Source of the DNA: Flectonema sp. DT1601
Lineage: Eukaryota
NCBI GenBank assembly: GCA_964019425.1
Contig: OZ025800.1
Span: forward strand, 744,001 to 808,000
Reading direction: 5' to 3'
DNA: 64,000 bases
Shown: positions 1-64,000 of the stretch, piece after piece
Position numbering within the stretch: position 1 is the stretch's first letter
Layout of the letters: every line of letters starts with the position of its first letter
Program-made: the position numbers and the translations under genes
The notes under the pieces: model-generated
Seen by the model: the letters and a program-made list of their open reading frames with translations, nothing else
What the model was told of the DNA's origin: nothing
Database searches by the model: none

Positions 1-719
1 TTTCTTTGCTCTCGTTATCATCAAAAAACAAAAAAACTCGCAATTCAGGAACAGTACACGTCCATAACTGCGGATAGCCACCGTGTTGAAGTAGTAGTAC
101 TCAAATGGGAAGGCAAATAAAAAAGAAGAAGAAAATGGTATTCGAGACTGGGGTAACTTTGTTATGCGAGCTGCTTGCCTCTTGGCCTAGCACAGCCTCC
201 TAAACATGGGTGAGTTTTCCAGAAAATATCAGGAAGGCAGGCACCACACCTGCCTCCTGGTCACCGTCAGCGGATTACTTCACCAAAGGAAAGACGCAAA
301 AGCGATTGAATCAAAGAAAAAGTGGGAAAAAGGAATGAAGAAGTGCATCTGCCTTAAGAATATTCCCCGATATCGAAGCGTCTTAGACGCATGCAAGCAG
401 AAGCGACCTTAACAATAAGAAAACTAAGCTGGAAAACCTTCTGCATCCTCCAACGGAAGACACTAAAGTTCAACAACAGAGTGGCATGGGCGGGAATGCG
501 TCTACCGCGGTAAAAGGAAAACTTAAAAAAAGAAGGAAAAAAAAAAGAAAGAAAATATATATCACGGTGAAAAGATAAAATAACACTAGCTCCTTTACTT
601 TTTTTTTTTCGCTTTTTCGCAAGCCATCAGAAAAAGGGGGAAAAAAAACAAAACTTTTCTTTTTTTTTTCTCTCTTGCAGGTTGAATCAAGAGGCGGGTG
701 GGGATCGACTTGTTCACCC

Positions 720-914
720 CTAAAAAACATAACGCAGTCGCACAAAGAGATTAAAAATAAATAACACTACAAGTAATTCTGCTAAGAAAAAATAAACAGG
801 TTCGTCCGCGTACGACTTCACAATCAATAACAAAGCTACTAAAGTAGATACCAATAGAAATCCTCGACTGTCATGTCTTCGATCGTACATGTAGACGGAA
901 CACGTGAAGGCCAT
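720..914 (-). CDS. Possible 64-aa micro-protein with two hydrophobic segments
   Basis: ATG-initiated ORF on the gene-bearing strand with hydrophobic stretches FLLVSTLVALLLIV and VYFFLAELLVVLFIFNLFV. A pyrimidine tract lies upstream. It could equally be T-rich UTR read as Phe/Leu. Confidence 0.25.
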   Translation of the reverse strand: MAFTCSVYMYDRRHDSRGFLLVSTLVALLLIVKSYADEPVYFFLAELLVVLFIFNLFVRLRYVF

Positions 915-2811
915 CGTTTTGTTTAATTAGAAATTGGGGAGCGTGGGGGAAAAAAAAAAATCTTTTTTTTTTTTTTTTTTTTGCCTGACGGTAATTGGTC
1001 GCCAAAAAAAAAAAAAAAATAACCCCCCGGCCGAAAGTAAAAATAAATAAATAAATAAAAATAAAGAAAAGACAAATCCCTGCAGCATCAGAGCCAATTA
1101 ACTATTCCTTCCCAGAGTAATTTCACTCAAGGAGGAAGCGTTGTTGAAAAGCTTAACACAGAATCCATTCATATCCGTCTCAGCATACTTCAACACAATG
1201 TCTCACTGCAACAACTATGTTAATTTGAGGTAGAGAATTCAGCACTAAGCCAGTTCGGCTGCATACGATCACACGAGACATGTATGCTACCTAACTTCAC
1301 TTTTTTGGAGACAAAAACAGCAGGAAAACGGTTTTGTCTTCCAACTACTTTTATCGTTCAAAACGCTTTTTTCTCAAAATAAAAAAAAAAAAATAATAAT
1401 AATAAAAAAAGAAAACAAAAAAGACGGCGAAAATATCAATACAAGGATCGAACTTTGCACCAATTTTTTCCGAAGAAAAAAGTAAGAAAATTTACCGACG
1501 GGTTTTTTTTTTTTTTTTTTTTTTTTAAAAGAGGTGGGGGCAGAGGAAGGAAAAAGTAACCGAATGACATAAAACCTAATCAAAGGACACAAATCATGTT
1601 GATCGGCACAAGCTGCAATTCACAGTAATCATAGCATACCAGTATATAAATGACTACTGGTGTACCTGTTGCTCGCACAACAAAGAAAAGACAAAGTATT
1701 ATGTTAGACTTTCTCTTTAATAAATTGAATGCCGGAAACAGAACTCAAATCACATTCCCATAGAACTGATGATGTGATTCCAGACACACTTTGGACTGAG
1801 TACTATCGACGTAATATGTTTTATTGGTTGCGACTTTCGACAGGTACGATTCTCGGGTGTAGTCAAGAATGCCTGCCCTCATAGTTAAGTAGAAAAAGTA
1901 TCTGCATTTTTAAACAGCGCCACGGTACCTTCAAGGCTTCCGAAAGCACTACACCGATCTGTTTGATTTTTTTTTTGGTGTCGTGAGCTCAACTATTGAT
2001 CACGGTAGATTGTTTATAACATTTTGTTATAAAGAAACGTAGATTCAGACAAGCTCGTATCCGATTCTCACGTTGCAGATTTTTTCCTATTCAGTTGGGT
2101 GATCAACTCTACCATAAACGTACTTGGCTTCGGGCAAGCATGCTTACAGGTACTCGCTTACCTGATAATCATGCCTTATTCTTTTTTTTTTTTTTTTTTG
2201 ATTGAAATTGTTTTTCTCATCGCAAGGAAAAATATGCGCCGATGTAAAATAGGGTTCTTTATTATTTTTGTTTTTCTTTAAATTCTTTATTGTTTCCTTT
2301 CAGTCTGGGTCTTCGTTTTCTTTTTTTTTTTTTTTTTTTTTAAATGAGGAAAAAGGGACGAAACAAAAAGGTTACAGACCAGGCCACTTAAAAATTGGGG
2401 ATTGGGAGGGCCGATGCTTGCAGAGACACGGAAATAAATCCTAAACTCTCTTTGCTATCTTATGGACGAAAAATTCCAAGGAGGCAAGACTGGGAATGGG
2501 ACGCCAGTGATAATTGTAATTACAGCAGACGAAGGATGTAAACACAACAGCTGCCCAGAAACAATTGCTTTTTTTTTAATAGATTTTTTCTTTTTTTTTT
2601 AAATTCCTTCCCCCCACCCAAATTTAGTTATCTTTTTTGATTGCACAGCTATCGCCGAACCTACCTACTAAGTCGTCCGATAAGGGTAAGCAAGTCAGTC
2701 GCTACCCGCTGCCTGTTGGTTAGCCAGAGAAGACCAAAGGCCTTTTGCTCGAGTCTGAAGTGTGTTCTCCAGTTTCTTCGCAATCACCCACACGCATTAT
2801 AAAAACATCGC

Positions 2812-3738
2812 TCACGATTCAGTCATAGCAGACGGATCTCCTCTCGGTGACGACACTGAATGAGGTAGCGCTGGTGGAGCTTCCTCGGGTCCTCCCAAAC
2901 TTAGTCTTTGAATATCAAACTCCGTTAAAAACCACGGGTCTCTTACAATCTCATCCAGGGTTATTCTCTTGACTGGTTCTCTTTGAAGCGTTCCTCTAAT
3001 TAGATTTGCCTGTTCTTTTGTAAATGTCGACGGCATTTCATAAGAACCAGCAAGGATCTTAGCCAACAGCTCGCTCACTGTTGAGTCATGAAAAGGAAGG
3101 AATCCAGCAAGCATGACATATAGAATAACTCCACATGACCACACGTCTGCAGTAAACCCATTGTAACCTTCTTCGTCCAGAATCTCTGGTGCAACATAGT
3201 TAGGAGTACCACACACAGTTTGTAATTGCATGCTGTTTGGAACTTGTCCCGAAACAGTTGTTTTTTGAACATTCGACAGGCCAAAGTCTGATATCTTGAG
3301 TCCAGTTTCGCTAATTAAAATGTTTTCCGGTTTCAAATCTCTGTGGGCTACTCCCTTGTGGTGTACATACCTAACTCCACAGATCAGATCGTGGAAGTAT
3401 TTTCTTGCTTGTGTTTCTCCGATGCCTCCTTTCTTAACAATCTTATTAAACAATTCACCACCCTGAACAAGTTCCATTACTAAGTAAACATTGTTAGCAG
3501 TCTGAAGAGCGTCGATTGACTTTACTACATTAGGATGTTCCAGGCTCTGCATAATTGCAATTTCTCTGAAGAGTTGCGTTGTGGACCTGCTGTCCTTTAC
3601 GAGAAGATCTTTCTTTATTATTTTTACAGCTACCGGTGCTCCAGTTTCTTGATTTACTCCCCTACGCACCTCTGCGTAAGTTCCCTTTCCTAGTAGTCCA
3701 TCTGGGAGGATTTTAAAATTTCCTATTGTTTTACCCAT
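2812..3738 (-). CDS. Ser/Thr protein kinase, CAMK group (CIPK/SNF1-like), 308 aa, single exon
   Basis: All catalytic motifs are intact: LGKGTYAEV, VAVK, HRDLKPEN, DFG, CGTPNYVAPE, DVWSCGVILYVMLAGFLPF. No C-terminal NAF/KA1 regulatory domain is visible. Confidence 0.95.
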   Translation of the reverse strand: MGKTIGNFKILPDGLLGKGTYAEVRRGVNQETGAPVAVKIIKKDLLVKDSRSTTQLFREIAIMQSLEHPNVVKSIDALQTANNVYLVMELVQGGELFNKIVKKGGIGETQARKYFHDLICGVRYVHHKGVAHRDLKPENILISETGLKISDFGLSNVQKTTVSGQVPNSMQLQTVCGTPNYVAPEILDEEGYNGFTADVWSCGVILYVMLAGFLPFHDSTVSELLAKILAGSYEMPSTFTKEQANLIRGTLQREPVKRITLDEIVRDPWFLTEFDIQRLSLGGPEEAPPALPHSVSSPRGDPSAMTES

Positions 3739-4258
3739 TTTCTAGACCAACACCTGTGTAGAAATATTTCGTTAAGGTTCGTTATACTAACTTGATAAAG
3801 TGTTTTGGTCCCAGGCTGCAACGCTCATGTATAAATAATGATGTATTAATCACAAATGAAGATCAGAGTATGAGAAACAGTAACACATAAAAGTCACACT
3901 AATGAAACGAAACTAATGTTTGTAAAATTGCAGCCGCTACTCGGCAACACTAAGTTAGAGAAAAAAAGGAAACGGGGCCAACATGATTACTAACTTGCTG
4001 TTGGATTGTAGAGAAGCTTTCCCGCAATGACGTCCGGCTATTCTCTTTCTTCGTCTTCGCAAAAAAAAAAAGTTCGGAACTTTTTTTTTTTCACTATTTG
4101 CGTTTCTCCAACATCTGTCTTCCCGAGTCACAAATGTTCCACAAAAATAACACCCCCCCGAAGACATCCGCGTGAGACAAGTACAAAAACAACTCAAACT
4201 AGTATTGTTATTTTATACTACGTCACGGCGGTGAGGTTTTTAGACGAGCCTCCCTCGC

Positions 4259-6088
4259 TTAGTTATTTCTCTCAAACTCTTGCAGAATCTTTGCGAAGTC
4301 CGCTGCGAGCTTCTTTCTCACAGCGCTGACACGTGCCGCACTCTTCTCTGGGAGAGGCAGTGCGGGGTTGTTGCATGAAGGCCATCTGTTTGTTATTAAT
4401 ACCAAAAGGACTACAACTACTCTGTGAGAGGAACCTAAACATACCTATCACTTAATCCTGTCTGTGTCATGATTGATATTCTACTTTGCTCATAATTGAG
4501 TAGAGGTGATGGGATTTCCTTAACTTCGACTGCTGGCCCTCCGAGGTTTCCGCCAGATTTCTGTAGTTGAAATAGTTTCTTCTATTTTCTTAAACTAACT
4601 TAATAATACTAAATAGCTAAAGACACATACCAGATGTTGAACTACCTCACCCAATTCCTTTGCAATTCCTTTCATGAACAACGCAGCTGTTTCATACTCA
4701 AGAGGTGGTCTTGTCCTACTCGTCAACATCGCACCAGACTGTTTGACTATGGTATCAACGTATGGCATGCTTGAAAGTGGTCTCCAAGCTGTGAGACCTT
4801 CCTTAAGAACAACATCAGAGTCAGAAATCTGTTTTTTTTTTTTTTTTTTTTTTTTTAGTATGAGATGTTTATGAATAACAATCACAACAACACCAATGCA
4901 ATAAGAGATAATAGAAATACACACCTGAGCAACAATATAAAGGGTCTGTGTCTGAGTTACTATCGATCTGTCTATTTCAATAGAAACCTTCTTAGCACGA
5001 GGCATGGCAGGTTCCATCCAGAATCCAGTCTCCGACTGCACAGAACGGATAGCAGCCTCTTCTGGGGTCTCTCCCTTGTTGAGTTTAGTCTTCGGAAAGG
5101 TCCATCCATTCGGGCAAAGAGTATTGCGAACCATTAGTAGATGTGTCATTTTATCATTCACTAACACTCCTCCAGCAACCGGTTGAGACATTTTGAACTC
5201 ACACAGTTTTCGGTGAAATAAGATTGCGACCTTCTTTTTGTTAACTTCATCCTTTTCATTATCAAGTCCTCCCATTGGAGGGGAGTCATCTGGCCATAAG
5301 TTGCACAGAGTTGGTTCTCTTTTTAATACTTCAACGGTAAAATCTTTAAGAAGTCCGCGTTCAAATTTTGGTAGTTGAGAGTTAGATGACAGCTCATCGA
5401 GGTATTGCCAAAAAGCTTTCTCAATTTGAATCATGGCACCCTCAATAGTGTCACGTGTGTCTGGAGGAGCCTTTCTAATATGAATATCAATAAGTTTTTG
5501 TAAGACTTGATCCAACAAATTTAGTTGTTGCTGCTGTTGCTGTTGCTGCTGTTTCTGCTGCTGTTCAGCATGTCTTCTTTCTGGAGTACCTCCTCCTCCC
5601 ATCGGGGTACCTGTTGAATGTACTTTACCACAGCCCTGACATTGTATGTTCTTTTGATATTTCTGAACTCTCATATTATTACCACAATGTGAGCATGGTA
5701 CAACCCTCCATTGTGAATTCGATGTTGGAGTGCTTGTTGGTGAGTTTCCACGGCGATCAGTTGACTGACGGCGTTGGTTACCTGGAGTGTTTCTACCACC
5801 TGATGTTTATTATTTATAATTAACATCAGAATTAAAAAGTCTACATCAAAATAAACACATACCTGGTTGGTGAGGAAACGACGTCACTGGACCAGAATGA
5901 TCAACTTCTTGTGGTGATCTTGATGATGGACTTGGTCTCATCTTCCCTGGTGTTGTTGTAATCTTTCCTTGAGTTGCAAATTGAGAAAGGAAATCTTGAA
6001 CATGCTGTTGAGTACCTTCTCTTCTCACACCCCCTTGCACAGGGCTATCACGTCTGCGACTATTCGCAAAAAGTTGGTCCATCGACAT
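4259..6088 (-). CDS. DCP2: Dcp2-like mRNA decapping protein (Box A + degenerate Nudix box, N-terminal zinc ribbon), 513 aa, 5 exons
   Basis: Exons 6088-5863, 5799-4925, 4828-4631, 4560-4445, 4385-4259 join in phase (1542 nt) via GT-AG introns. Box A-like QIEKAFWQYLD. Nudix region PVAGGVLVN...GWTFPKTKLNKGETPEEAAIRSVQSETGF. Confidence 0.85.
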
Positions 6089-7608
6089 TTTTGTAATTGT
6101 GACTATTTATTAATAATAAAAAAAAGGAAAGTAAGTAACATCATTTTTTACTGCAAATAATTTTTACTAACAATGTGTCATCAATCCGTGTCGATTTCAT
6201 TCATTTTACTGACGGAACGAAAAAAAAGAAGAGGAATGAAATTACTATTCCCACTTTGTACAATAAACGGTACACATCTGGTGAATGTCTTCTCTTTCTG
6301 GTAGACATTTATTTATTAGGAGCAAGTGGGTTCAGGGATGGGATAAGATGCAGTGTCTCCACCGCATAGTATTATTGTAAGGCGTTGAGAAGTAAAAGCA
6401 TTGCACAAGTGGATCCGCTTTGTGGAGAATGATTTACTTTTATACTCAATCGCTCATACCGTTATTAAAAGATTTTACTATTCTATTTGTAGTTCCGCAT
6501 GCAGAAGACGAGAAGACGCAAAGCCAAGGGGAGAGCCCCTTAAAAAGTCTCGCCTCCCAAGAAGATCCAATTCGAAAAGCAATTACACTTGAAAGAGTAT
6601 ATATAATGTAATTGTGCCTCTATTTTTTTTTCTCATACATATTCATCTTTGTTGTTTTTTTTTTTTTTTCCCCCTGCTCCTTTTTTTTTTTAAACTCTTA
6701 TAATTTCAAAAAACAAAAAACAAAAAGGGTACACGAGTAAGTTACCACTTGCTCGTATAACTTGCTCGTTTTCTAATACTACTGTTTCCTTGTGAATTCT
6801 GTTAGCAAGGTTTTGCGTTTGTATTTCAAAAGAAGCATGTTCCCGAGATTATTAAAAAAAAAATAATAATAATAAAATTAATCATACCTGTATTCCATTA
6901 GTTTAGTGAGTTGGTAACTTTAAAGAGGTCAAGACATAAAAGGTTTTTCCCCTTTATATTAAAAATTGGAATTTCCCTATGTAAGGGAGAGGTATGATAT
7001 TACAAAAGAAAAAATCCACTTGCGGAAAACCAAACAATCTCTGACAGGCAATTGTTGCTTCTGAGGCCAGACAAATTAAAAAAAAACGACTAAGTTAGTT
7101 ACAACTATAAAAAAAAAAATTTTAAAAAATAGATGAAGGAAGAACAAACAAAACACAACTCTGCCCGTACAAAAATCATTTTTTGTTTTTTTTTTTTTTT
7201 TTCCAACAAGTTCAAAAAGAGTTAAAAAGGTGCTAACTTTAACTGGAAGCTACTTTGCTCAACCACAACCCCCCCTTTTTTAATAAATATTAATCTGCCC
7301 GTACGAGTACGCAAAGTAATGCAAATAATTACGAACAAAAACAAAAAAACCTAACCTTGTCTTTTCAATGCGAACAAAGCGAGCATCATAAAGTTGAAGC
7401 ATAGGCTTTGAGAATAACTGATTGTCTGTACATTCCATGGTCAGTAGAATACCTTGAAGGGCTGCTTGCCTTACGCAAGCAGTGTGTTAGAAAAGAAAAA
7501 GAAATCAAATAAATGCCGCTCGTGAGACAAACAAAGTCACTGCAGTTCCAAGTCTCTGTAACTGCGCACATCAAGCATGGCCAGAAGTCAAATAGAAGGC
7601 CAGTACAT

Positions 7609-9906
7609 TTAGAGCATGTCAAGAAGCTCTTCCTTCTTTTTTTTGATTGTAGTTGCACCCAACTGCTGAGAAGAACTCAACTGCTGAGAAGATGATGCTG
7701 GTGCTGGTGCCGGAGCTGGTGCTGCTGGAGGAGCTCTCCTTTGAACCTGAGCCTGAGAAGTCTTAAAGCGAGGTCCTCCCGTGCTTGGTCTTGCCGCAGC
7801 GGAAGGTTTCTCTTTCTTAGACTTCACTGCCGGAGACGAACGCGGACGACTTAATTTAGCAACAATTTTCGAGTGTGACTTGCCGTACAATTCACAGAAC
7901 TGCTGTAGCGCTGCTAACCATTTTGGTGCCTCACCAACTGCTGCAGACTTGGCAGGTTCTCCAAAGTAACAAAGCATCTTTACTAATAATTTCTTTACTT
8001 CATCATAACGCTTCGATAAACTTTCCATACGTGGAGACCATATTGACATCTGTCCTGTCATAACTTGTTTCAGTCTTGCGTCACTACTGTCAGAAGTAGC
8101 AGCCTTCTTCATGAGGTTGTAACCAGCGCACAGTGAACGATACTCACCCTCCATGATGTGAATGTCTACTATTGAGGCAGCTTTAATTGGAGACAAGTCT
8201 TCCAAGAATTCTATCAGTTCAGGGTTAGATTTATGAACATATGAAACAGTCCAGTCGAGGAATGTTCCAGACGGGCTGCGGACATTTTGCATTTTCAACA
8301 AGTCAGCCACTCGGATACCTTTCGCTTGTCTCTCATTCAAATGGTTTAATAACGTGAGAACAACGCTAAGAAGTTTCTTAAAGTTGTCGGATGTTGTGGC
8401 GGCGGCGCACCCCCTTTCGTAAGCTGTTATTTTATCATTTACAATGTTGTAGTTTTCACCAAAAGTGATCTGTGCATTCCAAATCTTTAACCGACTTTCA
8501 AAACCTGGACACTTACTAACTGCGAAGAAGAACTGCACTACCTTTGAGCTGTCAAATAATTCCTCAGGTGTTAGCGAGGATACTGCCTTCAGTTCTTCTG
8601 CTGTTGGGCAGTTCTGAAGCAGCCCTTCGATGGTACGCTCGTCAATACGTTCAGCGTTTGAATCCAACTCAACAACAGACTTCACCAGATACTCAGGTGA
8701 TGCTTTCACGTACGACAAGAACAACGCAACCAAGTGCTCTCTCTTCCCGTCAATAGGACTCTTCTTAACTGGTTTCTTGTCGCTTACTGCAACGGTGGTA
8801 GACTTCTTCTTGTCAGGTTTCTTAAAGTCTGCCAACAGCAGGGCAGCATCATCCTCTCCGAAGGTGTGATCAGCCTCAGCGAAGACTGTTCCGTCCTGAT
8901 TTTCAACTTCGCTTATGGCCATCAGCTGTCTTTTTGGTTTCATTCCACCAGGACCCGGTGGTGGTGGAGGACCAGGTGGTGGAGGAGGTGCCTTACCACC
9001 AGGCGGAGGTGGTGGAGCACCTGGAGCACCTGGTGGCTTTGGTGGTGCAGGAGCCCCAGGGACGCCAGGTGGTGGTGGTGGCTTAGGCGCACCAGGTGCT
9101 GGTGGTGGCGGCGGTGCACCAGGTGCTGGTGGAGGAGGAGGTGATCCATGTTGTTGAGTAGTATCAGAGTCTGATTTACGAGCAGCGATCATTGCAGCCA
9201 CTCCAGCAACACCAGTTCCACCCCCATCTACTCCTGAAGGTCGAACATTACCAAAGTCATCCCATGCTCTCTTTGATCTATCTTTTGGTACGATTGTAAA
9301 GAATGCTTCATCGTGATGTGGAATCTCGAATGGAGCATCCTCATGAGTGATAGTTGGGACTGCAGATCTAAATGCTGCGAGGGTTGCCTGGGGACTCATT
9401 ACTTTCTTTTTAGCGGCACTCCACTTTGAACCCTTAGGTGTCTTAGTGTTTTCTTCTTCTGGTTCAGAGTCTATTTCAGATTCATCTGCAGATTCATAAT
9501 CAGTACCGCATGTGGTTTGGAGTAGGAACATAATTGCTTCTTTTCGTCTACCGTCTGTGAAGGCGAGAGCATCTTCTACGTCTGTAATAGGTAAATGGCT
9601 GAAAAGATCTCTTCTAATTTCCTCGGCTTCACCAACCATCTTCATTCTCTCTTTTGCTGCCTCTTCCTTTGAGAGTCTAATCGCTAAGTCGATATCACTT
9701 GGACGGCGATCTGTACTGCTTGGCTTTCTTGTACTGCTGTACATGGCTTTAGCTTCAGACACTTTCCAACCAGCTCTTTCCAAATACTTGGCCGCGTCCT
9801 GACAAGAAATTTCACTATATTTGTCTCTGAATAGTTTGATGGCTTCATTTTGATCTTTTTGCATCTCATTCAGCTTCTCACGTGTGCTGATGACATCTCC
9901 ATCCAT
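7609..9906 (-). CDS. Formin (FH1-FH2) with N-terminal UBA-like/UIM/CUE-like modules, 765 aa
   Basis: Poly-proline FH1, then FH2 hallmarks: IDGKREHLVALFL, CPTAEE, FESRLKIW, FKKLLSVVLTLLNHLN...AKGIRVADLLKM, YFGE. Confidence 0.93.
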   Translation of the reverse strand: MDGDVISTREKLNEMQKDQNEAIKLFRDKYSEISCQDAAKYLERAGWKVSEAKAMYSSTRKPSSTDRRPSDIDLAIRLSKEEAAKERMKMVGEAEEIRRDLFSHLPITDVEDALAFTDGRRKEAIMFLLQTTCGTDYESADESEIDSEPEEENTKTPKGSKWSAAKKKVMSPQATLAAFRSAVPTITHEDAPFEIPHHDEAFFTIVPKDRSKRAWDDFGNVRPSGVDGGGTGVAGVAAMIAARKSDSDTTQQHGSPPPPPAPGAPPPPPAPGAPKPPPPPGVPGAPAPPKPPGAPGAPPPPPGGKAPPPPPGPPPPPGPGGMKPKRQLMAISEVENQDGTVFAEADHTFGEDDAALLLADFKKPDKKKSTTVAVSDKKPVKKSPIDGKREHLVALFLSYVKASPEYLVKSVVELDSNAERIDERTIEGLLQNCPTAEELKAVSSLTPEELFDSSKVVQFFFAVSKCPGFESRLKIWNAQITFGENYNIVNDKITAYERGCAAATTSDNFKKLLSVVLTLLNHLNERQAKGIRVADLLKMQNVRSPSGTFLDWTVSYVHKSNPELIEFLEDLSPIKAASIVDIHIMEGEYRSLCAGYNLMKKAATSDSSDARLKQVMTGQMSIWSPRMESLSKRYDEVKKLLVKMLCYFGEPAKSAAVGEAPKWLAALQQFCELYGKSHSKIVAKLSRPRSSPAVKSKKEKPSAAARPSTGGPRFKTSQAQVQRRAPPAAPAPAPAPASSSQQLSSSQQLGATTIKKKKEELLDML

Positions 9907-10254
9907 AGAATTGTACTGTTTTGCGTTTGATAGGTTGATTATTATTCATACTAATAATAATCGAATAAAATAGTACAAATAAACATACCACATGTTCGAC
10001 AATGAGCGGGTCAATGAGCCAGAACTGCGCCTGAAAGTTCTTTATTTTTGTCGCTGTTTTCGTAGCCGACATCTTGTTGTGCCTCCTGCGATGAATAATA
10101 ATTATTACATAAGAAGGTAAAGCAAATTATGAGAGCGATAATTTTATAAAGCTGATAAAACACGATACTACAATCAAAGACCTCGTCGGTACGATGTAAT
10201 TGACTCTTCTAAAAATGATATTTAGGAAAGGCATTCATTCAGTCTATAAATATA

Positions 10255-12390
10255 TTAAAGTTGTGTTTCAAGTTTTCTTCTTAACATTGCTAACGGAGAC
10301 AAGACTTTATCGGGTAACATATCATCAGAGAGAAAATCAACGCAATCACATGCTGCTGAAGCAAGCTGATCTTTGTCAGGTGTATTTATGCACGAATTCA
10401 TTACAAACAGTAGGACATCCACAACAGGTGACAGCCATGGAGAAGTTTTCGTTGAGTGCATTCGGAGAAGGCGTTCTATTGATCGAACAGATGCCGTTGC
10501 GATTTTACAATACGGGTGTCTGGCTAAAGACATTACTATATCAATAATAGTTTGCGCACACTGAATAAATTGCTCAGAAGATGCAGACGATAAAAACGAT
10601 GATATAAAATTGATAGCCGTGATCTCAGCTGTTCGAGTACCTGTGTGAATATCTTCCGAGTCAATGTCCTCAAGAACGTTGATGACAGAGCTAAAAACAA
10701 CAGTGAGTTCATTTTGAATGGTACCAATGTCAGCCATCATTAAATGAGAATAGTATCCTATTGCTGCGGGTAGAATGTCACCAGATTGATGTAAACCGCG
10801 TTGGGCAGCTATAGTGGCTGTTTGTTTAAGACCATAGTCCTGAAACCCATCTTTAGTCAGAAGAGAAAATTCAAACCCTGCTACCAATACAGCAGCAGAA
10901 CACTCCAGTGAAGGAACAACTATTTTCGGATCACTAAATTGTGTTAACAATTTAGTCAAAACCACAGCTAATGATTGACATTCAGTTCGAGTCCCCCTCT
11001 CACAGCAAACCGCTAATGATGACAACACTCGTGGTATAAATTTTCTATATTCAATTTTATCCAAACAGATACTCATTGAATTAACCAAACTTGGCATGGC
11101 TCTATCAGCCACGTTACCTATCTCATCTGTTGTTAACTCCGCAGCCAACACATTGACAATAATAGAACACCAGTCTTCTAATTCCGGTACACTCGGGCCT
11201 AAAATATTCCCTTGTCCAATTAAGAGTTGGGATAGGAATTCTACATAGCAGTTCCCGATATTGTCTGAGACGGCTGTATTTAAAACATCAATAAGAATAT
11301 CAAGTGAAGAGATACAACTTGTCCTCATGGGTGTAGATAAATTTGAACTTATTGCAATAATAGGATTTTGAAGAGGATCAGAGAACAACTCATCAACTGC
11401 ACTGCCAGTTCTTTTGAACAAACCTTCAATAACAGCCACAGCTACTGGTGATGAACTGCTGCATAAACCAGCAAGATAAGTCGCTTCGTTGTTATTAAGA
11501 GTTTCTAAGAAGGAACTATAGCGTATTGCGATTTTAATTACCTCATAGCTACCCGATAGTAATGTAGTGTCGGGGGTTTCTAGCTGCATTGTTCTGATTA
11601 TGTATCCCTCAATTACGTTGTTGCTGAATCCAAAAAAATCGCCATATTCCTTCAGAAATGACAAGTTGCACTCTTTCATTGCGATCTCACAAAGAGAAGT
11701 CGCATGTCCTTCAGGAATCTGATTGCCACACGACCCAGTCTGAAACAGAGATCCCATCGATGTCAATACCTCCGAAGAAATATCAGAATCACTAAGCAAA
11801 ATATTAGATTGGCTAGCTCCATAAATCCACTCCGCAATGGGTTGTTGCACGGGATCGAACTTGAGCAATTTTCTTGATATAACCAAAGCAGGGATGGTAT
11901 TTTGATCAGGTTTTTCTTGAACATTTACAGCAACAACAGCCTGTGCAGCTGACTGAAGGTAAGTACAAACATCGGAATTGTTTCGCGAAAATTCAAAATT
12001 ATCCACCAAAACAGGTACGATATACCGAGCTGACACCAGTGTCGGGTTTAATAAGATTGAGGTTGGGGTTCTGTTATGGACTCTGATGTGTAGTTCAAGA
12101 AGAACAGATAGGAATTGTTGTGTAAGTTGATTCTGAGGTTGTGAGTCTGATATTGTTTTAATATTAGTTACGAAATCATCGTTGAATGAATGGTTTAAAT
12201 TCCCGCATTTAATTGCTTCACTCGCCTTACTTCTCAAGAATATCGCCGCCAATCCATAACCGTCAGCTATCATGGGAAGCAGTTGCCTTAGAACTTCACC
12301 AGCATTTTGGATAAACATTTGCCGCAATGATTCTTCTGTTTCCCTGTTGGGCCCATTAGTCAATGATGCAACAGCTGCTGATGCCGCCAT
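10255..12390 (-). CDS. Alpha-solenoid (HEAT/ARM-like) protein, about 711 aa
   Basis: Long uninterrupted ORF with amphipathic helical pattern, strongest at the C-terminus. Start placed at MAASAAV, downstream of a ttttcccctcAG acceptor at 12409-12410. Confidence 0.75.
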   Translation of the reverse strand: MAASAAVASLTNGPNRETEESLRQMFIQNAGEVLRQLLPMIADGYGLAAIFLRSKASEAIKCGNLNHSFNDDFVTNIKTISDSQPQNQLTQQFLSVLLELHIRVHNRTPTSILLNPTLVSARYIVPVLVDNFEFSRNNSDVCTYLQSAAQAVVAVNVQEKPDQNTIPALVISRKLLKFDPVQQPIAEWIYGASQSNILLSDSDISSEVLTSMGSLFQTGSCGNQIPEGHATSLCEIAMKECNLSFLKEYGDFFGFSNNVIEGYIIRTMQLETPDTTLLSGSYEVIKIAIRYSSFLETLNNNEATYLAGLCSSSSPVAVAVIEGLFKRTGSAVDELFSDPLQNPIIAISSNLSTPMRTSCISSLDILIDVLNTAVSDNIGNCYVEFLSQLLIGQGNILGPSVPELEDWCSIIVNVLAAELTTDEIGNVADRAMPSLVNSMSICLDKIEYRKFIPRVLSSLAVCCERGTRTECQSLAVVLTKLLTQFSDPKIVVPSLECSAAVLVAGFEFSLLTKDGFQDYGLKQTATIAAQRGLHQSGDILPAAIGYYSHLMMADIGTIQNELTVVFSSVINVLEDIDSEDIHTGTRTAEITAINFISSFLSSASSEQFIQCAQTIIDIVMSLARHPYCKIATASVRSIERLLRMHSTKTSPWLSPVVDVLLFVMNSCINTPDKDQLASAACDCVDFLSDDMLPDKVLSPLAMLRRKLETQL

Positions 12391-12583
12391 TTTATTTAAT
12401 AGAGATATCTGAGGGGAAAAGAGGGTCTTAGTTGTTGAAAAAATAATAAACAACTTATTAGTTTTCATTGACCACTCAGTCAGTTTACAAGATACAATAT
12501 TGCTTGACTCTAAGCAAAGCATGAGAGAGGGGTACGAATATAATACAAAAAGATTTTGCTAATCTTCACCTTTTTTTTTTTAA

Positions 12584-13880
12584 TCAACCAAATGAATTGA
12601 GAAGCGCTTCGCTAGCAGCAGTTATTTGAGAAGTTTTCTTTTCGAGGTGTTTTTGACTTCGTTGCTGAAACCAATCATCCCATTCGTTTCGACACTCAAT
12701 TTCAAAATCAGATTTCGGAATTAGAAAATCTTCCGCTTCCCATTTCCTCCTCTGCGACTCCTGCTCCTCAGCATCCGCAGCTAACTCAGCTGCGCGTGCG
12801 TCAGTCTCTAGTTTTATTATATTTTTTAAAGCCGCTATTTTTGACTCTCTTCTTTTCAATCTTGTACTCCTTGCCTTTATCCGTTCTCTACAATCAGATA
12901 TCGCTGGAGCAATAGCAGAGTGAATACTTTCATAAGAGAGGATTTGACTCTCTTCGATTTGCATTCGTTTCATTATTTCACTAAATAATAAGTCTTCACG
13001 GAGCGTAATCCGTTCTCGAATGCGAGTACAACGGGAAGTAACTTTAGCGGCTTTGATTAAGAGCATTGTGAATAACAATTTCTTACGGAGTAGTCTACCA
13101 GCGTGAATCTCTAAAGAATTGAGTTGTTGTCGCTGTAATCTTTCATGATGAGAAATAGATATAAAAGTAGAACACGGATCCCTTGGTGACGGCGTAGTCA
13201 CTTCTTCTAAATTAAAGACCTCGTCTTCAACTGCCGATGAGAATCGATCGAATATTTCACATTTTGCTGACACTACTCCTTTAGAGTCCAGGTAACCACT
13301 TTTCTTAATAAAGACACTAAATGGTGACAACATATAAGCTGGTCCTTCTTCAGTAGTCATTTTAATTCCTCTCATTTCTCCTCTGAGCTCAGTAGAGGTT
13401 CCCATTGTTGGAGGTTTCGTTGTTGCCAGAACTGGAGCTGACCAACCTAATAACGTTCCGCTTTGTTTTGTAGCTGATGGTGTGCTCACAAACAAGACTG
13501 GTTCTGGGATTATGTGACTGTGGGTGATGTTGGATAAGATTTCTGTTATTGTCTTTGGTATAATTTTAAAATACACACCTTGTCGACATGATCCAACATG
13601 CAGCAAGTCTTCTACTTACCTGAATGGGAGGATCTCTTCTTATTTTCCAAATGTCGTGGCACTGCATCCAATCACTTCTTCGAAGTAACTGTCTACAGCA
13701 TTCTGCAGCAATTGGAGACTGTGCATTATGAATGTTTACACCAGCTGAAGAGTATCCTCCTTGCATTTCAAGTTGCAGTGCTATTCCTGAACACCAACTT
13801 TTCATTAGTGACTTTCCAACATCTAAATAAGTTGATTCGCATAAAGGGACAGGAGGTGGGAAACTGTATTTATGTGGCAT
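12584..13880 (-). CDS. Hypothetical protein with C-terminal coiled coil, 409 aa, 2 exons
   Basis: Exons 13880-13620 and 13552-12584 joined by a 67-nt GTAAGT...AAG intron in phase 0. E/R/K-rich helical C-terminal half. Confidence 0.75.
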
Positions 13881-14354
13881 GGTGTTTATATTTGTATTCC
13901 CTGCCTCAACCTGATGAAAGTAATTTAGAATGAATGGTTCACATGATATTATTTTGTGGCTTCTTGTTATGTTAACTAACAATCGGTTGAAATTCCTTTT
14001 ATTTTTTTTCGACGGAATTTTTACTTTCCTTGTTTCCATTTTCGTAAAAAGTTTCATTCTTTTTTTTTTTTTTTTTTTTTTTTTTTGTTGTTGTTTTTTT
14101 TTTTTTTCTTTTCCCTTGTCCTCATAATCTTCTTTTTCCTCCTTCCCACGAAAGAGACTTGACTCACGCGGAGTGTTTTTTTCTCTTCCTTTTATTTTTT
14201 TCTTTCTTTTTGTGATGTGGAAATAGCATCCTATCAGAGTGTTACCATCGAAGAATCGCTCCATCCCAACGACAATGGAGAGCGATAGCCGAGCTGTTAC
14301 TCTGCCGAAGAACATCGTCATTACTCGAAAACGGATTAAAAGGTGGGAAAAAAA

Positions 14355-14534
14355 GGGGGGGTAACTTGATACTAATATTAAATGGAAAGCAACTTGAAAC
14401 TGGCCAAAACGAGAATAGATTTCGGCCAAACCTGGTTGCAATTTAAGAAAATCAACAATTGGTATCGATAAAAAATCCCATATGTGCTGTCGAATATGGG
14501 GATTCGGGGGCCACGTACTACAGGTTGAGCGCCC
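14355..14534 (+). repeat. Dispersed repeat family 1, copy A (about 180 bp)
   Basis: Near-identical to 19731-19911 (inverted) and 43422-43592. Begins G-run+TAACTTGATACTAATATTAAATGG and ends GGGGGCCACGTACTACAGGTTGAGCGCCC. Confidence 0.95.
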
Positions 14535-15358
14535 AAGGGAGAGGGGGGGAAAAGAAGGGAAAAAAATAAGAAGTCAGCGACTACAGGAAATACATAACCG
14601 TATAGCTACAATATAAGGCTTTTTTCCCCCCCTCTCCCTTGTTTTTTCTTTTTTTTTTTTAAATTCTTTTTTGTTTCAGCTGGTAATTATCAGTACAAGG
14701 TAGCAAGTTCCGGAAAAAATAAACAATCAAGTTTATTAGCTGACCCAATTGAAGTGAAGACTTAAAAAAATTCTGAAAACTGAAAAAAGAAACGAAAACA
14801 ATTGAGAAAAAAATATTCTCAAAAAAAAAAAAAAAAAAAAAAAAAAAACATTTTGTTTGTTGCGAAAATTTTCAAAAAAAAAAAGTTACGAACCTGAGGT
14901 GCAACACTCGCACTAAACAAAAAAACTATAATTTTTTTTTCTTTTTTTTTTAAATTCACTTTCCCCTAATTGCGACAATACAATTACCGGCGGGAAGATT
15001 CTCGCAGTTCATGGGGTCAAGGAAACAAACTCGATAGAACATTCAAATAAATTCAAAAAAACAAAACACAACACATTGGCGTTCCACTGTAACGCAAAAA
15101 GCCAATTAGAGTCGTTGTTTTGAACTAAGTACTGCTCCGTAGAAACCTTTTATCAAATTGAGAGCTCATGGTGAGAAAAATGACAGCTACGGTACAGGTA
15201 CATTCATACATTTGTTTAGTACAGGGCTGTGTGAACCCTTTTTTTAAATTTTCCAAAATAGAATAGCAAAACGATGCAAACTGCAGTATGTCACACAAAG
15301 GTATAGAACCTAAGTTTGTGTGTGGAGTGATGGCTGAACACGAACGTCCCTCCATCAA

Positions 15359-16153
15359 TTACGACGGTGAATCATCCTCGAGAGGAGTTAAATCAAGAGT
15401 TGGTTTGGCATCACAAGGCCGTATGAACATTGTAAAAATATTCATTCCTGTACGCCGATACGATGATTTCGCGGTAAATCTCACATTGTGAACACCTTTC
15501 GTAACCCGCTTATGATATAACCGATACCACTTTATTAAATCACACCGAGTGATTGAATTACAACCTATAATACGAGAGTAAGAATTATTCGTAATAACTC
15601 TTTGATATTCAGGTCCAAGACATAATGGATTGTCTTGATGAACAGCTATAATTAAATCAGAGTCTTCCTCACATGTAATTCCGATGGATTCTTCTTGTCT
15701 GAACATCTGAGGACCTCGAAGATGAGCAAATGTCGATAAGATACAATCATCTTTCAAAGAGTAGTAGTGGGCGCAGTCTTCACCTTCTTGATTTTCAGAT
15801 GTGTGGAGTCTGATCTTTACCATGTCACTGGCTTGTAATTTAGTCGTAGCGATAGTCACGCCAGCTATTATCCAATCATCTGAATCTAAACGAAAGACTG
15901 ATCTGTATTGAGTTCTTGGAAGCATTGCAGGGCTAATGCTACTTTGTTCTGTTGTGTTGGTATCAATTGGGAGTATTTCTGATTCTTGAGGAGGATCTAT
16001 TTGGAGTGACTCTTTTACTTCTGACTGCTGTTGTACTTTCACAACTTCTTCAGATTTTATTTCTGCAGTCTCCTTGACAGGAGGTGCCTGTAGCCTCTTC
16101 TCTGGCTTCACTCTACTCCGCGGCTTCTCTTCTGAACTGCCACATCCTCCCAT
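15359..16153 (-). CDS. Hypothetical protein with N-terminal dual-acylation signal, 264 aa
   Basis: Starts MGGCGSS (Gly2, Cys4, Ser6), then a low-complexity E/Q/P linker and a globular beta-rich C-terminal region. Acceptor-like gttgtttacAG at 16199-16200. Confidence 0.8.
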   Translation of the reverse strand: MGGCGSSEEKPRSRVKPEKRLQAPPVKETAEIKSEEVVKVQQQSEVKESLQIDPPQESEILPIDTNTTEQSSISPAMLPRTQYRSVFRLDSDDWIIAGVTIATTKLQASDMVKIRLHTSENQEGEDCAHYYSLKDDCILSTFAHLRGPQMFRQEESIGITCEEDSDLIIAVHQDNPLCLGPEYQRVITNNSYSRIIGCNSITRCDLIKWYRLYHKRVTKGVHNVRFTAKSSYRRTGMNIFTMFIRPCDAKPTLDLTPLEDDSPS

Positions 16154-16600
16154 GCCACCTGGGGGGCAGCACGACGTTTTCTAAGGGGGGAGGGATACCT
16201 GTAAACAACAGAATGATTACACATTTCAAAAAAAGAAAAGAAATTCAAACCAATGCCGTGTATAAGGTCTCATTGCTTAGAAAAGAAGTAATATAAAAAA
16301 TTAAGTAAATGACACTATACTGACTTGCTTAATTCAACAAAGAACTAAACGACTGACTCAAAGTCAGATGATACGAATGACTTATTATCGGATTCTAACA
16401 AACTTAAGGAGAACGAATAGAGGGAAAAGAAAAAAAGAAATTCTAAAGTGTAGTTAACGGAGACTTTGATACAATATAAAAAGAGTCTTCTTAGTGTGAA
16501 AGATCTACGTTGGATAATTATACAAACAGGTGACCGAGATGCGTTAATGATCGCGTACAAGTATTTATCGGAAAGTGAAAATCACTCAAACAGATACCTG

Positions 16601-17866
16601 CTACAATAACGAAACCCGACCACCACCTCCATAAGGAGAGTCAGAACGGGATCGCGAACGGGGTTGAGCAAATGGCATTGGAGGTGCATGCGGTCTGCTG
16701 CCACTCTCGAATAAGGCTGTAGTATTTTAGTTTATTTTAGTTCATTCTTTTCGGTTTTGGCAATTTTTGCAAAAAAAAGTAAGCATTTCGTAGGTCTCCA
16801 GAAAAAAATCAAAAAACAGAATTTATAAAAACATACCGAGCTGTTCAGCATTCATCCCTGGTTTCATCATGTTATCAAGTGAGGTCGAGTACTCGTTCCA
16901 AAATAGGTTTTGTGCTTCTTGACGAACATCATCTCTCTTTAAGGTAGCATCCTTATCATATGATATGTATGGGTAATTACCATCAGCAGCATAAGAAGGT
17001 TCATTGTCATCAAGACCAGCAAGAATAGAATCAACTTCTGGATCCCTGGCAGCAATAACTGCCCTGTCGAATTCGGTATTGAAATGTCTCCAGAACTCAT
17101 CTCTAATCTGTTGTTGCATGACACCAATTCCACCGCTTGCTAAAGGAGCTTCTTCACCTCCAGGGATTGGGAAACCTAATCCCGCAGCGTGACTATACTC
17201 TCGGGATATTTCAGGGTACTCTCGAGATCGTTCCGCCAGCACCCTTTCTGCAAGTAGTCGAGAGTGGGCCTCTGAACGAATACCCGTCGGGTTCGTCACA
17301 CCAGCAGCCATCTGATTTGCAACAGTTTCTGCATCAGCATAAGTACCAATCCCAGCAGAGTTGTGACTGTTGAAGGGGCGAGGAGGAGAGACTGGTGCCG
17401 CTTGAATAGAGGTGTTGTTAATAATTCGCTGCGGGCCACGAGACACAAAACTCTCTTGCTGAGGTAGTAGTTGATGTTGAGGTAGAGGAGAAGTTGCTAC
17501 AGCAACATGATTGCCGCCACCACCTCCACCACTACCTGGTTGTTCAAAGAACTCAGGAGGATCAGTTTGAATTGCCGCATCCGCAGGAAACGTAGTCTGA
17601 GCCATCGCGTGCGAGTGATTAGGAGGTGCTGGTTCTTCATAACTTGTACCTACTCCCATCCCGCTTCTCATCCCAGGAAAGTTTGATCCGACTCCGTAAG
17701 AAGCCATCCCACCCCCTGGTGCTCCACCTATTCCACTGTTTCTGGTAGCGATTAATCTAAGTTGTTCTATTACTTTATCTTTCAATGCAGGTTCTAGTCT
17801 CCTTAGTACAGGATGATTAACTACATTGGTTGGTAGGTGTCTGTCAAGGGATTGACCTTCATACAT
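16601..17866 (-). CDS. Hypothetical G/P/Q-rich protein, 381 aa, 2 exons
   Basis: Exons 17866-16837 and 16716-16601. The 120-nt GTATGT...ctacAG intron is phase 1 and gives C-terminus ALFESGSRPHAPPMPFAQPRSRSRSDSPYGGGGRVSLL. Confidence 0.8.
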
Positions 17867-19730
17867 ATTTTATGGTAATGGTTGCTATTACCTTATCTGA
17901 TTCTGTGAATTAAGGATGGAAATAAAATTAAAATACTAGGTGCTGAGCAGTCCTCTCGTTCAAAACAGATGATAGCATATTCAGTCGTCTCTGTTGTCGA
18001 AAAAGAAGTACAATTTTAAGAAAAATGACTACGCATAGGCGTCAGTCAGGTCACAGTTTTTTTTTTTTTTTTTGTTGTTGTTGTTATATTTTTTCAGATT
18101 ATTAAAAAATAACAAATAATTTTTTATTTATTTTTTTTTTTCTTGCTGCCTTGAAGCCTTGGAAGAAGGTCCACGTTCAAAAAAAAAAATTATAAAAAAA
18201 AAAAATAAAAAAAAGAGGGAAAAGAGGGAAATAAAAAAAAAACGAAAATGAGAATGCGCAAAATTAGTTGTGTGTGCCTTAACTATGAGCAGAGATTTCA
18301 TGCCTGGATCCGTCGTTAAGACCAGCGCGGCTGGTTTTTTGTTGTCCTAGAAATCAATGCACAATCGCGACATGTAGCCTTTGCGAATATTCACCAGTTA
18401 CAAACTTTAGTAGTACCGAAGAGTTTGGTTAGACCATGCATAGCAGAAGGGTTTAATAACACATCGTTAGCACACACTATATAGAAAGAATCCATTCCAT
18501 TTCTGGGAATACATACGGGGAAAAGGAACGATTTCTTTGTATTTTTTTTTTTTTTTTTTTCATTCGTTTTTTCAAAAAGAAATTCTGTTTTAGTTTTAAG
18601 TTTTTTGCATAGCTTGCGTCACTCAGTCTGGCAAACACACTTGAATAAAAATAACTGCGGTAAAAAAACCTCCTGTGAAGAAAGGTGAAAGCTAGCAAGT
18701 AGCAGCTTTGTGAAAATGTCAGCAAGCTCTTAAGATCAACACAGCTCGGTATAACAAGAGATAATTCGTCTCCAGTCAAAAAAACGGAATAAACAGGGGT
18801 AGGAGACTTCCTAGTCAGCAAAAAGAAAAGGAATAAAAAAAATAGCAAAGAAAAAAATAATAATTTTTTTAAAAAAAAAAGGGAAAAAAAATTAGTTTTT
18901 TTAACAAAAGCACGATTGACATCCTGCAAATCCGCAAAAACGCTAATTCCCAACGGATCATGTTCGGGGACCACACCGTTGCGTGATGTGCAAGTGGAGT
19001 TAACTTCCGTGCCTTTGCTAGCGAAAAAGGTACAAATACAAACCCGTATATAAGTTAATATACAGCTGCGCTCTTTGAAGGGATCACCATTACAATCCAG
19101 CAAAGTTCAGAACAGAAAGCGAAATAATATACGCACTTTACAATAGCACATAGAGTACAACTCCATTGCTTGTGTAAAGGTACCGGTTTTCATTTTTTTT
19201 TTTCAACATCTCTCCTTCTAGAGGAAGCATTACATTACGCACAACAAATTAGGTTCTCTCTTTTTTAAAAAAAAATTTTTTTGTGTTTCCTATTATTTCT
19301 TTTTTTTTGCGACCTAGATAACTTTTTTCCTTCCTATTTTTTTTTTTTTTTTTTTTCCAAATTTCGTTATTTATTTGTTCATTTTCTTATTTTATTTTAT
19401 TTATTTTTTTTTTTTCAAACAACTTAACCCGCTATTCTTCTTCCCCTTTATTTTTTGCTTCTTCTTTTTTTTTTCTTTCTTTTGTTTATTAGTGACCAAC
19501 AGTCACTAGGAAGAATTTCATCCCTAAGACTGGAACTTTTTAACCCCCCCTCCCCTTACTACGCTGCCGCTGACAGTCAAGATTGTCGGATAAATTGTTG
19601 TTCCTTTTGAGCTTGAAAATACAGTATCAAATTACCCCCTTTAGTTGATAATGTAGTAACAATATAATATTTATTTGCTTTTGAAGTGTGAAGGAATACT
19701 ATTTTAAGCTGTAACGGGCTACAGATGCAT

Positions 19731-19911
19731 GGGGCGCTCAACCTGTAGTACGTGGCCCCCGAATCCCCATATTCGACAGCACATGTGAGATTTTTTATCG
19801 ATACCAATTGTTGATTTTCTTAAATTGCAACCAGATTTGGCCGAATCTTATTCTGGTTTTAGCCAGTTTCAAGTTGCTTTCCATTTAATATTAGTATCAA
19901 GTTACCCCCCC
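19731..19911 (-). repeat. Dispersed repeat family 1, copy B (inverted)
   Basis: Reverse complement aligns end to end with 14355-14534. Confidence 0.95.
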
Positions 19912-20854
19912 TCAGAGCTTGATAATACAGTATCAAATTTACCCTCCCTCACCATTCCTATCCCCTTTCTGTTTCCTTTTTTTTTTTTTTTTTTTTGTTT
20001 GCACCCTGCATTTTTTTTCGGAGAATAATGAAATCCAGTAATACGATGGATAAAACCCTACATTATAGAGCTTCAAATGTTTTAAAAAAAGAAAAAAAAG
20101 AGGAGGGGAATCTGGATTGGGGAAGGGAGAGGGAAGGGGAAGATTTGCCAAGTGCAATAGTTATGAACCTATAAAATCGGACAAGAACGTCTAAAATACA
20201 AAATAAAAAGAAACTTCGGCAGAATGTCGTGCCTGAGTTCCTAAGCTTGGCAAACAAAGAAGCTATAATGCGCGATGAGTCATAGAGAGACAAAATACAT
20301 CAGACACAGTTACTTTATCTTGGTGTCAATCATTCCGCTCTCTAACCTTCTTCATTTTAATTTCTACAATCCAAATGCCAATATGAAGAGAAATATATTA
20401 TTATTCTTTTTTTTTTTTTTTTTTTTTTTTCGTTTTATTTACTTCGTCTTTTTCTCAAATTCTTTTTTTTTTCTCCACACCATTCTTTATTTTTTTTTTA
20501 AATAATTCCTTGTCTGGGTAAACCCGCCATTGATACTTTCCTTCGAAGTCTCACACACCAAAAGGAAAACTAAAAGAACTGGTCCTAAACCGTCAGCGGC
20601 AGCGTAGTTCACGATTGCAAAAATAAAATGCCACACGGCCACGTGAACATAATAAGCCAATCATACACATGATTAATCACAACTAGTCTGATGAACCAAT
20701 GTGGTCAAGGTACGAGGGGAGGGGGCGACCCTGTAAATATCCATACGGCCGAGTGCGCCCAACTGCCTTAACTTCTTGACTTCGCGACTTGCTGTCATAA
20801 ATATAGGTTAGTCCAGATACAGTATCCTTTGGGGACGACGGGAAATAAAAACAC

Positions 20855-20876
20855 GGGGTGAACTATAGTTCACTCC
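20855..20876. other. Palindrome (perfect 16-bp core GTGAACTATAGTTCAC, 20858-20873)
   Basis: Directly visible. Function unknown. Confidence 0.6.
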
Positions 20877-23255
20877 CAGCATGTAAATCAGATTTAACGA
20901 AGCGCCACTTTTAACCTATTTCCCGCTGCTGTTTTCCCAGTTTTTTCTCAGTTTATGACCTTCTGCAGAGACATGAGGAAAAAATAATCCCCATAGACCC
21001 CCCCACGTGGCGAACGCAAAAGCTAAAATACGAAATAAGAGAAAAGAGAAAATACTAATCAACTGCGTGATACGAAATTAATGAAAACAGATAAGCAAGC
21101 GATGATGTACAAGAGAATGATTGATAAGAACTGTTTTAGATTATCTTAACATCTGAGTAACTATATCAGATAACAGTATGGTGATTTAGTCTGTGTCATG
21201 TTCTCGGTGTAGAAATCACCCCCTAGTTAGCAAGTCTAGAGTGCACTTACCTTTTGATTGTGTTCGTAATAAAGAAAGTTTTATCACTGTCATTAGACTT
21301 CGTAGCGCACTACTAGTGGAGCACTCTTCTACAATGAATGTAGAAAGTTTGTAGAAAATAGTAATTGGATCTGGTGTTGACCAAGGGGGGGTGATGGCCT
21401 GGCAATGTAGATACAGTAATAAACTTTATAATACTAAAATAAGTAATAAAGTTAAAACCGTATTGTATCAAAGCTAAGCATTTTATAAATATTGTAGAAG
21501 ACGGTACATTATAACCAACGTTGCAAACTAATCTACACACATGTCTCTTTTTCCGCGTTGCCATTGACCGGTGGACTTGAAAAGAGAACGACGTTTAACC
21601 CTTACAGGAACAATTTTTTTGATTTTATTTTATTTTTTTTTGATTTTAACTTTCCAATCTTCAATGATTTTTTTCTATTTTCTTTTTTTTTTTTTTTTTT
21701 GCCACAACCACAAAAAGACGTCAGGAGGGAAATACGGATCCGTATGCCCAACTTTTAAAACGAACTTAGTCTCGGAACACACACAGGTAACCAACATTGA
21801 TTTGTTTATCGTGCGTAAGGATTCCGGCCTTGCTGAGAACCACGAGAATCGGTTGTCCCGTTTCTCCCAATAAATGCAAAGAAAAGAAGGTTTTTTAACA
21901 TAAATAATATTTAAAAAAAAAAAAAAAAAAAAAAATTGGTTTTTTACCTCTTACATTTTAGGGTTTAAAAAAAGGGGGAGAAAGCTGTTTGATTATTCTC
22001 ATTAAAGGCGAAAGGGTATTTTGCGGCGTGGGAATGTCGCCACACCTGGGAATCGGGAAATGTTTTCGTCAAGAGTAGCAAAGAAAACTTGAAGCGGAAA
22101 CGAGGAACAGTAAAAAGAAAACAAAATAAATTTAATAAAATACTTAAAGAAGAAAAGGTACCAAAAATTGATTAGGCACTGCTTGTCGCAACTGCATCAC
22201 TGACGAAAGCTTTCCCCTTCCTATTTTTTCCCTTGTTGAGTGGCACGAAACTTTTACCTAGTGAAAACATCCAAAGAACTACCTTGAAAAAAAGTGGAAG
22301 AAAAAAGAAAACCGAATTGGCTGATAGAGATGCGCAATTTGGATCTTTTCCGCCCCTTCCCTTTTTTTTTTTGTTGCTGTTGTTAGCGGAATGATCAACA
22401 AAAGAATCCCGCAGATGCAACAGGTGTTGGTTTTCGACCAAATATGGCATCCGCTGTCAAATTATGTTATTATTGTCTCGTCTGAGGACTTCAAGCAATT
22501 CCCGCTTTGAAGAATGAGAAGTGGAAGTGACAACAATCAGCAAAAAAACAGTTCGGGAAAAAAAGCACCTTTTCTTAAACGATACGAAGATTTATCAAAG
22601 GGTAGTTTAGTTTAGTTTAGTTTAGTTCAGTCAAAGGGTAGTTTCATGAAAGACCCACAACACCAACAATAATTAGAAATTTAAAAAAAGCAAAAAAAAG
22701 AATTGGCTTTATCTTCAACTATACAGAAAATAATGATATAACAAACTATGATTTTTTGTTTGTGCACGAAACCGTGAACCGATTTAAACTGATAAAGCTA
22801 AAGGAGGTTTACGTGTGCTGCCAACATTCTTTTTCGTTCTTACAATACTTGTTAAATGCAAAAAAAAAAAATTAAAAAAAACAAGGGCATACCCTAACAA
22901 GTGGTAAAGAAGCGGGAAAACGAGAAAAAAGAGTTTTTTTTTTTTTTTTTTTTACTTTGCGACAATCAGATTAGCCTTATTTTTCGTTGAAAGCAGACAG
23001 AATCAAGCACGGGGTGAAAATAAATCATGACTACAAGAATAACGGCTTTCAATCTGAGTAGTTTCTTCTACAACTACGTCGTCAGTACGAAAAAAAAAAA
23101 AATTAAAAAAATTAACTAGAATTCCCTTTCTTCTTTTTTTTTTTTTTTTTTTGCCAGACCTCCAAGTAAACAGAAACTTATTTTAAGCATGAACGTGATT
23201 AAATCGATTGTTTTTTTTTAACCAAAGAAAAAACCGACAACATAGTCGCTCAAGC

Positions 23256-23633
23256 TTACATGGTATCACGGGCACTCTTAATTATCTTCCGATAAGTATG
23301 GAGTAAAGACTCCTCCGGCAGACCATTCAGAGAACCTTCCATGTCTGCAGTAATTTCAGTTGGCGCACTAGCAGCGGGTTTGGCCGGTAATTGTGATAAA
23401 GATTTTTGTTTCTTGTAGTGGATATGTAGGTACACACAACCCTCTCCATCATCACATCTTCCATCCTTTGTGAAATTAACACATCTTTTCTCATTCCATA
23501 ACAGTTGACTTGTTCCTCGGATTATAAACTGACAGTCACGGCAGCGTAGGACCATCTTTCGCGTATTCCTACAAATTCGTACATTGTCGTAGTTATTGTG
23601 TTCACATCGTTGCACATTATTATCCTCCTCCAT
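23256..23633 (-). CDS. Small CCCH zinc-finger protein, 125 aa
   Basis: C-x8-C-x5-C-x3-H (CVNFTKDGRCDDGEGCVYLH), preceded by a CEHNNYDNVR...LRCRDCQ motif. Polypyrimidine-AG at 23689-23690. Confidence 0.88.
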   Translation of the reverse strand: MEEDNNVQRCEHNNYDNVRICRNTRKMVLRCRDCQFIIRGTSQLLWNEKRCVNFTKDGRCDDGEGCVYLHIHYKKQKSLSQLPAKPAASAPTEITADMEGSLNGLPEESLLHTYRKIIKSARDTM

Positions 23634-23884
23634 GGGAACACTTCGTCCTTATATCATAGTTTAGTATAGTATTGTGATGGAAGCTGCTCTGACAAAGGAA
23701 AGAAATAACAAAGACTGACTTCAGAAGTTAAAGATTATGTGTACTTAAGTATATCACCCAGTGCATTTATAAACCCTGAGTGGGAGATAGAATAAATAAA
23801 ACAACACAAAAACAAAGTTACACGATGGTACCATAAAACTATCTGCGGAAGCAGCTGTGATGGTAACTTAAAGGTTTCGGATGC

Positions 23885-26800
23885 TCAAGGCGGTCCGTGT
23901 CTGTGTCGTTTAGAGTCAGCCAGCATTGTGGCTTTCCTTTCTCTTATTAAAATAGAAAGCGGTTTTGAATGATCCAATATGTGATCTGGTGTACGTGACT
24001 TGGATGCATAACTGTCAAAGAGTGTCTGTGAAGAAGGTTGTATTCGGTTTACTTTCTCTGTCTTGAGTGAAGACAAGTTACTTTGTTCAACAAGTTGATT
24101 AGCAACACGAAGCTCTCTTCGAGATTTCGACGACATTGATGACACAAACAACGAGCTATCAACAAACGCTGACGGGTCAGCAATCTGTTTAGCTAGTGCC
24201 TTCGTTGTTAATTTCTTTGCTGCTTTGTCTAACAAGACATTAGTTGTTTCACCCAAACGTGTTTGTCTTGGAGTTGCTAGTAAGAATTCCAATCCCAACT
24301 TCCTTCCCAAAGGTTTATCTTGTTGAAGGGGAACGTCAAGAGGCGAAACCTTTCTACTTTGTTTGGCAATACTCGTCCCTGATGAATCAGGTCCCTTTCG
24401 ACTTGTCCCTCGGATGTAAAATGGTACAACAGGTGTTACAGTTTCTCCACAGAAACGACAAGCTGTAAAGAACGGAGAGATGTCTTCGTAGTTTTCGACT
24501 CGTTGATCTTTTCTATACAAATGTTTACTTCGAGGCGATACCAGTGATTGTTCCTTCGTAATTTGTGGATCAGCAGAACAATATTTTTTAATATATTCCG
24601 GTACACACCACTTATCAGTACCACAATTTGTTGTTTTCGATAATTCTGACTGATCGATATTCTGCTGCGAAGGTAACGATCCTAAATAATCACCTTCAGG
24701 AGTAAAACAGCTAATTGCTGAATATACACCTCCTTCACATGTGAATATACAGTCAAGTTCGTCAACTACTTTAGAACAAGTAAAGAAATCTCTTACCTTA
24801 GGATAATATCTATTGATTATAATTGATGAAGGAGGAATATTGTCCGTTGTTGAGATCACAGAGTGTTCAAATAATTCAATAATCGGTTGCTTTTCATTTA
24901 AAAGTGATCTCGCAACAGGAAATGGTTTAGTGTGACAAAGTTGAGTGTCAATTTTACAGTTCGATTGATTCAAATGATTTTTAATCTTTTGAATTGACCA
25001 ACGCTTTGTTGACTTTGTAAGTACACCCTCCAGTAGTGGTCGCATGATAGGGTTTGTTTGGAGGTCTGAAGGGATTCGTTTCTTTACAGATGATGTGTGT
25101 AAATCAAAGTTTTGTAGTGTTTTGGAATACCGATTTCCTTGTCCTTCATCAAATTGAGAGAACAGGTGTTCTTTCTTGAAGAATGACCACATGATAAGAC
25201 CTATTCCCCAAACATCAACCAACATCGATAATTCCGAAATTGCTTGTTTGCCACACTTCACTAATGCAAGTTCTGGAGGGCAATCCTTCCACAAAATATC
25301 TTTTAAAATAATCGCAATCCCATCCTGTGATCGTTTGTGAAGTTCTGGAAAATTATCATTCAGTTTGTCTGTCTGTTGAACTATGTGGGCATGAGATACA
25401 TCAATAATCTTCCATGTTCCCTTTATTCTTGCTATCTTATTAGGTGAAAGAAGAATTGCGATACCGTATCTACCTAAGTGTTCGAGACCATTTAAGATAT
25501 TCAATAAGATGTGTTGTATTTCTTGAGATGGTGATGACCTTTCTCTGGCGTAGGTTAGAAGGTCTGTGTCAAAAGGTTCTAAGAGATTATAATAAACAGG
25601 GACTCGATCTTGATTTAGTGAGATGCTATCGTTTAAAAACATTTGACTTTCAGACAATTGACTACACTTATCTGCAGAAGGCTGTTTTTTAAACATCGGA
25701 GCTAATGATCTGCACTTCGTCCTGCGAGATCGTTTCTCCGTAGGTGAGCTTGATTCTGACACTTGGAATGAGTGTCTCATGCTAAGTCGATTTTTATTTC
25801 CAGTAAAACTATGCGTTGCATCTCCTTGATATGTTGGCTTTCTTACTGATAAAGTTCTTGCATGAGATGACGTTCTTTTTGTAAATGGACACTTAACATA
25901 TGAGCATGACGCTGTGTTTTCATAGTCTTGTTCCTGACTAAGACATCCTTGAAAGCTATCTATCACTGAAACTATCTCGTCGGAATGAGTGATCCCAGAT
26001 AGAATTTCCTTTTCAACCAACCAACTGATGTTATTAGTTGTGGTTGTGAGGGAAAATCTAGATTTTGTACTGTGATCGTACGCAGTGAAAACTCTACAAT
26101 TCCAGACAGTATCTTGCTTTGAGTAGCGTCCATTTACTGATGGATGTCTATTTTGCCATAACAACCTATTCTCTTTATCATCAAACAAAGCAATCAATGT
26201 CGTTAATGATATCGTAGTTTGAACACCCTCTGCTGAACAAAGCAACTGTCTCGTATTATGAAGATAATTTAAGTAAAAAACATCACACGGGGACTCGAAC
26301 ACAAACCTCGTCAAATAGCAAAATCCTGGAAAGCTATAAAAATGAAGAACTCCGTTGCCCTCAGCTAATATAAACGATTGAGTCTGTTGTATAAATAGAC
26401 ATTGGGTAATTGGAAAGGTACACGTAATTGATTTTTTTAAGGTTTGATCGTCGACTTGCCAAAGTTCACAACTCCGCTTAGAAGCGACACATAAAAACTG
26501 TCCTGAAGTAGAACAGCGAATCCATGAGACAGAATCAAGTAGTGATTTCCAACTCAACAGTTCAACAAAGTCGTATATTTTTGAGTACTTCCGAATACTA
26601 ATCACACCAGATAGAGTTGCTATGACCAGTAGCTGAGATTCACTATTGCTACACTGATCAATTTTTGAATTACTTAACATGGTCAGAATTCCAACTACAG
26701 AGTCAGAACATGAGACTCTACGTCCCCATGACCCATTTAATAGAGACATGACTTGAATTGAGCCATCGATATCACCTAACATCAGATCCCTGTTATTATT

Positions 26801-28766
26801 TATCAGCACCGCTGCTGTTTTTTCACTACTGCTGAAGTGGCTATATGAACCCTGGAGCTCACCTGTTTGTTTTTTTCTTAATTTTTGGAATAAGTGACTA
26901 CATAAATTCAGAGTAAAACTAATTGTGTGTGAAAGACACCAATCCAGTCGATATGTTAATCAGGTAGCTATTCAACGAGGGATATTCTTACGAAACGCAA
27001 CAATAGGCGCAGACAGTACAATCACAAAAGCACGAAAAACGTGATTTTCTGAGACGAGTACACACATTACCCGACTACACATTATACGCTTCGTCGTCCC
27101 GGTCCAGGAAACTTAGCGAGAGACATGACACAATAAACTATTACAAAAATGCTATCCATACCTGTGGCAAGGTGCCATATAAAGATTCCATTCAAATTAA
27201 TTGTAACTATAGAACGTTGAGTGTCACTGTATAGTATATGTGTCATACTACCTTGAGGAGAAGGAGGTCCACTTCTCTTATTGCAGCTAAAAGATCGAAA
27301 ACGTTTTCCTACAGTAAGGATATTATGACTGTGAGAATCATACGTGAATGTTGTTAGTTGGCCAACAGGATACTTACTCTCAGATCCTCCTAATGTTTGA
27401 ATTGGGGTGAGGGTGCGCATATCCCATATAATTATTTTTCCCATGATGTCAGCACTTATGACTTCAGGGGTACTGTCAAATGCGTGAATTTTACAGAGAA
27501 GTTTATCGTGGCCTCGTAAGACGTGGGTTTGACTTGAGATGAATGGATTCCAACATAAGATATTTCTTCCATACCCAATTGAGAATATTATTCGATACTT
27601 TTGAGAATATGTAATTTGTGTTTTGACTGATGACTCGTGAGCATTCTTAACAGATCGGACTCTGAACGTCAGAATCTCATGTTGTTCATCTTCCCAGCCA
27701 ACATCCCATACGATAACTTTTCCATTCGCCTGACAAGTTATTAGCTGACCTAATTCTTGAACAAGCAATAAATCACATAACCATTCCTTACTACATTGAA
27801 CACGATGTAATAATGTTATTTTTCCTTGGTATGCGAAGATCAGAATAGCTCCGTCGGTTCCACCCGTGAACAATAATTTGTTTATCTCATCAACCGACGC
27901 GCACAATTGCGGCGCGTTCACTTTGAGCTTTTCCGTTGATGTAGACCTATCGAGGTTATCATTCCAAGCGTATAAATATCTGTTTACAATTATTTAAAAA
28001 AATCAAAATAAAAATAGTCAAGCAACAGCCAACGCCTTCCCAATATTAATTTTAAAAGAACAAATACATACCGATCAGCACAGCAAGCAACAATTTTTTG
28101 CATCGGTTGAAAATGATAAATGCTAAATACGGCTGCTGTTGGACCGATTAATTTGGTTACTATTGTTGCCTTTTTATTATCATCATTGATAGTAAACAGG
28201 TAAATGTCGGATGCACCGACAAGACAAAAAATTCGTAAATGTTGAAAATATTTCAAACACTCAATGTCTTCCCAATACAGTCCGACTCCCTGAATTTTTT
28301 TTCCAATTGTTGTGATTGTTGTTGAAGAAGTGTTTTGGGAAACATCCGAAGTTTCATCTTCAACGGACACACTTGATTGAATGACATCTTTAACTGCAGT
28401 GGTCGTATTGCTAAAAGTAATATCAGATGGAACATCACTATACAATCTCATCTGTTTAAGACTATTTGTTGTACTCAAGTCTATCACCAATGAACCAATG
28501 TCGTCCCAAGATATATGTTCATCACAATCTCTGTCAATTTGTTTGAATAATTCTAAAAGAGTATTTCTCTGTGAGTCGGAATACGATTTCACCTCCCCCA
28601 ACGATAAAGCAAATTTTGGAACAGCTTCATACACAGCTTGTTCAAATCCCGTGAAGTCAACAGGCTTAAATAGCAGTTTCTGCAGACATAATAATTGCTG
28701 CTTTTCAAATTTTTGAAGAAATAAGTGGACGAGATGTGTCCCATGAGTAGCATCGGCTCCCGCCAT
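23885..28766 (-). CDS. EF-hand + WD40-repeat protein (WDR49/EFCAB8-like layout) with C-terminal pseudokinase-like region, 1496 aa, 3 exons
   Basis: Exons 28766-28072, 27979-27162, 26862-23885 join in phase (4491 nt). EF loop DRDCDEHISWDD. WD repeats, e.g. LRGHDKLL...ISADIMGKIIIWD. Kinase C-lobe remnant CPPEL...VDVWGIGLIMW. Confidence 0.85.
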
Positions 28767-30446
28767 CTGTCTCTTAGAGTCGCTCTCTCATTTTTTGATG
28801 CTATTTCTTTAATGGAAATTACGACTGGATAGCATACTTGAAAAAGGGGTAAAAGTATCTGGTCTCTCAATTCCTTCCATAAGTCTGTTTGTGAATATAA
28901 TTTTAGTGAACAGCAATACAAAACAAAATGACGTACTCGCACACAGAATCCGAAGGGAGTGCTTTACCGTTGAGTAAAATACAACTGGGAACCTCGGCTG
29001 AGGTACATCGTACCTCTTTCAGTGTTCTGAATTTGATTCGTTAGATCGTCTTCACTTTTCTCTGCATTTTGTAGTGCGTGTTTTTTAGGAGCTGAACAGT
29101 TTCAAGGTGAAGCTGTTGGAACATCGCAGCCTGCCAGTTTGGAGTGTAAAGAAAGGCTAGGTATGCGGTCTCAACATATCCCAATCCAGCAATGCACATG
29201 TACTTGCCAAGAAAACCAAAGAAGATCACGTAAAGAAAGGGAAGTGGGAATGATACGGAAGAAAAAAAAAAAACAACATCTGATTTCCGTTTATACTTCT
29301 GCTATGACATAATCGGTGATACGGATACTTCAAAATAAAATAATATTATGATACATAAAAATATTATCGAATCTACACAAACACGGATGGACCAATTGTT
29401 GATTATTTTATATCTTTATTGCAGGGAAGTCAAACCTCGGGAAAAGTTCGTGGGGTTTCTACTCATTTTGACACGATAGTCTCCCAAGTTAGAAAGACGA
29501 ACTGATCAGGAGTAAATGACTACCCAGAAAACCTTGCGAAGCAGTTATCTACCTGAGTAAGGGGGGGTTGCAAGTCGCACATTTCTGCTGTATCAGTCCC
29601 ACCGTAGGCCGCAGAGTGCACGAACAAGCTTTATTAGGCCAGCAACCGTACCAAAAGGAGGCACGCAGTAAATTTATTGTCACACGTAGATTAATACAAA
29701 TAGAAATACGACGGCGAAGAGGGCGAGAATACGCAACGGCGTGACCCAAATTTTGATCGCCATATTCTATTTTACTGCACTTTAATCTTATTCGTTCCAT
29801 TCAACCGAGACTATTAAAACGTAACAAAAACATAAAGTAAGTGATGTCAATCTGGGGTCTCACTTTTTCTGCACATATTTCAGAGTTGTTTGCAGCAAAG
29901 CTGTGTCAAATCAAGAATGGATTTTTTTTTTTTTTTTCGTTTCTTTTCATTTTCTTTATTTTTCATGCCGTGAAGAATAGATATGTCCTTATTTCTTTGT
30001 TATCTACAATTCTATCTTGCTGACGCAAGCTGCTTCCTGTCACAGTTGTGGGTAAAAAATGCCAAGCTAAGCCCTCAGAACACACTTCTACTCCACGCGA
30101 CCATTCTTATCCTGACCCAAACAAGTGATACATTAAAAACAATGTCACCAGCCTGGTGGATCTCGTTGAAAACCTTATCTCTCTTTCCTTTTTATTTCCT
30201 TTTTTTTTCTTAAGTCACGACTGTGCATTACCACATCCCAAAATCTGAAAAAAATGAGATGTCAGAATTTTAAAAAGGAATTATTGCAAGAAGAAACCAG
30301 TCTGCACTAGACGGGGAAATGCGTTCCTCTCTTTTCTTTCTTTCTTTCTTTCTTTTATTCTGGTTAAAGAAATAATCGGCATTGCTAATAACGCAAATTC
30401 GTAGATAGACTACCACAATCCGATAGAATATGAGTTTATTAGTCGG

Positions 30447-30570
30447 TAGTAATAATTATCAGTCAATCAAAAAAAACCGAATTCAAAAAATTCGTAGGAC
30501 GACAAACAAATAATAGTTGGTTTCGGGCTAAAAATTAAAAAAATCTTTCCTCGGACCATTCCCCTTACCC
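30447..30570 (+). repeat. Dispersed repeat family 2, module 1
   Basis: AATAATTATCAGTCAATCAA...TTCGTAGGAC...GTTGGTTTCGGGCTAAAA...ATCTTTCCTCGGACCAT, matching 44070-44197. Confidence 0.9.
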
Positions 30571-30760
30571 GACACTCTTCAGCGAAGAAAGTAAGGGTGT
30601 CAGGCCTTGCCTTTGCAAACATCACTCTAGCAAAGGGACAACATCAAGATGGTCATATCTTTTACTATTTAACAGTCCCCCCCCCCATATAAATATCAGT
30701 GAACGCGAGATACCAACTAGTGAGTGGCGCTGATGTTTTACGGGGGGATAAATAAGTTTA

Positions 30761-30877
30761 GCTAGAATATGAGTTTAGTATAGAAAAAGTGCACAAAAAT
30801 ATATTAAAAAAAAAAAAAAAAAGTTACAAAAACACATTGTTCTGCTGTTCCATAACACACTGTGGAATACGTAGTTT
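30761..30877 (+). repeat. Dispersed repeat family 2, module 2
   Basis: GCTAGAATATGAGTTT...AAAAAGTGCAC...TGTTCCATAA...GTAGTTT, matching 44497-44586. Confidence 0.75.
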
Positions 30878-32075
30878 AGTAATTTGATCCAATATTACGG
30901 TTATGAGTACTAGGTAACTCACAGCAATCCGTAGCCGTTTCCGAAGACGTCAGTATAGTTGAATTAGTTTCAACTGAAGAGATGTAATTTAATTTTATAA
31001 AAAAAAAAAACTAGACGACGACAGATTTCAGCTTTCCACCTTGCCCAGCATAACCATTGAATTGAAAGCTAGAAAGGAATACACGTGTTGGTATGCTTTA
31101 TTTTAATGAAAAAGAACTGACTCATTCAATAGCATAAAAAAAACTGAGTGTGGGTCAAGTAAAATGCAAAATTGCAAACCAACTGAGCAATTAGAAGGCA
31201 AAATTAACAATAAACTGAAAAGAAGCGGGTTGGGATTCACTCAGGACTACCATGCTTACAGCATTGTTGCAAGCAGTAGCGCGCCTACCATCAATTTGGT
31301 AGGACACTACATATGGAATATAAGAATGTTGGGAAAAAAAGGGGGAAGACTAATTTTTTTTTTTTTTTTCTCTTCTAATTACGCGCGTTTGCGAATGAGA
31401 GTCGGAAGACGAGAAGAAAGTAAGCAAAATAATAATAATAATAATAATAATAAAATAAATAATAATAAAAAAGTGTGTGTTGTTCGAATTCAAATAATAA
31501 TACCAAGCAAGGTAAGCAAGCAAATGCAGCCTACAAAAAAAATCAATCAATCATAATGCCTTCTGAAGTGAGTAATTACTGGAAATATCAGTGCACCACT
31601 ATTGAGCAACATAAGAGTCATTGTTTTTGTTTTTGTTTTTTGTTGTTGTTTGTTTTTGTTCCTTTTTTTTTTTTTTTTTCAAGAAAACAATTTCCGCAAT
31701 GCCGAGCTCAAAAAAAGTAATGATTATGAAAAAAAAACCATTCAGATAAGCCTTATATTTTGTTGATAGCAGCTAATAGATAACATGACATAATAAATAA
31801 CGGCTCTTAATCTGAATAGTTTCTTCGTCGGTGCAAAAAAGAAAAAAAAAAAAAAAAAGAGGGGGAAAAAGGACTTGGGTCCACTTCGTAAGAAATCAAA
31901 CTTCATCTTCAACAGATTGGCGAAAGGTCGCACAGAGATCAGTCCTTCCTTTCTGGCTAGGAAAACTCAACTGACTGAGGATGCTGGTTGATTTATTTGC
32001 ATCCTACGCGGGGAAAGAAATGATGACCTCTCGAATAACAGAACAAGTAGAACTAAGTGATCAGCTTACTTAATA

Positions 32076-34209
32076 TTATCCCTTACCAATCTTTAGTAGT
32101 TTGAAGATCTCGTCCTGCGTCTTTCTTAGATTCTTTACGGCCCAGGAGCGTGAAGGTTCTTCTTTTTGAAGACCACCCTCATATCCTTTCGTAAGCCCGA
32201 TTGTTTCTATTGTCTGTGTGAGTTGTTGTAATGCGTTTAAATACTTCAATGGTTGAGTAGGAACAGAGGTTGAAGAAACATACCTTAGGATCGAGGCCTC
32301 CCACTATTGTATCATCTTTGTCTCTGCTTATCCATTTCTCATTGAGGTAGTTGTGTAGCTTTGATTCACCTTTCTTAGTGAATGATTCCAGCAAAGTGTG
32401 GCAGCCTTCTACAGTTGAAGCTGCTGCAGAAGCACCAATAACACTATCACCTTCTAAATGCCACCAAAGTATTCCCTGACGCACACCAACTACCCAAGCT
32501 TGTTGTGTTTCTGAAGTAATAAGATCACCAGACTTGAATCCATATGTACGAAGAGCTTCCATTCGAATATCAAATCGAAGAATTCTCTTTCTTCCATGTT
32601 GCGGATAAACAAATATCTGACCAGCTAAGTCACAAGGTACTTGTTTAAGACTGCTCGCTCTAACAAAGACACCATGCATCGGAGTGCATTCAAAATACTT
32701 TATACCATCAACTGTTCCGTTGTGAGAACCTGTAGGCTCGTCAAGTTCAACTCCGATCCAACAACCGTCGTATCTGTGGCCTTTTTCTGAAAAGTCTGGA
32801 AACCCGATATAACGAATCATTCCACCGACTGGTTCAGGAGATCCCTTTCTACGAACGAGTGTTCGGTCATCGAGAGTCATGTCGTCAGGTACGCTTGCAT
32901 AACGAAACCCATTACTTGAAGTAGTCAATTGAGATTGACCATCTTTAATAGATTTTAATAAGGATATCGACGAGTCACTTCTGCCATCATCGAAATCTAA
33001 TGATTTTGGTTCTGTTGGTCTTCCCTGAGGAGTAGTAATATCAACACCCTCAGGCATTGGTAAGAATGACTTACTAGCAACTCCTTCATAGGAATGCCCT
33101 GCTAAGAACAGTTCGTTTAAATATTCGACCAGTAGCTTCCTGTCTGGTTCTGCAACTTGTTTTTCGTCGCACCATTTTTCTAAATTACGTCTGCATGCAC
33201 CGTAGGTCTTATTGGTTCCCTGTTGAAGAGCTTTCTCTACTATCAATACTCCTACTCTCCTACGCTCTTGTTTTGATGTGCAGTTTTTAAAGAAGGTGAG
33301 ATTTTCGCCTTCTTGCTTCTTTTCCTTTTCAGTTTCAGGTTTGTCGTCAACCTCAGCGGATTCCTTTCGCTTTTTTGACTTCTTCTTCTTCTTCTTTTTT
33401 TTTTTATCTTGTTGGGAAGGTTCACCGTCTTCGCGATCATCTTTACCGCAATCCTCCTCCTCGCCCAGATCTTGGGGCTCTTCCTCAGATGTTTGTGGAA
33501 TAGCAAATGAAGAGGCTGGAAGGGGATCAAAATGAGAGAGAAACATAGTACTGGTTTCTATTGGATCCGGGGATGTTGAAGGATTGTAAGGGTCAAGGTT
33601 GTAGAACTTGACGTCATATATTCTTTTGATGTATGACATAATCGCAAGTGATCTCGGAGGTAAGTCTGGATGCTGAGCTAGTGTCTGAAGCTTCATTACA
33701 ACATCACGTGCTGCATTCGGCTGACATCTCCAAGCTTTAAACAACATGCTAATACACAACAGTCGGAGTGAAGGAAGAGGAACATCAACTTTTTGAGAAT
33801 GGTTAATGTATTTTATTATGTATTGGGATACATCTGCCACTACTCCGTTATTGTAAAGGTTAACAAAGAAATCGGTAAAGGCGTGCATCATAATCTCACC
33901 CACCCTCTCTATTTGCCTAATGAAAAGTTTGCACGACCTAGCTATCAAGGCCTCGGCTTGTTTTTTACTTGAAGGATCAATATTTTGTAGCAGCTTTACG
34001 AGTAGAGTTGTTTCTGCGTGTCCTTGTGCCTTACCGGTTTCCTTGGGTTGAACAGCCCATTGGAGGACTCGGTTGAAAAAACAATCCCACAGATGCTGGC
34101 CTGCTACCACTGATGGTAAAAGAGTTGCCAATTCAGAATAGAGTTCTTCACTGTCATTGGAATGGAGTGAGTCGACCAGCCTAATGACATCCTGCTCTTG
34201 AGAGATCAT
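32076..34209 (-). CDS. CAP-Gly domain protein with helical N-terminal domain, about 687 aa, 2 exons
   Basis: CAP-Gly motif GMIRYIG...GCWIGVELDEPTGSHNGTVDGIKYFEC...GVFVRASSL. Exons 34209-32284 and 32213-32076 (phase 0). A further GTAAGG donor at 32086 may alter the last residues. Strong polypyrimidine-AG at 34219-34220. Confidence 0.87.
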
Positions 34210-36256
34210 TTCCAGTTTCTGGAAGACAAAAAAAATAAAATAAAAAACTCTATCACGTATCATTATCACTATGTTAACTTAAAAATAATTATCAATTTCA
34301 AGGCAATCCGCCACTGAGGTACACTTTCCTCTTTTTTTTTTTTTTTTTAAAAATCTTTTTTTTTTTGTTGTTTTTTTTTTTTTCCCTTCGAAACTTTGAG
34401 TGGTCTTTACCCACGCATAAGCATGCCAATATTCGAATTAGATTCTCTTTTTAAAAAAAAATAAATAAAGACTCCCTGTAATGGAGAAAGAAAAAAATTA
34501 AGGCAATAAAATGATCTAAGTAAGGGACCGCACACGGGGACGGCACAAGGTCCTCCTAGCAGAGTCAAAAACAATAAATAAAAAGAAACGTGTTTTAGGG
34601 AAGTTCGATCCTATCATTGTTGCTGAATTAGTAAAACAACACAATAATATGAAGGCTTTATATTGATCCTTCCTCTGGAGGATGCTTTGCTTGTCTCGAG
34701 CACTGGATGAAATAAGCTCAACACCCACATCATCATTCTGCTTCAGCATGATTGTTACAGGTGTCTTCATACTTTGCAGATCTCAGTGTATTTTCCCTCT
34801 CCACAGACATGTTTCGTGCGAAAGAGAATTATGGCAACGCACAAAGTCAGGCGCCGATTCCATCTTTCTTATATTAAAAAGAATCCTCTATTTTTTATTT
34901 TTTGTTTTATTTTTTTGTTTTTTGTTTTTTTTGCTTGAAGAATATCTAAGTGTGAGATTGCTTTGAAAAAAAAGAGGGAAAAAAAATGAAATAAAATAAA
35001 ATAAAACATTAGCTGGAGAGAAGCCATCACCATAAAAACAGAAAAGCGAGAAAATTCTGCTTCGCAACCAGCGTTTGCAGTCATCGGTAAATTCAGTGTC
35101 TGTCTCTCAGGGCACAAGTGTATTGTATTTGGGAAGGTGAATATCTACGGATTTCTCCCCTTTTCTTTTTGTTTCTTCCAAATGGTTCGCCAAAACGTAC
35201 TTATTAGTTTCTTTTTCATTTTTTTTATTCCCTTCCCAGTAGAATACAAGCACAACACCGGCTTATCACACGCCATGTGGGTTATTTTTTTGCTTGCATG
35301 CGGCAGCATACTCCACTGACGCAGGACTCCACGTGGTTCACTTTTAAGAGAGGGACATAAACTATAGGAATTATACGCATGTGAAAAAGATAAAAAAAGG
35401 GTAGTCACGAAACACAGATAAAATAGTTACGCTACGTTCGTAACGGTAGGACACCCAACGTCGTTATCTCAATTTTTTTTTTTTTTTTTAGTTTTCGGAA
35501 TGAAATGAACACGCATAACGCTTTCACATATAGTTGTGTACAGAGGACGGAAAAAAAAAAAAAATTGCGGCTGCTGCTGAACGGTTGAAAGTGGAATCAA
35601 CCAATCGATTATTGAATCTAAACTTTTGAACAAAAAAGAAAGAAAAAAAAAAAACCCTCTCAACAGTATCGTACCTTTTTTTTCTTTTTTTTTCCCTTTC
35701 TTTTTTTTTTTTTTTTTTTTGATTGAAAAAAAAAATAATTCTTCGTCAGCTTTCGAAGAACAGATCATCTCGACTATAGTCGTAGAATCATTACAGTTTT
35801 TTTTTTAGTTTTATTCAATAGAAAAAAGAAAAAAGAAACTGGTAAAGTAGCTCAATGGGACAAAAAAAAAAGAAATCTAATTAAATTAACAGAGTCGCAG
35901 TTGATGCGAGTTTCTGTGAAAAAAAAAACCCTCACCAGCAGTCACATTTGTATTTTTTTTTGTTCGTTTTTTTTTTTTTTTTTTTCCCCTATTTCCAACG
36001 CCTTTCGTTTTTTTTCGTTCTTTTGTTTTGTAATTTGCACCTATTCCACACAAATAGGAAAATGACGTTCGTTAGCGTAGTTACCCACGCCGAATCCCGT
36101 CATAGTACAAACCAACAAAAAAGGTTATCAAAGAAAAAAAAAGAGAAAAAAGAAAAAAGAAGAAAAAAACGATTTAATTTTAAATGAAAAAAAAAAAAAA
36201 AAAAAAAAGAGAAACTTAAATCTTCGAAATAGGGGAAATATATAAACGAAATAATG

Positions 36257-39200
36257 CTACGGGACCCTTCTTGGAATACGAGAAGAGGGTAAGCCTTGTG
36301 AATAATCGTTCGAGGTTTTCACAGGAGGAGAAGAGTGGATAAAGTTCGGTGATCCAACCGGTGAAGCGTCCTCGTGTCCGATATCAGAAATTTCATTGTG
36401 GTGTATTGGTAGTATTACTCCTTTTGTTTTAAGCATTAATAATTTATGAATTGAATTCCTCTTCAAACGATTATCACAGAGAATTGAAAGATCACTCGTA
36501 TATCCCTGAGAAGCTATTTGAAGAACACATCCGTCGACTTGACGAATCTTTTGAATTTTTTCATAAATGATCTCCTTAATAGGCTCAACAGGAGCAGGGC
36601 CAAGAGAGGTTTGAGCATGCTGTGATGAAGCAGTACGTCCACCAGCAGGACTAGGCGCACGCCTATGAGTTGACTGATGATGAATTGATGCCCCAATCGA
36701 TTGCTGCTTCATAGCATCAGCATTAAACACTAATAAACATGTTGATGTAAATCTTAAGCAAATCGGAGTTCGACTTTGTCTTGATAATTGAATACCCTTA
36801 CTTCTAAACATGGCATCATCAAGCCTGAGTCCTCCATTGAATTCATAACCGTCTATGGAGTTCAATTCCTTTGAGTCCAGCATGTCTTCTTTTGACTTCT
36901 TTATCTTACTGAGCTTTTCATTTAACCTTGCTTCCTCTTGTTTTAATTGTTGTACTCTTGTAGTCGCCTCATTCTCTTCTGACTGGAGCTCCTTTATAGC
37001 TCTGTGTTTATCCCATGCTTCCCTTTCTAAGTCAGTGAGTCTTTCGTTGTATGACTCTTGTAAGTGTTTTGCGGCATGTTTCTTATCCTGTTGTTTATTA
37101 TATTATTAAGATCGTGTGAGGATGAAAGGAATATAAAAAGCTGTTTTACATACTCCGATCTGCGCCTTTAAAATATCTAGCTGTCTGTACTTATCGTTGA
37201 CTTCAGACTGAATGACTCGATGTTGTTGTTGTACTTCTTCGGAGTTCAACTTTTCAAGCATCTCCCTCCTGATGTTATTGCAGTAATTTATTTTTGTCTT
37301 ATTTTGAATTTAAAACTGAACAGCTGCTGTAAGTCAGCAGCATTGTTGTCTTAACTTTTCTAAATTAAAGTAGTCACCATACCTTTCTTGCTCAAGAAGC
37401 GTGTCCATCTTGCGCAGCTGGCGGGTAAGATCTTGACGTTGAGTTTCACCCTGTTATTGTTTATGTTAAGTAAGTAGAGTAAAGAAATATTAATAAGATT
37501 GATTGTTCAGTTTAGTTAATTTAGTTCATGTTCACTTCACAAGATAAAATAATACCTCAGAAAGACTTTTTGTGACGTCTGCGAGCTTGCGCGTCATTTC
37601 AGCGCGATCTTCATTCTTCGCTGTGGATTCAGAGAGTTGTTCGCGGATGGTTGCATTTGATGTTTGCAGAAGTCGTAGTCGATCTTGCGTTTGCTGCAAT
37701 TGCCTGAGAGTATCCGTCCGCTCCTGTTCTGCAGAGTGCTGCATATCACGTTTAGTAAATTCGTGTTCTGCCCTTTCTGTTAGTAACTCTCTTTTGAGGC
37801 GCTCGGCTTCACTGGTTCTGACGAGCATGAGTTCATTCTTCAAGTCTTCGTTGGCGTCGGATGACATCTTCCATTCTCCGTTGATTTGTCTTTCAAAAGT
37901 AAGTTGTTTACCCTGTTCAAGTTTACCTTGTAGCTCAGTTTGTTTCTTTCGCATGCGGGTTAACTCGTTTTCTAGTAGTTTGATGCGTTCGTCTTGTCGC
38001 TTTGTATCTTCACGCTGAAGCTGAATAGTTTGTTGTTGTTGGTGGAGTGCTGAAGTAGCTGAAGCTTCTTGTAAAGCGATGTCGTCCCTGGTTTGATTCA
38101 TTGTGGCTTGAACAAGTTCTGATGCTCTTCTTTGAATAGCTCTCGATACATCAGATCCAGCAACACCTGAAGTAGGAACACCATTACTACTCTTTGGATC
38201 TTGAATCCATGAAAATGGATTTCCTTCTACTTCGATGGAAAGTTTTCTTCCAGTAGAAGCTAGCGGATTATTTAATACAAATGAAGGATGCTCTCCGAAC
38301 TGGAGCTCGCACCTCGACGGTAGTTGCACTGATCCCGATGACGGGTTCATTAGATTTCCATTTAATTTAACATCACCAAGTGGTAATAAACTTATTCTCT
38401 CACCCGCTACCTGAAATACAGCATACGGCTGAGTTGCACCATCGTCTTGTTGAGGGGAAAGGCCAGTGAGTTTCACAGAGTGGATTGAAGAGTTTTCAAA
38501 AGGAAGTGTTGAGGGGTCAGGCCAAGGGACTGCAACTTTACCAGCAGAAGCGTCATCCCAACATGAAAGTAAGTGTTGGTACTCAAAACCTTGTCCTACC
38601 TCTCTTGGGGTATTAGACTGTGACTGTGGATGACTACCTGTAGTCCTGTCAGTGCTACTTCTTCTCATCTTACCAAAAGTTGATAAAGATACTCCAAGAA
38701 CTGAACTAGATCGTAACTTTGCTGGGTGTTGTACAGCCAATGTGTTTGAGGCATTTGCTGCTGCAGGTTCTTCGTCGTCTTCGCCTTCACTCTGCTCATG
38801 CTCAATTTGAATGTAGCCGCCCTCTCTGATATTTAAAATGTCTTCTTCTGCTGTGAGTTCTGCAGCCTCCGCGTTATTAATTCTTGTATTCGCTGCATCC
38901 AGTGCACGAGAGACGCTGTCGACTAACCTTCGAGGAGTTTTGTGTCTCGCAGAATCCTTTCTTCCTCCGAGACTTGCTGATGTTGATCGACGGCGATTTG
39001 TCTTCTTGCCGGTTGTGATTTCTGCAGATCGAACTCTCTGAACCTTTCGCTGCTCTTTTTCATGGTCTTCTTCTTTGAGAAGCGTGTGAGCCAAGTCTCT
39101 TCCCCACTCGTTGGGTTTTGATCCCCGCAGATGCTCAGCTACTTCAATATCTTTGAATCCAAAAGCAAGTGTTGGCTGCATGAATGATGGAGTTCTCTTG

Positions 39201-40714
39201 ACACCAAAACCTGATGCACGTCTCTCTAGAGAGTTGTCTTGTGTAGAACTTCTTTTACGCTGTTTACCACTCGTGCTATTCGATGGAGACTTTGGTGGCG
39301 AGTAGTTGGCATCATCAGCTGCGAGTGCAGCGTACGATGAGATTGAAGTAACAAAAGTAAATCCGTCCTTCAAAAACCAAATGAAAGGTTGATTATATGC
39401 TGTCTCTGTCTGTAAGAATGCAACACTTGCCCATAATGCTGATGGAGTACCTCTGTGACAAATAGCTGCTTCACCCTGTCCTGCTGCCGCTGTAATACTT
39501 CCATATAAGGATGATCCCTGCTGGAGTTGCTTATTAAGTTCTCGTATCTGAGAGCGAAGGTCTCTTATAATTCTTCTGTTTGACGCCCGTTTGTTAACTG
39601 AAGGAACGTTCTTAATCAATTTCACCCTTTCGGCGTAGCGAAGGGTAGTAAGAGTTTCTTCGTAATTTATCAAACACGGACTTAGTGTGGCCAACATGAC
39701 TGTTCTTGAATTTCCACCTAAATTATCCTTCAGCAACCAAGTAAGCGTACTGTCTCTATAAGGGACGTAGTTTCCATCAGTCTGAACTGACGGGTCATTG
39801 ATGTCGGCAAGGCGCTTAATTACCATACCCAGAGAAGTTAAACTTTTATTGATATTAATTCCTTCCTTTAGTGTGTCTCCCTCAGTACCAGCTTTGTTGG
39901 TACGTTCACTTCCTGCTAAGTCGACGAGGTTCACGCGACTGATCCATTCGGTTGAGTCACCGGTCTTCTTATCAAACTCACTTTTTGTTATAGTTAAACA
40001 AAATACTGCATGGGATCTTGATGAACGGTCGTTCATCTTAGTACGAGAAGTATGTCTCGTTTTGTTACCTAATCTCATGAGTTCCGCAACTTGTAGATAA
40101 TGTGATACCTCAATGGCGCTTAAGTTTTCAACGTATGGTCCTGCCTTTGGATCCTCACGTGGCCTTAAGGAGTCATTAGTCGCAGGGTCTAACAGACAGT
40201 AGACTTTCTCATTATAAATTTCGTAGTAACTCATCTCTACTCTGAATGAGATCCGTTCTGCTTTTGAAACTTCCGAATTAATTTGATCAAACAACGCCTT
40301 ACACATTCTCGGTGTCAGCCCAGTACTTGCAATAAACCTCGCGTGGTCGCTGTGTGGTGAAGGGGGTCCCATCATCGTGTAAGTCTTCCCAGAAGATGTT
40401 TGTCCATAGGCGAATATGCAAGCATTGTATCCAGATAAGGCGTGTTTTAATTGTGCAGCAGCAACATCTTCATAGATTTTATTTTGAGAAGCGAAGTTCT
40501 TCTCATTGCTGTCACCAATCGACCAGTAGTTGTAATCAAAGTGAAACTTCTTCTTCGCTCCTGTCGCCGGATCGATTAGCGTCGTTGACCGTTCAGAGTA
40601 ATTCATCGCCAGAGTCAGTTGTCCGAGAGAACCACCACGATCTTCCTCCTGCGGGGTTAGTGGTCTCGCACGTACAGCCACAACGACATTTGTCGCGCCG
40701 AATGAGCTTGCCAT
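36257..40714 (-). CDS. Kinesin-3 (KIF1/Unc-104-like) motor with split FHA, coiled coil and C-terminal PH-like domain, 1390 aa, 4 exons
   Basis: P-loop FAYGQTSSGKT, switch I SSRSH, switch II LVDLAGSER, kinesin-3-type VPYRDSTLTWLLKDNLGGNSRT. Exons 40714-37556, 37450-37383, 37268-37154, 37087-36257 join in phase (4173 nt). Confidence 0.95.
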
Positions 40715-40992
40715 GTTGATGAGATGACACCCCCCGACGTGTATTACTGAGAAGAAATGATGTAAAATAAAAAATAAACTTCTCAACTAGAATGTGACCT
40801 GACGACATCATTATATTTTCACAATAGATCGCTGTTTACGAGGGAAGAAACAAAAAGCATTCGATACTTCAGAAGAGTTCGTTAAAAAGACTCATGCACA
40901 GCACGTGTAACAATTGCTTCGCTTCGTTTTGGTAAATATACGTCGATGAATATCAAAGTGTAAAGTAAGGGTAATAAATACATATTTTTTTT

Positions 40993-42162
40993 TTATAAAG
41001 AAAGAGAAGCAATCAACTGCTCTGTAAGATACTCATCGTCAATACTGAGAGGTGCTCCAGTACATCCGATAGCTTTGAGATGATTGAAATGTTTAACAGA
41101 ATCTTGAAGATCAACTGTTCCAAGCTGTCTAGGAAAATGATTAGGATCACAACCAGTGATGAGTGATGAAAGAGTACATCCCATAATAACAGATGGATGA
41201 CCAAGTGGAGGAAGAAGTGATTCAGAAGAAACCCATCTCTTTGGAGCATATAATATCTCTGTCTTCACTGATGATAGTCTAATTGGACCAGCTTCTGTAG
41301 CGACTACATCGTGTTGATTCTTCATTCGATTCCACATGTCATTTGTGTTAAAGATATGTGGGGCTGAGTCATCTATTACAATAGTTCCTTTTTGAAGTTT
41401 CTCAACGCTCAAAATACCTCCAATATTCGTAGCCCCTACGATGATGCTGCTTCTGTACACCTCACTGTTAACAGAAGCACCCGCAGTACTACAAGCAATT
41501 GTAACTTTGCCGTTATAACCTAAAACCGTTGTTATTTCTTCTTTAAGACTTTGAAGATCATGCTCACGTTGAGTAACATCACATAAAATAATTTCTTTTG
41601 AATGCGGCAATACGGTTACGACAAGTCGAAGAGCTGCAGCACCAATTGAACCCAAACCAATGAACGATAAGACTTCGGTTGATATGGCTCTTGAGAATAA
41701 TTCTACAGAATAAAGAATATTAATTGCAATACATGCCGTGGTTGTTGCATGACCAGTAGTGATAATCGGAGGTGATTGGTTCAATAGATCTGCTCCATGA
41801 GACGTTGCTGACGGGATCAAACCTGTCAAAGAGATACATTTAATTGAAAGACTATGAGCAAGTCGCATGGCATCGTCGATTAATTTTGTTATGTTGCAGC
41901 CTTCGTCGAATATCTCACTTTCGAATCTTGGTAGAATTAAAGTTGCTATCTTTCCGATTCCTTCAATTTCTGTTACACTCCCAACGAATACGGATTCCTC
42001 AAGGTACTTCTTCTTAACTATCTGTCTACCTTCTTCACTGTCAACCATTGAGTCATTTAGGTACCCCAATGCTCCTCCCACAACACCTGTAATCTCACCT
42101 ACAAGTATTTGATACACTAGACTCGTATCAGTTTGTGTTCTGTATCCTACTCCCTTCGTCAT
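40993..42162 (-). CDS. Acyl-ACP-reductase-like NAD(P)-dependent oxidoreductase (COG5322-type), 389 aa, intronless
   Basis: ISLTGLIPS, ITTGHATT, Rossmann FIGLGSIG, IIVGATN, GTIVIDDSAPH and late MGCTLSSL occur in the order seen in the cyanobacterial AAR family and related bacterial NRPS/PKS-associated reductase domains (recognised by eye). Confidence 0.8.
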   Translation of the reverse strand: MTKGVGYRTQTDTSLVYQILVGEITGVVGGALGYLNDSMVDSEEGRQIVKKKYLEESVFVGSVTEIEGIGKIATLILPRFESEIFDEGCNITKLIDDAMRLAHSLSIKCISLTGLIPSATSHGADLLNQSPPIITTGHATTTACIAINILYSVELFSRAISTEVLSFIGLGSIGAAALRLVVTVLPHSKEIILCDVTQREHDLQSLKEEITTVLGYNGKVTIACSTAGASVNSEVYRSSIIVGATNIGGILSVEKLQKGTIVIDDSAPHIFNTNDMWNRMKNQHDVVATEAGPIRLSSVKTEILYAPKRWVSSESLLPPLGHPSVIMGCTLSSLITGCDPNHFPRQLGTVDLQDSVKHFNHLKAIGCTGAPLSIDDEYLTEQLIASLSL

Positions 42163-43421
42163 TTTCTTATAGAGATGAGTTCTCTGTTAATATAAGTTGA
42201 GAAAGTCAAAACCTCTGCAGAAGCTCACATTATTCAGAACTACAACCGCGAGACTCTCACAGGCTATAAAGTTAACTATCCTCATTGCCTTTACCTGTTT
42301 CATATTTTAGAAATCTCTTGTAATAGTTCTGAAAGTGTAGTGAAGTTAGTACCAGCAGTAGCCATGCATGTCACTAAAAGAGAGCAAAATAGGTATGAAA
42401 AAAAGTGTGGGGAGAGTGAAAAGGAAAAAAAAAAACGGTGGGAGAAAATAGAACAACAAGAATCCTACCAAAATAGGGGATTTGTTGGAGTCTTTAAGTG
42501 TACTAACTACAGTGGAAACAACGATCAATTTAATATTTGGAATGAATAAGTTTTTTTTTTTTTTTTTTTTTTTTTCCTTTTGTAACTAATTTTTAAAATG
42601 AAGAAAACGCAATAGCTGTAAGAACAAATGTTGTCTTACATGGGACACTCGAAAAAAAAAGGTTATTGAAAACGATATTATGAAGCGACCTGCTGTTTTT
42701 CTAATTAGTTGGCTAATAAAGTCCCAAACTAGTGGTAACCTACACCAATAGAAGATTCAATCACGGGGATTATTTTATAACTTCAGACTCATTATCCCAG
42801 CTGTCCACCTTTGTCAGCGTCTGAACTAAGGTTGAAAAAACAACAACAAAAGAAAATGTGTTGACTATTTGTAACCGTTCGAGTATAATTATAGCAATAT
42901 AAATATATGTATCAAAAAGTTAACTAATATGAACATTAAAACTGTTGACTAAAGGTAATGTTAGTATAGGTAAACACACTTAAATATCCAATGTGTCTAA
43001 CTTATCCATATGATTGTCTTTTTTTTTCCATGTTGTCATTCAGTGCAGCACGGAATTCTTCAAATAGACTAGATGATATGGGGAGGGGGGAGGGGGGGAG
43101 AGCAGGGAGTAACAAATAAAATATCAATTCTATTTGTTTAAAAAATTTTCTTCATATGAAATAATCAAAGAAAAACCACAAAGATTGGGCAACACGAATA
43201 ATAAAACTGGTTTGTAAGAAGCAGAATCAACAGGGTGTTGATGAGTTAGAATATGACTTTATTAGCCTCTTGATGTTAAGATTACAAGTTGACACGCGAC
43301 ATGTTTCTTGACACAGAAAGCTTTTGAGTCCACGAGGTCGATGACCCTTCGTAGATTCCTCAGCCGAAACTATGAAAGAGCCACACGTGTTGTGGTGCTG
43401 ACTAACCAGTCCATATATGTA

Positions 43422-43592
43422 GGGGGTTACTTGATACTAATATTAAATGGAAAGCAACTTGAAACTGGCAAAAACTAGAATAGGGTTCGGCCAAACCTGG
43501 TTGCAATATAAGAAATCAACAGTTGGTATGGATAAAAATGCCATATGTGCTGTCGAATATAGGGATTCGGGGGCCACGTACTACAGGTTGAG
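43422..43592 (+). repeat. Dispersed repeat family 1, copy C
   Basis: About 12 differences from copy A over about 172 bp by manual alignment. Confidence 0.95.
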
Positions 43593-44069
43593 TTGGGGGG
43601 GTAAAGTATCTACTTATTCTTTTTTTGGGGGTAGAACAGGGTCTTCAGGCTATTTTCTGAGTATATTTAAGAAAAATTAAATATCTGGATTGCATCAGAG
43701 CTAACTAAACGCTAGTTATGATACAGGTGACTAAAGGTAATGTTAGTATAAACAAACCGAAGAGAGGAGTAGGGAGAAAAGAATTTCAAGTGTAATCAAG
43801 GGCAACTAAATAACAATAATTCATTAAAAGATACTGTCAAAGAAACAAAGGATTAAAAAGAAAATGAGCATGGTCACAAAAAGTGTTAAAAATAAACACA
43901 GAATCGCACAGCAGAGAAAACACGAAACCTGAAGCAACGCTTCTACCCTCTTGACAAGATTCCGCATTGCAAATGAAAAAGACAAATCAAATATAAAACG
44001 TACTTGACGGAAAGATCTTTCTCGCAAAGAAAGAATCCCCTCAGTAGCTTGGCCTTTTTCAAAGAAAGT

Positions 44070-44817
44070 TAGTATTAATAATTATCAGTCAATCAAAGAA
44101 AATCAAATGCAAAAATTCGTAGGACAACGAACAAATAATGGTTGGTTTCGGGCTAAAATTGGAAAATCTTTCCTCGGACCATCCATCCCCCTTACCCAGT
44201 ATTCAAAGAAGGTAAGTTAATATTAGTATCAGCTGCGGGAGAAGTAATCGACTCCCAGCTCCCACGTTGCCCAGAGGAAAATAAGTAAAGAAAATACAAG
44301 GGAGTGGGGGGGTGGTGAAACTTTGACCAAATGTAAAAACAGTAACAACTTTAGGTATTAATATAGTATTAATAATTATCAGTCAATCAAAAAAAAAAAA
44401 AGGCAAAATTTCGTAGGACAACAAACAAGTTGGTTTTCGGGCTAAGATTAAAAACAATCTTATTAATTAATTAACTAACTATGTCGTATTAATATAGCTA
44501 TAATATGAGTTTATTATAAAAAAGTGCACTAAATTAAAATATAAAAAAAAAAAAGAAAAATGTGTTCCATAATACACTTGTAGTTTCAGGAGCCTTAATC
44601 TTATAATACTTGTCCTTCTTAGGCCTTCATCATATAGTTAGTATTAATGAATATCTATTAGTCAAAAGAAGGGGAGAGGGCGGGAAAATGCAATCGAATG
44701 CAAAAGTTCTTAGGACAACAAACAAATAAATGGTAACTATATTGTATTAATATTGTTAGTATTAATAATTATCAGTTAATCAAAAAAAAGTAAAATTTCG
44801 TAGGACAACAAAGTTGG
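44070..44817 (+). repeat. Cluster of repeat family 2: four progressively degenerate module-1 copies and one module-2 copy
   Basis: Module 1 at 44070-44197, 44364-44461, 44639-44733 and 44757-44817 (all share AGTATTAAT...TAGGACAAC). Module 2 at 44497-44586. Confidence 0.88.
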
Positions 44818-46091
44818 AATAGTCAGTTAGTTAGTATCATTAATTAGTTAGTGAGTAATATAAAACTAATATCAAGTACCCGACTGGAAGAAATATTCGT
44901 AGTTGTTAATCAAAGAAAAATTACGACAAAGGTGGAAAAAAAAATAAAAAAAAATCTTTTTTTCTTCCATACTGTACTATACAGCATCTTTTTTTATAAT
45001 ACGACTATATGTGCCATATGCCCATGTACCACGAAAGAAAATAGAAACCCCTGGAACAGTACCGAGGACCGTTCACCCCCCCCAGATGTCCAAAGCATTA
45101 TTGTACTGTGAGCCTACCGAAAAGGTTTAGAAGAGTACTACAAAAAATGGGCAGCACATAGCCGTATCACTCAGCAAGAAATGAAAACAAAAGGATCAGG
45201 TAAGATGACAGTCAGTTTAAGGTCATAACTGCGCCGGACAAAGAAAGGAAGGAAAGGAACGGAAGAGGGGGTGAAAATATAAGGAACAAAATTGTGTAAA
45301 TTAATATCAGAAAACTATTTCTTGTAAATGTAAAAGAAAAAAGAGAAAATAATAATTGGTTTTTATCGTGAATTTTACGTATAAAACTACTGGTAATTTA
45401 TTTATCGAGTCAAGGAAGCCAGAGACATCTGGAGAAGGCTCACACACCGTGACGAGAAGAGTCACAATTTGACCAGAAGTAAATGACTTCCCAGACCCAC
45501 CGCATGCACGAAGCAGGCAGTGTAAGAGAAGGCCAACGCCAATTTTTCGCCAATAAAATAAACTAATGGTTTCCGTAATGGACACACACGTCAACTTCCG
45601 TCGTTTTTTTTCTTTTTCCTACTCAACATCTTCGTTGTCGAGGGGGAAAAAAAAAAAGTGAAATCAGGCTGCTTCTTTGAAGAAAACAGTACCAAGAGGC
45701 CTGGCAGCTACATCAGTTTTTTTTTTTTTTTCTTTTTTTTTTTTTTTTTGTTATTTTCGACAATCAGTCGAAATTTGATGGGAGAGAGTGGGTTGCATTC
45801 GCAGATTATCTACTGCATTTAACATGCAAGCGAGAAAATAACAATCAGCGTGCAGTACCCGGTGTTTGACATAAAAAATGGAATAAACAGCACGAGACTA
45901 ACAACAACAATAAAAAAATACAATAAAAAAATAAAAAAAACAAATAACTATTGATTTTCACGCGTGGGTGGATTTTTTCCGAGTGAGGTAAAGAAACGGT
46001 AACCCACCCACAAGTTAAAATCTGCATCTGATTTTGCATCAGATAACCTTCATTTATTTTACTATAGGAGGCTTCGAAGGGAAAATTTACC

Positions 46092-46133
46092 GATAGGATT
46101 GTCCTTTCAAAAAGATGAAAGGACAATCCTATC
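46092..46133. other. Perfect 18-bp inverted repeat with 6-nt loop
   Basis: GATAGGATTGTCCTTTCA-aaaaga-TGAAAGGACAATCCTATC. Confidence 0.85.
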
Positions 46134-47106
46134 AGAAATCCCTCAAAAAAAAAAAAAAAAATTCACTGGGTGTGAAATAATGATCACAATATTTCACGCT
46201 TGCAACTTCCCCTAACCAAAATACGTGCAATTAAATTCGGTTAAAAAGAAATTCGCTCAGCCAGGAGTGAATACTTGCACTTTCTGATTTTCACTGCAAT
46301 TTTCCCTAAGAAGCCAGATAGAGTAAAATAAATGACTACAACACAACCACTTCCTCAGATGACTGAGGTCATGGGGTCGCACATAACTGTGAGGTAGAGA
46401 GTTCTCTACAATCAGTACGCAGAAAAAAAAACATGCGTGAAATAAACTGAAAAAAAAATATTTCGCTAATGACAATCGGCGGTGATACAATATGGAGCAC
46501 AATAAAAGAATTGCGTGAACATGGATGCCGGTGGTGGGCGGTGATGAGGTAATTTGCTACCTCGAAGTAGGGACAGAGAAGAGACATTCACTCGCTAAAT
46601 ATGTTGTATGTCTGAGTGGAGTAACAGCAGAGAAATTATGCGCAAAATCTTGACGAATGCCAAGAAAGGAATGTGGTTGGAGGCGATGAATTGACTTAGC
46701 ATGTAGTAGGAAATATTTCATATGACCACAGAGGAAGATAGAAGATCATTCATCCGTACCACTAGTACTTTGGGAATGGCATGCGCACTGCACTACTTTA
46801 CAACAACCCACGTACCATAACAGGGAAGTGAATTATGCACAAATCGTATTACCAATAGGGGTGCACCTACGGTCACATCTGCTTTTAGCATGAAAAAAAA
46901 AAAAGAAAAGAAAAGAAATCACTGCGGAATGTTACAGAGTGTCCGTAGAGTGCTTGCGTTATGTGGGTGGGGAGTTATGCGCAATTTGTTAAAAAGATTG
47001 GAAACACTTCTTTTTTTTTTTTTTTTTTTTGTTAGTTTCCTTATTCCTTTGTAAACCGCAACTATTTTGAGTGGTAGGGGCTGGAGTTTGAGTATAATAA
47101 AAAATA

Positions 47107-47346
47107 CTAATGAGATTCAGCATTGCTGATTAAAGCCAGCTGCAGGCATCTGTATGTCGCTGTTGGCTCCGAAGACTCTTGTGCTGCCATCATGAGGAGG
47201 TCGAGTGGGTTGACTTGCCTTGCTCGTCTTATGGAACTGCGTAATCCGCCCTGCACTACAAAATTATCTAAAGCTTCATCTCTAGGAGTGTCAATGCTCA
47301 GGGGACTAGCAGACGTCGACTCAGAAGTCGCATCAGAACTGGACAT
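47107..47346 (-). CDS. Small hypothetical protein, 79 aa
   Basis: GC-richer, homopolymer-free island on the coding strand. The ATG follows a ttttttccttttcAG acceptor (47363-47364). Sequence MSSSDATSES...VNPLDLLMMAAQE. Confidence 0.55.
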   Translation of the reverse strand: MSSSDATSESTSASPLSIDTPRDEALDNFVVQGGLRSSIRRARQVNPLDLLMMAAQESSEPTATYRCLQLALISNAESH

Positions 47347-47727
47347 TCTGTTTGAGGATAGACTGAAAAGGAAAAAAAATATATATATTGACTTCGTAAT
47401 ATTAATTAACCCATCACAATACCAGTTGTGTTGATTTTTTTTTTTTTTTTTTTTTTTTTTTGACATGCAAAAATAAATTCACTAATGCATCTGAATGAGA
47501 TAATGCATGCATTCCGTGATTGTTTTTTTTACATGTTTTTTTTTCAGGTTCAAAAAAAAAAAGAAAAAGACAAGAAGGACGAACACTTCCGCTCGTTTGC
47601 TTCAGCACAGAGTTAAAATAATAATTAATTGATTTTTTTTAACTTTTAGCACATATGAACTGCTTCGCTGTGGAAGAGTGCACACCACCTGCAACAAATA
47701 CAAATCTAGCTCAGTTCCAAAAGTTTA

Positions 47728-47759
<32 letters not shown>

Positions 47760-47955
47760 CATCTATACATTTGCGGACAAAACATTCGGGAGAAATCGAC
47801 TCCCTTACAAGAAAATGCTTAAAAGCAAAAACTCTAATCAGATTATGATGGCGGCATCTGTAGTTGAGTACTACCGATAACAGGTTTGTGGCTAACCACC
47901 TTCTCAGTCCATAAAACCAACTAGTGATGAATCATTCTGTAATTGTGATTCCTTA

Positions 47956-49878
47956 CTAGTCAGAATCAACATCCATGTCAGTTGGACCAGAGTTGTTGCT
48001 GGTCTCGTCTTCATCCGATTCTTCATCTTCTTCAACTTCTTCATCTGAATCTTCGAAGTCTTTGGATTTCTGTTTTTAATTTTTGTAATAACAAACAATA
48101 ACCTGATTCCTTTAAGAAGTACAATCACACACCCAATACTCATAAAACCCGTATGTCCATCTGTTATTACTTTCACAATCAACATTCTCATCATCGCTCA
48201 GGAGATCGATGTCTGCCATTTTGTCTTTCCAGTCCTCTCTTATCCACGATACTCTAAACTTTCCAGGTTTAATGACACTGTGGTTAGTGTTGATTGTTGA
48301 TAATTATTATTAGTAAGAATTTATTGTGTTTCTACATACTCTTTAACAACTGCCCATGCCCAAACATTTTCCACCCAGAGACTTAATTCGGTTCCTTCAC
48401 GGACACCACTTGCTCCGATTACTTCGCGTGTTGGACCGTCGAACTGTTTGTGTTTTTATTCTTTATAAGAAAGTTATGAGAGTCGGAAAACGGTTGTAAA
48501 CAATACATACAGAAGCCTCACTACAGTCATCACACATTTCATTGTTTTCATAAGAATGAGTAAATTGTTTTCGTGCTGTTTCAAAACTGATTGTTGTTCC
48601 TTTTGAAAGGCGATCTTTCATTTCGTTATACCTCCCAAAGAATGGAACTGTTATATTATATTCCTTATCATCGGATTTGTTTTGGTCCACGACGACAATT
48701 TCGTATGTTGAAGAGCACGTCATTGAGACGATGTGTTTGTCTTCAAGGCAATATACCATTTGGGGTATGTGTCGTCTTTCGCGCATATCGTAGTCCTTAC
48801 CTAACAAGGACTTACATTTAACACCCCAGTTCCAAACGGAACCGTCTTCTAATAGCATTGAGTGAAATTGTTTTCCTCCACAAACTTTTTTAATCTTTCC
48901 AACTGGAACTAATATGTCAGTAGGTGTCAAAGAGGTATCTGTTGATGATGCAGCAACACGACCCCAACCTCTTAGTACAGATCTCCCTTTGATGTCGGAT
49001 ATAACAAATGAGGCTTCTGGACCGCTGCCAAGTCGGAAGTTTGTTTCTTCAGATTCTTCGTTTATTTTTATTTCTGTTGGAGACTGCATAGTTCTGATAG
49101 TACCAGTTCCTAAACGGCCATACTCACCAAATCCTGAGGTGTAGATTTGTTTTCCAGATCTGACTATCACATGTTGCGGTCCAGCAGCTATTTCTTCTAC
49201 TTCAACTTCTAAATCGGTTTCAAAAGTTGGGATCTTAGTTGGTTTTGGGATCACACCATCTGGTGGAGGTGCTGCACAACATTGACCATCACCACCATAA
49301 CCCCAAACATAAAAATCACCTTCCTTATCTGTTGCATAAGATGTATTTCCGCTAGCAGTGATACTCGTTGCTTGACTCATCTTTACCGGTTGCGGTTCTA
49401 TTCTTAGCGGTCTGTTTAAAGCCATACCACATTGACCTTTACTATTACTTCCCCATGAAAATACTAATCCCAGATCTGTTCTTGCTAAGCAATGGTGAGC
49501 ACCGCATGCTATTTCTACAACACGTTTCTTGTCGAGTGCCTTGATTGGAATCCACTCGTAGGATTGTTCTAACTTTTTAGGTTCAACACCCAATTGACCA
49601 AAGGCATTACAACCCCATCCATACACTTTAGAGTTAGATCCTAAAATGAGGGTGTGGCGGTGTCCACTTACGATCTGTTTTGGTGTCGTTTTAAAATCGG
49701 AAAATCCCGGCAGGTGGACAGGAAAGTCCAACACCTGATCGGTTCGTGTTTCATTTCCCGGGTTAGAAATATTAACGTCCCCCCAAATATAAGTTTCATA
49801 TTCTGCTTCTTCAGAGTCGCTAACACTCGATGAGTCGCTGTCACTATCGCTATCTTCGGCCTTCCGTTTCCCAGGCAT
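47956..49878 (-). CDS. RCC1-repeat beta-propeller protein with C-terminal Trp-rich beta domain and acidic tail, 576 aa, 4 exons
   Basis: RCC1 repeats (VYGWGCNAFGQLG, IACGAHHCLA...VFSWGSNSKGQCG, GFGEYGRLG). N-terminal basic MPGKRK. Exons 49878-48511, 48443-48340, 48277-48133, 48069-47956 join in phase (1731 nt). Confidence 0.92.
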
Positions 49879-50041
49879 TGTTAATAAGTTATAACTGCTG
49901 AAGGGAACTTAATGTTATTATTTTTTTTTTTTCCCCCGCAAATCAGAATATTATAAAAAGTATCGATAACGAAGTCGCGTGTCGGATTGCATGATTGAGT
50001 TAATCACAACAACTAAACCCATTACAGAACTAAAAAAAAAA

Positions 50042-50104
<63 letters not shown>
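50042..50104. repeat. (AAT)21 microsatellite
   Basis: Perfect trinucleotide run. Confidence 0.95.
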
Positions 50105-50111
<7 letters not shown>

Positions 50112-52420
50112 CAAATGAACGAAAGAGCTAAAGCACGCAGACGTCTTTCGGGGAATCTTTGATTATAGACGGGTTCCTTTTTCGTTTTTTTCATCTCTTT
50201 TCTTTCTAGCAAACATAACACAACTAAAAAAAACCATAATAAATTTCGATAAAAAGCCCATAAAGCGACGCCAAGCGGCGAGGGAAGAACACAGAAGGAA
50301 GTTATCAGTCAGTTTTCACCGTCGAATTCTGAGCTCCTGAAACAGGATTGAATTTCCTAACTAAAAAAGCTCCTTCTCATGGGATGGAAAAAATGAAAAA
50401 ATAAGATCGCCATCCCTGACGCTAGAGAGCTAGACATCGGTGTCTTTTGAGATGTTTGTTGTCGCGTGTCACTCGCACTTATATAAACCTGGAAAAGGAA
50501 AACAAGACACAGGAAGTACCGATAAAATATGCTAGACGATCTTCTGCTGATATGTTCATCGCCAATCGTTTTGCTAAAATTGAAATTAAATAATTTCAAA
50601 AAAAAAAAATAAAAAAAATCGATGCCTCCCTTGTGATAATTTGTTTGTGCACTAAACCGGACTCAAATGCGGAGAAAAATTAAAAAAAATAAAATAACAC
50701 GAGTACGAAGTTAATTTGAATGTTAAAAAGCGGAAGAACAGCAATAAGAAGCTGACATCTATCGAACCACACTTTTGATCGCTTCTCGCGATATCAGTTG
50801 GGAGGAGAATAACGAACCGTACTGAGGAAGGAGAGAATGAAAAAAGGAGAAAAAAAAGCTTGCCTTCTAATTCATTGAAACAAACGAGTGTTACAAGAAA
50901 AAATCAAGCGAATACATATTTACGAAGAAAAACGGATAACCCAGAACAAAATCCACACCAAAAAGAACATAGTTTTCAGGGGTAAAATTGATATTTTTTG
51001 AGGTCAGAAGGATACCGTGAAGACACCCCCCTCTAATTCTAATATTTGTACTTTTAATACCTCATTCCGGAAAGTTGGTGGAAATTTCTTCCTACACAGG
51101 TTCGGGGAACGGGTCCCCAGTGACAACAATCCCTCCTCTTCCAAACTGGTAGAAAAAAGAAAAAAGAAACAATCCCGTTTTTTTTCTTAATCCAAAATCC
51201 TCGGTAGTGATATAACAGAAAAATATCCTAAAAAAACAACAGATGTAAGAATACTCAAAGGATCAGTGTGTTTTTGCTTCTAATTTTTTTCCCCCCCTTT
51301 TCCCCCCCCCCTTTTTTTTTTTTTTTTCTTAGAACCTTCTCACTCAGATAAGAAGTATCACTCTATTAACTAAAAAAATTAACTCTCCTCAATCAAACCG
51401 ATTGGTGATAAAAACAGAAAAAGAGTCCGACCTGAACAATACATTGCGACATCTCCAATCAGAAGTAACTTTTTTAATTCAAAATTAAAGTTCGCGTAAG
51501 GAAGGTCGTAGTTAGTTAGTTAGTCGTACATCAGACATGACATTCATTCAGTCAAAAAAAAAAAAAAAAAAAAGAGAGCACATTGATATACTCTATACGT
51601 ATTATAGACATTTTAACTAATATTTTGTTAAATTGTTTCGTCGCAAGAAAAAAAGAGGTAATATAGAACGAAGAAGAAAATAAAAATATAAAAAAAACAT
51701 GGGAAGGATCGCTCCGAGGTTGCTGCCTTTTTCAAAGCAATTATTTCTAGCTCAAGAAACGGAAATTATGATCAGTCAACCTTAATCTGATTTGCTCTTG
51801 TTTTCTCATTATCAATCTCGCGAACAAAAAAAGGGTTTAAAAAAAAGAGATTAAAAAGAATAGAACAACCAATGTTAGTTCCAATATCGTTTTATCTTAT
51901 CTTTGTAGTGATTTTCTGTTTGCGCTGTCGGCAATCAGACTGAGAGATAATTAATAGTTCATTCTGATGAGTTTTAACAAAAGAATCGATCAACATAAAA
52001 ACAACACTAAGTAATAAGCATAGCAGTTTTTTTTTTTTTTTTTTCTTCTTTTTTTTTTTTTTAGACTAGTTACACAGCCAATTAAATGGACTTAATTTTT
52101 GGTAAGAGATATATCTGTCGCGAACAAGAATTAAGAGGTTTCCGAATGCCAAGAAATACCGCAAGCTGGAAATAAAGGTAAGGAGATACCGTGTGCAGGA
52201 TCCTATCCTGCCACGTAAACAGTGAACTAAAAGTAGGGTTTAGGTGTGAAAATTTAGGTGTTAAAATTAATTAAATCAACCACTGGGTTGGCCCACAGAT
52301 GATGCCTCATACAGCTAGCCATTCTTATTTTATAATGAAACGATGGATTGAATTTAATGAAAACTGATGTTGACAATCCCTCCTTTGTAATTTTACATTT
52401 CCCATCAATATCACTTGAAG

Positions 52421-55400
52421 CTATTCCTTATCAGAACTAGACTTTACAAGTGGAGCAAGCTCTCTTGCTCGTTGATTAGCTGGTGAAAGAGATCCCTCTG
52501 AGGGTTGGGAACTCTGTCGTAATGGAGGGAGAGGAGATCTTAATGGAAGAGGTACTTGTTGATCATCACCGTCATCGTCATGAGGTGGTTCAACTGTAAG
52601 AAGAGTCAGTGTATTCGTCTTTACTGCTGAGACAGCTAAGTTAGATTCCACAACAGTATTTGACAGTCCAATCGTTTCATCGAAATCCTCTTCGTCCGAC
52701 GTAGTATCAATAGACTTCGCTGTTTGTGGATCTAAACCACCTAGCGACCTACTCATCTCTAATTCTTCTCTCACAGTCACATCAAGAGGGTTCTTAACAC
52801 TTGGAGGCAATACAGGCATTCTTATACTGTTCGCAGTCAGTGTTGGTCTCCTCAGTGAAGGTTGAGTTGTCTAGTAATTGTTAATTTAAAAAAGATCATT
52901 ACATTCCAAACACACAAATAATAAATACATACAACTCTACGAGACTCCATCCTCCTACCAATGTATCTTGAGTATCTGTCATCAGCAATTTCTAAGACGG
53001 CCTGTTTTTATATTATTACTCACCTTGACCTTGTCGATGATGTTTAATTGAAAGAAAAGGTACGTTTAAAAAAAGAAAACAAAAAAAGGGAAACATATTC
53101 CGTCTTATCGACCAGAAGACGTTGTCGAGTCTGGTACTCGGAAAACTTGTTTAATTTTTTCCCGTTTGAGAATTCAGAAACGTGCAGCGTCTTTGCGAAG
53201 TATTCTCAAAAGGTTTACGACAACAGCACACCTTCCTAAACCCAGCAGATAACAAGGGATTGCTCTTTACTTTCCAAAGGGGAAAAGCATTATTATTTTC
53301 ATTAAGCGTAACAAGCCCCTACTTTACACCCTTATGGGTACAAGTATGATAACCAAATAAATAAAAACACAAACCTGTAAGCAATGAGGGTAATTATCAA
53401 CCGCCCAACTAAACCCACGCTGGTCTAAAACGTATACCTGACAATAAGTCTTTGCTGTGATGGTATATGGTGATGGAATGCCAAATAGTAAGGGAAGCTC
53501 ACCAAAGAACGCTCCCTCACTTAAGACAGAAGTTGAAGAATGAGACATTACAACACTACCTCTTGTGATCATATAGAAGAATGATGCAGGTTCACCATGA
53601 GTGATGATTACAGAATTAGGTGTGAATGCTTGAAGACGAAGTTTAGAAACAACGTCTGAAATAAAAAGATCATTTGCCTCATTATAAAGCATGGGAACAG
53701 ATTCTAACACATGAGCGTTCAAATGATACGACAGAGTTGATCTGAGATCTGCTGGGAGTGGCCAAGATAAAGCATCAAAGTCAGAACCAGTGTGATTCCC
53801 ATCAAGTAAGAAGTCATACTGACTAACGTGATATGTTCTTGTTGATCCCCACAAGAATCTAACGTATCCGATTACTTCTGCTCGGTACTGTGCTGGAAGT
53901 TTTCGTTCAACAAGAAAGATCTTTAGCTGCTCAACTAGTCGCTCATATTCTTTTTGATTAGGATTTGTAGAATCAAGTAAAACAGCAACATAAGCAATGA
54001 CGGTTGCCCAGACGGCAACACCTGCAAGTTGAGCTACCATGACCACTAGTGTCTGGGGATCACTCTGCGGCCAACGACAACCGTATCCCGACATTGCTCG
54101 TATTGCCCAATCAAAACAAGTTGTATATCTGTATAACAAATCCTTATCCTCAAAGGTGTTACTATCTAATTGAAAATATCTCAAATACTGATCACCATTA
54201 CCCTCCTCATCAATGTTTGATGTCCATAATATCCAATGTAATGCAGCAGCTGACATGTGAAGAATAAAGAACACTCCTAGTAATAGCTTTACGGCTTGGA
54301 CTCTAATTGGGGATATTTGTGACATGTGTCTAGCAACAAATGCGGTGAATAACTGATTAAATGATAACATGTTCAGTAGTCGATTGGCGCGAAAGGGAGG
54401 ATCCCAAATCATGTTAGCATCCCAAGCAAATAGAGCAGCAAGAAATTCTATCGGAAAACACGCTAGCACTGACACAGCAAATGCAACCGTTTTGTAGTAG
54501 TGTGGAGTACTTCGAAGGGTTGTTGCAATTGATATCCAGTAGACTGAAACATCTGCAACCCATTGGAGCACTGCCATAAATATCGAATATGGCAAATCAA
54601 ACCCAATATGTAAAGGAATATTAACACAATTAAATACTAACACTGCTATCTTTAGGGTATTCCATATATCTTTGTGAAGCAATCGAGAAGCTGCTCGTTT
54701 ATCATCTTTCTCTTGTTGTTCACTTCTTGTTACTAATGTTAACCTCCGTAGACGAACTTCCTTTCTCTTATCGAGGTTGGTTGACGCGCTGTTAAATTCA
54801 CCAATTGTTTGAAGCATTCCAGCGGTGTTGTCGTCATCCACTAATTCAACTAACTGAGCAAGTCTTCCATCTTTCCATTCTTCCATACTGGAGACGGGAA
54901 GTTTTTGTAGTGCGACAGCGAATATAGACTGCCTGAATTGATATAAATGTTCTGTACTGCTCTTAAAGTCGCTCCTCGGATGTGGTCCAATTCCCTGGAA
55001 TAATCCTCGACTGCGAAGCATTTCACCTGCTGAGACTGCCATCGTTTCAGTGATGTCAAAGCAGTCGACTAACCAAGCAACAACATCAGCCCCCACAAAT
55101 ATATTATCAACTTTGCTCATACAACCTGTTCGTTTCGAATGTAAGAAATGTTTTGATACGTGATTGCTGAAAACAGCAGCGAATCTTTCCAGTCCGGTTT
55201 CAGCTTTTTCTGCTGCTTTTTCAGCAGCTTTCCAGGCGTCTTCATCTACAATCTGTTGAGCAGGGCTAAATAAATTAGATGAAGATGATACCATTGTCAT
55301 TACAGGATCAGCTGCACTAAACACGTCGCGTGATTTCCTTCTTGCTGATGGGATGGCTGCCCTAATCAATTCAGCTAAGTTGCTATTTTCAGACTTTAAA

Positions 55401-57241
55401 GTTGCAGCAATAGATGGCCTGGGACCATGTCTAAAGGTAGGCATCGCGTCTGCGGGCTGAATGCAAGTGTCCGATTGATTGAGAGCGTCTTTAGTTCTTC
55501 CTGATAAGACGTTGTTTAAATGCTCCAAAAGCCATTTCATTGGCACTCCAGCTGGGGGACTCTCGCTCATGGACTCAGCGATTGCAACGGCGCCCTCATG
55601 CTCGCGAGCATTGACTGCGGAATTGATATCGAGTAATGGTTCTATTCTGGCATCCGCAGTTAAAACATAAACAGTTTTATGTGGACGTGGATTTGGAACA
55701 CCCTGAGGTTTTAATCCACCCTTCTCAGGCACAACTACATCAACAAGAGGAATAGCCCGAAGCCCACTTGGAGAACCATTCGGAATAGGAGATAAACAAG
55801 GTTCCCTATTTTGATTTGCCTGACCGGGTACTTCTAATGGATTGAATGATAAGACCTCAGCTCCTATTTGTCTTCCAAAAAGAGCCAAGTTTCTTGCAAT
55901 GTCACGCTGTGTTGATATAATACCGTGTACTAACGCACTCCTTCCTCTGACTCTACTCATTCCAGTAAGACAATCACCTGTTGATATACCAACACTCCAT
56001 GAGGGTTTTCTTTCAGTAATACTGCTGCTGTTGTGAGGTGCTTTGAACATTTGAACTAAACTTGAACAGAATGAAAGAATTCTTATATTCAATTCCTTGC
56101 CGCCAACCCACCAGACGTTGCAGCTGTTCGATCCAGCCCACTCTAGTCGGGCTCCGTATGCGTGACACATGTCCGCTATGCTCTCAAATGTCGTTGAGTT
56201 TTCAAAAGAAATATCTAACCTTTCTTTATAATCAACAACCACAGTTAAGAATGTACAGGTGTGACGCTTCCATGGTTCGAAGGTGACATTTCGTGAAAGG
56301 TTTGGAGTACCATGAGGATCGGTACTACTTCTCTCTGATGCTTTATGTGAAAGTGTTCGAAGAGGAAGCGGAGTAGTATCAGATCGATCCCTTGAGAAGG
56401 TTCTAGATGAAGGAGATGGTATTGTAAAGTTAACTCTTGCTCTTGCAGTCGCCCCCTCACTTAAGTGAGAACCAGTAGAGACACAAAGTGGGTCGACTTC
56501 TGGTGCACTCAAATGAAGTGGTGGCATTCCTGGTGATAATACAGCAGGGAGTGGTCCAGCTTCAGTACCTGATGGCTCTGCGAATATAAAAGCTCTTCCT
56601 GATCTTCTTCCAACAGCTGGCGCTGAACACATCTCTCCATCTTCATCTTCTCCTATAGGGGTAACAAATTCAGTGTTGAGTCGATCACATTCACCGAAAT
56701 CATTTATAGCTAGTTGGAGGTGTTCAATAATTCGAGTTCTGGCACATTGAGCACCAAAACCAACGCACTTAATTTCATGTGGTATAAGTGGATTATATAT
56801 CTCCATACAGGTGTCAGGGAGTTCAGGTATGAACCCCCAAGCTGCTTCACGACCAATTGATACCAAATGATGAGATAAATCACGTAGAGGAATAGAAAGG
56901 GTTTTATCAATAAATAATTTCAACAAAAAGCACAACGACAACGACAGAACTAAAGCCACAGCAACAGCTGGCCCAACCATACTAACATCTGGTGAGGAAG
57001 AACACGAAGACGATAGTTGTGAGCAAAGAAGATCAGCCTCATTAAGTCCTAATAAGGTACTACTCATGACTTTCTCAACACACGAAAATTGATTATAATT
57101 TATACTTCCTCGTGAGATCTGCTCAATCCCGAGAGCTGCTCCGATTGTCACTAACGAGATTCCAACCTGCGCAGCGAATATAATTCGCGAGGACTGATAT
57201 CCACGAATGTCCTCCATCTGAACATCCTCCTCTGAGAACAT
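52421..57241 (-). CDS. Fusion protein: 2TM + HAMP-like + degenerate class III nucleotide cyclase + DEP + 6TM cation channel + cyclic-nucleotide-binding domain, 1461 aa, 3 exons
   Basis: Exons 57241-53375, 53001-52933, 52870-52421 are all phase 0. DEP FVGADVVAWL...AVSAGEMLRSRGLF...LYQF. S4-like FRANRLL. Pore FDWAIRAMSGYG. C-linker LPAQYRAEVIGY...LPADLR. CNBD IITHGE...GAFFGELPLL. Confidence 0.9.
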
Positions 57242-58308
57242 TCAACAACTCTATTGGAATGTCATTTAACGGAAATGTTATTTTCTGAAAGAAAAAGAAA
57301 ATAAATATCACCATCTTGTATTGCACTGAATAGGATCAGGTTCGTGACTTTATACTTTCGATCAATTTTCTTTTTTTTTGTTGCGGGCCTGATGGAAAGA
57401 ACAAAACAAGAAAAAGCATAGAATAAAGTTGGCAATGAGATACTACCGTAAGTGGGGATGGTGGTGACCAAACAGTATTGTAGCTGTAATTCTATTTCCA
57501 GTCTTTGTGTAGAAGACTTTGAAAAAAGATAATTTCTCAGTACGACGTGTGAATTCTCTTTTTGTGGTTTAAAGTGCTCAAACTTTCAAACCAAAAAAAA
57601 AAAAAAAAAAAAAAAAGAATTTAAATATAAAAAAAAAAAGAAACTAATAATAATAACGTTCTACGATCAAAAACAAATAAAATAAAAATTGACCTCTCAA
57701 AATCCTTTTTTATATTCCTAACGGAGGAAAGAAACTAGGATTTAAACTTACTATAAAAAAATGTTAGAGCTTTCCTATACTACTAGAATACAATAAGCTT
57801 AACCAAAAACTCTTTTTTTTTTTCGCCTCCTCATATTTATAAGTAACTAAAAACGTAACTGAATGCGGCGTTGAATGCTGAGCAAAGAGAATAGAAGATG
57901 AACAAACTAAACAAAAAAAAATTAATTTTACGAATCAGAGGCAACTGTTCACTGATGGCAGTTAATCTCAAAGCCGCGAACGGCGATAGAATAATGTGCC
58001 AAATTCTAACAAAAAAAATTGAAAAAAAAAAAAAAAAAAAAAAAGAACTCATCGTGAAAATATATTTCCGGGAAATGAACCAAAATTTGAGAGTTCAAAG
58101 AAACGTAACCCAAAAACGCGCGGAGGGAAAAAAAGAAAACAAAACAAAGTAGGGGACTAATATTAAAAAAAATGAAGGCTGGAGAACAAACAAAAACATA
58201 AGAAAATAAAAGCGCTAGAGGATAGTAGCAACGCTGATTACATGAACGCAGGTGCTGCCCGCATACGATTGAATAAACATCCTTATAACGTTAGAAAGGA
58301 TAATTCAA

Positions 58309-59214
58309 CTACGAGAAAATGGCTATAGAATTCCTTATAGTCATATTACAAATAGGGCATTCTGTGATTGTCTTACTGCAGAGAGTGCATGCAGCCCAAT
58401 GACCACATGGTGAGAATGCTATCTCACGAGGGTTGTCATTACACACTGCACACTTTGGTTTACAAACATCATCCGATGAGGGTGATTTTAAATCTAATTG
58501 ACTTGTCTCAGATAATAAGATTTCATCCGCATCTTCAATTTTCCGTTGCTGTTCTTGCAAATCAGATTCTTCCTTTGCTCGTCTTGCCATCTGAATACGA
58601 CAAACCTCTCTGTGACTGGTATAAAAAGTTGGGTGAATCTGAAGTTTACAAACTGCACATTTATTCACCGCCTTACCCGATACGTATAAATGTTCCCTTA
58701 CTTGCTCTCGACACATTGGACAGGTTGTTATTTTCGAAGCACACCTTTTACAACAAGACCAATGGCCACATGGTACGAATGCTACTGAACGCTGTTTCGT
58801 AAGACAAATAACACATTCATCTCCTTCTTCAAAAGATGACTCAGAAGATGATGCGACTGACGGTGTTTGTTGTCTGGCCTGCTGTTGAATTCGGCATACC
58901 TCAGTGTGACCTTCAAAAAGGGTCGGGTGGATGTATTCTAAACAGATCTGACACTGCATTGGTCTATTTAATAAATATTCCAATCCAGAACTAAATGCAG
59001 CGATGTTATTCATATCTATCGCAACTGATTGACCGTTCAAAGCTGCTTCAAGATTTAATGCCCCAACTGAAACAGATACACCTGGCTGATCAGATCTTGG
59101 CTGATCAGTTCCCCGTTGAGGAGATACTTTCCGGGTAATATGAAGAGCAAAAGCCATCACTGCAAGTGCCGCTGCGATTAAGCCTATAAACAGTGCATAC
59201 ATCATCATCATCAT
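58309..59214 (-). CDS. Membrane-anchored double RING-HC E3 ligase-like protein, about 301 aa
   Basis: N-terminal TM. RINGs CVICLTKQRSVAFVPCGHWSCCKRCASKITTCPMCR and CAVCNDNPREIAFSPCGHWAACTLCSKTITECPICN. Each is preceded by a C-x2-C-x11-H-x3-C finger. Confidence 0.92.
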   Translation of the reverse strand: MMMMMYALFIGLIAAALAVMAFALHITRKVSPQRGTDQPRSDQPGVSVSVGALNLEAALNGQSVAIDMNNIAAFSSGLEYLLNRPMQCQICLEYIHPTLFEGHTEVCRIQQQARQQTPSVASSSESSFEEGDECVICLTKQRSVAFVPCGHWSCCKRCASKITTCPMCREQVREHLYVSGKAVNKCAVCKLQIHPTFYTSHREVCRIQMARRAKEESDLQEQQRKIEDADEILLSETSQLDLKSPSSDDVCKPKCAVCNDNPREIAFSPCGHWAACTLCSKTITECPICNMTIRNSIAIFS

Positions 59215-59591
59215 TGATGGAGTACTGTTTTCTTTTTGAAGATATAATATTACAACTACTGTACAAAGGAACACCTATCATTATAAACACCACACTGCTT
59301 CCCAACTATTAACATGCTTCTTATTCCCCTGTAAGTAAGGAAGTATCAAAAGTAACATATGAACCATATTATTAAATGCGCCACACTGCTGTCGTCAGGC
59401 TGGATAGATGGGCCGAGCAGCGGCGGTCGCCATAAACTAACAAATTGATAAGACTGAAGACTTGACTGACAAGTTAAGTCTTTCGAGCGGATGCCTCAAA
59501 TGGAAAAGAAAATTGTTATTTCAAAGAAAATCGAAAGGCACAACCCTCAGACAGGGAATACATAAACCCAAACAGAAAAGACGTAATTTCT

Positions 59592-60918
59592 TTAGGTCGT
59601 TTCATTTATAGTTGCGTCTGATGGCGCTGCTCCGCCTGAAAGGTCGAGGTCTCCAACAGCTACTGCCTCGTGTGTTTGAGTTGTGTTATAACTTTGGCAC
59701 TCAGGACATTTCATTGCAATGAAGTGAAGTGGAACGGTACTCTTACGCAAACAATCATTACAAATGATTGTTGCTTTATGAGATGCGAACTCTGCAGGCA
59801 TCGGATTCATTGCCACTTCTGTTGCTATCCGACTACCGCTTTCCGAATCTCGAGAGATAGTTTTCTTACAAAGTGGACATCCCAGCTGTCCAGAATCTGT
59901 TAACTTCTTTTTGCATACATCCTGTTAGGTTTTATGTAATTATATTTTCTTTAAATAACTGAGATCAGTATTGCGCATATCATAAAGTAAAAAAAAGATA
60001 AAAAAGTTTAAAACACACATGAATGAAGTGACCGCAGTTCATTAAATCGACTTTCTCGTAGCTGCTGTGGAGATCTTCCAAACAAACAGGGCACGAATTT
60101 AAACCTCCCTGATTGCATTTATGATTTTGTAGTTTAGTTGACCAACACGCGTTACATTTATCGCAGTGAGAATAGTCTGATTTTCCAATTCCTCCGTCGC
60201 CTTTTCTGCACATTCCGCATTGTGCGCAATGCCAAACGAGGTCTTTAGGAGCTCCTTCAGGAATGTTCATCCAGAGATGGCAAGGTTCACAGTAGTAGTC
60301 TGCAAAAGTAATTTTACACTTGCAGCATGACGCTGCTGCTGGTTGATATTCATCACAGTCACCACACTGAATGTGAGTTACCTTAAACCTATCTAAATCA
60401 TGATCTTCCTCAGCATCATGACAAAATCTACATGCAGCTAAAGATGTACACGTTGAACACTGAATAAGACATTTACGTGAGTAGTGTTGGCATCCGTTGT
60501 ACGGCTTTTCAAATGTTCTCGGCAGCTTTGGAACATCAGGTTTCGCAAAGGCGCTTACAGTAGCCCTGACATCATCACCGTCTTCTATGGAAACCTTTTC
60601 AAGAATTTCGAGATCTGCTGCTGCTGCTAAAACATTACTTCTTCCTAAGTGATGTTCAATTCTTAATCTTAATGCTTCAATTAAATAACTTTCTTCATCA
60701 ACTGTTCTGACAGATGTTGTACTCAGAGGTAATATAACTTTCGTAAGTGTTTCACAAGAGGCATCCCACTTGGCAGCAGCTTGTTGGCACTTCGCAATAC
60801 CAATTAGATTGTGAACTCTTTGCTCTCTAGTGATGTGCTCTCTAGCCAGTCCCGTCATGTAGCCAGCAATAGCGGCATCGATGTCTCCTCTTGAGCGAAG
60901 TTCGTCGGGAGATGTCAT
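59592..60918 (-). CDS. RCHY1: Pirh2/RCHY1-like E3 ligase (CHY, CTCHY, RING-H2, zinc ribbon) with N-terminal TPR-like region, 409 aa, 2 exons
   Basis: GCQHYSRKC...CRFCHD; ICNDC...HFIAMKCPECQSYNT. Intron 60018-59922 restores the RING CPVC...CGHFIH|DVC...CPLC. Confidence 0.93.
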
Positions 60919-61105
60919 ATTTTATATTAGGTTCTGTTTGCACAAAAAGTCTAAACATAATCCAACGAATATCTGAATTTCTCTAAACTATCCTTCCAGT
61001 TCAGTCATATTTGAATATTGTCTTTTGTTATGAAGAATATTAATATCTCAGAATGACTATAACTTTCTTGAATCATAAAGTATACAGTAAGTGTCTAGCG
61101 AGTTA

Positions 61106-61537
61106 TCACTCAAAACAAATAAATCTCTTATGCTTATCCCTACATTGAATACTACAATAACCTCTTGTACATGAAAAACATTTATATGCTGCAGGTCCTA
61201 CACAGAAACAGCAAAGACGAAGATGGGTGGATGTTGATTGAGGAACGAACTCTGTTAGGGTAGGTATGAATTCCTTTATAGCTTCAGCGAGTTCGGTGTG
61301 GTTGTTGCTGCCTTCTTTCCAGTCTTCAGAGAAATCTTGAGACACTTTTTTTGATTTTTTTATTGGTTTTCCGATATTTTTCCTTTTCCGTTTCTCCTTT
61401 CCCCCTGCAGCACCAGTGCTACCAACGCCACTTTCAAGTCTCTCTAATTGGTTCTCAGTTGCTATAGCAACTTCTCTAGCTCTTTCAACCCGACGTTCCT
61501 CTGTTGGTTTTTTACGGGCGCGGACCGGCACCGTCAT
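61106..61537 (-). CDS. HIT-type zinc-finger protein, ZNHIT1/Vps71/SWC6-like, 143 aa
   Basis: C-terminal CCFCVGPAAYKCFSCTRGYCSIQCRDKHKRFIC. N-terminal QLERLE followed by a basic patch, as in the SWR1-subunit family. Confidence 0.8.
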   Translation of the reverse strand: MTVPVRARKKPTEERRVERAREVAIATENQLERLESGVGSTGAAGGKEKRKRKNIGKPIKKSKKVSQDFSEDWKEGSNNHTELAEAIKEFIPTLTEFVPQSTSTHLRLCCFCVGPAAYKCFSCTRGYCSIQCRDKHKRFICFE

Positions 61538-62621
61538 TTTCGTATTGGATGTCTGAATGAAGTGATTGTAATTGTATTAGTCGGTGATGTGCTGTAAAAG
61601 AATTAGTTGTCAAGGTGCTCAAACTTAAAACAAACCTTTGTATTTTATAATATTAAAACTCAGCATCTATAGAGGCTTTAAAACAGAATAGATCGGACAG
61701 GAATTATTTTTTTGCGAAGATAAAATCCACAATCTTTCGGAGTATTAAATTCACCAAATTTTCCTTTTACAGTACGCCAAAAAAAGGGCGATTTTTTTTT
61801 TTTTTTTTTTTGTTCTGTTTGATATAAATTTTTTTTTTTTTTTTTCCTTCTCCCTATTATACTTTTGAGAAATTCAAAAAAAAAAAAAAAAAAAAGAATT
61901 AAAAAAAAAAGGGGGGGAAATCTTTTAATTCCGCACAAAGCTTGCGGTTTAGATTCGCTGATTTCGACCAAAGTTTGAAAAAATCACGAGCTCCACCATT
62001 CGGGCAGTACTGCGCTCTTGATAATTCAAAGTAGCCTTTAAAAAAACTGCATGAGTTAGATACCCTGATAACCCGATCAGAAACAGGAGTGACGCTTGCG
62101 ACCAGGCTGTCTGTAACTCGCAGGTATCTTGACCTTGAAATTCGGTTGGAACGACGTGTAAGAGGACAAGCCCTGTACACATATTATGAGTTTTTTGTGG
62201 TGCTGAAGGTTTTTTCAAACTTTATGTGGAATTAGGGGTTTTCCTAAAAAAAAGAAAAGAAAAGAAAAAAAAAAATAACAGAAAAGGTTCTGTTGATCGC
62301 CAAGCATTGTTGCGGTCAGAATTCAAATCCTTTTATGAAAAATAACAAACAACTTCTTATTAGTTATAAGAAAAATGGAAGATAGAATTGAATTTAAGTA
62401 GAAATACGGATAAGTGTTATCAATCTCTCTTAGTTTTTTTTAACGGAAGAAAAAAAAAAAAAAAGAAAAGAAAAAAAAAGGAGAAAACAGAAAAAAAATT
62501 CTTTCTTTTCATAGTTTGATCATAGACTCCCCAAAGGGAAATATGATCTACCTCAGACCGACAACTACTCCATATGTTTACCTTACTAGGTGTTTAAAAA
62601 ATCACTTGCCATGATACAACC

Positions 62622-63644
62622 CTAAATAGGCCTCATGTCTTGGTTGATTTGTTTCTGAAGGTGGACATCTGGAGAATGAGATTTGATACCAAGACGTTGT
62701 CGTACAACGTAACCAACATTACTATTCACAGAAGGGTTTGCTTTGAAATAGTGATAAAGCATAAATCCTGAAAGAGATATTAAGAATCCAATTACCTCAG
62801 CAGGAGGAACAACTTCCTTGTACCTAATAATTCCTACAAAGATTAGAGCAACATTACGTACCATTCCGAGAACTTTCAAAGTCAACGAAGACGTTACTTT
62901 TACTACTTGAAAAGTTAATAAGTTAATAGCAAGCCCCAGAAGAGCAGCAGCTAAGAACATGTATGGGTGATTAAGTATGGTAAGATGATCACCTTTTTGA
63001 AGAAGAGTTTTCCACTCTGAAGCTGCCGCAGCAATCATTAAAAACAACACCCCAGGAGGTGCTAATACATACTGTCCTTCAATAACAGAAAGACTCTTAT
63101 TTTGAAGAAGGTATTGGGTAAGTACTAAATTAATTGCTTCAGTCGTACTGGCTCCAGCGAATAACAGCAGTCCCTTAACATTAGTACTGGGGTCAGCTCC
63201 AGAGGTTAGTACTGTTCCTGCGCATATTAACATAACACTTAAGATTGTTCCTCCCTTTGGGTTTTCAACTTTTAGAACCGCTCCAGTCACCAGTACTACT
63301 ACAGGTGAGAATGCTTTCAACATTTGAATAAATCCCAAGTTCAATTCCATGTAAGCAGCATTTCCGAACGTCAATGTCGCAGCTTTGCATATTCCAACTG
63401 GTAAACAAGTTTTCAACCAAACTGATTTTGTTAATAATTCTTTTGTCTCTTCTCTCATAGGTGTGATACCGCTTCGGATCAGTCCCCATGAGGTTAGACT
63501 TGCCGCTACCATTCCTAATGCACTTAAGGTAATTGGATAACCAAAGCCCATCTCTTGCATGATATGCTTGTTTAGAATTATCAAGGACGGTCCTGTCAAA
63601 AGATAGACCGTGCAGAGTACCAGTTGTGAGGTCACGATGTTCAT
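62622..63644 (-). CDS. Triose-phosphate/nucleotide-sugar transporter family (TPT/SLC35E-like), 340 aa
   Basis: Multiple TM segments. LIILNKHI...FGYPITL, GNAAYMEL...FIQMLKAFSP, VTSSLTLKVLGMVRN. Confidence 0.93.
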   Translation of the reverse strand: MNIVTSQLVLCTVYLLTGPSLIILNKHIMQEMGFGYPITLSALGMVAASLTSWGLIRSGITPMREETKELLTKSVWLKTCLPVGICKAATLTFGNAAYMELNLGFIQMLKAFSPVVVLVTGAVLKVENPKGGTILSVMLICAGTVLTSGADPSTNVKGLLLFAGASTTEAINLVLTQYLLQNKSLSVIEGQYVLAPPGVLFLMIAAAASEWKTLLQKGDHLTILNHPYMFLAAALLGLAINLLTFQVVKVTSSLTLKVLGMVRNVALIFVGIIRYKEVVPPAEVIGFLISLSGFMLYHYFKANPSVNSNVGYVVRQRLGIKSHSPDVHLQKQINQDMRPI

Positions 63645-64000
63645 TTTATAGTATGTGACCCTTTATATTAAGATAAGTAAATCTCACCAACGTCAACAAC
63701 AACAACTTATCTCGAAAAAACATAATTAAACCTGATTGGTAATAATAATAATTATTATAATAATAAAGACAATTTTTAACCTTTTTTTTTTGGTCACAAT
63801 TAATATAATTTCTAGGGATAGTTTTTTTTTTTTTGAGCGTTCTCAGACACGCTTAAATTGTTGCACAAGTCTCTTTTAGAATAAATAACACCTCCTAAGG
63901 AGATGTCGTAATTTTACCGACGAAGCCTGTCGCTCACAACCTTTACCAGGTCTTCGAGATTGCCAGCATGCTCGATTGCTGATAAGGCCATTATCTCTGC

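Follow-up and report, generated by a model that had tools for sequence, protein, structure and literature searches.

The window analysed here is one 64-kb stretch of DNA from Flectonema sp. DT1601 (contig OZ025800.1, positions 744,001-808,000). In the window, all ORFs that were 120 aa or longer and matched a Pfam family lay on the minus strand. The top protein matches came from diplonemid-type transcriptomes (60-78% identity), with kinetoplastids next, indicating a euglenozoan origin. In D. papillatum essentially all mRNAs bear a spliced leader (SL) and genes lie in co-oriented clusters (PMC10161547).

Cis introns of the window

A dynamic-programming gene finder, in which codons and donors were scored and acceptor context was not, gave 14 introns. 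The total rose to 19 when homology, reading frame and a gene-finder run with looser settings were added; all had GT-AG borders, and the median length was 70 nt. The junctions of nine introns were spanned by gapless alignments to proteins of relatives (P0125, P0127 and P0247). One further intron, in the CHY/RING gene, restored the RING-H2 spacing C-x-H-x2-H-x2-C across the junction, and for the other nine the basis was the model or the reading frame only. Acceptor coordinates give the position of the G in the minus-strand AG. The introns were as follows.

59922..60018, minus strand: 97 nt, CHY/RING zinc-finger gene, gtgtgt…aaaacctaacAG; gene finder without acceptor scoring, RING-H2 spacing restored
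53002..53374, minus strand: 373 nt, cNMP-binding channel-like gene, gtttgt…aatataaaaacAG; gene finder only
52871..52932, minus strand: 62 nt, cNMP-binding channel-like gene, gtatgt…aacaattacTAG; gene finder only
48444..48510, minus strand: 67 nt, RCC1-repeat gene, gtatgt…aaaaacacaaacAG; gene finder and reading frame
48278..48339, minus strand: 62 nt, RCC1-repeat gene, gtatgt…cactaaccacAG; GTATGT donor and frame continuity into the next exon, missed by the gene finder
48070..48132, minus strand: 63 nt, RCC1-repeat gene, gtgtgt…aaattaaaaacAG; gene finder and reading frame
37451..37555, minus strand: 105 nt, kinesin tail, gtatta…aaacaataacAG; gapless across the junction with relative P0127 (78% identity)
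37269..37382, minus strand: 114 nt, kinesin tail, gtatgg…gcaataacatcAG; gapless alignment with P0127
37088..37153, minus strand: 66 nt, kinesin tail, gtatgt…ataataaacaacAG; gene finder and gapless alignment with P0127
32214..32283, minus strand: CAP-Gly gene, acceptor 32214 (…caactcacacAG, 70 nt) or 32244 (…ccattgaAG, 40 nt); both in frame, gene finder chose 32244
27980..28071, minus strand: 92 nt, WD40 part of a 1497-aa gene, gtatgt…aataattgtaaacAG; gene finder and gapless across the junction with P0247
26863..27161, minus strand: 299 nt, joins the WD40 ORF to a kinase-like ORF, gtatgg…aagaaaaaaacaaacAG; in-frame join and gapless across the junction with P0247
16717..16836, minus strand: 120 nt, gtatgt…aaactaaaatactacAG; gene finder only
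13518..13578, minus strand: 61 nt, gtgtgt…ccaacatcacccacAG, the most C-rich end of the set; gene finder only
9916..9988, minus strand: 73 nt, formin gene after a 28-codon first exon, gtatgt…caaacgcaaaacAG; permissive gene-finder run, strong donor, frame checked
5800..5862, minus strand: 63 nt, Dcp2-like NUDIX gene, gtatgt…aataataaacatcAG; gapless with relative P0125 (76% identity)
4829..4924, minus strand: 96 nt, Dcp2-like gene, gtgtgt…(A)25 cAG; gapless with P0125
4561..4630, minus strand: 70 nt, Dcp2-like gene, gtatgt…ctatttcaactacAG; gapless with P0125
4386..4444, minus strand: 59 nt, Dcp2-like gene, gtatgt…attaataacaaacAG; gapless with P0125

The acceptor was ambiguous in one of the 19 introns, that of the CAP-Gly gene, where 32214 was preferred to 32244 because it ends in CAG and gives a length within the range of the rest of the set. 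Nearby AGs upstream of the acceptor of 53002..53374 were out of frame. Homology of the kinase-like ORF to P0247 began at residue 31, which corresponds to acceptor 26863, and not at the ATG. When re-read at their coordinates, the seven cis acceptors and six gene-leading AGs named in the first-pass annotation had the letters given there.

Base composition and layout of the introns

The A/C-rich intron ends described in that annotation were borne out. Across the 19 introns, positions -22 to -3 contained 54% A, 18% C, 3.4% G and 24% T, and positions -12 to -3 contained 59% A, 26% C, 1% G and 14% T. C occupied position -3 in 18 of 19 introns (CAG ending), T being found there in 52871..52932 alone. 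The nine homology-validated introns by themselves gave the same pattern, with 57% and 63% A in the two intervals. Compared with a background of 1485 non-coding AGs (about 33% A and 18% G at -22 to -3), the ends showed a gain of A (p=2e-7) and a loss of G (p=5e-10), while their depletion of pyrimidines was not significant (p=0.08). At least 8 A among the 15 positions from -17 to -3 were present at 14 of 19 cis acceptors and at 16% of the background. The AG-free zone before the acceptor had a median of 28 nt, as against 11 nt for random non-coding AGs, and reached at least 25 nt in 13 of 19 introns and 26% of random AGs.

The claim that these introns have no polypyrimidine tract held beside the AG, since at least 11 pyrimidines of 15 at -17 to -3 were found at none of the 19 acceptors. 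It did not hold farther upstream, where five of the 19 introns had a window of at least 10 pyrimidines in 12, located 23-75 nt from the acceptor with no intervening AG. The T-rich part was indeed situated next to a GT(A/G/T)TGT-type donor: 16 of 19 donors matched this pattern (the rest were GTATGG in two cases and GTATTA in one) and T made up 50% of positions +7 to +26 over the 19 introns. From the 5' to the 3' end of the intron the fraction of T fell from 0.48 to 0.26 and that of A rose from 0.26 to 0.54.

It is very unlikely that the A-rich ends are a historical relic of poly(A)-tailed or A/T-homopolymer-rich insertions, or of strand-specific mutation bias, with no function in splicing. The (A)25 preceding CAG in 4829..4924 and the many long A and T homopolymer runs on both strands of the non-coding DNA would fit such an origin, but the enrichment depended on position, G was strongly depleted, CAG was nearly constant, and the same trait is reported genome-wide for a diplonemid (PMC12621601).

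In composition the T-rich 5' segments complement the A-rich 3' segments, as would be expected of structured, non-conventional introns in which the two parts pair, comparable to the non-canonical introns of euglenids and hemistasiids. This idea is hardly credible for the present set, in which every border was GT-AG. The 5' and 3' 25-mers of the 17 introns then known paired with their own partners at -4.42 kcal/mol and with those of different introns at -5.12 kcal/mol (permutation p=0.94); composition-preserving shuffles gave -4.79 and random intergenic pairs -5.52 kcal/mol. Pairing of intron ends as a splicing aid was thus disfavoured, own ends pairing no better than controls.

No branch-point motif was enriched beyond composition in the same 17 introns: YTRAY was observed in 8 of 17 (8.2 expected) and TAAC in 8 of 17 (5.8 expected, p=0.2). 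These counts bear on an anchored branch point, in which the A/C-rich end would consist of a branch-site motif merged with the 3' splice site, so that a tract would have no space. The endings ctaacAG or ctaaccacAG occur in two introns, and [ACT]TAAC lies in the last 45 nt of 8 of 17 introns, six of these within 14 nt of the end. Such an arrangement is known in Trichomonas, Giardia and Yarrowia, which lack a 3' pyrimidine tract, have A/C-only sequence before the AG as here, and carry an invariant motif at a fixed distance of 2-4 nt from the AG in intron-poor genomes (Irimia and Roy 2008, PMC2483917). In contrast, the signal here was compositional, the distances of the motif were scattered around no single value, its counts did not exceed those in composition-matched shuffles (p=0.13-0.64), and the genome is intron-rich rather than intron-poor, with 19 introns in 64 kb. 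An anchored branch point is therefore unlikely.

On the coding strand 72 A-rich AG sites exceeded the acceptor threshold, and 70 did so on the opposite strand. This signal is unspecific alone, so that most of the information must come from the donor.

Pyrimidine-rich AGs before start codons

Eight strongly pyrimidine-rich AGs, found by sequence, preceded start codons and are listed as candidate SL acceptors with the score of the best donor upstream.

57285..57305, minus strand: pyrimidine tract and AG, 43 nt before ATG 57241 (channel-like gene); 1.1
47363..47383, minus strand: pyrimidine tract and AG, 16 nt before ATG 47346 (80-codon ORF); 4.0
40747..40767, minus strand: pyrimidine tract and AG, 32 nt before kinesin ATG 40714; 3.6
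34219..34239, minus strand: pyrimidine tract and AG, 9 nt before ATG 34209 (CAP-Gly gene); 1.2
23689..23709, minus strand: pyrimidine tract and AG, 55 nt before ATG 23633 (126-codon ORF); 2.2
16181..16201, minus strand: C-rich tract and AG, 27 nt before ATG 16153, absent from the first-pass annotation; 3.8
12409..12429, minus strand: pyrimidine tract (15/15) and AG, 18 nt before ATG 12390; 0.6
6103..6130, minus strand: pyrimidine tract, short A/T spacer and AG, 14 nt before Dcp2-like ATG 6088; -1.3

None of the eight had a consensus-type donor 45-400 nt upstream; the best scores, from -1.3 to 4.0, compare with medians of 1.8 for the null and about 7 for real donors. Since no such donor was found, these AGs fit outron acceptors better than 5'-UTR cis introns. 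The ORF upstream of the 12409 site terminates in a stop with no donor near it. Start codons just downstream of or near a pyrimidine-rich AG were fixed by the N-termini of homologues at 40714 (six of six homologues), 6088 (P0125) and 3738, the last having its nearest pyrimidine-rich AG at 212 nt. Pyrimidine-rich AGs before some start codons are thus likely spliced-leader acceptors, as judged from sequence.

AGs leading start codons had been described as mostly pyrimidine-rich. That is true of the six sites named, which were chosen by eye (62.5% T, 22.5% C), but hardly of an unselected set: the nearest AG before 19 start codons had 11.6 pyrimidines per 20 against 9.7 in the background (p=0.051) and did not differ from it in A content (p=0.86). 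Only five of these 19 nearest AGs had at least 11 pyrimidines in 15, compared with 12% of the background. Within 150 nt of start codons, the best tract-AG did not surpass that at random intergenic positions (p=0.46), whereas within 60 nt it did (p=0.007). A strong tract-AG (at least 12/15) lay within 60 nt before 8 of 19 start codons, about half of the starts being without one. AGs behind a tract of at least 11 pyrimidines in 12 numbered 194 on the coding and 222 on the opposite strand, such sites being frequent in the non-coding DNA of both. Because counts on the two strands were similar for both kinds of site, neither the A-rich-AG nor the pyrimidine-tract-AG "code" is specific alone. Within the window, the composition of cis acceptors did differ from that of the AGs closest to start codons, as had been proposed (A, p=5e-5; pyrimidines, p=0.008).

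The candidate sites resemble kinetoplastid SL acceptors and nematode outrons in having a tract followed by AG close before the start codon, in lacking a 5' splice site upstream and in belonging to co-oriented genes; here, by comparison, they are predicted from sequence, and a strong tract-AG within 60 nt was found at only about 8 of 19 starts.

Recognition of the two kinds of acceptor

An A-rich "polypyrimidine tract" is already published for Diplonema japonicum (Thakur et al. 2025, RNA 31:1826, PMC12621601). Diplonemidae have (G)/GTATG donors and CAG ends; A is the commonest base of the D. japonicum tract, and its excess in the last 20 nt ahead of the 3' splice site was called unusual for that species and is weak in L. 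lanifica and R. humris (PMC12621601). The introns of the window are like those of Diplonemidae, especially D. japonicum, in their GT-AG borders, (G)/GTATG donors, CAG ends, short length and A-rich last 20 nt; their median of 70 nt compares with 41 nt in D. japonicum and 74 nt in R. humris. The U-rich 5' part and the G depletion are not described in sections 5 and 11 of that paper, which makes no comparison of cis ends with spliced-leader acceptors and in which the word 'outron' does not occur. In fungal introns, likewise, a U- or pyrimidine-rich element lies close to the donor, the tract beside the AG is weak or missing, and the introns are short and defined as units (PMC5677156). Unlike those of the window, where no such motif is enriched, they show a plain CTRAY branch motif (91% in Fusarium), and fungi are without spliced-leader trans-splicing.

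It is possible, if rather doubtful, that the A-rich cis ends were selected as poor substrates for a tract-dependent SL machinery, so that U1-defined cis-splicing would retain the internal acceptors, and leader addition the pyrimidine-rich orphan AGs. Insulation of cis introns from the spliced leader is the hypothesis here. The far higher A content of cis ends than of background, the pyrimidine-rich stretches found at five of 19 start-nearest AGs and at no cis acceptor, and the lack of donors upstream of pyrimidine-rich leading AGs agree with it. Cis-splicing and leader trans-splicing compete at shared acceptors in Schistosoma, where 43% of leader sites fall at cis acceptors (PMC5832876), and the selective problem behind such a separation is therefore real. 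On the other hand, what marks the cis ends is more A and less G than in the background, the loss of pyrimidines not being significant. In kinetoplastids the first AG after a pyrimidine tract is taken. In five of the 19 cis introns the acceptor is still the first AG to follow a pyrimidine-rich window upstream, and by this rule A-rich ends would leave those acceptors unprotected. In nematodes a missing upstream donor suffices to define an outron. The classical notion of the donor-less outron is quoted in PMC5832876. Euglena gracilis, which performs both cis- and SL trans-splicing and has CAG at both kinds of site as here, uses one C-rich tract common to cis introns and outrons (Gao et al. 2024, PMC11170887), unlike the window, where cis ends are A-rich and candidate outron ends T/C-rich. 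Separate codes are therefore no general euglenozoan need.

The introns may well be conventional spliceosomal introns, short and with GT-AG borders, of a diplonemid-like euglenozoan, with an A-rich, AG-free 3' spacer and no need of a 3' tract. We read their layout as fungal-like. A U-rich element sits right behind the GTATGT-type 5' splice site, and the last 20 nt or so, rich in A, poor in G and free of AG, form a spacer that ends in (A)CAG; the branch point would lie in or before the A-rich stretch. The spacer probably allows the spliceosome to use the first AG past the branch point without a 3' pyrimidine tract. AG avoidance is known to shape the composition of 3' intron ends (PMC10946897); the choice of A over C or U in the AG-free spacer is left unexplained by this reading. 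The donor-less pyrimidine-rich AGs 9-55 nt before eight start codons would be the likely SL acceptors of a polycistronic cluster, recognised through their tract as in kinetoplastids. The difference between cis and leading acceptors would then be a by-product of two modes of recognition, intron definition and a tract-dependent outron, rather than a dedicated insulating code.

Gene cluster and intron models

All Pfam-positive open reading frames (ORFs) of at least 120 aa lie on the minus strand of the window, whose G+C content is 38%. Their domains include kinase, Dcp2/NUDIX, formin FH2, kinesin, CAP-Gly, WD40 and RCC1, together with a cNMP-binding channel-like protein, CHY/RING fingers and a TPT transporter. 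The nearest proteins were transcriptome-derived sequences with 60–78% identity, one of them labelled Hemistasia, and the next-nearest came from kinetoplastids, Diplonema papillatum and euglenids. Because the ORFs are co-oriented and the closest protein matches are of this kind, the window is a unidirectional euglenozoan gene cluster, with a diplonemid as the best likeness. The orientation agrees with that of D. papillatum, for which co-oriented gene clusters and universal spliced-leader (SL) addition are described (PMC10161547). Rfam and tRNA scans of the 64-kb window gave no matches, including no SL RNA or snRNA gene.

Several multi-kb stretches inside the cluster have neither long ORFs nor Pfam matches and are rich in repeats and homopolymers. 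They are listed here together with two kinds of repeat found in the window:

18500–23200: gene-poor stretch
29000–32000: gene-poor stretch
42300–47100: gene-poor stretch
50000–52400: gene-poor stretch
14357–14529 and 43422–43592: dispersed repeat, about 170 nt long, two copies with 94–97% identity
30444–30508, 44070–44134, 44364–44428 and 44757–44821: 65-nt repeat family, 62–91% identical to its reference copy and located where long ORFs are lacking

The upstream part of ORF 13569–14573 is probably not coding, since one copy of the 170-nt repeat lies inside it.

Introns were modelled on the minus strand with a dynamic-programming gene finder whose score is built from codon usage and, following a bootstrap, from donor strength as well. 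To avoid circularity, it gave a score of zero to anything upstream of the acceptor AG; GT and AG themselves are required by design. The first run yielded 14 introns, every one with an A/C-rich end. Intron 9988–9916 was gained from a permissive run, whose other eight of nine extra introns were discarded, most of them for weak donors (scores 1.0–5.4); 21784–21223 was dropped despite a donor score of 7.7, as no supported gene covers that stretch. Three-frame reading of the sequence added intron 48339–48278 in the RCC1 gene, two kinesin-tail introns with the off-consensus donors GTATTA and GTATGG, and intron 27161–26863, which fuses a WD40 ORF to a kinase-like ORF. For the 40-nt intron called at 32283, a 70-nt alternative that ends in …cacacAG keeps the frame equally well. 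Two gene models were revised along with the introns:

36257–40714, minus strand: kinesin gene, running past a 1060-aa ORF; three tail introns extend the product to 1390 aa, colinear with P0127, a relative's protein
23885–28766, minus strand: a single gene with a 1497-aa product, in which intron 27161–26863 links the WD40 ORF to the kinase-like ORF of 1024 aa

Nine of the 19 introns were confirmed by gapless alignment to relatives' proteins and one by RING-H2 spacing; the other nine were supported by reading frame or model only. The spliced Dcp2-like model aligned with its relative P0125 without gaps over all four junctions (76% identity), and the kinesin model with P0127 over three junctions (78% identity). 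For the WD40/kinase-like product, a single segment (residues 2–847, 37% identity) matching the 1524-aa relative P0247 spans both junctions; a second, weaker segment covers residues 927–1432. The homology to P0247 begins at the acceptor, not at the ATG chosen by the gene finder. In the CHY/RING gene, splicing restores C-x-H-x2-H-x2-C, the RING-H2 spacing, over the junction. Metagenome searches confirmed no loci related to P0125. For P0127 they gave 25 loci, all matching only N-terminal motor-domain residues of the query, 24 of them with no more than 47% identity and one, a short contig, with 63%; none was used.

GT-AG borders were present in 19 of 19 introns, and in the nine homology-confirmed junctions they are independent of the gene finder's requirement. 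The non-GT-AG borders of the non-conventional introns of euglenids and hemistasiids are thus absent from all nine confirmed introns. Donors were GTATGT (11), GTGTGT (4), GTATGG (2), GTTTGT (1) and GTATTA (1).

Composition of the cis intron ends

The coordinates that the first-pass annotation had named for cis and gene-leading acceptors read exactly as it gave them, and its observation of two acceptor compositions was partly confirmed: it is strong for the cis ends and weak for the leading AGs. Counted back from the intron 3′ end, positions −22 to −3 of the 19 cis introns contain 54% A, 18% C, 3.4% G and 24% T, and positions −12 to −3 contain 59% A, 26% C, 1% G and 14% T. C occupies position −3 in 18 of 19. 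Compared with a background of 1485 non-coding AGs, A was enriched (10.8 vs 6.6 per 20, p = 2e-7) and G depleted (p = 5e-10), and the depletion of pyrimidines was not significant (8.5 vs 9.7, p = 0.08). The nine validated introns alone had the same A-richness (57% and 63%), so the pattern is no artefact of a model that pushes A-rich codons into introns. A position-weight scan for more acceptors of this type returned 72 coding-strand sites and as many (70) on the non-coding strand, so the A-rich-AG signal is not specific and has no predictive value by itself.

The claim that the introns have no polypyrimidine tract holds for the sequence adjoining the AG, where none of the 19 has at least 11 of 15 pyrimidines at −17 to −3. 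It does not hold further upstream, where 5 of 19 have a window of at least 10 of 12 pyrimidines 23–75 nt from the acceptor with no AG between. The 3′ pyrimidine tract usual in U2-type introns is in this sense missing from the cis set; such a tract is reported to be optional in fungi (PMC5677156). The T-rich part does lie beside the donor, as had been noted: T makes up 50% of positions +7 to +26 from the donor, and between the 5′ and 3′ parts of the intron its share drops from 0.48 to 0.26 as that of A climbs from 0.26 to 0.54. Pairing of the T-rich 5′ part with the A-rich 3′ part, as in the euglenid and hemistasiid introns, was rejected: the ends of the same intron gave −4.42 kcal/mol vs −5.12 between introns (permutation p = 0.94, n = 17 introns).

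The AG-free zone ahead of the cis acceptors had a median of 28 nt vs 11 nt at random non-coding AGs, as expected downstream of a branch point, and we infer one in these A-rich-ended introns. An anchored branch motif of the kind known in Trichomonas, Giardia and Yarrowia (PMC2483917) was not supported. YTRAY and TAAC counts equalled the composition-matched expectation in 17 introns, where branch-motif enrichment was not significant; CTAAC occurred in 2 of 17, and TAAC-like motifs lay at scattered distances with no fixed spacing.

Candidate acceptors ahead of start codons

The six leading sites first named as pyrimidine-rich contain 62.5% T and 22.5% C. The AGs nearest to the 19 start codons, chosen regardless of composition (31% A, 58% pyrimidines), are close to background (p = 0.051 for pyrimidines and 0.86 for A). 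Against the cis acceptors, the same unselected AGs differ clearly (A p = 5e-5, pyrimidines p = 0.008). The strongest tract-AG within 150 nt of the 19 start codons did not surpass that of random intergenic positions (p = 0.46). It did so when the search was narrowed to 60 nt (p = 0.007), and 12 of 15 pyrimidines were reached there at 8 of 19 starts vs about 30% by chance.

Runs of A or T of 15–30 nt are very many in the non-coding DNA of both strands (e.g. 4832–4856, 14060–14090, 14824–14850), and an (ATT)n microsatellite lies at about 50040–50110. Because of these, pyrimidine-tract-AG and A-tract-AG sites are common by chance; a tract of at least 11 of 12 pyrimidines precedes 194 coding-strand AGs and 222 on the opposite strand.

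The start codons at 40714 (6/6), 3738 and 6088 are borne out by where homologous proteins begin. The modelled starts at 37261, 26782, 9906 and 48219 are internal exons behind A-rich ACAG acceptors, and as apparent counter-examples they therefore drop out.

Eight candidate sites have a pyrimidine tract and AG before the start codon, as an outron end would. The first-pass annotation had allowed that such AGs might prove to be acceptors of cis introns in the 5′ UTR. No consensus-type donor was found 45–400 nt upstream of any of the eight, the best scores being −1.3 to 4.0 (null median 1.8; real donors, median near 7). To judge by these scores, all eight, which are the strongest of the leading sites, resemble the orphan acceptors expected at outron ends.

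ORFs 13880–12584 and 12390–10255 were considered as one CAND1 gene, in which case the pyrimidine-rich AG at 12409 would be a cis acceptor. This was rejected, as the upstream ORF stops, no donor is near and the downstream ATG is plausible. Two HEAT/TPR-like ORFs had no useful match in the PDB. Other features ahead of start codons were:

57241–57285, minus strand: upstream ORF of 4 codons in the channel-like gene; it precedes the main start codon, and its ATG is 19 nt past the pyrimidine-rich AG that is the candidate acceptor
about 3753–3900, minus strand: possible 5′-leader intron before ATG 3738
about 28885–28936, minus strand: possible 5′-leader intron before ATG 28880
about 61592–61635, minus strand: possible 5′-leader intron before ATG 61537

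The possible leader introns run from a donor-like GTGTGA, GTACGT or GTTTGT to …cacAG, …caaacAG or …cttttacAG. The last, upstream of ATG 61537, would if real give a cis intron that ends T-rich.

Proposed recognition of cis and candidate spliced-leader acceptors

The most likely reading of the cis set is that of conventional short introns. Recognition would proceed mainly through the strong GTATGT-type donor, aided by the U-rich element directly downstream of it and by short length. The acceptor would be the first (C)AG past an AG-free spacer that is A-rich by happenstance; depletion of G instead of A is one way in which premature AGs can be kept out of the 3′ region (compare PMC10946897).

Organisms that cis-splice and also have a spliced leader must bar the leader from internal acceptors, and the means are only partly understood. 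Classically, the choice between cis- and trans-splicing is put down to whether a donor lies upstream, yet flatworms are known to have the two reactions compete for shared acceptors. Since 43% of Schistosoma leader sites fall on cis acceptors (PMC5832876), the selective problem is real. It is plausible that A-rich cis ends could insulate internal acceptors from the leader, as the first-pass annotation had proposed: a contrast between cis and leading acceptors does exist in the window. However, 5 of the 19 cis acceptors are still the first AG after an upstream pyrimidine-rich window, and Euglena has one C-rich tract for both reactions (PMC11170887). A stronger form of the idea, which we consider rather unlikely, is that the diplonemid spliceosome reads two 3′ signals kept by selection, an A-rich …AAACAG for cis-splicing and a U/C-rich tract with an orphan AG for SL addition. 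It seems equally doubtful that, within such a scheme, the A-rich, G-free end marks U1-defined introns and is selected because it keeps the abundant SL RNP off internal acceptors. If true, the scheme would divide cis- from trans-splicing at the level of sequence, a partition that literature searches found in no organism.

The cis introns of the window share the D. japonicum type of trait, a GTATG donor, a CAG end and A as the commonest of the last 20 bases (PMC12621601). The cis half of the finding is thus already in print for a relative, or possibly for the same lineage; Thakur et al. (2025, PMC12621601) describe (G)/GTATG donors and CAG ends in Diplonemidae. A comparison of cis acceptors with outron ends in diplonemids was not found by full-text literature searches or in Valach et al. 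(2023) with its text supplements, the latter holding no statement on acceptor or splice-site composition. The word outron does not occur in the text of Thakur et al.; its supplementary figures and the bioRxiv supplements may hold outron logos.

The main outcome is a well-supported local case of introns that are U-rich in their 5′ part and A-rich and G-depleted at the 3′ end, and corrected gene models for the cluster come along with it. The introns are a further well-documented case of a known trait, to which the window adds a cis/trans contrast that is a testable hypothesis rather than a result. A lineage with purine-rich instead of pyrimidine-rich cis acceptor tracts would be a natural experiment on what U2AF65 and SF1 need, and it would also bear on whether acceptor composition can steer the choice between cis- and trans-splicing.

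Follow-up and report, generated by a model that had tools for sequence, protein, structure and literature searches.

A diplonemid DCP2 homologue with a degenerate Nudix box and a predicted loss of decapping catalysis

To our knowledge, DCP2 is treated as the universal decapping enzyme of eukaryotes, with the kinetoplastids, which use ALPH1, as the single exception. Among the relatives of the kinetoplastids are the diplonemids, abundant marine protists that rank among the ocean's most abundant groups of eukaryotes. Nudix proteins that have no catalytic activity are also known, such as those of the NUDT16L1/TIRR type, which belong to a different Nudix subfamily and have no Box A domain; retention of the Nudix fold as a binding module after catalytic loss would be the same evolutionary route as the one considered below for a DCP2.

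Canonical Dcp2, as found in S. pombe, K. lactis, S. cerevisiae and human (DCP2/NUDT20), consists of a Box A regulatory domain and a Nudix domain, with a helix at the Box B position; it has Dcp1 as a partner and hydrolyses m7GpppN-RNA to m7GDP and RNA with a 5'-monophosphate. In K. lactis Dcp2, Glu148 is described as binding Mg and Glu152 as the general base (PMC5861098), and mutation of the general base is reported to be enough to abolish decapping (PMC8984151). Mutants of this residue engineered in the laboratory (S. cerevisiae E153Q and K. lactis E152Q; PDB 4kg3 and 6am0) fold normally and bind cap analogue, according to the PDB entry titles and PMC5861098. In kinetoplastids, decapping is attributed to the ApaH-like phosphatase ALPH1 (PMC5491325), and the initial annotation of the locus described here, which stated that DCP2 is missing from kinetoplastids and that ALPH1 does their decapping, agrees on this point with the literature (PMC5491325, PMC13069679, PMC10415143). 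One survey reports no Dcp2 in Euglenozoa and the absence of Dcp1 from Discoba (PMC10415143), and a 2026 paper remarks in a single sentence that a BLAST search of diplonemids finds "DCP2-like proteins" and that this group has no ALPH1 (PMC13069679); "DCP2-like" proteins of euglenids and Prokinetoplastina are reported in that paper too. The supplement of the latter paper holds nothing on Diplonema, DCP2, Perkinsela or Euglena, the tables of PMC5862402 have no Diplonema rows, the supplements of PMC10161547 have no entries for decapping, DCP2, DCP1 or PF05026, and the main text of PMC7052976 makes no mention of decapping, DCP2 or Nudix. Our literature searches found no published report of a broken diplonemid DCP2 motif or of an earlier natural pseudo-DCP2 family.

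The gene described here lies in a 64-kb window (i.e., the whole stretch of Flectonema DNA that was analysed) and is an intact, spliced diplonemid DCP2 homologue, in which a Box A regulatory domain is followed by a Nudix domain (Table 1). The splice model has four introns of 63, 96, 70 and 59 nt, all of them GT..AG, and the reading frame is unbroken. The predicted product aligns end to end with a protein derived from a Flectonema neradi transcript (409 of 505 aligned positions identical, 81%), from which the 32 codons of intron 2 are missing. The open frame, the canonical splice sites and this level of identity to an expressed orthologue rule out a decaying pseudogene. Rfam and tRNA scans of the window gave no match.

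Table 1. Features of the DCP2-like gene, in positions of the 64-kb window
Feature	Position	Strand	Description	Basis
Whole DCP2-like gene	4259..6088	-	5 exons, 513 aa; ATG at 6088, stop codon ends at 4259	
Exon 1	5863..6088	-	Disordered N-terminal region; conserved Ser/Thr-Pro motifs RDSP, RPSP, SPQ	
Exon 2	4925..5799	-	Zinc ribbon, poly-Q tract, Box A regulatory domain, clade-specific insert, first half of Nudix fold including Nudix box	Translation; Pfam NUDIX and DCP2 Box A matches
Four-Cys zinc ribbon	5618..5695	-	aa 111-136; CxxC-x15-CxxC	Read directly from sequence
N-terminal regulatory domain	5288..5524	-	aa 168-246	Pfam PF05026, S. pombe Dcp2 alignments, model helices
Box A, QIEKAFWQYLD	5396..5428	-	aa 200-210; Trp206 and Asp210 = S. 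pombe W43 and D47	
Nudix fold	4760..5185	-	aa about 281-390; split by intron 2	Pfam NUDIX; profile alignment over S. pombe Dcp2 residues 80-208
Broken-motif stretch, FPKTKLNKGETPEEAAIRSVQSETGF	5098..5021	-	aa 310-335; exon 2; also inside minus-strand ORF 4595..5674	
23-residue Nudix box, TKLNKGETPEEAAIRSVQSETGF	5021..5089	-	aa 313-335	Alignment to S. pombe Dcp2
Intron 2	4829..4924	-	96 nt; in frame, stop-free; 25-nt A run directly before CAG acceptor (T run 4832-4856 on + strand)	
Exon 3 start, shortened counterpart of Dcp2 "190s" metal-binding loop	4775..4828	-	Lys376 in S. pombe Glu192 column, E377 adjoining	
Box B-like helix, PLEYETAALFMKGIAKELGEVVQHL	4631..4705	-	aa 409-433	Orthologue model helix; position after Nudix fold
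Exon 4	4445..4560	-	Conserved GGPAV...P.PLL.Y segment	
Exon 5	4259..4385	-	Conserved C-terminal amphipathic helix and stop codon	
C-terminal amphipathic helix, SAVRKKLAADFAKILQEF	4274..4327	-		Orthologue model predicts helix at 480-506

Several kinds of comparison, i.e., Pfam, matches to solved structures, a profile and Foldseek, agree with the initial annotation, which had read the protein as a homologue of Dcp2 whose Nudix box is broken. The Pfam family NUDIX (PF00293) is matched at E=3.4e-10, with 40.5 bits as compared to a cutoff of 21.1, and PF05026, the Box A domain, scores 26.4 bits on the window's own exon, slightly below its 28-bit cutoff; a precomputed PF05026 match is listed for three of the compared proteins (P0003-P0005, P0005 being that of Flectonema neradi). 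Among sequences of solved structures the best match to the single protein is S. pombe Dcp2 (E=1.8e-11), and Dcp2 takes each of the 14 best places among such matches, whether the query is the single protein or a 4-sequence profile (best E=2.3e-19). The regulatory domain aligns to S. pombe Dcp2 within residues 8-59 with either query, over residues 8-57 with the profile, and Box A, which had been read as retained together with its Trp, is indeed present, with its Trp and Asp in the columns of their S. pombe counterparts.

At the level of the fold, the AlphaFold model used is that of the 81%-identical orthologue rather than of the window protein itself, and it has pLDDT values above 90 in the core and in the helices of the regulatory domain; canonical Dcp2 sequences were part of its input alignment, so that the model leans to the Dcp2 fold. 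All chains listed through rank 28 of the Foldseek search with this model are Dcp2, a picture that is unchanged with a shallower structure model. TM values are 0.56-0.67 for 6am0, 5lop and 5n2v, which are complexes in the active state, and 0.68-0.73 for the Nudix domain of S. cerevisiae Dcp2. The Foldseek alignments to Dcp2 chains extend over about 220-317 columns, as compared to about 155-170 for matches to a Nudix domain only, and this, together with the Box A domain, rules out a generic Nudix hydrolase. At the position of Box B, the RNA-binding helix of Dcp2, the model of the orthologue has a helix over residues 405-429 (pLDDT about 90), with weak sequence similarity to canonical Box B; the HMM alignments end before Box B.

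In the Nudix box and the 190s loop the window protein departs from canonical Dcp2. Over the aligned stretches the window protein reads gwtfpkTklnkgetpeeaairSvqSetgf and S. pombe Dcp2 reads gwgfpkGkidkdesdvdcairEvyEetgf, with substitutions of Gly128 by Thr (aa 313), of Glu143 by Ser (aa 328) and of Glu146 by Ser (aa 331), while Glu147 is retained (the S. pombe numbering follows the chain positions given in the alignments). The initial annotation had described the first Gly as Thr and two of the REUxEE glutamates as Ser in a motif at 5020-5115, and the residue-level alignment bears out these readings, the motif being encoded there on the minus strand. As compared to the Nudix signature GX5EX7REUXEEXGU, the window protein, which reads T..E..RSVQSETGF, keeps 6 of the 9 positions and one of the three helix glutamates, which serve as metal ligands and general base. 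The residues retained in the box are Lys314, Glu319, Arg327 and Glu332, and the window protein has in common with canonical Dcp2 the general-base Glu (Glu332) and the general-acid Lys (Lys314, S. pombe K129), as well as the cap-stacking Trp206 and Asp210. About 7 residues of the canonical 190s loop are missing from the window protein, which has Lys rather than Glu in the column of the conserved S. pombe Glu192 (S. cerevisiae E198), with Glu377 one column away; because the loop is shortened and a Glu stands so close, the reading of this column depends on the alignment.

The substitutions in the box are genuine. The codons are ACT for Thr and TCT and TCG for the two Ser residues, each at least two base changes from any Gly or Glu codon, and in the independent transcript-derived protein of Flectonema neradi these three sites are occupied by Thr, Ser and Ala. 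Sequencing error, which the initial annotation had named as an alternative, is ruled out by these two observations.

The box can also be compared across the diplonemids, as had been suggested at the outset. In an exhaustive HMMER search, the best 150 of 1912 matches include 9 proteins at E<=1e-30, after which the scores fall from 143.8 to 98.6 bits; the matches below this gap (<=98.6 bits) are ordinary Dcp2 proteins of animals, fungi and amoebozoans. The window protein and these nine relatives form a monophyletic group of ten (support 1.0, stem of 1.09 substitutions per site) that consists of sequences from Flectonema, Rhynchopus, three Diplonema species, Hemistasia, Namystynia and Artemidia, plus one further record, and that spans both diplonemid families sampled. 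Transcriptome assemblies are the source of 7 of its members, and orthologues of the gene are thus expressed. A word-indexed protein search with a 4-sequence alignment as query returned only the Flectonema neradi protein and the window's own ORF, and an earlier metagenome scan for relatives found none.

All three REUxEE glutamates occur in none of the ten clade proteins, as compared to 141/141 other representatives of the DCP2 family (Fisher p=8e-16). The box is degenerate in every member (10/10), and each lineage differs in its changes. The general base is replaced by Q, K or L in 8 of the 10, the window protein and its Flectonema orthologue being the two members that still have Glu at this position. 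Five of the ten (D. japonicum, D. ambulator, Hemistasia, Namystynia and Artemidia) have Gln here and so carry in nature the substitution of the catalytic-dead laboratory mutants; the window protein differs from these mutants in keeping the general-base Glu and losing two metal-ligand glutamates, and the natural variants differ from them in carrying several substitutions together. At the S. pombe Glu192 column, Glu is found in 0/10 clade proteins vs 140/141 others. Other positions are firmly held: the general-acid/RNA-binding Lys is present in 10/10 clade proteins and 141/141 others, its column being invariant in alignments A2 and A3, and the cap-stacking Trp is present in all 9 clade proteins that cover the region, 7 of which also have the Asp that the Rhynchopus pair has lost.

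Among four full-length diplonemid proteins, none of the 9 positions of the Nudix signature is invariant, whereas 82 of the 259 columns in the core are (hypergeometric P=0.03), and constraint thus appears to be relaxed at exactly the sites of the signature. The control consists of 80 Dcp2-like loci from metagenomes, found with a 3-sequence hemistasiid alignment as query, of which 78 have an intact Gx5Ex7RE..EE; one of the other two has an insertion and keeps REVLEE, and the second is interrupted. All 80 are at most 32% identical and are ordinary Dcp2 genes that fall outside the diplonemid clade. These comparisons support the view that the box is broken throughout the diplonemids sampled, as a fixed state of the lineage. 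The initial annotation had suggested an intermediate on the way to loss of Dcp2, which is a poor fit to these data, since conservation of the protein across both families looks more like a stable state under selection than like ongoing decay.

We think it probable that this is a conserved and selected DCP2 that is predicted to have lost most or all of its cap hydrolysis and that likely serves as a binder of cap or RNA or as a scaffold subunit. Two, and probably three, of the metal-ligand glutamates have been lost, and an active site so altered would not bind the Mg2+ ions that catalysis needs. Selection would have kept the surfaces that bind cap and RNA, together with the clade-specific motifs at the N- and C-termini, and a protein so constrained would recognise the capped RNA and bring in partners instead of cutting the cap. 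The initial annotation had proposed such a non-catalytic, cap-binding or scaffold role, and this proposal stands in part: retention of the Trp (9/9) and the Lys (10/10) fits binding or scaffolding, whereas the general-base Glu and the general-acid Lys are still present in the window protein, and its loss of activity would follow from residue identities. Cap binding in turn we infer from two or three conserved residues only.

The retained residues are also the basis for an explanation that we regard as improbable, namely that the protein still decaps RNA by means of a non-canonical active site, possibly acting on a modified spliced-leader cap. Some Nudix enzymes do function with altered boxes, and the fold is preserved along with both cap-stacking residues, Trp and Asp. 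In such an enzyme Glu332, Lys314, Glu319 and Arg327, perhaps helped by Glu377, which adjoins the Glu192 column, or by the nearby Glu322/Glu323, would have to suffice for metal-dependent cleavage, and we doubt that they do. Two of the three Nudix-helix glutamates are Ser, and the second of these sites is Ala in Flectonema neradi, so that even between orthologues with 81% identity the position is not conserved; in the alignments, no acidic residue that might take their place is shared by the whole clade. The 141/141 other DCP2 representatives keep these residues, which argues that they are not dispensable for the enzyme, and 8/10 clade members are without the general base, the mutation of which is the one reported to abolish decapping (PMC8984151). 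For the Flectonema lineage in particular, where E332, K314, E319 and R327 are kept and E377 adjoins the Glu192 column, one can conceive of activity in residual or metal-altered form.

Also unlikely, in our judgement, is ordinary subfunctionalisation of a paralogue: diplonemid genomes would carry another DCP2 with an intact box that does the decapping, and the protein described here would be its divergent, non-catalytic duplicate. The long stem branch of 1.09 would be compatible with a fast-evolving duplicate. Several observations weigh, each of them lightly, on the other side: the 64-kb window has no further Dcp2-like locus, no protein stands between the clade (>=143.8 bits) and ordinary Dcp2 (<=98.6) in the best 150 of 1912 HMMER matches, and 0 of the 17 organism-named matches, among 22 non-clade matches looked up, are euglenozoan. 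Published BLAST or HMMER surveys likewise give either no Dcp2 in Euglenozoa (PMC10415143) or only the diplonemid "DCP2-like proteins" (PMC13069679). A gene for Dcp1 (an EVH1 protein) was not found within the window.

If DCP2 in diplonemids is indeed a catalytically dead protein under selection, the consequences reach beyond the locus, for the loss of its catalytic residues extends to all the diplonemids sampled, and none of the other DCP2 proteins in the comparison shows it. The clade would then be a natural pseudo-DCP2 family, apparently the first, and diplonemids would be left without a known decapping enzyme, which makes the route by which they decap mRNA a directly testable question; the missing enzyme could be traced directly through the partners of the dead DCP2. 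The sister euglenozoan lineages of kinetoplastids and diplonemids both appear to have abandoned canonical DCP2 catalysis (PMC5491325, PMC13069679), with the difference that kinetoplastids (Metakinetoplastina) lost the DCP2 gene and use ALPH1, which is unrelated to Nudix proteins, and diplonemids kept the gene. We offer as a tentative proposal, for which we see a modest chance, that diplonemids have neither a competent DCP2 nor (per the literature) ALPH1, that another enzyme decaps their bulk mRNA with the dead DCP2 as a cap-recognition or scaffold subunit, and that the catalytic death of DCP2 predates, and helps to explain, its replacement by ALPH1 in kinetoplastids. If diplonemid DCP2 is indeed dead, the swap of decapping enzymes in Euglenozoa would itself have begun with the loss of DCP2 catalysis, before the loss of the gene.

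Outside the Nudix box the window protein differs from canonical Dcp2 in several further respects. It has an insert of roughly 20 residues between the domains, with a spacing from Trp to box of 107 residues vs a median of 85, and a clade-specific C-terminal helix replaces the long disordered tail. An automatic cluster bearing the name NUDT16L1/TIRR stands at rank 28 with a score of 0.82; it is not evidence on the window protein and shows no relatedness beyond the shared fold. Two additions lie in the N-terminal part of the window protein: a disordered region that carries Ser/Thr-Pro motifs, and the zinc ribbon. The disordered region has pLDDT values below 50 in both structure models, and its RDSP, RPSP and SPQ motifs are invariant in 4/4 diplonemid proteins aligned. 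The zinc ribbon has weak Pfam matches to the zinc-ribbon families DUF5817 (E=2.2e-4) and Ribosomal_S27e; a comparable Cys-rich stretch is absent from D. papillatum and is present in D. japonicum and in Flectonema neradi, where the first Cys pair is CxC.

The protein encoded by the DCP2-like gene of the window is a DCP2 homologue by descent. Pfam recognizes its NUDIX domain at E=3.4e-10 (40.5 bits, as compared to a cutoff of 21.1) and its Dcp2 Box A domain at E=8.2e-6, with 26.4 bits, slightly below the 28-bit cutoff. The 14 top sequence matches among all solved structures are Dcp2 proteins, with S. pombe first (1.8e-11), and a profile of four diplonemid sequences improved this to 2.3e-19 and covered both the regulatory and the Nudix domains. 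AlphaFold models were made of the transcript-derived Flectonema orthologue (P0005) and not of the window's own spliced product; a 4-sequence alignment gave a modest model (mean pLDDT 55.9, core 70-84) and a 60-sequence alignment gave a mean of 75, with values of at least 90 over residues ~150-380. For both models all chains among the Foldseek matches listed against the PDB, to rank 28, are Dcp2, with alignments of up to ~220-317 columns as compared to ~155-170 for Nudix-domain-only matches, and with TM 0.56-0.70 to the active-state complexes 6am0, 5lop and 5n2v. Since the protein fails the family's defining catalytic signature, it is not classed as a decapping enzyme.

The initial annotation had described a Nudix box in which a glycine is replaced by threonine and two of the three REUxEE glutamates by serine, together with a retained Box A that keeps its tryptophan. 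Both motifs were located in the spliced gene model, so the observation is real and correctly placed, and residue-by-residue alignment to S. pombe Dcp2 bears out the substitutions: Gly128 is Thr313, Glu143 is Ser328 and Glu146 is Ser331 in the window protein. Retained are Lys129 (Lys314), Glu134 (Glu319), Arg142 (Arg327), Glu147 (Glu332) and the final Gly-Phe of the box. In Dcp2 product complexes, conserved glutamates are reported to hold three Mg2+ ions, and K. lactis Dcp2 has Glu148 as an Mg2+ ligand and Glu152 as the general base (PMC5861098). Mutating S. cerevisiae E153 or S. pombe E147 is reported to abolish decapping fully, with four further glutamates binding the metals (PMC8984151). From these roles and the alignment it follows that the window protein retains the acid/base pair and has lost two Nudix-helix metal ligands; the retention of the general base, Glu332, is a correction to the initial interpretation. 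The "190s loop", which carries the conserved S. pombe Glu192, is ~7 residues shorter in the window protein, with Lys376 in the Glu192 column and a glutamate, E377, one column off. Sequencing error is excluded by the codons at the three substituted sites (ACT, TCT and TCG), each of which requires at least two base changes, and by the Flectonema orthologue, which has Thr, Ser and Ala there.

The window has a GC content of 38% and is AT-rich, eukaryotic DNA. Exons of the DCP2-like gene were placed by three-frame translation and inspection of splice signals, and the spliced product is 513 aa long. The five-exon model is confirmed by P0005 (source label: Flectonema neradi), which aligns end to end across every exon junction, with identity at 409 of 505 aligned positions (81%). 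The intron donors are GTATGT or GTGTGT, and the acceptors are preceded by A-rich, not pyrimidine-rich, sequence (...AAACAG, ...CTACAG); in intron 2 a run of 25 A residues lies immediately 5' of the CAG. Because intron 2 is in frame and without stops, a plain ORF call reads from exon 2 straight through the intron (32 codons) to exon 3 and continues into intron 3. The resulting 359-aa chimeric ORF, within which the reported motif lies, is the window's entry in the protein collection (P0004); it is a mis-annotation and a caution for the Flectonema sp. DT1601 genome.

Features of the DCP2-like gene and its neighbors (window positions)
Feature	Position	Strand	Basis or remark
Exon 1	6088-5863	minus	splice model
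Exon 2	5799-4925	minus	splice model
Exon 3	4828-4631	minus	splice model
Exon 4	4560-4445	minus	splice model
Exon 5, stop codon included	4385-4259	minus	splice model
Four introns (63, 96, 70, 59 nt)	5800-5862, 4829-4924, 4561-4630, 4386-4444	minus	all GT..AG
T run in intron 2	4832-4856	plus	A run of the gene strand
Chimeric ORF (P0004)	4595-5674	minus	unspliced
Nudix motif FPKTKLNKGETPEEAAIRSVQSETGF	5098..5021	minus	spliced model, aa 310-335
Box A QIEKAFWQYLD	5428..5396	minus	spliced model, aa 200-210
N-terminal motifs	5863-6088, 5570-5799	minus
Zinc ribbon CxxC-x15-CxxC	5618-5695	minus
Poly-Gln tract QQQKQQQQQQQQQ	5527-5566	minus	CAG/CAA-encoded
Ser/Thr protein kinase	2812-3738	minus
Formin	7609-9906	minus	FH2 domain, long poly-Pro FH1 region
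Kinesin	37532-40786	minus
Plus-strand ORF	37548-38018	plus	overlaps kinesin ORF
RCC1-repeat protein	48463-49908	minus
Large DEP + cyclic-nucleotide-binding protein	53324-57241	minus

When the 4-sequence profile was run in an exhaustive HMMER search, 1912 proteins reached E<=1e-3 and nine of these reached E<=1e-30, after which the score falls from 143.8 to 98.6 bits. The top group consists of the window's ORF, Diplonema japonicum, D. papillatum (labeled "mRNA-decapping enzyme subunit 2"), D. ambulator (a fragment), Rhynchopus euleeides, an unnamed ENA record, Hemistasia ("Hpha", tagged K12613/DCP2), Namystynia karyoxenos and Artemidia motanka; the Flectonema protein belongs to the 50% cluster that contains the window's ORF. 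A tree of 151 sequences groups these ten in a single clade with support 1.0 and a stem of 1.09 substitutions per site, split between the three hemistasiids and seven Diplonema/Rhynchopus/Flectonema-type sequences.

REUxEE segments of the ten clade members
Protein	Segment
Window	RSVQSE
Flectonema	RSVQAE
Rhynchopus	RILLQK
Unnamed ENA record	RALLQK
D. japonicum	HHTFDQ
D. ambulator	RNVFDQ
D. papillatum	SAVHEL
Hemistasia	REVLMQ
Namystynia	REVREQ
Artemidia	REVKVQ

Compared across diplonemids, as the initial annotation had suggested, none of the ten boxes keeps all three glutamates, as against 141 of the 141 other representatives listed (Fisher p=8e-16), and the Glu192 column holds Glu in 0/10 and 140/141, respectively. 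The general base is missing from eight members, five of which have Gln in its place, two Lys and one Leu; laboratory-made dead Dcp2 (E153Q, E152Q) carries the same Glu-to-Gln change that is natural in those five. Of the 157 stored proteins, some of which are cluster members, 136 match a strict regular expression that spans the entire box; outside the clade the match fails only where the final Gly or U position differs or a single residue is inserted, and RE.xEE is intact in these cases. As a metagenome control, Gx5Ex7RE..EE is intact in 78 of 80 Dcp2-like loci, one of the other two having an insertion yet keeping REVLEE and one being interrupted; the scan pattern contained W.FPKGK, so the unbiased test is the downstream portion of the box only. 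One metagenome locus, L023, has an extra residue stretch in the Nudix loop (GKCNESELNELHRCAVREVLEE) with its glutamates intact, and the loop is likewise lengthened in the hemistasiid proteins. Which glutamates are lost varies by lineage: the first is kept in the hemistasiids, the second in Namystynia and D. papillatum, and the third in the window protein and Flectonema. By our own count on the clade tree, an intact ancestral box with independent decay and an ancestor already carrying Gln at the general base are equally parsimonious.

Four full-length diplonemid proteins share the same residue at 82 of their 259 ungapped core columns but at none of the nine Nudix-signature positions (P=0.03), the pattern expected under relaxed selection on catalysis with the rest of the protein constrained. 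The cap-stacking Trp, that of the retained Box A, is present in all nine clade proteins covering the region, the cap-stacking Asp in seven of these nine (the Rhynchopus pair has Pro or Leu instead), and the general-acid/RNA-binding Lys in all ten. Conserved elements specific to the clade include Ser/Thr-Pro motifs in a disordered N-terminus, a structured insert of ~20 residues between the regulatory and Nudix domains (Trp-to-box spacing 95-117 residues, as compared to a median of 85), a helix at the Box B position, a GGPAV...PLL.Y segment and a C-terminal amphipathic helix.

What has to be explained is a gene that is intact and has expressed orthologues, and a protein that has the fold of DCP2 and conserves the residues in contact with cap and RNA but in which the metal-binding residues are broken. 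It is moderately probable, we infer, that the window protein would not properly hold the catalytic Mg2+ ions and would therefore hydrolyze caps poorly or not at all, acting instead as a cap/RNA-binding or scaffold subunit. A non-catalytic binder or scaffold had been proposed initially, perhaps as an intermediate on the way to Dcp2 loss; this reading is supported in part, the comparative data considerably strengthen its first half, and the form is conserved clade-wide, not transitional. Activity with a non-canonical site is an unlikely alternative for the window protein, which together with Flectonema is the least degenerate of the clade because the general base is still present; for the eight members without it, the case for loss of catalysis is stronger. 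That the window protein is a non-catalytic duplicate, and that another locus of the genome encodes an intact DCP2, seems similarly improbable. Weighing slightly against a duplicate, there is no further Dcp2-like locus within the 64-kb window, none of the HMMER matches listed has a score in the gap that separates the clade from ordinary Dcp2, and among 22 non-clade matches checked none of the 17 organism-named proteins is euglenozoan (five lack an organism name). Judged from sequence, then, diplonemid DCP2 is a natural, lineage-wide catalytically degenerate DCP2.

Kinetoplastids, as the initial annotation had stated, are reported to lack DCP2 and to use ALPH1 (PMC5491325, PMC8220851, PMC10415143). 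A 2023 paper places Dcp2 orthologues in all lineages but Euglenozoa and describes Discoba as without Dcp1, Pat1 and Edc1-4 (PMC10415143), and a 2026 paper reports BLAST detection of DCP2-like proteins in Prokinetoplastina, euglenids and diplonemids, where ALPH1 homologues are absent (PMC13069679). Neither of these statements says whether the Nudix box is intact, and full-text literature searches, whose coverage excludes subscription journals, returned nothing on a broken Nudix box in diplonemid Dcp2.

Several further features lie in the N-terminal region of the protein. The motifs RDSP, RPSP, SPQ, TPG, DRR.N and GTPERR are invariant among the Flectonema and Diplonema proteins and, being mostly Ser/Thr-Pro sites, suggest proline-directed phosphoregulation. 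A zinc ribbon, with weak Pfam zinc-ribbon matches, may serve as an additional module for binding RNA or protein; similar Cys-rich stretches occur in Flectonema, where the first pair is CxC, and in D. japonicum (W-x-C-x2-C...C-x2-C, a RanBP2-like pattern), and the D. papillatum protein has none. A poly-Gln tract stands directly ahead of the regulatory domain, and Gln-rich stretches of differing sequence occupy the corresponding region of the Flectonema, Rhynchopus and unnamed ENA proteins.

Neither Dcp1, ALPH nor a second Nudix gene was found within the 64-kb window, and the formin, kinase, kinesin, RCC1-repeat and DEP genes have no relation to mRNA decay. Polycistronic gene arrays are a feature of Euglenozoa, and the window resembles one long unidirectional array: counting stop-to-stop ORFs of 150 aa or more (window 1-64000), 22 of 23 are on the minus strand, and the sole plus-strand ORF overlaps the kinesin ORF.

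What the first reader, a model, noticed from the sequence alone, without database searches (positions are those of the whole stretch)
40993..42162. Intronless bacterial-type acyl-ACP-reductase-like gene: probable horizontal transfer
Seen: a single-exon 389-aa ORF with SLTGLIPS, ITTGHATT, GLGSIG, VIDDSAPH and a late GC motif (MGCTL) positioned like the catalytic Cys of cyanobacterial acyl-ACP reductase. It lies co-oriented in the array next to the most repeat-dense spacer (42.9-44.8 kb). Established: AAR makes fatty aldehydes for alkane synthesis, and related domains occur in bacterial NRPS/PKS proteins. Inference: a stand-alone, bacterially derived thioester reductase giving this protist an aldehyde, alcohol or hydrocarbon-type pathway.
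Basis: partly seen in the sequence, partly recalled or inferred. Interest (0 to 1): 0.7.

Follow-up and report, generated by a model that had tools for sequence, protein, structure and literature searches.

The report
Bacterial chain-release enzyme kept by diplonemids
This gene encodes a stand-alone member of a bacterial enzyme family (the 'terminal amidation domain') that was reported only from bacteria; close relatives occur in several diplonemid protists and one early kinetoplastid, so it was likely taken from bacteria long ago, and it likely cuts a finished product off a carrier protein rather than making alkanes.

Summary
The 389-aa single-exon ORF is real (minus strand) and all motifs are present. 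[quoted passage not shown] It belongs to the related terminal amidation domain (TAD) family: carmabin CarI TAD matches at E 2e-51 and structural Z 48, AAR at Z 28 with no significant sequence match. Every TAD signature residue is kept: catalytic Cys329, TTG, the NAD(H)-selecting Asp195, and Asp265 where AAR has Gly. The TAD paper found 757 homologues, none eukaryotic. Here the closest relatives are stand-alone proteins of four diplonemids, the kinetoplastid Papus and two unassigned contigs. They form one clade (SH-aLRT 100) with diplonemid branching that follows host groups, and codon use is host-like. The transfer is therefore likely old, not recent. The donor is unresolved, and a rooted test did not show nesting inside bacteria, so transfer rests on distribution. 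No carrier, NRPS/PKS or ADO gene lies in the window. 'Intronless' and the repeat-rich spacer carry no weight. Most likely role: in-trans release of a carrier-bound thioester through Cys329, probably as an amide; no TAD activity has been shown by anyone. Verdict: first eukaryotic members found here of a known, mechanistically unsolved family.

The parts
40993..42162 (-). Single-exon gene, 389 aa, stand-alone TAD-family protein (P0001)
41755..42147 (-). N-terminal domain (about residues 6-136), including the first strand and helix that TAD has and AAR lacks
   Evidence: model strand 8-11 and helix 15-20; TAD aligns from residue 4-6, AAR only from residue 28; boundary taken from CarI
40996..41754 (-). 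Rossmann NAD-binding domain with the catalytic helix (about residues 137-389)
   Evidence: boundary taken from CarI
41752..41760 (-). Thr135-Thr136-Gly137 = CarI 2042-2044, positions the catalytic Cys
41731..41733 (-). Cys144, invariant in 8 of 8 eukaryote-clade proteins, about 1% in the 459 other rows; role unknown
41641..41658 (-). GxGxxG P-loop (169-174) = CarI 2076-2081
41578..41580 (-). Asp195 = CarI Asp2102, which selects NAD(H) over NADP(H) and CoA in CarI
41359..41373 (-). DDSAP loop (264-268) = CarI 2169-2173; Asp265 is Gly in AAR
41176..41178 (-). Cys329, predicted catalytic nucleophile (= CarI Cys2238, AAR Cys294)
37532..40714 (-). Downstream neighbour: eukaryotic kinesin, 278 bp from the gene; shows the host context
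   Evidence: PF00225 E 2e-100
48463..49878 (-). Nearest upstream neighbour of 120 aa or more: RCC1-repeat protein; host context
43422..44821 (.). Upstream spacer repeats (one ~175 bp dispersed element; 3-4 copies of a second element); not shown to be part of the gene

Best explanation
This is a stand-alone member of the terminal amidation domain (TAD) family in a likely diplonemid genome, likely acquired once from bacteria before or early in the split of diplonemids and kinetoplastids, and predicted to take an acyl or peptidyl group from a carrier protein encoded elsewhere onto Cys329 and to release it, most likely as an amide, with NAD(H) bound beside the cysteine. Shown here: family, fold, conserved catalytic and cofactor residues, stand-alone form, one eukaryotic clade, host-like codon use. 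Inferred: bacterial origin (from distribution), timing, action in trans on a phosphopantetheine carrier, and amide release (from CarI/VatR/HcaD pathway products and shared residues). My odds: family about 0.97, old bacterial origin about 0.85, carrier-bound thioester as substrate about 0.75, amide rather than aldehyde about 0.6-0.65 of that.
For: Sequence: best PDB match is CarI TAD, E 2.4e-51 over residues 11-373; 30% identity over 385 columns against 18-20% to four AARs. Structure: AlphaFold pLDDT 91.9; Foldseek TM 0.86-0.90 for TAD against 0.59-0.61 for AAR; Z 48.3 (rmsd 2.6, 381 aligned) against 27.9 (rmsd 3.2, 312 aligned). All paper-defined TAD residues map one to one and are near-invariant in 459 other rows (C329 450, D195 456, D265 456). 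Carrier link: 119 of the 120 listed long homologues carry a PP-binding domain. Of 80 GTDB loci 67 are fused, 8 stand-alone (6 of these with an A or KS domain in the locus) and 5 cut. Stand-alone bacterial copies sit beside NRPS, PKS or FAAL-ACP genes, so action in trans has precedent. Origin: the family spans 11 bacterial phyla and had no eukaryotic member among 757. A profile search of 5.8 billion clusters returned only the 8 input eukaryote-clade clusters (555-664 bits) above a drop to 403. Six of the other seven are named or unassigned euglenozoan-type records: D. japonicum, Namystynia, Artemidia, Hemistasia, Papus, and two unnamed. The clade has SH-aLRT 99-100, with window+D. japonicum 99 and the hemistasiids 97-98. 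Codon choice fits the host best of 19 ORFs. Three orthogroups labelled NRPS are listed as diplonemid gains, one present in Hemistasia and PhM-4 (Papus) and absent from D. papillatum (PMC10161547 supplement).
Against: No TAD has shown any activity in vitro; the amide role is a correlation from three cyanobacterial pathways. Every characterised relative of the fold (AAR, PigE, TamH) is a thioester reductase. No carrier, adenylation, KS or PPTase gene lies in the 64-kb window, and the genome is not held. The donor is unresolved: the sister group changed in each FastTree run (support 0.88, 0.82, 0.33) and is open in IQ-TREE. With AAR as outgroup, the tree with all bacterial TADs as one clade was not rejected (p-AU 0.716; its likelihood was 11 units higher), so nesting in bacteria is not shown. 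The NRPS-labelled orthogroups were seen only as table rows. Their label may be a BLAST label of TAD-like proteins themselves, and they include Sulcionema and Rhynchopus, where no TAD homologue turned up here. The clade has its own invariant residues (Cys144, Pro293, Arg309-Trp310), which could mark a changed function. GC3 (0.27) is the lowest of 19 ORFs (others 0.29-0.37).
Confidence: 0.6

Rival explanations
1. Same family and origin, but it works as a reductase: acyl-carrier to Cys329 thioester, then NADH reduces it to a free aldehyde that goes on to an alcohol, amine or wax.
For: Same fold and cysteine as AAR. All 8 clade members match the PigE model weakly (best E 3e-12). PigE and TamH reductase domains reduce thioesters, TamH with NADH and only on an ACP. 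CarI TAD binds NADH slightly better than NAD+. Minimal FAAL-ACP + TAD operons resemble TamA + TamH.
Against: It keeps Asp265, which in CarI stacks on the nicotinamide and is Gly in AAR. Known TAD pathways end in amides. CarI and VatR TADs released nothing with NAD(H) from substrate mimics. No ADO or aminotransferase partner was seen in the window.
Confidence: 0.2
2. After transfer the enzyme was re-used without any carrier protein, as an NAD-dependent cysteine enzyme on a CoA ester or a small metabolite.
For: Stand-alone in 8 of 8 clade members, with no partner gene nearby. Long stem branch and clade-specific invariant residues. The paper's cluster 4 consists of discrete TADs outside gene clusters.
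Against: Asp195 blocks CoA binding in CarI. Stand-alone bacterial copies examined mostly flank carrier genes. Eukaryotic pathways need not be clustered (general knowledge).
Confidence: 0.13
3. The gene is much older in eukaryotes (for example from the mitochondrial ancestor or an early Rickettsiales-like symbiont) and was lost nearly everywhere else.
For: One FastTree run placed stand-alone Tisiphia/Rickettsia-like proteins as sister (0.879). The rooted test does not exclude a position outside all bacterial TADs. Diplonemids host Rickettsiales and Holosporales symbionts.
Against: That sister group vanished under the mixture model and with more taxa. It needs loss in all other eukaryote groups searched. 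A study of five Rhynchopus/Natarhynchopus genomes found no transfer from current symbionts.
Confidence: 0.05
4. Bacterial contamination, mis-assembly or a very recent insertion helped by the nearby repeats.
For: Bacterial-type gene without introns, with repeats 1.2-2.6 kb upstream.
Against: It lies 278 bp from a kinesin gene, on a 482,785-bp contig. Orthologues occur in five independently sequenced protist transcriptomes, 34-49% identical, with host-like branching. Codon choice is host-like. The repeats are 80-96% identical to copies elsewhere, far younger than the gene.
Confidence: 0.01

Closest known systems
Terminal amidation domain (TAD) of CarI (carmabin; PDB 9E4S, 9E4U, 9E4X, 9E50, 9E56), VatR, HcaD; bioRxiv 10.1101/2024.10.28.620694
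   Same: Two-domain fold over the full length (Z 48.3, rmsd 2.6 A, 381 residues), 30% identity, catalytic Cys, TTG, P-loop, NAD-selecting Asp, DDSxP loop.
   Different: Eukaryotic nuclear gene; stand-alone, not the end of an NRPS; no biosynthetic cluster within 64 kb; clade-specific Cys144, Pro293, Arg309-Trp310.
Stand-alone bacterial TADs (Tisiphia/Rickettsia, Hahella, Burkholderia, Robbsia, Erwinia; FAAL-ACP operons L094/L098/L099/L100; the paper's cluster 4)
   Same: Discrete ~400-430 aa protein with the same motifs, 30-38% identity.
   Different: Most sit next to an NRPS, PKS or FAAL-ACP gene; none is a supported sister of the eukaryotic clade.
Cyanobacterial acyl-ACP reductase (AAR; PDB 6JZQ/6JZU/6JZY/6JZZ; TIGR04058)
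   Same: Same overall topology (Z 27.9, TM 0.6); Cys329 = Cys294; TTG and P-loop.
   Different: 18-20% identity, BLASTP E 0.22; no TIGR04058 match; Asp instead of Gly at 265; extra N-terminal strand and helix; NAD(H)-type site; no adjacent ADO.
Thioester reductase domains of PigE (prodigiosin) and TamH (tambjamine)
   Same: Weak profile match (E 4e-8 to the PigE N-terminal part); AAR-like fold with catalytic Cys; TamH uses NADH and needs an ACP.
   Different: No aminotransferase fusion; score 32 bits against a cut-off of 850; far more distant than TAD.

Membership tests
TAD | Two-domain fold with the extra first strand and helix absent from AAR | tested here: met
   (TAD aligns from residue 4, AAR from 28)
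TAD | Invariant catalytic Cys (Cys2238) | tested here: met
   Cys329
TAD | Thr-Thr-Gly 2042-2044 and GxGxxG 2076-2081 | tested here: met
   135-137 and 169-174
TAD | Asp2102 selecting NAD(H) | tested here: met
   Asp195, (residue only, not binding)
TAD | Asp-Asp-Ser-Gly-Pro loop with Asp2170 | tested here: met
   DDSAP 264-268; the Ala form is the commonest, 224 of 426 rows
TAD | 32-residue crossover from the C- into the N-terminal domain | tested here: inconclusive
   The structural alignment spans the region and the model has a strand at 300-305; coordinates were not inspected
TAD | Position at the end of an NRPS module or in a biosynthetic cluster (usual, not universal) | tested here: not met
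   Stand-alone; no A, KS, carrier or PPTase match in the window. The paper's cluster 4 is also discrete
TAD | NAD(H) binding, carrier access to the Cys, dimer, amide release | not testable with these tools
   Needs protein; amide release is unproven for any TAD
Cyanobacterial AAR | Score over the TIGR04058 cut-off (449.7 bits) | tested here: not met
   No match at E up to 1, 0 of 8 clade members; true AARs score 657-669
Cyanobacterial AAR | Catalytic Cys equivalent to Cys294 | tested here: met
Cyanobacterial AAR | Gly at the position of TAD Asp2170 (DGGYP loop) | tested here: not met
   Asp265
Cyanobacterial AAR | ADO partner gene next to it | tested here: not met
   ADO is adjacent in L132; best ADO hit in the window is 51 aa at E 0.025, elsewhere; rest of the genome not held
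Cyanobacterial AAR | NADPH-dependent reduction of acyl-ACP to aldehyde | not testable with these tools
   Asp195 predicts NAD(H)
PigE/TamH thioester reductase-aminotransferase | Fusion to a class III aminotransferase | tested here: not met
   389 aa, no Pfam aminotransferase domain; 32 of 850 bits
Bacteria-to-eukaryote transferred gene | Lies on a host contig among typical eukaryotic genes | tested here: met
Bacteria-to-eukaryote transferred gene | Nested with support inside a bacterial clade | tested here: inconclusive
   Sister unresolved; AU p 0.716
Bacteria-to-eukaryote transferred gene | Narrow eukaryotic, wide bacterial distribution | tested here: met
   8 eukaryote-clade clusters against 11 bacterial phyla; 624 of 774 weaker hits were not listed
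Bacteria-to-eukaryote transferred gene | Transcript with spliced leader | not testable with these tools
   Orthologues come from transcriptome assemblies; this gene's own transcript was not seen

The most novel reading that the evidence does not exclude
Diplonemids and early kinetoplastids carry an unrecognised, split, bacterially derived non-ribosomal pathway. This stand-alone TAD releases an amide-ended metabolite from the NRPS-like proteins listed as diplonemid gains (such as OG0012259, present in Hemistasia and Papus and absent from D. papillatum), giving one of the most abundant groups of marine protists an undescribed natural product.
Probability: 0.3. Interest if true: 0.75.

Novelty: new member of a known kind. 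Interest (0 to 1): 0.5.

Why it matters
TAD was described in 2024 as bacteria-only and its reaction is unsolved. A small, free-standing copy kept across culturable diplonemids and an early kinetoplastid extends the family to eukaryotes. It points to unexplored carrier-based secondary metabolism in Euglenozoa. It also offers a natural present/absent comparison (D. japonicum or Hemistasia against D. papillatum, if the absence holds) to find the product. Old bacterial transfers are common in diplonemids, so the transfer itself is no surprise.

Tried and rejected
Pfam: no family for P0001. No whole genome is held, so partner genes elsewhere could not be sought. Sequencing runs: none was listed. 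Earlier findings by sequence and by place: nothing. Atlas: top clusters are unnamed bacterial proteins (0.97, 0.96), AAR clusters 0.90-0.91; the N-terminal domain alone gave no usable hit. Rickettsiales donor: suggested, not held; rejected as unsupported. The careful IQ-TREE run did not finish in two tries, so supports are SH-aLRT only. The AAR-rooted test of nesting was inconclusive. The metagenome scan gave 51 loci, none above 38% identity; those long enough to place fell outside the eukaryotic clade. My A/KS tblastn screen missed FAAL-ACP neighbours in L098-L100 (corrected by 93, 94, 97), so 'no A/KS' counts overstate isolation. No peroxisomal-type C-terminus is shared by the 8 proteins (ends printed; motif recalled, no predictor run). 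Literature: searches found no paper placing TAD in a eukaryote; one search found 0 papers with both 'diplonemid' and 'non-ribosomal peptide synth'. The Hemistasia and Papus TAD transcript ids were not found in the supplements of PMC10161547 (file 5) or PMC7052976. PMC12699882 has no NRPS or carrier terms. No complex was predicted, since no partner sequence was in hand.

Full report
Observation. The ORF is on the minus strand at 40993-42162 and encodes 389 aa. Shuffled DNA gives at most 154 stop-free codons in 200 tries. All five motifs are there. It is one exon: the D. japonicum orthologue aligns in one segment of 377 columns with 3 gap positions, and a stop lies 8 codons upstream of the ATG, so no in-frame N-terminal fusion is possible without splicing. 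23 of 26 long ORFs are on the same strand. Neighbours are eukaryotic: kinesin, RCC1, CAP-Gly, formin, kinases, RING. The upstream spacer holds two repeat families that also occur at 14.4, 19.7 and 30.4 kb at 80-96% identity; nothing ties them to the gene.

Host. Inferred to be a diplonemid: the closest orthologue is from D. japonicum (49%), genes run one way in a long array, and several neighbours appear to read into GT introns (by eye). No independent marker gene was tested. In D. papillatum only about 41% of genes have introns (PMC10161547, passages), so 'intronless' says little.

Family. phmmer against the PDB gives the carmabin CarI terminal amidation domain (TAD) at E 2.4e-51 and nothing else significant. 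An AlphaFold model from an 83-sequence alignment (pLDDT 91.9) matches TAD at TM 0.86-0.90 and AAR at 0.59-0.61. VIA-align gives Z 48.3 (rmsd 2.6, 381 aligned) and 27.9 (rmsd 3.2, 312 aligned). Against real AARs fetched with TIGR04058, BLASTP gives E 0.22, aligned identity 18-20% and hhalign probability 57. I read parts 1-3 of 5 of the TAD preprint (10.1101/2024.10.28.620694; supplement closed). It defines Cys2238, TTG 2042-2044, P-loop 2076-2081, Asp2102 (NAD(H) over NADP(H) and CoA) and the DDSGP loop with Asp2170 (Gly in AAR). These map to Cys329, 135-137, 169-174, Asp195 and 264-268. The paper reports 757 homologues, none eukaryotic and none with a known function. It shows NAD(H) binding and carrier-to-Cys crosslinking, but no product release under any condition tested.

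Distribution. The first search gave 189 hits among 7998 scored candidates, 120 listed. The top ones are stand-alone proteins from D. japonicum, Namystynia, Artemidia and Hemistasia (41-49%) and two unnamed proteins on 1.4-kb Logan contigs (37-38%). The exhaustive search (774 hits, best 150 listed) added P0264 from Papus ankaliazontas, the free-living prokinetoplastid PhM-4 (PMC7052976, passages and section 20). Its prey is also a kinetoplastid, so prey carry-over would not change the class. A profile of these 8 found no further clade member among 147 hits at E 1e-40 or better. Longer homologues are NRPS/PKS proteins: 119 of 120 listed carry PF00550 (249 found). GTDB gave 155 confirmed loci, the best 80 kept, from 11 phyla: 67 fused, 8 stand-alone, 5 cut. 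No D. papillatum, Rhynchopus, Sulcionema, euglenid or trypanosomatid homologue appeared, but I did not check that those proteomes are in the collection. That Hemistasia and Artemidia are hemistasiids is recalled; one search says so for Namystynia.

Phylogeny. The eukaryotic sequences form one clade in every tree: FastTree 0.998 (245 rows), 0.991 (426 rows), 1.0 (468 rows); IQ-TREE LG+C20 quick SH-aLRT 99 (54 rows) and 100 (42 rows chosen from those). Inside it, window + D. japonicum (99) and the three hemistasiids (97) pair up as the hosts do; Papus and the Logan pair are unresolved. Seven positions are invariant in all 8 and rare elsewhere, among them Cys144 (1%) and Pro293 (0.4%). The sister group is not stable. 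Against my reading: with three AARs as outgroup (31 rows; 14 rows of the 42-row set left out for time), a tree with all 22 bacterial TADs as one clade is not rejected (p-AU 0.716). The outgroup branch is about 4.8 changes per site, so the root is weak either way. Transfer from bacteria therefore rests on distribution. One old transfer with later losses is simplest; transfer between the two protist groups is not excluded, and such sharing is reported as common in diplonemids (10.64898/2026.01.29.702485, parts 1-3 of 6; tables not seen). Composition fits long residence: GC 0.394, and synonymous codon choice is the best fit of 19 ORFs, though GC3 (0.27) is the lowest.

Mechanism. Shown: the residues and the fold. 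Inferred, step by step: (1) a phosphopantetheine carrier made elsewhere brings an acyl or peptidyl thioester through the NAD tunnel, as for CarI; (2) it passes to Cys329; (3) with NAD(H) bound, the group is released. I commit to amide release, because the TAD-specific Asp265 and Asp195 are kept and the three known TAD pathways end in amides. Reduction to an aldehyde is the main rival, because AAR, PigE and TamH do that (PMC8341465, PMC9594044, 10.1101/2025.08.11.669332, passages). Action in trans has precedent: stand-alone TADs directly follow an NRPS ending in a carrier in Tisiphia, lie in PKS-NRPS clusters in Hahella and Burkholderia, and follow a FAAL-ACP didomain in 4 metagenome loci. No partner lies in the window. 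A lead: the D. papillatum genome paper's supplement lists three orthogroups labelled NRPS as diplonemid gains; OG0012259 is in Sulcionema, Rhynchopus, Hemistasia and PhM-4, not in D. papillatum (rows only). It may be the partner or a label for TAD-like proteins; I could not fetch the sequences.

Novelty. The family is known and solved; eight earlier notes of this scan describe it at the ends of bacterial megasynthases. My searches found no report of it in a eukaryote, within the limits of the library. I rate it a new member of a known kind, in a new domain of life, interest 0.5.

Noticed in passing
L094:2652-8275, L098:2617-8276, L099:145-4219, L100:2669-8291: Conserved three-gene bacterial operon: FAAL-ACP didomain, stand-alone TAD, 7TM/SpoIIE sensor phosphatase (37-71% identity between loci). 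A minimal system that may make a fatty amide or aldehyde signal and could solve TAD chemistry.
   Followed up: partly
L053:39-10091, L051:31-6623: Rickettsiaceae (Ca. Tisiphia, a Rickettsia MAG) carry an NRPS ending in a carrier domain, a stand-alone TAD and a PPTase-like gene; unusual for reduced endosymbionts.
   Followed up: partly
L043:9437-11695; L108:14-1681 and 8578-10176: Glutamine-dependent NAD synthetase-like genes, and in L108 also an asparagine synthase-like amidotransferase, near stand-alone TADs (by eye); possible nitrogen donors, as the TAD paper also noted for NAD synthetase.
   Followed up: no
window 14354-14534, 19732-19912, 43422-43592: Dispersed ~175-bp element, three copies at 91-96% identity in both orientations; looks like a short mobile element.
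   Followed up: no
window 30446-30595 and 44070-44821: Second repeat family, one copy at 30.4 kb and 3-4 degenerate copies at 44.1-44.8 kb.
   Followed up: no
window 4595-5674 (-): Dcp2-like decapping enzyme (box A plus NUDIX). From memory, kinetoplastids lack Dcp2, which would fit a diplonemid host.
   Followed up: no
window 53324-57241 (-): 1305-aa exon with DEP and cyclic-nucleotide-binding domains and ion-channel-like transmembrane segments; unusual domain mix.
   Followed up: no
PMC10161547 supplementary file 5, sheet S1B rows 588-590: Three NRPS-labelled orthogroups gained in diplonemids; my paper search found no text with both terms.
   Followed up: partly

Follow-up and report, generated by a model that had tools for sequence, protein, structure and literature searches.

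Channels that carry a CNBD-like domain are not necessarily gated by cyclic nucleotides: the CNBHDs of the KCNH channels (EAG/ERG/ELK) and of the plant Shaker-type channels (GORK/SKOR/KAT) are not known to bind cNMP, and these channels operate without cyclic-nucleotide dependence. In the KCNH channels, according to the account in PMC7515569, control over the CNBHD is exerted by a cytoplasmic PAS domain at the N-terminus of the same chain. Among natural proteins, only those of the alveolates (Paramecium, and ACalpha of Plasmodium; PMC3283738) have been described as joining a class III cyclase domain to a 6TM channel-like module; in them the channel module is N-terminal, the active cyclase is C-terminal, and neither a CNBD nor a DEP domain occurs. 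A compact stimulus-to-current device made of a cyclase and a CNBD channel is available as PAC-K, which, as PMC8993538 presents it, is a synthetic two-component system that needs real cAMP synthesis and binding. Membrane helices, a Pro-started juxtamembrane helix pair and a cyclase-type domain are found in the bacterial TM-HAMP-cyclase sensors, e.g. in an 866-aa open frame of S. meliloti pSymA. To our knowledge, no well-known protein type other than Epac joins a DEP domain with a CNBD, and all the literature that we have found joining a DEP domain, a CNBD and a potassium channel is on EPAC.

Here, we describe a gene from the diplonemid Flectonema sp. DT1601, a marine protist, located in a stretch of 64,000 nucleotides (the window), that carries a membrane anchor, a cyclase-like part, a DEP domain and a channel in a single polypeptide chain. 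Our literature searches for this domain architecture have returned no paper that describes it, which agrees with the preliminary description of the locus, whose author did not know the architecture from characterised proteins. The gene lies on the minus strand, its three exons are separated by GT-AG introns, and its spliced coding sequence of 4386 nt encodes 1,461 aa (Table 1). The open frame that starts with the ATG at 57241 runs uninterrupted to 53324 (1305 aa), with exon 1 itself stopping at 53375; its start agrees with the transcript product of Flectonema neradi, the N-terminus being MFSEEDV. That same product (P0012; full-length transcript, 1,472 aa) is 77% identical to the window protein (1108 of the 1441 aligned columns) and reads across both splice junctions of the window gene, and therefore the fusion is real. 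The junction of intron 1 has its counterpart, HCFQAVLEI, in P0012 and is also matched by P0004 (E 7e-4); exons 2 and 3 together are identical to P0012 at 97 of 166 positions, and the motif PSLRRPTL of exon 3 is common to the window protein, P0004 and P0012. The micro-exon, which encodes the start of the CNBD C-helix, had previously been overlooked, while the uninterrupted exon of 3867 nt and the view that the fusion is not a gene-model join were both correctly recognised. An artefact of assembly or annotation, or two genes read as one, is hardly credible: only a general caution over long multi-domain open reading frames speaks for it, and it is contradicted by the unbroken frame, by the identical order of parts in seven proteins from transcriptomes and genomes, and by single full-length transcripts from two related species.

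Table 1. Features of the channel-fusion gene; positions are those of the window, residues those of the encoded protein.
Feature	Residues	Positions	Strand	Basis or remark
Exon 1, 3867 nt	1-1289	53375..57241	(-)	ATG at 57241, in-frame TGA immediately upstream
TM helix 1	20-38	57128..57184	(-)	Kyte-Doolittle, 19-aa window, 1.99
TM helix 2	93-111	56909..56965	(-)	Kyte-Doolittle, 2.63
Juxtamembrane helical segment, HAMP-like with enlarged connector	112-185	56687..56908	(-)	hhalign
Probable degenerate class III cyclase-homology (pseudo-cyclase) domain	322-530	55652..56278	(-)	weak concordant lines
Conserved helical segment, C-terminal to the cyclase-like domain	531-580	55502..55651	(-)	helices in model 1, pLDDT 54-69; 8/50 columns invariant (4 species)
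DEP domain	705-769	54935..55129	(-)	Pfam PF00610, 8.2e-09, 35.7 bits, cut-off 32.7
Six-helix channel domain, S1-S6	856-1090	53972..54676	(-)	alignment to channels
Pore filter GYG, motif AMSGYGCRWP	1052-1054	54080..54088	(-)	HMMER alignment
C-linker	1091-1190	53672..53971	(-)	collinear alignment to SthK and HCN
CNBD beta-roll, exon-1 part	1191-1289	53375..53671	(-)	Pfam PF00027
Phosphate-binding-cassette equivalent, FGELPLLFGIPSPYTITA		53453..53506	(-)	ungapped alignment to SthK cassette
Intron 1, 373 nt, GTTTGTGT...AAAAACAG		53002..53374	(-)	junction HCLQ/AVLEI
Exon 2, 69-nt micro-exon, 23 aa (AVLEIADDRYSRYIGRRMESRRV)		52933..53001	(-)	CNBD end, C-helix region
Intron 2, 62 nt, GTATGTAT...ATTACTAG		52871..52932	(-)	GT-AG
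Exon 3, 149 aa + stop, low-complexity C-terminal tail		52421..52870	(-)	relatives' proteins

The family is small: it consists of seven proteins that share one layout, from four diplonemid species plus three further genome proteins, and the order of the parts is kept in the full-length transcript product P0013 of D. ambulator and in the genome protein P0004 of D. papillatum. In an alignment of the four species, the CNBD is the best-conserved part of the protein, with 42 invariant columns out of 99, and 40% of the columns of the C-linker are invariant; the cyclase-like core has 25 out of 149, against 9 out of 136 and 9 out of 95 for the two linkers, which we take as a sign of selection on the core.

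The 6TM channel, the C-linker and the CNBD, parts that had been named before, are collinear with the structures of SthK, HCN and CNG channels. Among the solved-structure sequences, SthK is the best phmmer match (8e-26, residues 1037-1287), and HCN1 scores about 1e-16; HCN, CNGA1-3 and GORK/SKOR align from residue 860, the last two groups from S1 onward and GORK/SKOR at about 1e-13, and the best 60 of the 153 solved-structure matches at E <=0.1 all cover the pore/C-linker/CNBD region. The CNBD matches Pfam cNMP_binding (PF00027; 1e-13, 51.5 bits, cut-off 27.5), while Pfam Ion_trans matches in no member (E <=10; for P0014-P0017, E <=0.1). With SthK, HCN1-4 and CNGA1-3 the window protein shares the collinear S5-pore-S6, C-linker and CNBD, and a weakly charged S4, where only two arginines occur (FRANRLLN). 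It also has the GYG of SthK and HCN, but within an atypical filter, MSGYGC, which lacks the Thr of the K+-selective Thr-x-Gly-Tyr-Gly signature and in which the HMMER alignment to SthK opens a gap of 2 residues ahead of GYG; in the distant members P0015-P0017, the filter reads GYA or GYS. Ion selectivity cannot be read from MSGYGC, and a weakly selective cation pore is our guess. The diplonemid protein departs from these channels in its filter, in its cassette and in the lack of an Ion_trans match, and also at its N-terminus, where an arm of about 855 aa adds two TM helices together with the cyclase-like and DEP domains; the family is a new variant among the CNBD-family channels.

The cassette retains its Gly-Glu, while Ser1257 occupies the place of the arginine (PSPY opposite PRTA of SthK). 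This arginine, which neutralises and hydrogen-bonds the cyclic phosphate (as stated in PMC10959531), is absent in all seven members, where Ser or Asn is found instead, a point that had escaped the preliminary description; the role of cyclic-nucleotide effector that was ascribed to the CNBD is thus not supported. As the binding pocket is deprived of its key arginine, gating is likely to come from the domains attached to the channel and not from cAMP or cGMP. Nevertheless, a CNBD that is the best-conserved part of the protein and keeps the ribose-binding Gly-Glu may still bind some ligand. In an unlikely alternative, its ligand would be another small molecule, uncharged or different in some other way, much as the kinetoplastid PKA binds purine nucleosides, and targeting or assembly would be the sole task of the N-terminal arm. 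According to PMC10959531, CNB domains without this arginine in the trypanosomatids, which are related Euglenozoa, bind inosine and guanosine with nanomolar affinity. Of the two substitutions of the TbPKAR type, the window protein has the arginine replaced by a polar residue, but not the alanine two positions after Gly-Glu replaced by Glu: at the position of this kinetoplastid hallmark (PMC10959531) we find Pro1250, and Pro or Ser in all seven members, and the SPY/SPV motif resembles neither cassette.

The DEP domain, previously placed at about 54935-55160, is confirmed by a Pfam match above the cut-off, which spans profile positions 9-72 of 72; P0002, P0003, P0015 and P0017 are also above the cut-off, and P0004 lies below it (26.8 bits). 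In contrast to Epac, a soluble exchange factor where the DEP domain adjoins a functional CNBD, the diplonemid 6TM channel sits between the two domains, and the CNBD lacks the arginine.

At the N-terminus, two TM helices do enclose a short Cys-containing loop, as had been noticed (residues 39-92, about 50 aa, with C54, C73 and C80). The loop is, however, conserved neither in length nor in sequence, which had been overlooked: it comprises about 7 residues in D. ambulator and about 115 in D. papillatum, and it is nearly nil in three distant members. The absence of a conserved sensor ectodomain argues against a receptor role, and the label of receptor is not supported.

As the marks of a HAMP domain in the segment that follows TM helix 2, we took a helix pair joined by a short connector and placed immediately behind the last TM helix, with a conserved initial Pro and an acidic-Glu-Leu/Ile motif at helix 2. 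Compared by hhalign with 22 HAMPs, the segment yields E 0.0019-0.0033 and 11 other segments yield 0.015-0.72; an ESM-Atlas lead has a score of 0.86, and the placement after TM helix 2 and the starting Pro are kept in all seven members. A 2-sequence HAMP profile gives no match to the segment, nor does Pfam HAMP (PF00672) match the window protein and three relatives (E <=10) or P0014-P0017 (E <=0.1). In the window protein the connector exceeds the expected length by about 10 aa, and in D. papillatum it carries an insert of about 150 aa; the Pro-to-Glu spacing is 39 residues in the former and about 190 in the latter, while two distant members have 29-30 and one E. coli HAMP has 28-29 (L015, a single row, counted by eye). 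The support for the proposed HAMP-like character is faint: it comes from the profile comparison, the placement and the Pro, and not from Pfam. Compared with the TM-HAMP-cyclase sensors, a 136-aa low-complexity linker precedes the cyclase-like domain, where the catalytic residues are lost.

Residues 322-530 probably derive from the class III cyclase fold, a reading in which four weak lines agree, i.e. language-model features, Foldseek, VIA-align and profile-profile comparison. Pfam Guanylate_cyc (PF00211) matches neither the window protein and three relatives (E <=1 or 10) nor P0014-P0017 (E <=0.1), and a 4-member family profile finds no cyclase among the solved-structure sequences. The ESM-Atlas feature matches number 30, in three sets, with a best score of 0.94; 22 of them are in sets whose clusters bear PF00211, and the remaining 8 make up a set without a common Pfam family, whose top cluster is automatically named "guanylate cyclase domain-containing". 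The AlphaFold models of the segment are of low confidence (pLDDT 46.8 for model 1 and 44.0 for model 2), so that the fold matches depend on shaky coordinates: in Foldseek, class III cyclases account for 23 of the 36 matches listed for model 1 and 32 of the 41 listed for model 2, with best E values of 2.5e-3 and 4.3e-3 for these two separate low-confidence models. In VIA-align, low-confidence model 1 superposes on 5mbg, a light-regulated adenylyl cyclase from a bacterium (Z 8.8, rmsd 3.4, 133 aligned), while for model 2, also of low confidence, generic ferredoxin-like folds come first (Z 7.3-7.8), cyclases follow (Z 6.4-7.2), and nothing reaches Z 8; by VIA-align's own guidance, models that have no true match typically score Z 7-8.

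These scores, together with the lack of an HMM-level match and the low confidence of both models, are what recommends a lineage-specific ferredoxin-like domain, unrelated to cyclases, that would resemble them only through the common beta-alpha-beta-beta-alpha-beta arrangement: many folds of this kind score Z 7-8 in VIA-align, and for model 2 they rank above the cyclases. We regard this explanation as improbable on several grounds. The cyclase alignments are longer, spanning 103-137 residues where those of the generic folds span 67-88, the language-model features independently indicate cyclase clusters, and the profile-profile score appears specific for class III cyclases, with no score against HAMP profiles or against those of GGDEF and ACT, two domains built on the same core fold (E 0.15-0.9). 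Against nine S. meliloti cyclase domains, hhalign gives a global score of 17.2, which none of 65 column shuffles reaches; only three of ten protein segments score, all of them holding residues 330-470 (E 4e-4 to 4e-3, against 0.34-0.9; across all comparisons with such segments, E 4e-4 to 5e-3), and the hhalign probabilities are only 2-15%. The register of the alignment agrees with cyclase landmarks, i.e. beta1, EW.G opposite the strand of the second metal Asp, and GI..G opposite the template GIh.d..G. The cyclase-like fold formerly outlined at about 55660-56275 has weak but concordant support from these lines, and none from Pfam or from the confidence of the models.

The catalytic residues of class III cyclases, which we take to be two metal-binding Asp, a substrate-defining Lys (or Glu), and a transition-state Asn and Arg, correspond in the alignment to V335 and N372 (metal Asp 1 and 2), W368 (substrate Lys; invariant), D447 (Asn) and N451 (Arg). 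None of the six canonical positions is kept in any of the seven members, and the positions vary among them; the domain is probably catalytically dead, and the earlier label of pseudo-cyclase is apt. With a cyclase without catalytic residues and a CNBD without the arginine, both halves of a cascade are therefore degenerate. A working cascade within one chain, which is the idea of the preliminary description in its strong form, and where a stimulus at the TM hairpin or the HAMP-like segment would activate the cyclase and the resulting cAMP or cGMP would open the chain's own CNBD, is in our judgement very improbable, although the order of TM, HAMP-like and cyclase-like parts is that of known sensor cyclases, the pSymA frame bears a HAMP and a cyclase domain, CNBD channels are effectors of cyclases, and engineered pairs of a cyclase with SthK function in PAC-K, as reported in PMC8993538. 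The lost catalytic positions, the arginine missing from all seven CNBDs and the unconserved extracellular loop stand against it.

We lean, by a modest degree, towards a diplonemid-specific CNBD-family cation-channel subunit whose cytoplasmic N-terminal arm would regulate gating by direct domain contacts, not by cyclic nucleotide; gating directly through the attached domains, which the preliminary description had offered as a fallback, is what we infer to be the best reading. The subunits would form a tetramer, like all relatives with solved structures, and the 2+6 TM topology would leave the entire arm in the cytoplasm, with its anchor of two membrane helices, its catalytically dead domain of probable cyclase origin and its DEP domain. 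The pseudo-cyclase would be tethered to the membrane through the hairpin and the HAMP-like helix pair, and the DEP domain would lie at the membrane surface. Without its arginine, the CNBD would serve as a gating ring of the CNBHD type, after the KCNH and plant Shaker-type channels, and the N-terminal module may tune this ring or the C-linker, after the KCNH PAS/eag domain, the arm-CNBD contact being drawn purely by analogy. In contrast to those channels, the diplonemid N-terminal regulator is not a PAS domain and the Gly-Glu of the cassette is kept; we have identified no intrinsic-ligand motif in the protein. Compared with the alveolate fusions, channel and cyclase stand in the opposite order, the cyclase part is degenerate and the channel part belongs to the CNBD family; we have found no sequence relationship between these fusions and the diplonemid protein.

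A more specific version, to which we give a small chance, is that a fossil, once self-contained cascade from cyclase to CNBD channel has been rewired, so that a membrane-tethered dimer of the HAMP-like and dead-cyclase parts, together with the DEP domain, would directly move the CNBD ring without arginine, and the pocket of the pseudo-cyclase would read the state of the membrane or of ATP/GTP. If this is true, membrane or nucleotide state would be converted to current without any second messenger, and no natural channel before the diplonemid protein would have been seen to employ a cyclase fold as gating ligand or sensor.

The fusion layout of the window protein, the 1461-aa product of a minus-strand gene, is real, conserved and lineage-restricted. 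A stop-to-stop frame of 1305 aa extends over 57241-53324 on the minus strand; its start ATG is located immediately 3' of an in-frame TGA, while its final 16 residues are intron read-through. The GT donor of exon 1 is located at 53374 and is followed by a first intron of 373 nt; the spliced coding sequence, with its micro-exon and last exon (see the table), has 4386 nt and encodes 1461 aa, with a single terminal stop. The micro-exon has been located through comparison with the Diplonema papillatum homologue (E 7e-4, placed exactly after HCLQ) and has been confirmed by P0012, the full-length transcript product of Flectonema neradi (1472 aa), which spans both splice junctions, reading ...HCFQAVLEIADERYSRYIGKRMESRRATALPSLRRPTL...; the window protein and P0012 are identical in 1108 of 1441 aligned columns (77%), and in 97 of 166 over exons 2 and 3. 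The preliminary description was exact about the 3867-nt exon, but had missed the 69-nt micro-exon.

Features of the gene, its product and the surrounding window
Feature	Window positions	Strand	Residue(s) of window protein	Remarks
Micro-exon, 69 nt	53001-52933	minus		AVLEIADDRYSRYIGRRMESRRV
Last exon	52870-52421	minus		after 62-nt GT-AG intron
Cyclase-like segment	56278-55652	minus	322-530
First metal Asp, aligned position			V335	Lys, Arg or His in other members
Second metal Asp, aligned position			N372	Thr, Ala, Asp or Ser elsewhere
Substrate-defining Lys, aligned position			W368	invariant
Transition-state Asn, aligned position			D447	Asn in one member
Transition-state Arg, aligned position			N451	Glu or Ala elsewhere
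Protein kinase	2812-3741	minus		Pfam
Dcp2/NUDIX	4595-5806	minus		Pfam
FH2 formin	7609-9945	minus		Pfam
CAP-Gly	32179-34278	minus		Pfam
Kinesin	37532-40786	minus		Pfam
RCC1	48463-49908	minus		Pfam
Double RING protein	58309-59274	minus		Pfam
CHY zinc finger	59980-60921	minus		Pfam
TPT transporter	62622-63662	minus		Pfam

Before the start codon, at a distance of 44 nt, a polypyrimidine tract followed by AG (57285-57300, the AG itself at 57285-57286) is a candidate acceptor for spliced-leader trans-splicing of the gene. Shorter isoforms of F. neradi (P0002) and Diplonema ambulator (P0003) part from the full-length forms after ...NIPLHIG and ...HCLQ, respectively, and each goes on with Val beyond this point; the divergences look like retained introns. 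The D. ambulator site coincides with intron 1 of the window gene, the position of which therefore seems conserved; at the F. neradi site there is no intron in the window gene.

All 21 stop-to-stop frames of at least 200 aa in the window are located on the minus strand and code for ordinary eukaryotic proteins (kinesin, formin, RCC1, kinases etc.); the window is a single directional gene cluster, as in Euglenozoa. In two places, frames of the same strand adjoin or overlap without sharing a reading frame: 12584-13615 and 13566-14573, and 27082-27993 (encoding a WD40 protein) and 27990-28787. Each pair is probably one gene that a short intron or a frameshift interrupts. The intergenic DNA on the flanks of the gene contains homopolymer or simple-repeat runs at 52027-52062 (about T36), 57593-57655 (about A51, accompanied by an A-rich repeat of 23-28 nt) and 50042-50106 ((AAT)x21). 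Rfam has no match anywhere on the window.

The closest named homologues are all from diplonemids: F. neradi (77% identity), D. ambulator (42%) and D. papillatum KAJ9445075.1 (34%), the last being automatically annotated as "Cyclic nucleotide-gated cation channel subunit A". A HMMER search of 1.84 billion representatives with the cyclase-like profile returned six proteins at E up to 0.001, namely the F. neradi and D. ambulator isoforms, one D. papillatum fragment, and three distant genome-assembly proteins, P0015, P0016 and P0017 (1180-1283 aa), in which the cyclase-like, DEP and CNBD regions follow in the same order as in the window protein; in P0016, DEP has no Pfam match and cNMP_binding stays under the cut-off. 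These three form a second, divergent subfamily of 18-26% identity with the cyclase-like/DEP/channel/CNBD layout. No relatives were found in metagenome contigs (cyclase-like profile and whole-protein alignment) or prokaryote genome contigs, and no kinetoplastid or euglenid member in the searches made. Beyond the family, word-based protein searches returned only Phytophthora CNBD channels and one dinoflagellate PKA-R; for the DEP-channel-CNBD part, the non-family matches are Phytophthora CNBD channels without DEP.

The DEP domain and the channel, C-linker and CNBD of the preliminary description are all recovered. DEP (residues 705-769) scores above the Pfam cut-off, and the C-terminal 450 residues are collinear with solved CNBD-family channels: SthK matches at 8e-26 across S6, C-linker and CNBD, HCN1 at about 1e-16, and the matches of CNGA1-3, TAX-4-type CNG channels and plant GORK/SKOR start at S1; the Pfam cNMP_binding match is at 1e-13. 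S4 retains two Arg (FRANRLL). The filter in the pore sequence DWAIRAMSGYGCRWP is atypical: in the alignment with SthK, GYG is preceded by a 2-residue gap, and the filter Thr is missing; GYG is replaced by GYA or GYS in the three distant members.

In the ungapped HMMER alignment that places FFGELPLLFGIPSPYTITA opposite FFGEMALILRAPRTATVRA of SthK, the Arg of the SthK PRTA motif corresponds to Ser1257, and this position is Ser or Asn in all seven members, inside a conserved P-[SN]-P motif. PMC10959531 gives this Arg the role of neutralising the cyclic phosphate and hydrogen-bonding with it; the same paper describes kinetoplastid PKA, in which the Arg has been lost and purine nucleosides are bound instead, with a diagnostic Glu replacing the Ala after Gly-Glu-x. 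That a different small ligand binds to the CNBD of the window protein is a reading with this precedent, which we regard as rather unlikely. A nucleoside pocket of the kinetoplastid type has been rejected: the diagnostic Glu is absent and, because its position is Pro or Ser in the members, the kinetoplastid solution has not been copied.

The class III cyclase-like fold that had been read from the sequence is favoured by four concordant lines of evidence, while three results stand against it: Pfam has no match to the segment up to E 10 in the members scanned, a search of PDB sequences with the 4-member profile brings up no cyclase (only chance-level matches, E 0.6-1.1), and two AlphaFold runs on 4-sequence alignments are of low confidence (models 1 and 2, pLDDT 46.8 and 44.0). 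In the first line, language-model features, residues 312-575 are placed among cyclase clusters; all 30 matches are located in three sets, 22 of them in sets whose clusters carry PF00211 and the other 8 in a set without a common Pfam family, the top cluster of which is automatically named guanylate-cyclase domain; the highest-scoring match reaches 0.94 and shares 176 features. In the second, Foldseek, class III cyclases make up 23 of 36 among the matches listed for model 1 (best E 2.5e-3) and 32 of 41 among those listed for model 2 (best E 4.3e-3), weak values from low-confidence models; they include Rv1625c, RhoGC, CyaB, Cya2, light-regulated bacterial cyclases, sGC and the bacterial cUMP synthase 7r65, and the remaining matches listed are mostly GGDEF or Cas10 palm domains. 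In the third, VIA-align, a structure comparison independent of Foldseek, model 1 matches the bacterial light-regulated adenylyl cyclase 5mbg first (Z 8.8, rmsd 3.4, 133 residues aligned), with Rv1625c at Z 8.7 over 120 residues and generic ferredoxin-like folds at Z of about 8 over only 73-88 residues; for model 2 the generic folds lead (Z 7.3-7.8), the cyclases reaching Z 6.4-7.2 over 87-126 residues, mostly 103-126. This third line is thus concordant with the others, without being decisive.

The fourth line is profile-profile comparison (hhalign) with nine bona fide cyclase domains from Sinorhizobium meliloti pSymA, where the segment scores 17.2 globally and 21.4 locally, and none of 65 column shuffles reaches either value. 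When ten segments tiling the protein are compared with the cyclase profile, a score is obtained for just three, all containing residues 330-470 (E 4e-4 to 4e-3), and E is 0.34-0.9 for the remaining seven; the pattern is unchanged with the 7-member family alignment. Profiles of GGDEF, ACT and HAMP do not score against the segment (E 0.15-0.9). On the scale of these E-values, cyclase versus GGDEF gives 1e-5; the hhalign probabilities for the segment are 2-15%. The four lines agree on a cyclase-type segment, and residues 322-530 are probably a diverged class III cyclase-homology domain. At the S. meliloti pSymA locus 308604-309827, one 866-aa open frame combines HAMP with a class III cyclase domain, and serves as a bacterial comparator for the TM-HAMP-cyclase layout.

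The canonical catalytic residues are lost in the window protein at the positions aligned in the hhalign register against the cyclase profile; the term "pseudo-cyclase" of the preliminary description is apt, and the domain is, as its aligned residues indicate, probably a dead cyclase. It is under constraint: 25 of its 149 columns are invariant over four species, compared with 9 of 136 in one adjoining linker and 9 of 95 in the other; eleven columns are invariant over seven proteins (W324, Y338, F352, E367, W368, G370, W378, W415, G427, A453 and L464). The strong form of the proposed single-chain sensory cascade, where the chain would make a cyclic nucleotide and then sense its own product, has the maker and the reader in one chain, the one lacking the catalytic residues and the other the phosphate-binding Arg; we consider it very improbable.

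What is observed is the set of parts, the order in which they stand, that they are conserved, and that catalytic and phosphate-binding residues have been lost. In the mechanism that we propose instead, the subunits would tetramerise, the arginine-less CNBD would serve as a gating ring that either needs no ligand or has a different one, and the membrane-tethered pseudo-cyclase and DEP would modulate this ring. A possible parallel is the N-terminal PAS domain of KCNH channels, which, in the available text of PMC7515569, binds the CNBHD.

The two N-terminal TM helices are hydrophobic and correspond to residues 20-38 and 93-111. Given two plus six TM helices and the known N-in topology of the channel class, the 744-residue stretch from TM2 to S1 would be wholly cytoplasmic. 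Between these helices, the extracellular loop has about 50 aa with three Cys in the window protein, about 7 aa in D. ambulator and about 115 aa in D. papillatum, and is almost nil in P0015-P0017; because of this variation there is no conserved ligand-binding ectodomain, and the designation "receptor" is unsupported.

The HAMP assignment has found faint support. Pfam HAMP has no match in the family members scanned, a 2-sequence HAMP profile gives no signal, and the language-model atlas places residues 86-200 closest to a cluster without a name (0.89), a HAMP cluster ranking fourth (0.86). When 22 HAMPs from E. coli K-12 and pSymA are compared with the 7-member family alignment, the juxtamembrane segment tops 13 segments (E 0.0019-0.0033; 11 others, E 0.015-0.72), and the alignment superposes the invariant Pro of the family on the HAMP Pro and HEI on the acidic-Glu-Leu motif. 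The Pro-to-Glu spacing, counted by eye, is 28-29 in one E. coli HAMP row (L015), versus 39 in the window protein, 35 in D. ambulator and about 190 in D. papillatum; the segment is therefore HAMP-like at best, with an expanded connector. In the P0015-P0017 subfamily, the spacing is near canonical (29-30 in P0015 and P0017).

In the literature searchable without subscription, we have found no description of this layout, nor of any other natural fusion between a cyclase fold and a CNBD channel, in line with the preliminary remark that the architecture was not known from characterised proteins. Within the same literature, searches on diplonemids with cyclic nucleotides and ion channels, and on Diplonema papillatum with cyclic nucleotide-gated, found none; those on DEP domain, CNBD and potassium channel found EPAC only, those on cyclase/channel fusions in protists alveolate fusions only, and those on pseudo-cyclases nothing relevant. 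The only natural cyclase/channel fusions that we have found described are those of alveolates (PMC3283738); in them the order is the reverse of that in the window protein, the cyclase is active and a CNBD is lacking. Engineered cyclase-plus-SthK devices also exist, according to the text available for PMC8993538. The layout of the window protein is a natural counterpart of such engineered cyclase-plus-channel optogenetic tools.

CNBD channels are a textbook case of second-messenger gating, and the window protein adds a new variant among them: a cyclic-nucleotide maker and reader in one chain, both apparently without their chemistry and both conserved across diplonemid genera. In the ocean, diplonemids rank with the heterotrophic protists of greatest diversity and abundance; to our knowledge almost nothing is known about their excitability and sensing; D. 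papillatum is genetically tractable, and its orthologue KAJ9445075.1 is thus open to tagging and deletion. The layout offers a clean test case for the reuse of pseudo-enzymes and ligand-free CNBDs as gating machinery.

What the first reader, a model, noticed from the sequence alone, without database searches (positions are those of the whole stretch)
53480..56275. Both ends of the cyclic-nucleotide circuit in the fusion look disabled
Seen: in the cyclase-like domain the KxIGD position reads EWAGSN (metal-binding Asp absent) and the GDTVNxASR position reads STQRDIARNL, while the SVGISTG...G strand motif is kept. The CNBD phosphate-binding cassette reads FGELPLLFGIPSPYTI and lacks the Arg that binds the cyclic phosphate. 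Established: KCNH channels have CNBD homologs that lack this Arg and are not cNMP-gated. Inference: matched degeneration suggests conformational coupling from sensor to gate rather than a diffusible messenger.
Basis: partly seen in the sequence, partly recalled or inferred. Interest (0 to 1): 0.7.

Follow-up and report, generated by a model that had tools for sequence, protein, structure and literature searches.

The report
Dead-cyclase ion-channel fusion of diplonemids
A gene, likely from a marine diplonemid protist, joins a predicted cAMP-enzyme-like domain that lacks its catalytic residues to an ion-channel-type protein whose cAMP pocket lacks its key arginine; all relatives found share both losses, so the channel likely works without cyclic nucleotides, probably through protein contact, which is untested.

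Summary
Observation confirmed and extended; interpretation only partly supported. The gene (minus strand, three exons, 57241-52421, about 1461 aa) encodes 2 TM helices, a class III cyclase-like domain, DEP, a 6TM channel and a CNBD. The CNBD Arg is Ser in register with SthK and is followed by Pro. The cyclase assignment is weak but consistent; both metal Asp, the Asn and the Arg are absent. In 7 of 7 full-length relatives (33-84% identity in the channel) Asp1, the cyclase Arg and the CNBD Arg are missing. cNMP synthesis and cNMP gating are therefore unlikely. A 'sensor-to-gate' chain is not shown. The extracellular loop and linkers are unconserved, the match is one inherited event, and Arg-less euglenozoan CNBDs can bind nucleosides (PMC10959531). 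Best guess: a KCNH-like channel with a docked pseudo-cyclase. I found no published description.

The parts
53375..57241 (-). Exon 1 of the fusion gene (aa 1-1289)
   Evidence: ORF; 79% identical to the Flectonema neradi transcript protein P0006; GT donor at 53374
53002..53374 (-). Intron 1 (373 nt, GT-AG), predicted; the ORF reads into it
   Evidence: D. ambulator isoform P0004 diverges at the same residue; no reads available
52933..53001 (-). Exon 2 (23 aa), predicted; encodes the CNBD C-helix
   Evidence: matches P0006 just after YPHC (E 5.6e-05)
52871..52932 (-). Intron 2 (62 nt, GT-AG), predicted
52421..52870 (-). Exon 3 (149 aa low-complexity tail and stop), predicted
   Evidence: 44% identical to the P0006 tail, E 7e-24
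56909..57184 (-). Two N-terminal hydrophobic helices (aa 20-38, 93-111) with a variable loop
   Evidence: hydropathy; 4 of 92 columns invariant
56702..56908 (-). HAMP-like segment (aa 112-180), unproven
   Evidence: position after TM2; Pfam none; hhalign against 2 bacterial HAMPs E 0.13, first helix only
55652..56272 (-). Pseudo-cyclase: class III cyclase-like domain (aa 324 to about 530); Asp1 site Val335, Asp2 site Ser371 or Asn372, Asn site Asp447, Arg site Asn451
54935..55129 (-). DEP domain (aa 705-769)
   Evidence: Pfam PF00610, E 8.2e-09, above cut-off
53966..54670 (-). Six-helix channel domain (aa 858-1092); S4 with only Arg951 and Arg954
54068..54109 (-). Pore helix end and filter WAIRAMSGYGCRWP (aa 1045-1058), two residues shorter than SthK, no Thr at the TVGYG position
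   Evidence: 17 of 26 columns invariant in 4 orthologs
53375..53965 (-). C-linker and CNBD beta-roll (aa 1093-1289)
   Evidence: Pfam PF00027 E 1e-13
53459..53506 (-). Phosphate-binding cassette with Arg->Ser1257, Pro1258 and Pro1250

Best explanation
The protein is a CNBD-family channel subunit fused to a predicted cyclase-fold domain that lacks the catalytic residues, and it likely neither makes nor binds cAMP or cGMP; the dead cyclase would instead act as a contact module that docks on the cytoplasmic side of the channel and tunes gating, as the N-terminal eag domain does in KCNH channels. Shown in sequence: the domain order, the missing residues at both ends, their absence in all 7 members, and strong conservation of pore, S6 and C-linker/CNBD. 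Inferred from family knowledge: tetramer assembly, no cyclase activity (also not as half of a heterodimer, because both the Asp pair and the Arg are gone), and no cNMP gating. Inferred and untested: ion conduction, non-K+ selectivity, and docking of the pseudo-cyclase or DEP domain on the CNBD. The N-terminal hairpin is more likely a membrane anchor than a ligand sensor. History (inferred): a 2TM receptor cyclase gene fused to a CNBD channel gene, and both cNMP functions were lost before the known members diverged.
For: CNBD Arg site is S,S,S,S,S,N,S and the next residue is Pro in 7 of 7, while Gly-Glu is kept in 7 of 7. A Pro there removes a backbone amide that binds the cyclic phosphate (recalled, no call). 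Cyclase Asp1 site V,V,K,K,R,K,H; Arg site N,N,E,E,A,A,A; Asn site D in 6 of 7. A profile of the pseudo-cyclase found 6 proteins at E<=0.001 among 1.84 billion representatives. All 6 belong to this family: 4 run through to the CNBD, and 2 are shorter products from species with a full-length form. So the domain was not seen apart from this channel. The domain keeps invariant core residues (W324, Y338, F352, E367, W368, G370, W378, W415, G427, A453) at 19-30% identity, so it is maintained as a fold. Precedent: KCNH CNBHDs lack the Arg and are regulated by a docked N-terminal domain (PMC5806680 sections 12-13); GORK is cNMP-insensitive (PMC11861651 passages).
Against: No direct evidence of contact between the domains. 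The KCNH intrinsic-ligand motif [YF]NL is absent after the C-helix in 6 of 6 proteins checked and no PAS domain was found. The pseudo-cyclase is much less conserved (17% invariant columns) than the C-linker/CNBD (40%), which is not what a tight interface would predict. The cyclase fold rests on a pLDDT-40 model and profile E-values of 0.002-0.015. The altered filter leaves open that the subunit does not conduct. Only 7 sequences, one lineage.
Confidence: 0.45

Rival explanations
1. No functional match: the two losses are independent. The pseudo-cyclase is a scaffold or dimerisation relic with partners elsewhere, and the channel part is gated by something else (lipid, voltage, Ca2+/partner protein) or is a silent, modulatory subunit of a heteromeric channel.
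For: Long variable linkers (118-680 aa between pseudo-cyclase and DEP). Arg-less CNBDs occur without any cyclase in KCNH and plant channels. Filter and S4 are also non-canonical in 7 of 7. An earlier unchecked note (e1-636539) reports large pseudo-cyclase receptor families in Discoba, so dead cyclases may be common there.
Against: The domain is retained in every full-length member and was not found outside the fusion. The pore is the most conserved segment (65% invariant), which argues against a decaying pore.
Confidence: 0.3
2. The CNBD binds a different diffusible ligand, for example a purine nucleoside, and gates the channel; the pseudo-cyclase may bind a small molecule without turning it over.
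For: Trypanosomatid PKA-R (same phylum) replaced the Arg with Thr/Asn and binds inosine, guanosine and adenosine; its Glu->Ala mutant still responds to inosine at 28 uM (PMC10959531 Table 2). Gly-Glu is invariant here and a full C-helix is present. A cyclase-like ATP-binding protein exists (PDB 6yii, title).
Against: The nucleoside-specifying Glu (E311/E435) is P,P,S,S,P,P,P here. The cyclase base-binding site is an invariant Trp in the ungapped register, which would more likely fill the pocket (inference).
Confidence: 0.2
3. The circuit is still live: the domain makes a cyclic nucleotide with non-standard residues or as half of a heterodimer, and the CNBD binds it weakly at high local concentration.
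For: Individually inactive cyclase domains can form active heterodimers (PMC12264004 passages). P0012 keeps Asp at the Asp2 site (ungapped register) and Asn at the Asn site. Basic residues at the Asp1 site in 5 of 7 and an invariant Arg/Lys at position 446 could contact phosphates.
Against: A heterodimer half must supply either the Asp pair or the Asn/Arg pair; 0 of 7 members has either complete pair.
Confidence: 0.05

Closest known systems
SthK / LliK / HCN / CNG channels (CNBD channel superfamily; best PDB match SthK, E 8e-26)
   Same: 6TM, pore, C-linker, CNBD with FGE cassette and C-helix
   Different: Cassette Arg absent; filter two residues shorter and without Thr; extra N-terminal 2TM, pseudo-cyclase and DEP
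KCNH channels (EAG, ERG, ELK)
   Same: Arg->Ser in the CNBD (rEAG1 Ser630, PMC5806680); a folded N-terminal domain that could dock on it
   Different: No PAS/eag domain, no [YF]NL intrinsic ligand, S4 with two Arg only, no K+ signature; no KCNH chain among the top 60 PDB sequence matches
Plant Shaker-type CNBHD channels (GORK, SKOR, KAT)
   Same: cNMP-insensitive CNBD homology domain (PMC11861651); sequence matches at E 1e-12 to 1e-14
   Different: These are K+ channels with ankyrin tails and no cyclase-like domain
Euglenozoan/Naegleria TM-HAMP-class III cyclases (PMC6366073 passage)
   Same: 2TM, HAMP-like segment, cyclase-fold domain at the N-terminus
   Different: Catalytic residues absent, 113-156 aa linker between HAMP-like segment and cyclase, fused to a channel
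Alveolate ion channel/adenylyl cyclase fusions (Paramecium, Plasmodium ACalpha; PMC12414865 passage)
   Same: Channel domain and class III cyclase domain in one chain
   Different: Those are active cyclases controlled by the channel; cyclase C-terminal and no CNBD (recalled). Here the cyclase-like domain is N-terminal and dead, and a CNBD follows the pore
Trypanosomatid PKA-R nucleoside-binding CNB domains (PMC10959531)
   Same: Euglenozoan CNBD with the Arg replaced by a small polar residue
   Different: Their specifying Glu is Pro or Ser here; they regulate a kinase

Membership tests
Class III nucleotidyl cyclase | Cyclase palm fold | tested here: met
   Weakly: VIA 9 of top 10 rows cyclases, Z 7.8-9.0; Foldseek 27 of 36 rows, none E<=0.001; hhalign above 100 of 100 shuffles; model pLDDT 40; no Pfam or PDB sequence hit
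Class III nucleotidyl cyclase | First metal-binding Asp (beta1) | tested here: not met
   V,V,K,K,R,K,H (register). A two-residue shift gives D,D,R,R,S,R,Q
Class III nucleotidyl cyclase | Second metal-binding Asp (GD) | tested here: not met
   Window Ser371 or Asn372; across 7: S,S,G,S,N,N,N or N,N,T,A,A,D,S
Class III nucleotidyl cyclase | Base-specifying Lys (AC) or Glu (GC) | tested here: inconclusive
Class III nucleotidyl cyclase | NxxxR transition-state pair | tested here: not met
   Asn site D in 6 of 7, N in 1; Arg site N,N,E,E,A,A,A
Class III nucleotidyl cyclase | Head-to-tail dimer and measured cyclase activity | not testable with these tools
   Activity needs an assay; the dimer was not modelled
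CNBD channel superfamily | 6TM + re-entrant pore + C-linker + CNBD | tested here: met
   (Foldseek E 2e-15 to SthK)
cNMP-gated channels (SthK, HCN, CNG) | Phosphate-binding Arg in the beta-roll | tested here: not met
   Ser in 6 of 7, Asn in 1, followed by Pro in 7 of 7
K+-selective CNBD channels | T/S-V-G-Y/F-G filter at normal pore-loop length | tested here: not met
   Two residues short against SthK and P0005; Thr site M,M,M,M,V,L,V; last Gly is G,G,G,G,A,S,A
KCNH channels | Arg replaced (Ser) in the CNBHD | tested here: met
KCNH channels | Tyr/Phe-Asn-Leu intrinsic ligand after the C-helix | tested here: not met
   0 of 6 proteins in the 50 residues examined
KCNH channels | N-terminal PAS (eag) domain | tested here: not met
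   No PAS family in Pfam scans of P0001, P0002, P0003, P0011-P0013
KCNH channels | N-terminal domain docks on the CNBHD | not tested
   No complex prediction was obtained
Trypanosomatid nucleoside-binding CNB | Glu two residues after the cassette Glu (E311/E435) | tested here: not met
   P,P,S,S,P,P,P
TM-HAMP receptor cyclases | HAMP domain after TM2 | tested here: inconclusive
   No Pfam hit; hhalign E 0.13 over 23 columns against only 2 bacterial HAMPs
Alveolate channel/cyclase fusions | Active cyclase in the same chain as the channel | tested here: not met
   Catalytic residues absent; family description from a PMC12414865 passage

The most novel reading that the evidence does not exclude
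A fused cyclase-to-channel circuit in which the messenger was dropped and replaced by hard wiring: the dead cyclase is the gating ligand of the cNMP-blind CNBD of the same tetramer, and the pore, with its Thr-less, two-residue-short, Cys/Arg-containing filter, has a selectivity not yet described among CNBD channels.
Probability: 0.2. Interest if true: 0.8.

Novelty: new variant of a known kind. Interest (0 to 1): 0.55.

Why it matters
Each part has precedent (cNMP-blind CNBDs, dead cyclases, channel-cyclase fusions), but I found no description of this combination, and the public annotation of the D. papillatum member ('Cyclic nucleotide-gated cation channel subunit A') is probably wrong about gating. 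If the pseudo-cyclase gates the pore by contact, it is a natural case of a second-messenger step replaced by direct coupling, and a further independent way to run a CNBD channel without cNMP. The invariant non-canonical filter is a ready test of how pore-loop length sets selectivity. Diplonemids are abundant marine protists whose signalling is little studied.

Tried and rejected
No whole genome is held for the window, so paralogs and possible cyclase partners in this organism could not be counted; within the window no second cyclase-like frame was found among 678 stop-to-stop frames. No RNA holder was listed, so splicing rests on GT-AG sites and ortholog transcripts. Two metagenome scans and one prokaryote-genome scan with P0005 gave no confirmed locus. 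tblastn of the cyclase-like domain against plasmids gave 3 chance-level hits. The complex prediction (pseudo-cyclase with C-linker/CNBD) was not available, so binding has no verdict. An HMM from 8 bacterial cyclases does not detect the domain (E 0.05-0.16). Rejected: (a) pseudogene or decay of one copy, because the frame is intact and the losses are shared by 7 of 7; (b) my own idea that invariant Glu367 is a retained guanylyl-cyclase specificity residue, because 3 of 3 hhalign alignments shown place Trp368 at that site; (c) my starting guess that this domain belongs to a large degenerate family found with many partners, because the profile search found it only in this fusion, though more distant dead cyclases would fall below its reach; (d) the hydrophobic ORF end as a ninth TM helix, because it is intron read-through. 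The channel model (pLDDT 59, pore region under 50) says nothing about filter geometry. The first fold attempt had a frame slip. Earlier-findings look-ups by sequence, by place and by one word set were empty.
Full report
1. The gene. The finding lies in a 1305-codon ORF at 53324-57241 on the minus strand. The window is eukaryotic: the long ORFs listed lie on one strand and several run into introns. The named relatives are all diplonemid proteins: Flectonema neradi P0006 (79% identity), Diplonema ambulator P0007 (42%) and D. papillatum P0003 (34%). The organism is therefore probably a diplonemid (inference). The ORF reads into an intron after HCLQ. GT-AG sites give exon 2 at 53001-52933 and exon 3 at 52870-52421, about 1461 aa in all. 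The Flectonema transcript matches both exons, and a D. ambulator isoform diverges at the same residue. Splicing was not checked with reads.

2. Architecture. Two hydrophobic helices (aa 20-38, 93-111), a HAMP-like segment (inconclusive), a linker, the cyclase-like domain (aa 324 to about 530), a linker, DEP (Pfam E 8e-09), six TM helices with a pore, C-linker and CNBD (Pfam E 1e-13). The channel half matches SthK at E 8e-26 by sequence and 2e-15 by fold.

3. CNBD end. The cassette aligns without gaps to SthK and the phosphate-binding Arg is Ser1257. PMC5806680 (section 12) names this Arg as the cyclic-phosphate contact and reports Ser630 in rat EAG1, which does not bind cNMP. In 7 full-length members the site is Ser six times and Asn once, the next residue is Pro in 7 of 7, and Gly-Glu is kept in 7 of 7. 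That the Pro removes a phosphate-binding backbone amide is recalled, not from a call. The KCNH [YF]NL intrinsic ligand is absent in 6 of 6 proteins with a C-helix.

4. Cyclase end. Sequence searches miss the domain (Pfam; PDB). ESM Atlas features point to Guanylate_cyc at 0.91-0.93 with 139-163 shared features, a range the tool calls distant or chance. A four-sequence AlphaFold2 model has pLDDT 40. Its top 5 VIA matches are all class III adenylyl cyclases (Z 8.0-9.0; 9 of the top 10), and 27 of 36 listed Foldseek rows are cyclases, although the top 3 are aspartate kinase and none reaches E 0.001. hhalign against 8 of the 10 cyclase domains found on S. meliloti pSymA (L005 dropped for a frame problem, L011 for being short) scores 27.4 against a shuffled mean of 13.3, with 0 of 100 shuffles reaching it; only the 3 of 12 sliding windows that overlap the domain score above 22. 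With 7 members the score is 26.7 against a shuffled maximum of 17.4 in 40. I accept the fold as likely, not proven. At the GD turn the alignments put Trp368 at the Lys site, not Glu367. The one member with Asp2 (P0012) is also the one with Asn, which supports the ungapped register. No member has a complete Asp pair or a complete Asn/Arg pair, so complementation in a heterodimer of the kind described in PMC12264004 (passages) is unlikely.

5. The family. Three word-based searches found only P0002-P0004 and one distant oomycete channel. The pseudo-cyclase profile against 1.84 billion representatives gave 6 hits at E<=0.001: three from the named diplonemids and three unnamed proteins, P0011-P0013, with 19-24% identity in the domain and 33-35% in the channel, the same layout, and their own well-supported clade (DEP reached Pfam's threshold in 2 of the 3). 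Their organism is unknown. The seven counted are P0001, P0006, P0007, P0003 and P0011-P0013; isoforms or fragments P0002, P0004 and P0010 were left out. So the domain was seen only in this fusion, and both losses are ancestral to the family.

6. The pore loop is two residues shorter than in SthK and in the oomycete channel P0005. The Thr of the K+ signature is Met, Val or Leu, the residue after the motif is an invariant Cys, and S4 has two Arg. PMC7576140 (passages) says large departures from TVGY/FG are rare among eukaryotic CNBD channels; the words Euglenozoa and Discoba do not occur in its text. Yet the pore is the most conserved part: 65% of columns invariant in 4 orthologs, against 40% for C-linker and CNBD, 28% for DEP, 17% for the cyclase core and 4% for the N-terminal hairpin. 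The protein is under selection, but K+ selectivity and even conduction cannot be assumed.

7. Mechanism. Loss of cNMP synthesis and cNMP gating is well supported (my estimate 0.9). Direct coupling is not shown. The putative sensor loop varies from about 7 to 114 aa, and the linkers flanking the pseudo-cyclase are 113-156 and 118-680 aa, which argues against a rigid receptor-to-gate chain. Docking across a long linker, as for the KCNH eag domain (PMC5806680 section 13), remains the most economical reason why the fold is kept in every member, and I commit to it at 0.45. Rivals: independent losses with a scaffold or silent-subunit role (0.3); another diffusible ligand, as in trypanosomatid PKA-R, although its specifying Glu is absent here (0.2; PMC10959531 passages and Table 2); a live circuit (0.05). 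'Matched' degeneration is a single inherited state and cannot be tested as a correlation with these sequences.

8. Novelty. Ten literature searches listed no paper whose title or abstract describes this fusion; the library lacks most subscription journals and I read no supplements, where a domain table might list it. Papers seen: PMC5806680 (sections 12, 13, passages), PMC7576140 (first fifth and passages), PMC4215837 (first quarter), and passages of PMC11861651, PMC6366073, PMC12264004, PMC10959531 and PMC12414865. Earlier unchecked notes of this scan describe discoban pseudo-cyclase receptors and bacterial pseudo-cyclase genes beside MscS channels with Arg-less CNBDs; they are leads only, but they suggest the pairing may have arisen more than once. 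Verdict: real, family-wide, apparently undescribed variant of the CNBD channel superfamily; mechanism open. Interest 0.55.

Noticed in passing
window 54068-54109 (-): Non-canonical, highly conserved pore loop (two residues short, no Thr, invariant Cys, Arg in the pore helix in 6 of 7); selectivity unknown. Possibly the most unusual feature of the protein.
   Followed up: partly
window 52421-53374 (-): The gene continues through two predicted introns; the 132-aa ORF at 52421-52819 is its last exon, not a separate gene. The tail begins with an SLRRP[TS] motif shared by all four named orthologs, a possible phosphorylation site.
   Followed up: partly
window 40993-42162 (-): 389-aa ORF with no Pfam hit but a match to the N-terminal part of prodigiosin PigE (NCBIfam E 4e-08, far below cut-off): a bacterial-type reductase-like domain in a eukaryote, possible gene transfer.
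   Followed up: no
window 23885-28766 (-): Three adjacent ORFs, probably exons of one gene with WD40-like repeats and a degenerate kinase-like domain (Pkinase E 2.4e-07, below cut-off, N-lobe not matched).
   Followed up: no
window 58309-60918 (-): Two neighbouring zinc-finger genes: a membrane-anchored double RING protein and a CHY-zinc-finger protein with an extra N-terminal region.
   Followed up: no
P0012 (unnamed relative): The least degenerate pseudo-cyclase of the family: keeps Asp at the second metal site and the catalytic Asn, but not Asp1 or Arg; best candidate for residual nucleotide binding.
   Followed up: partly
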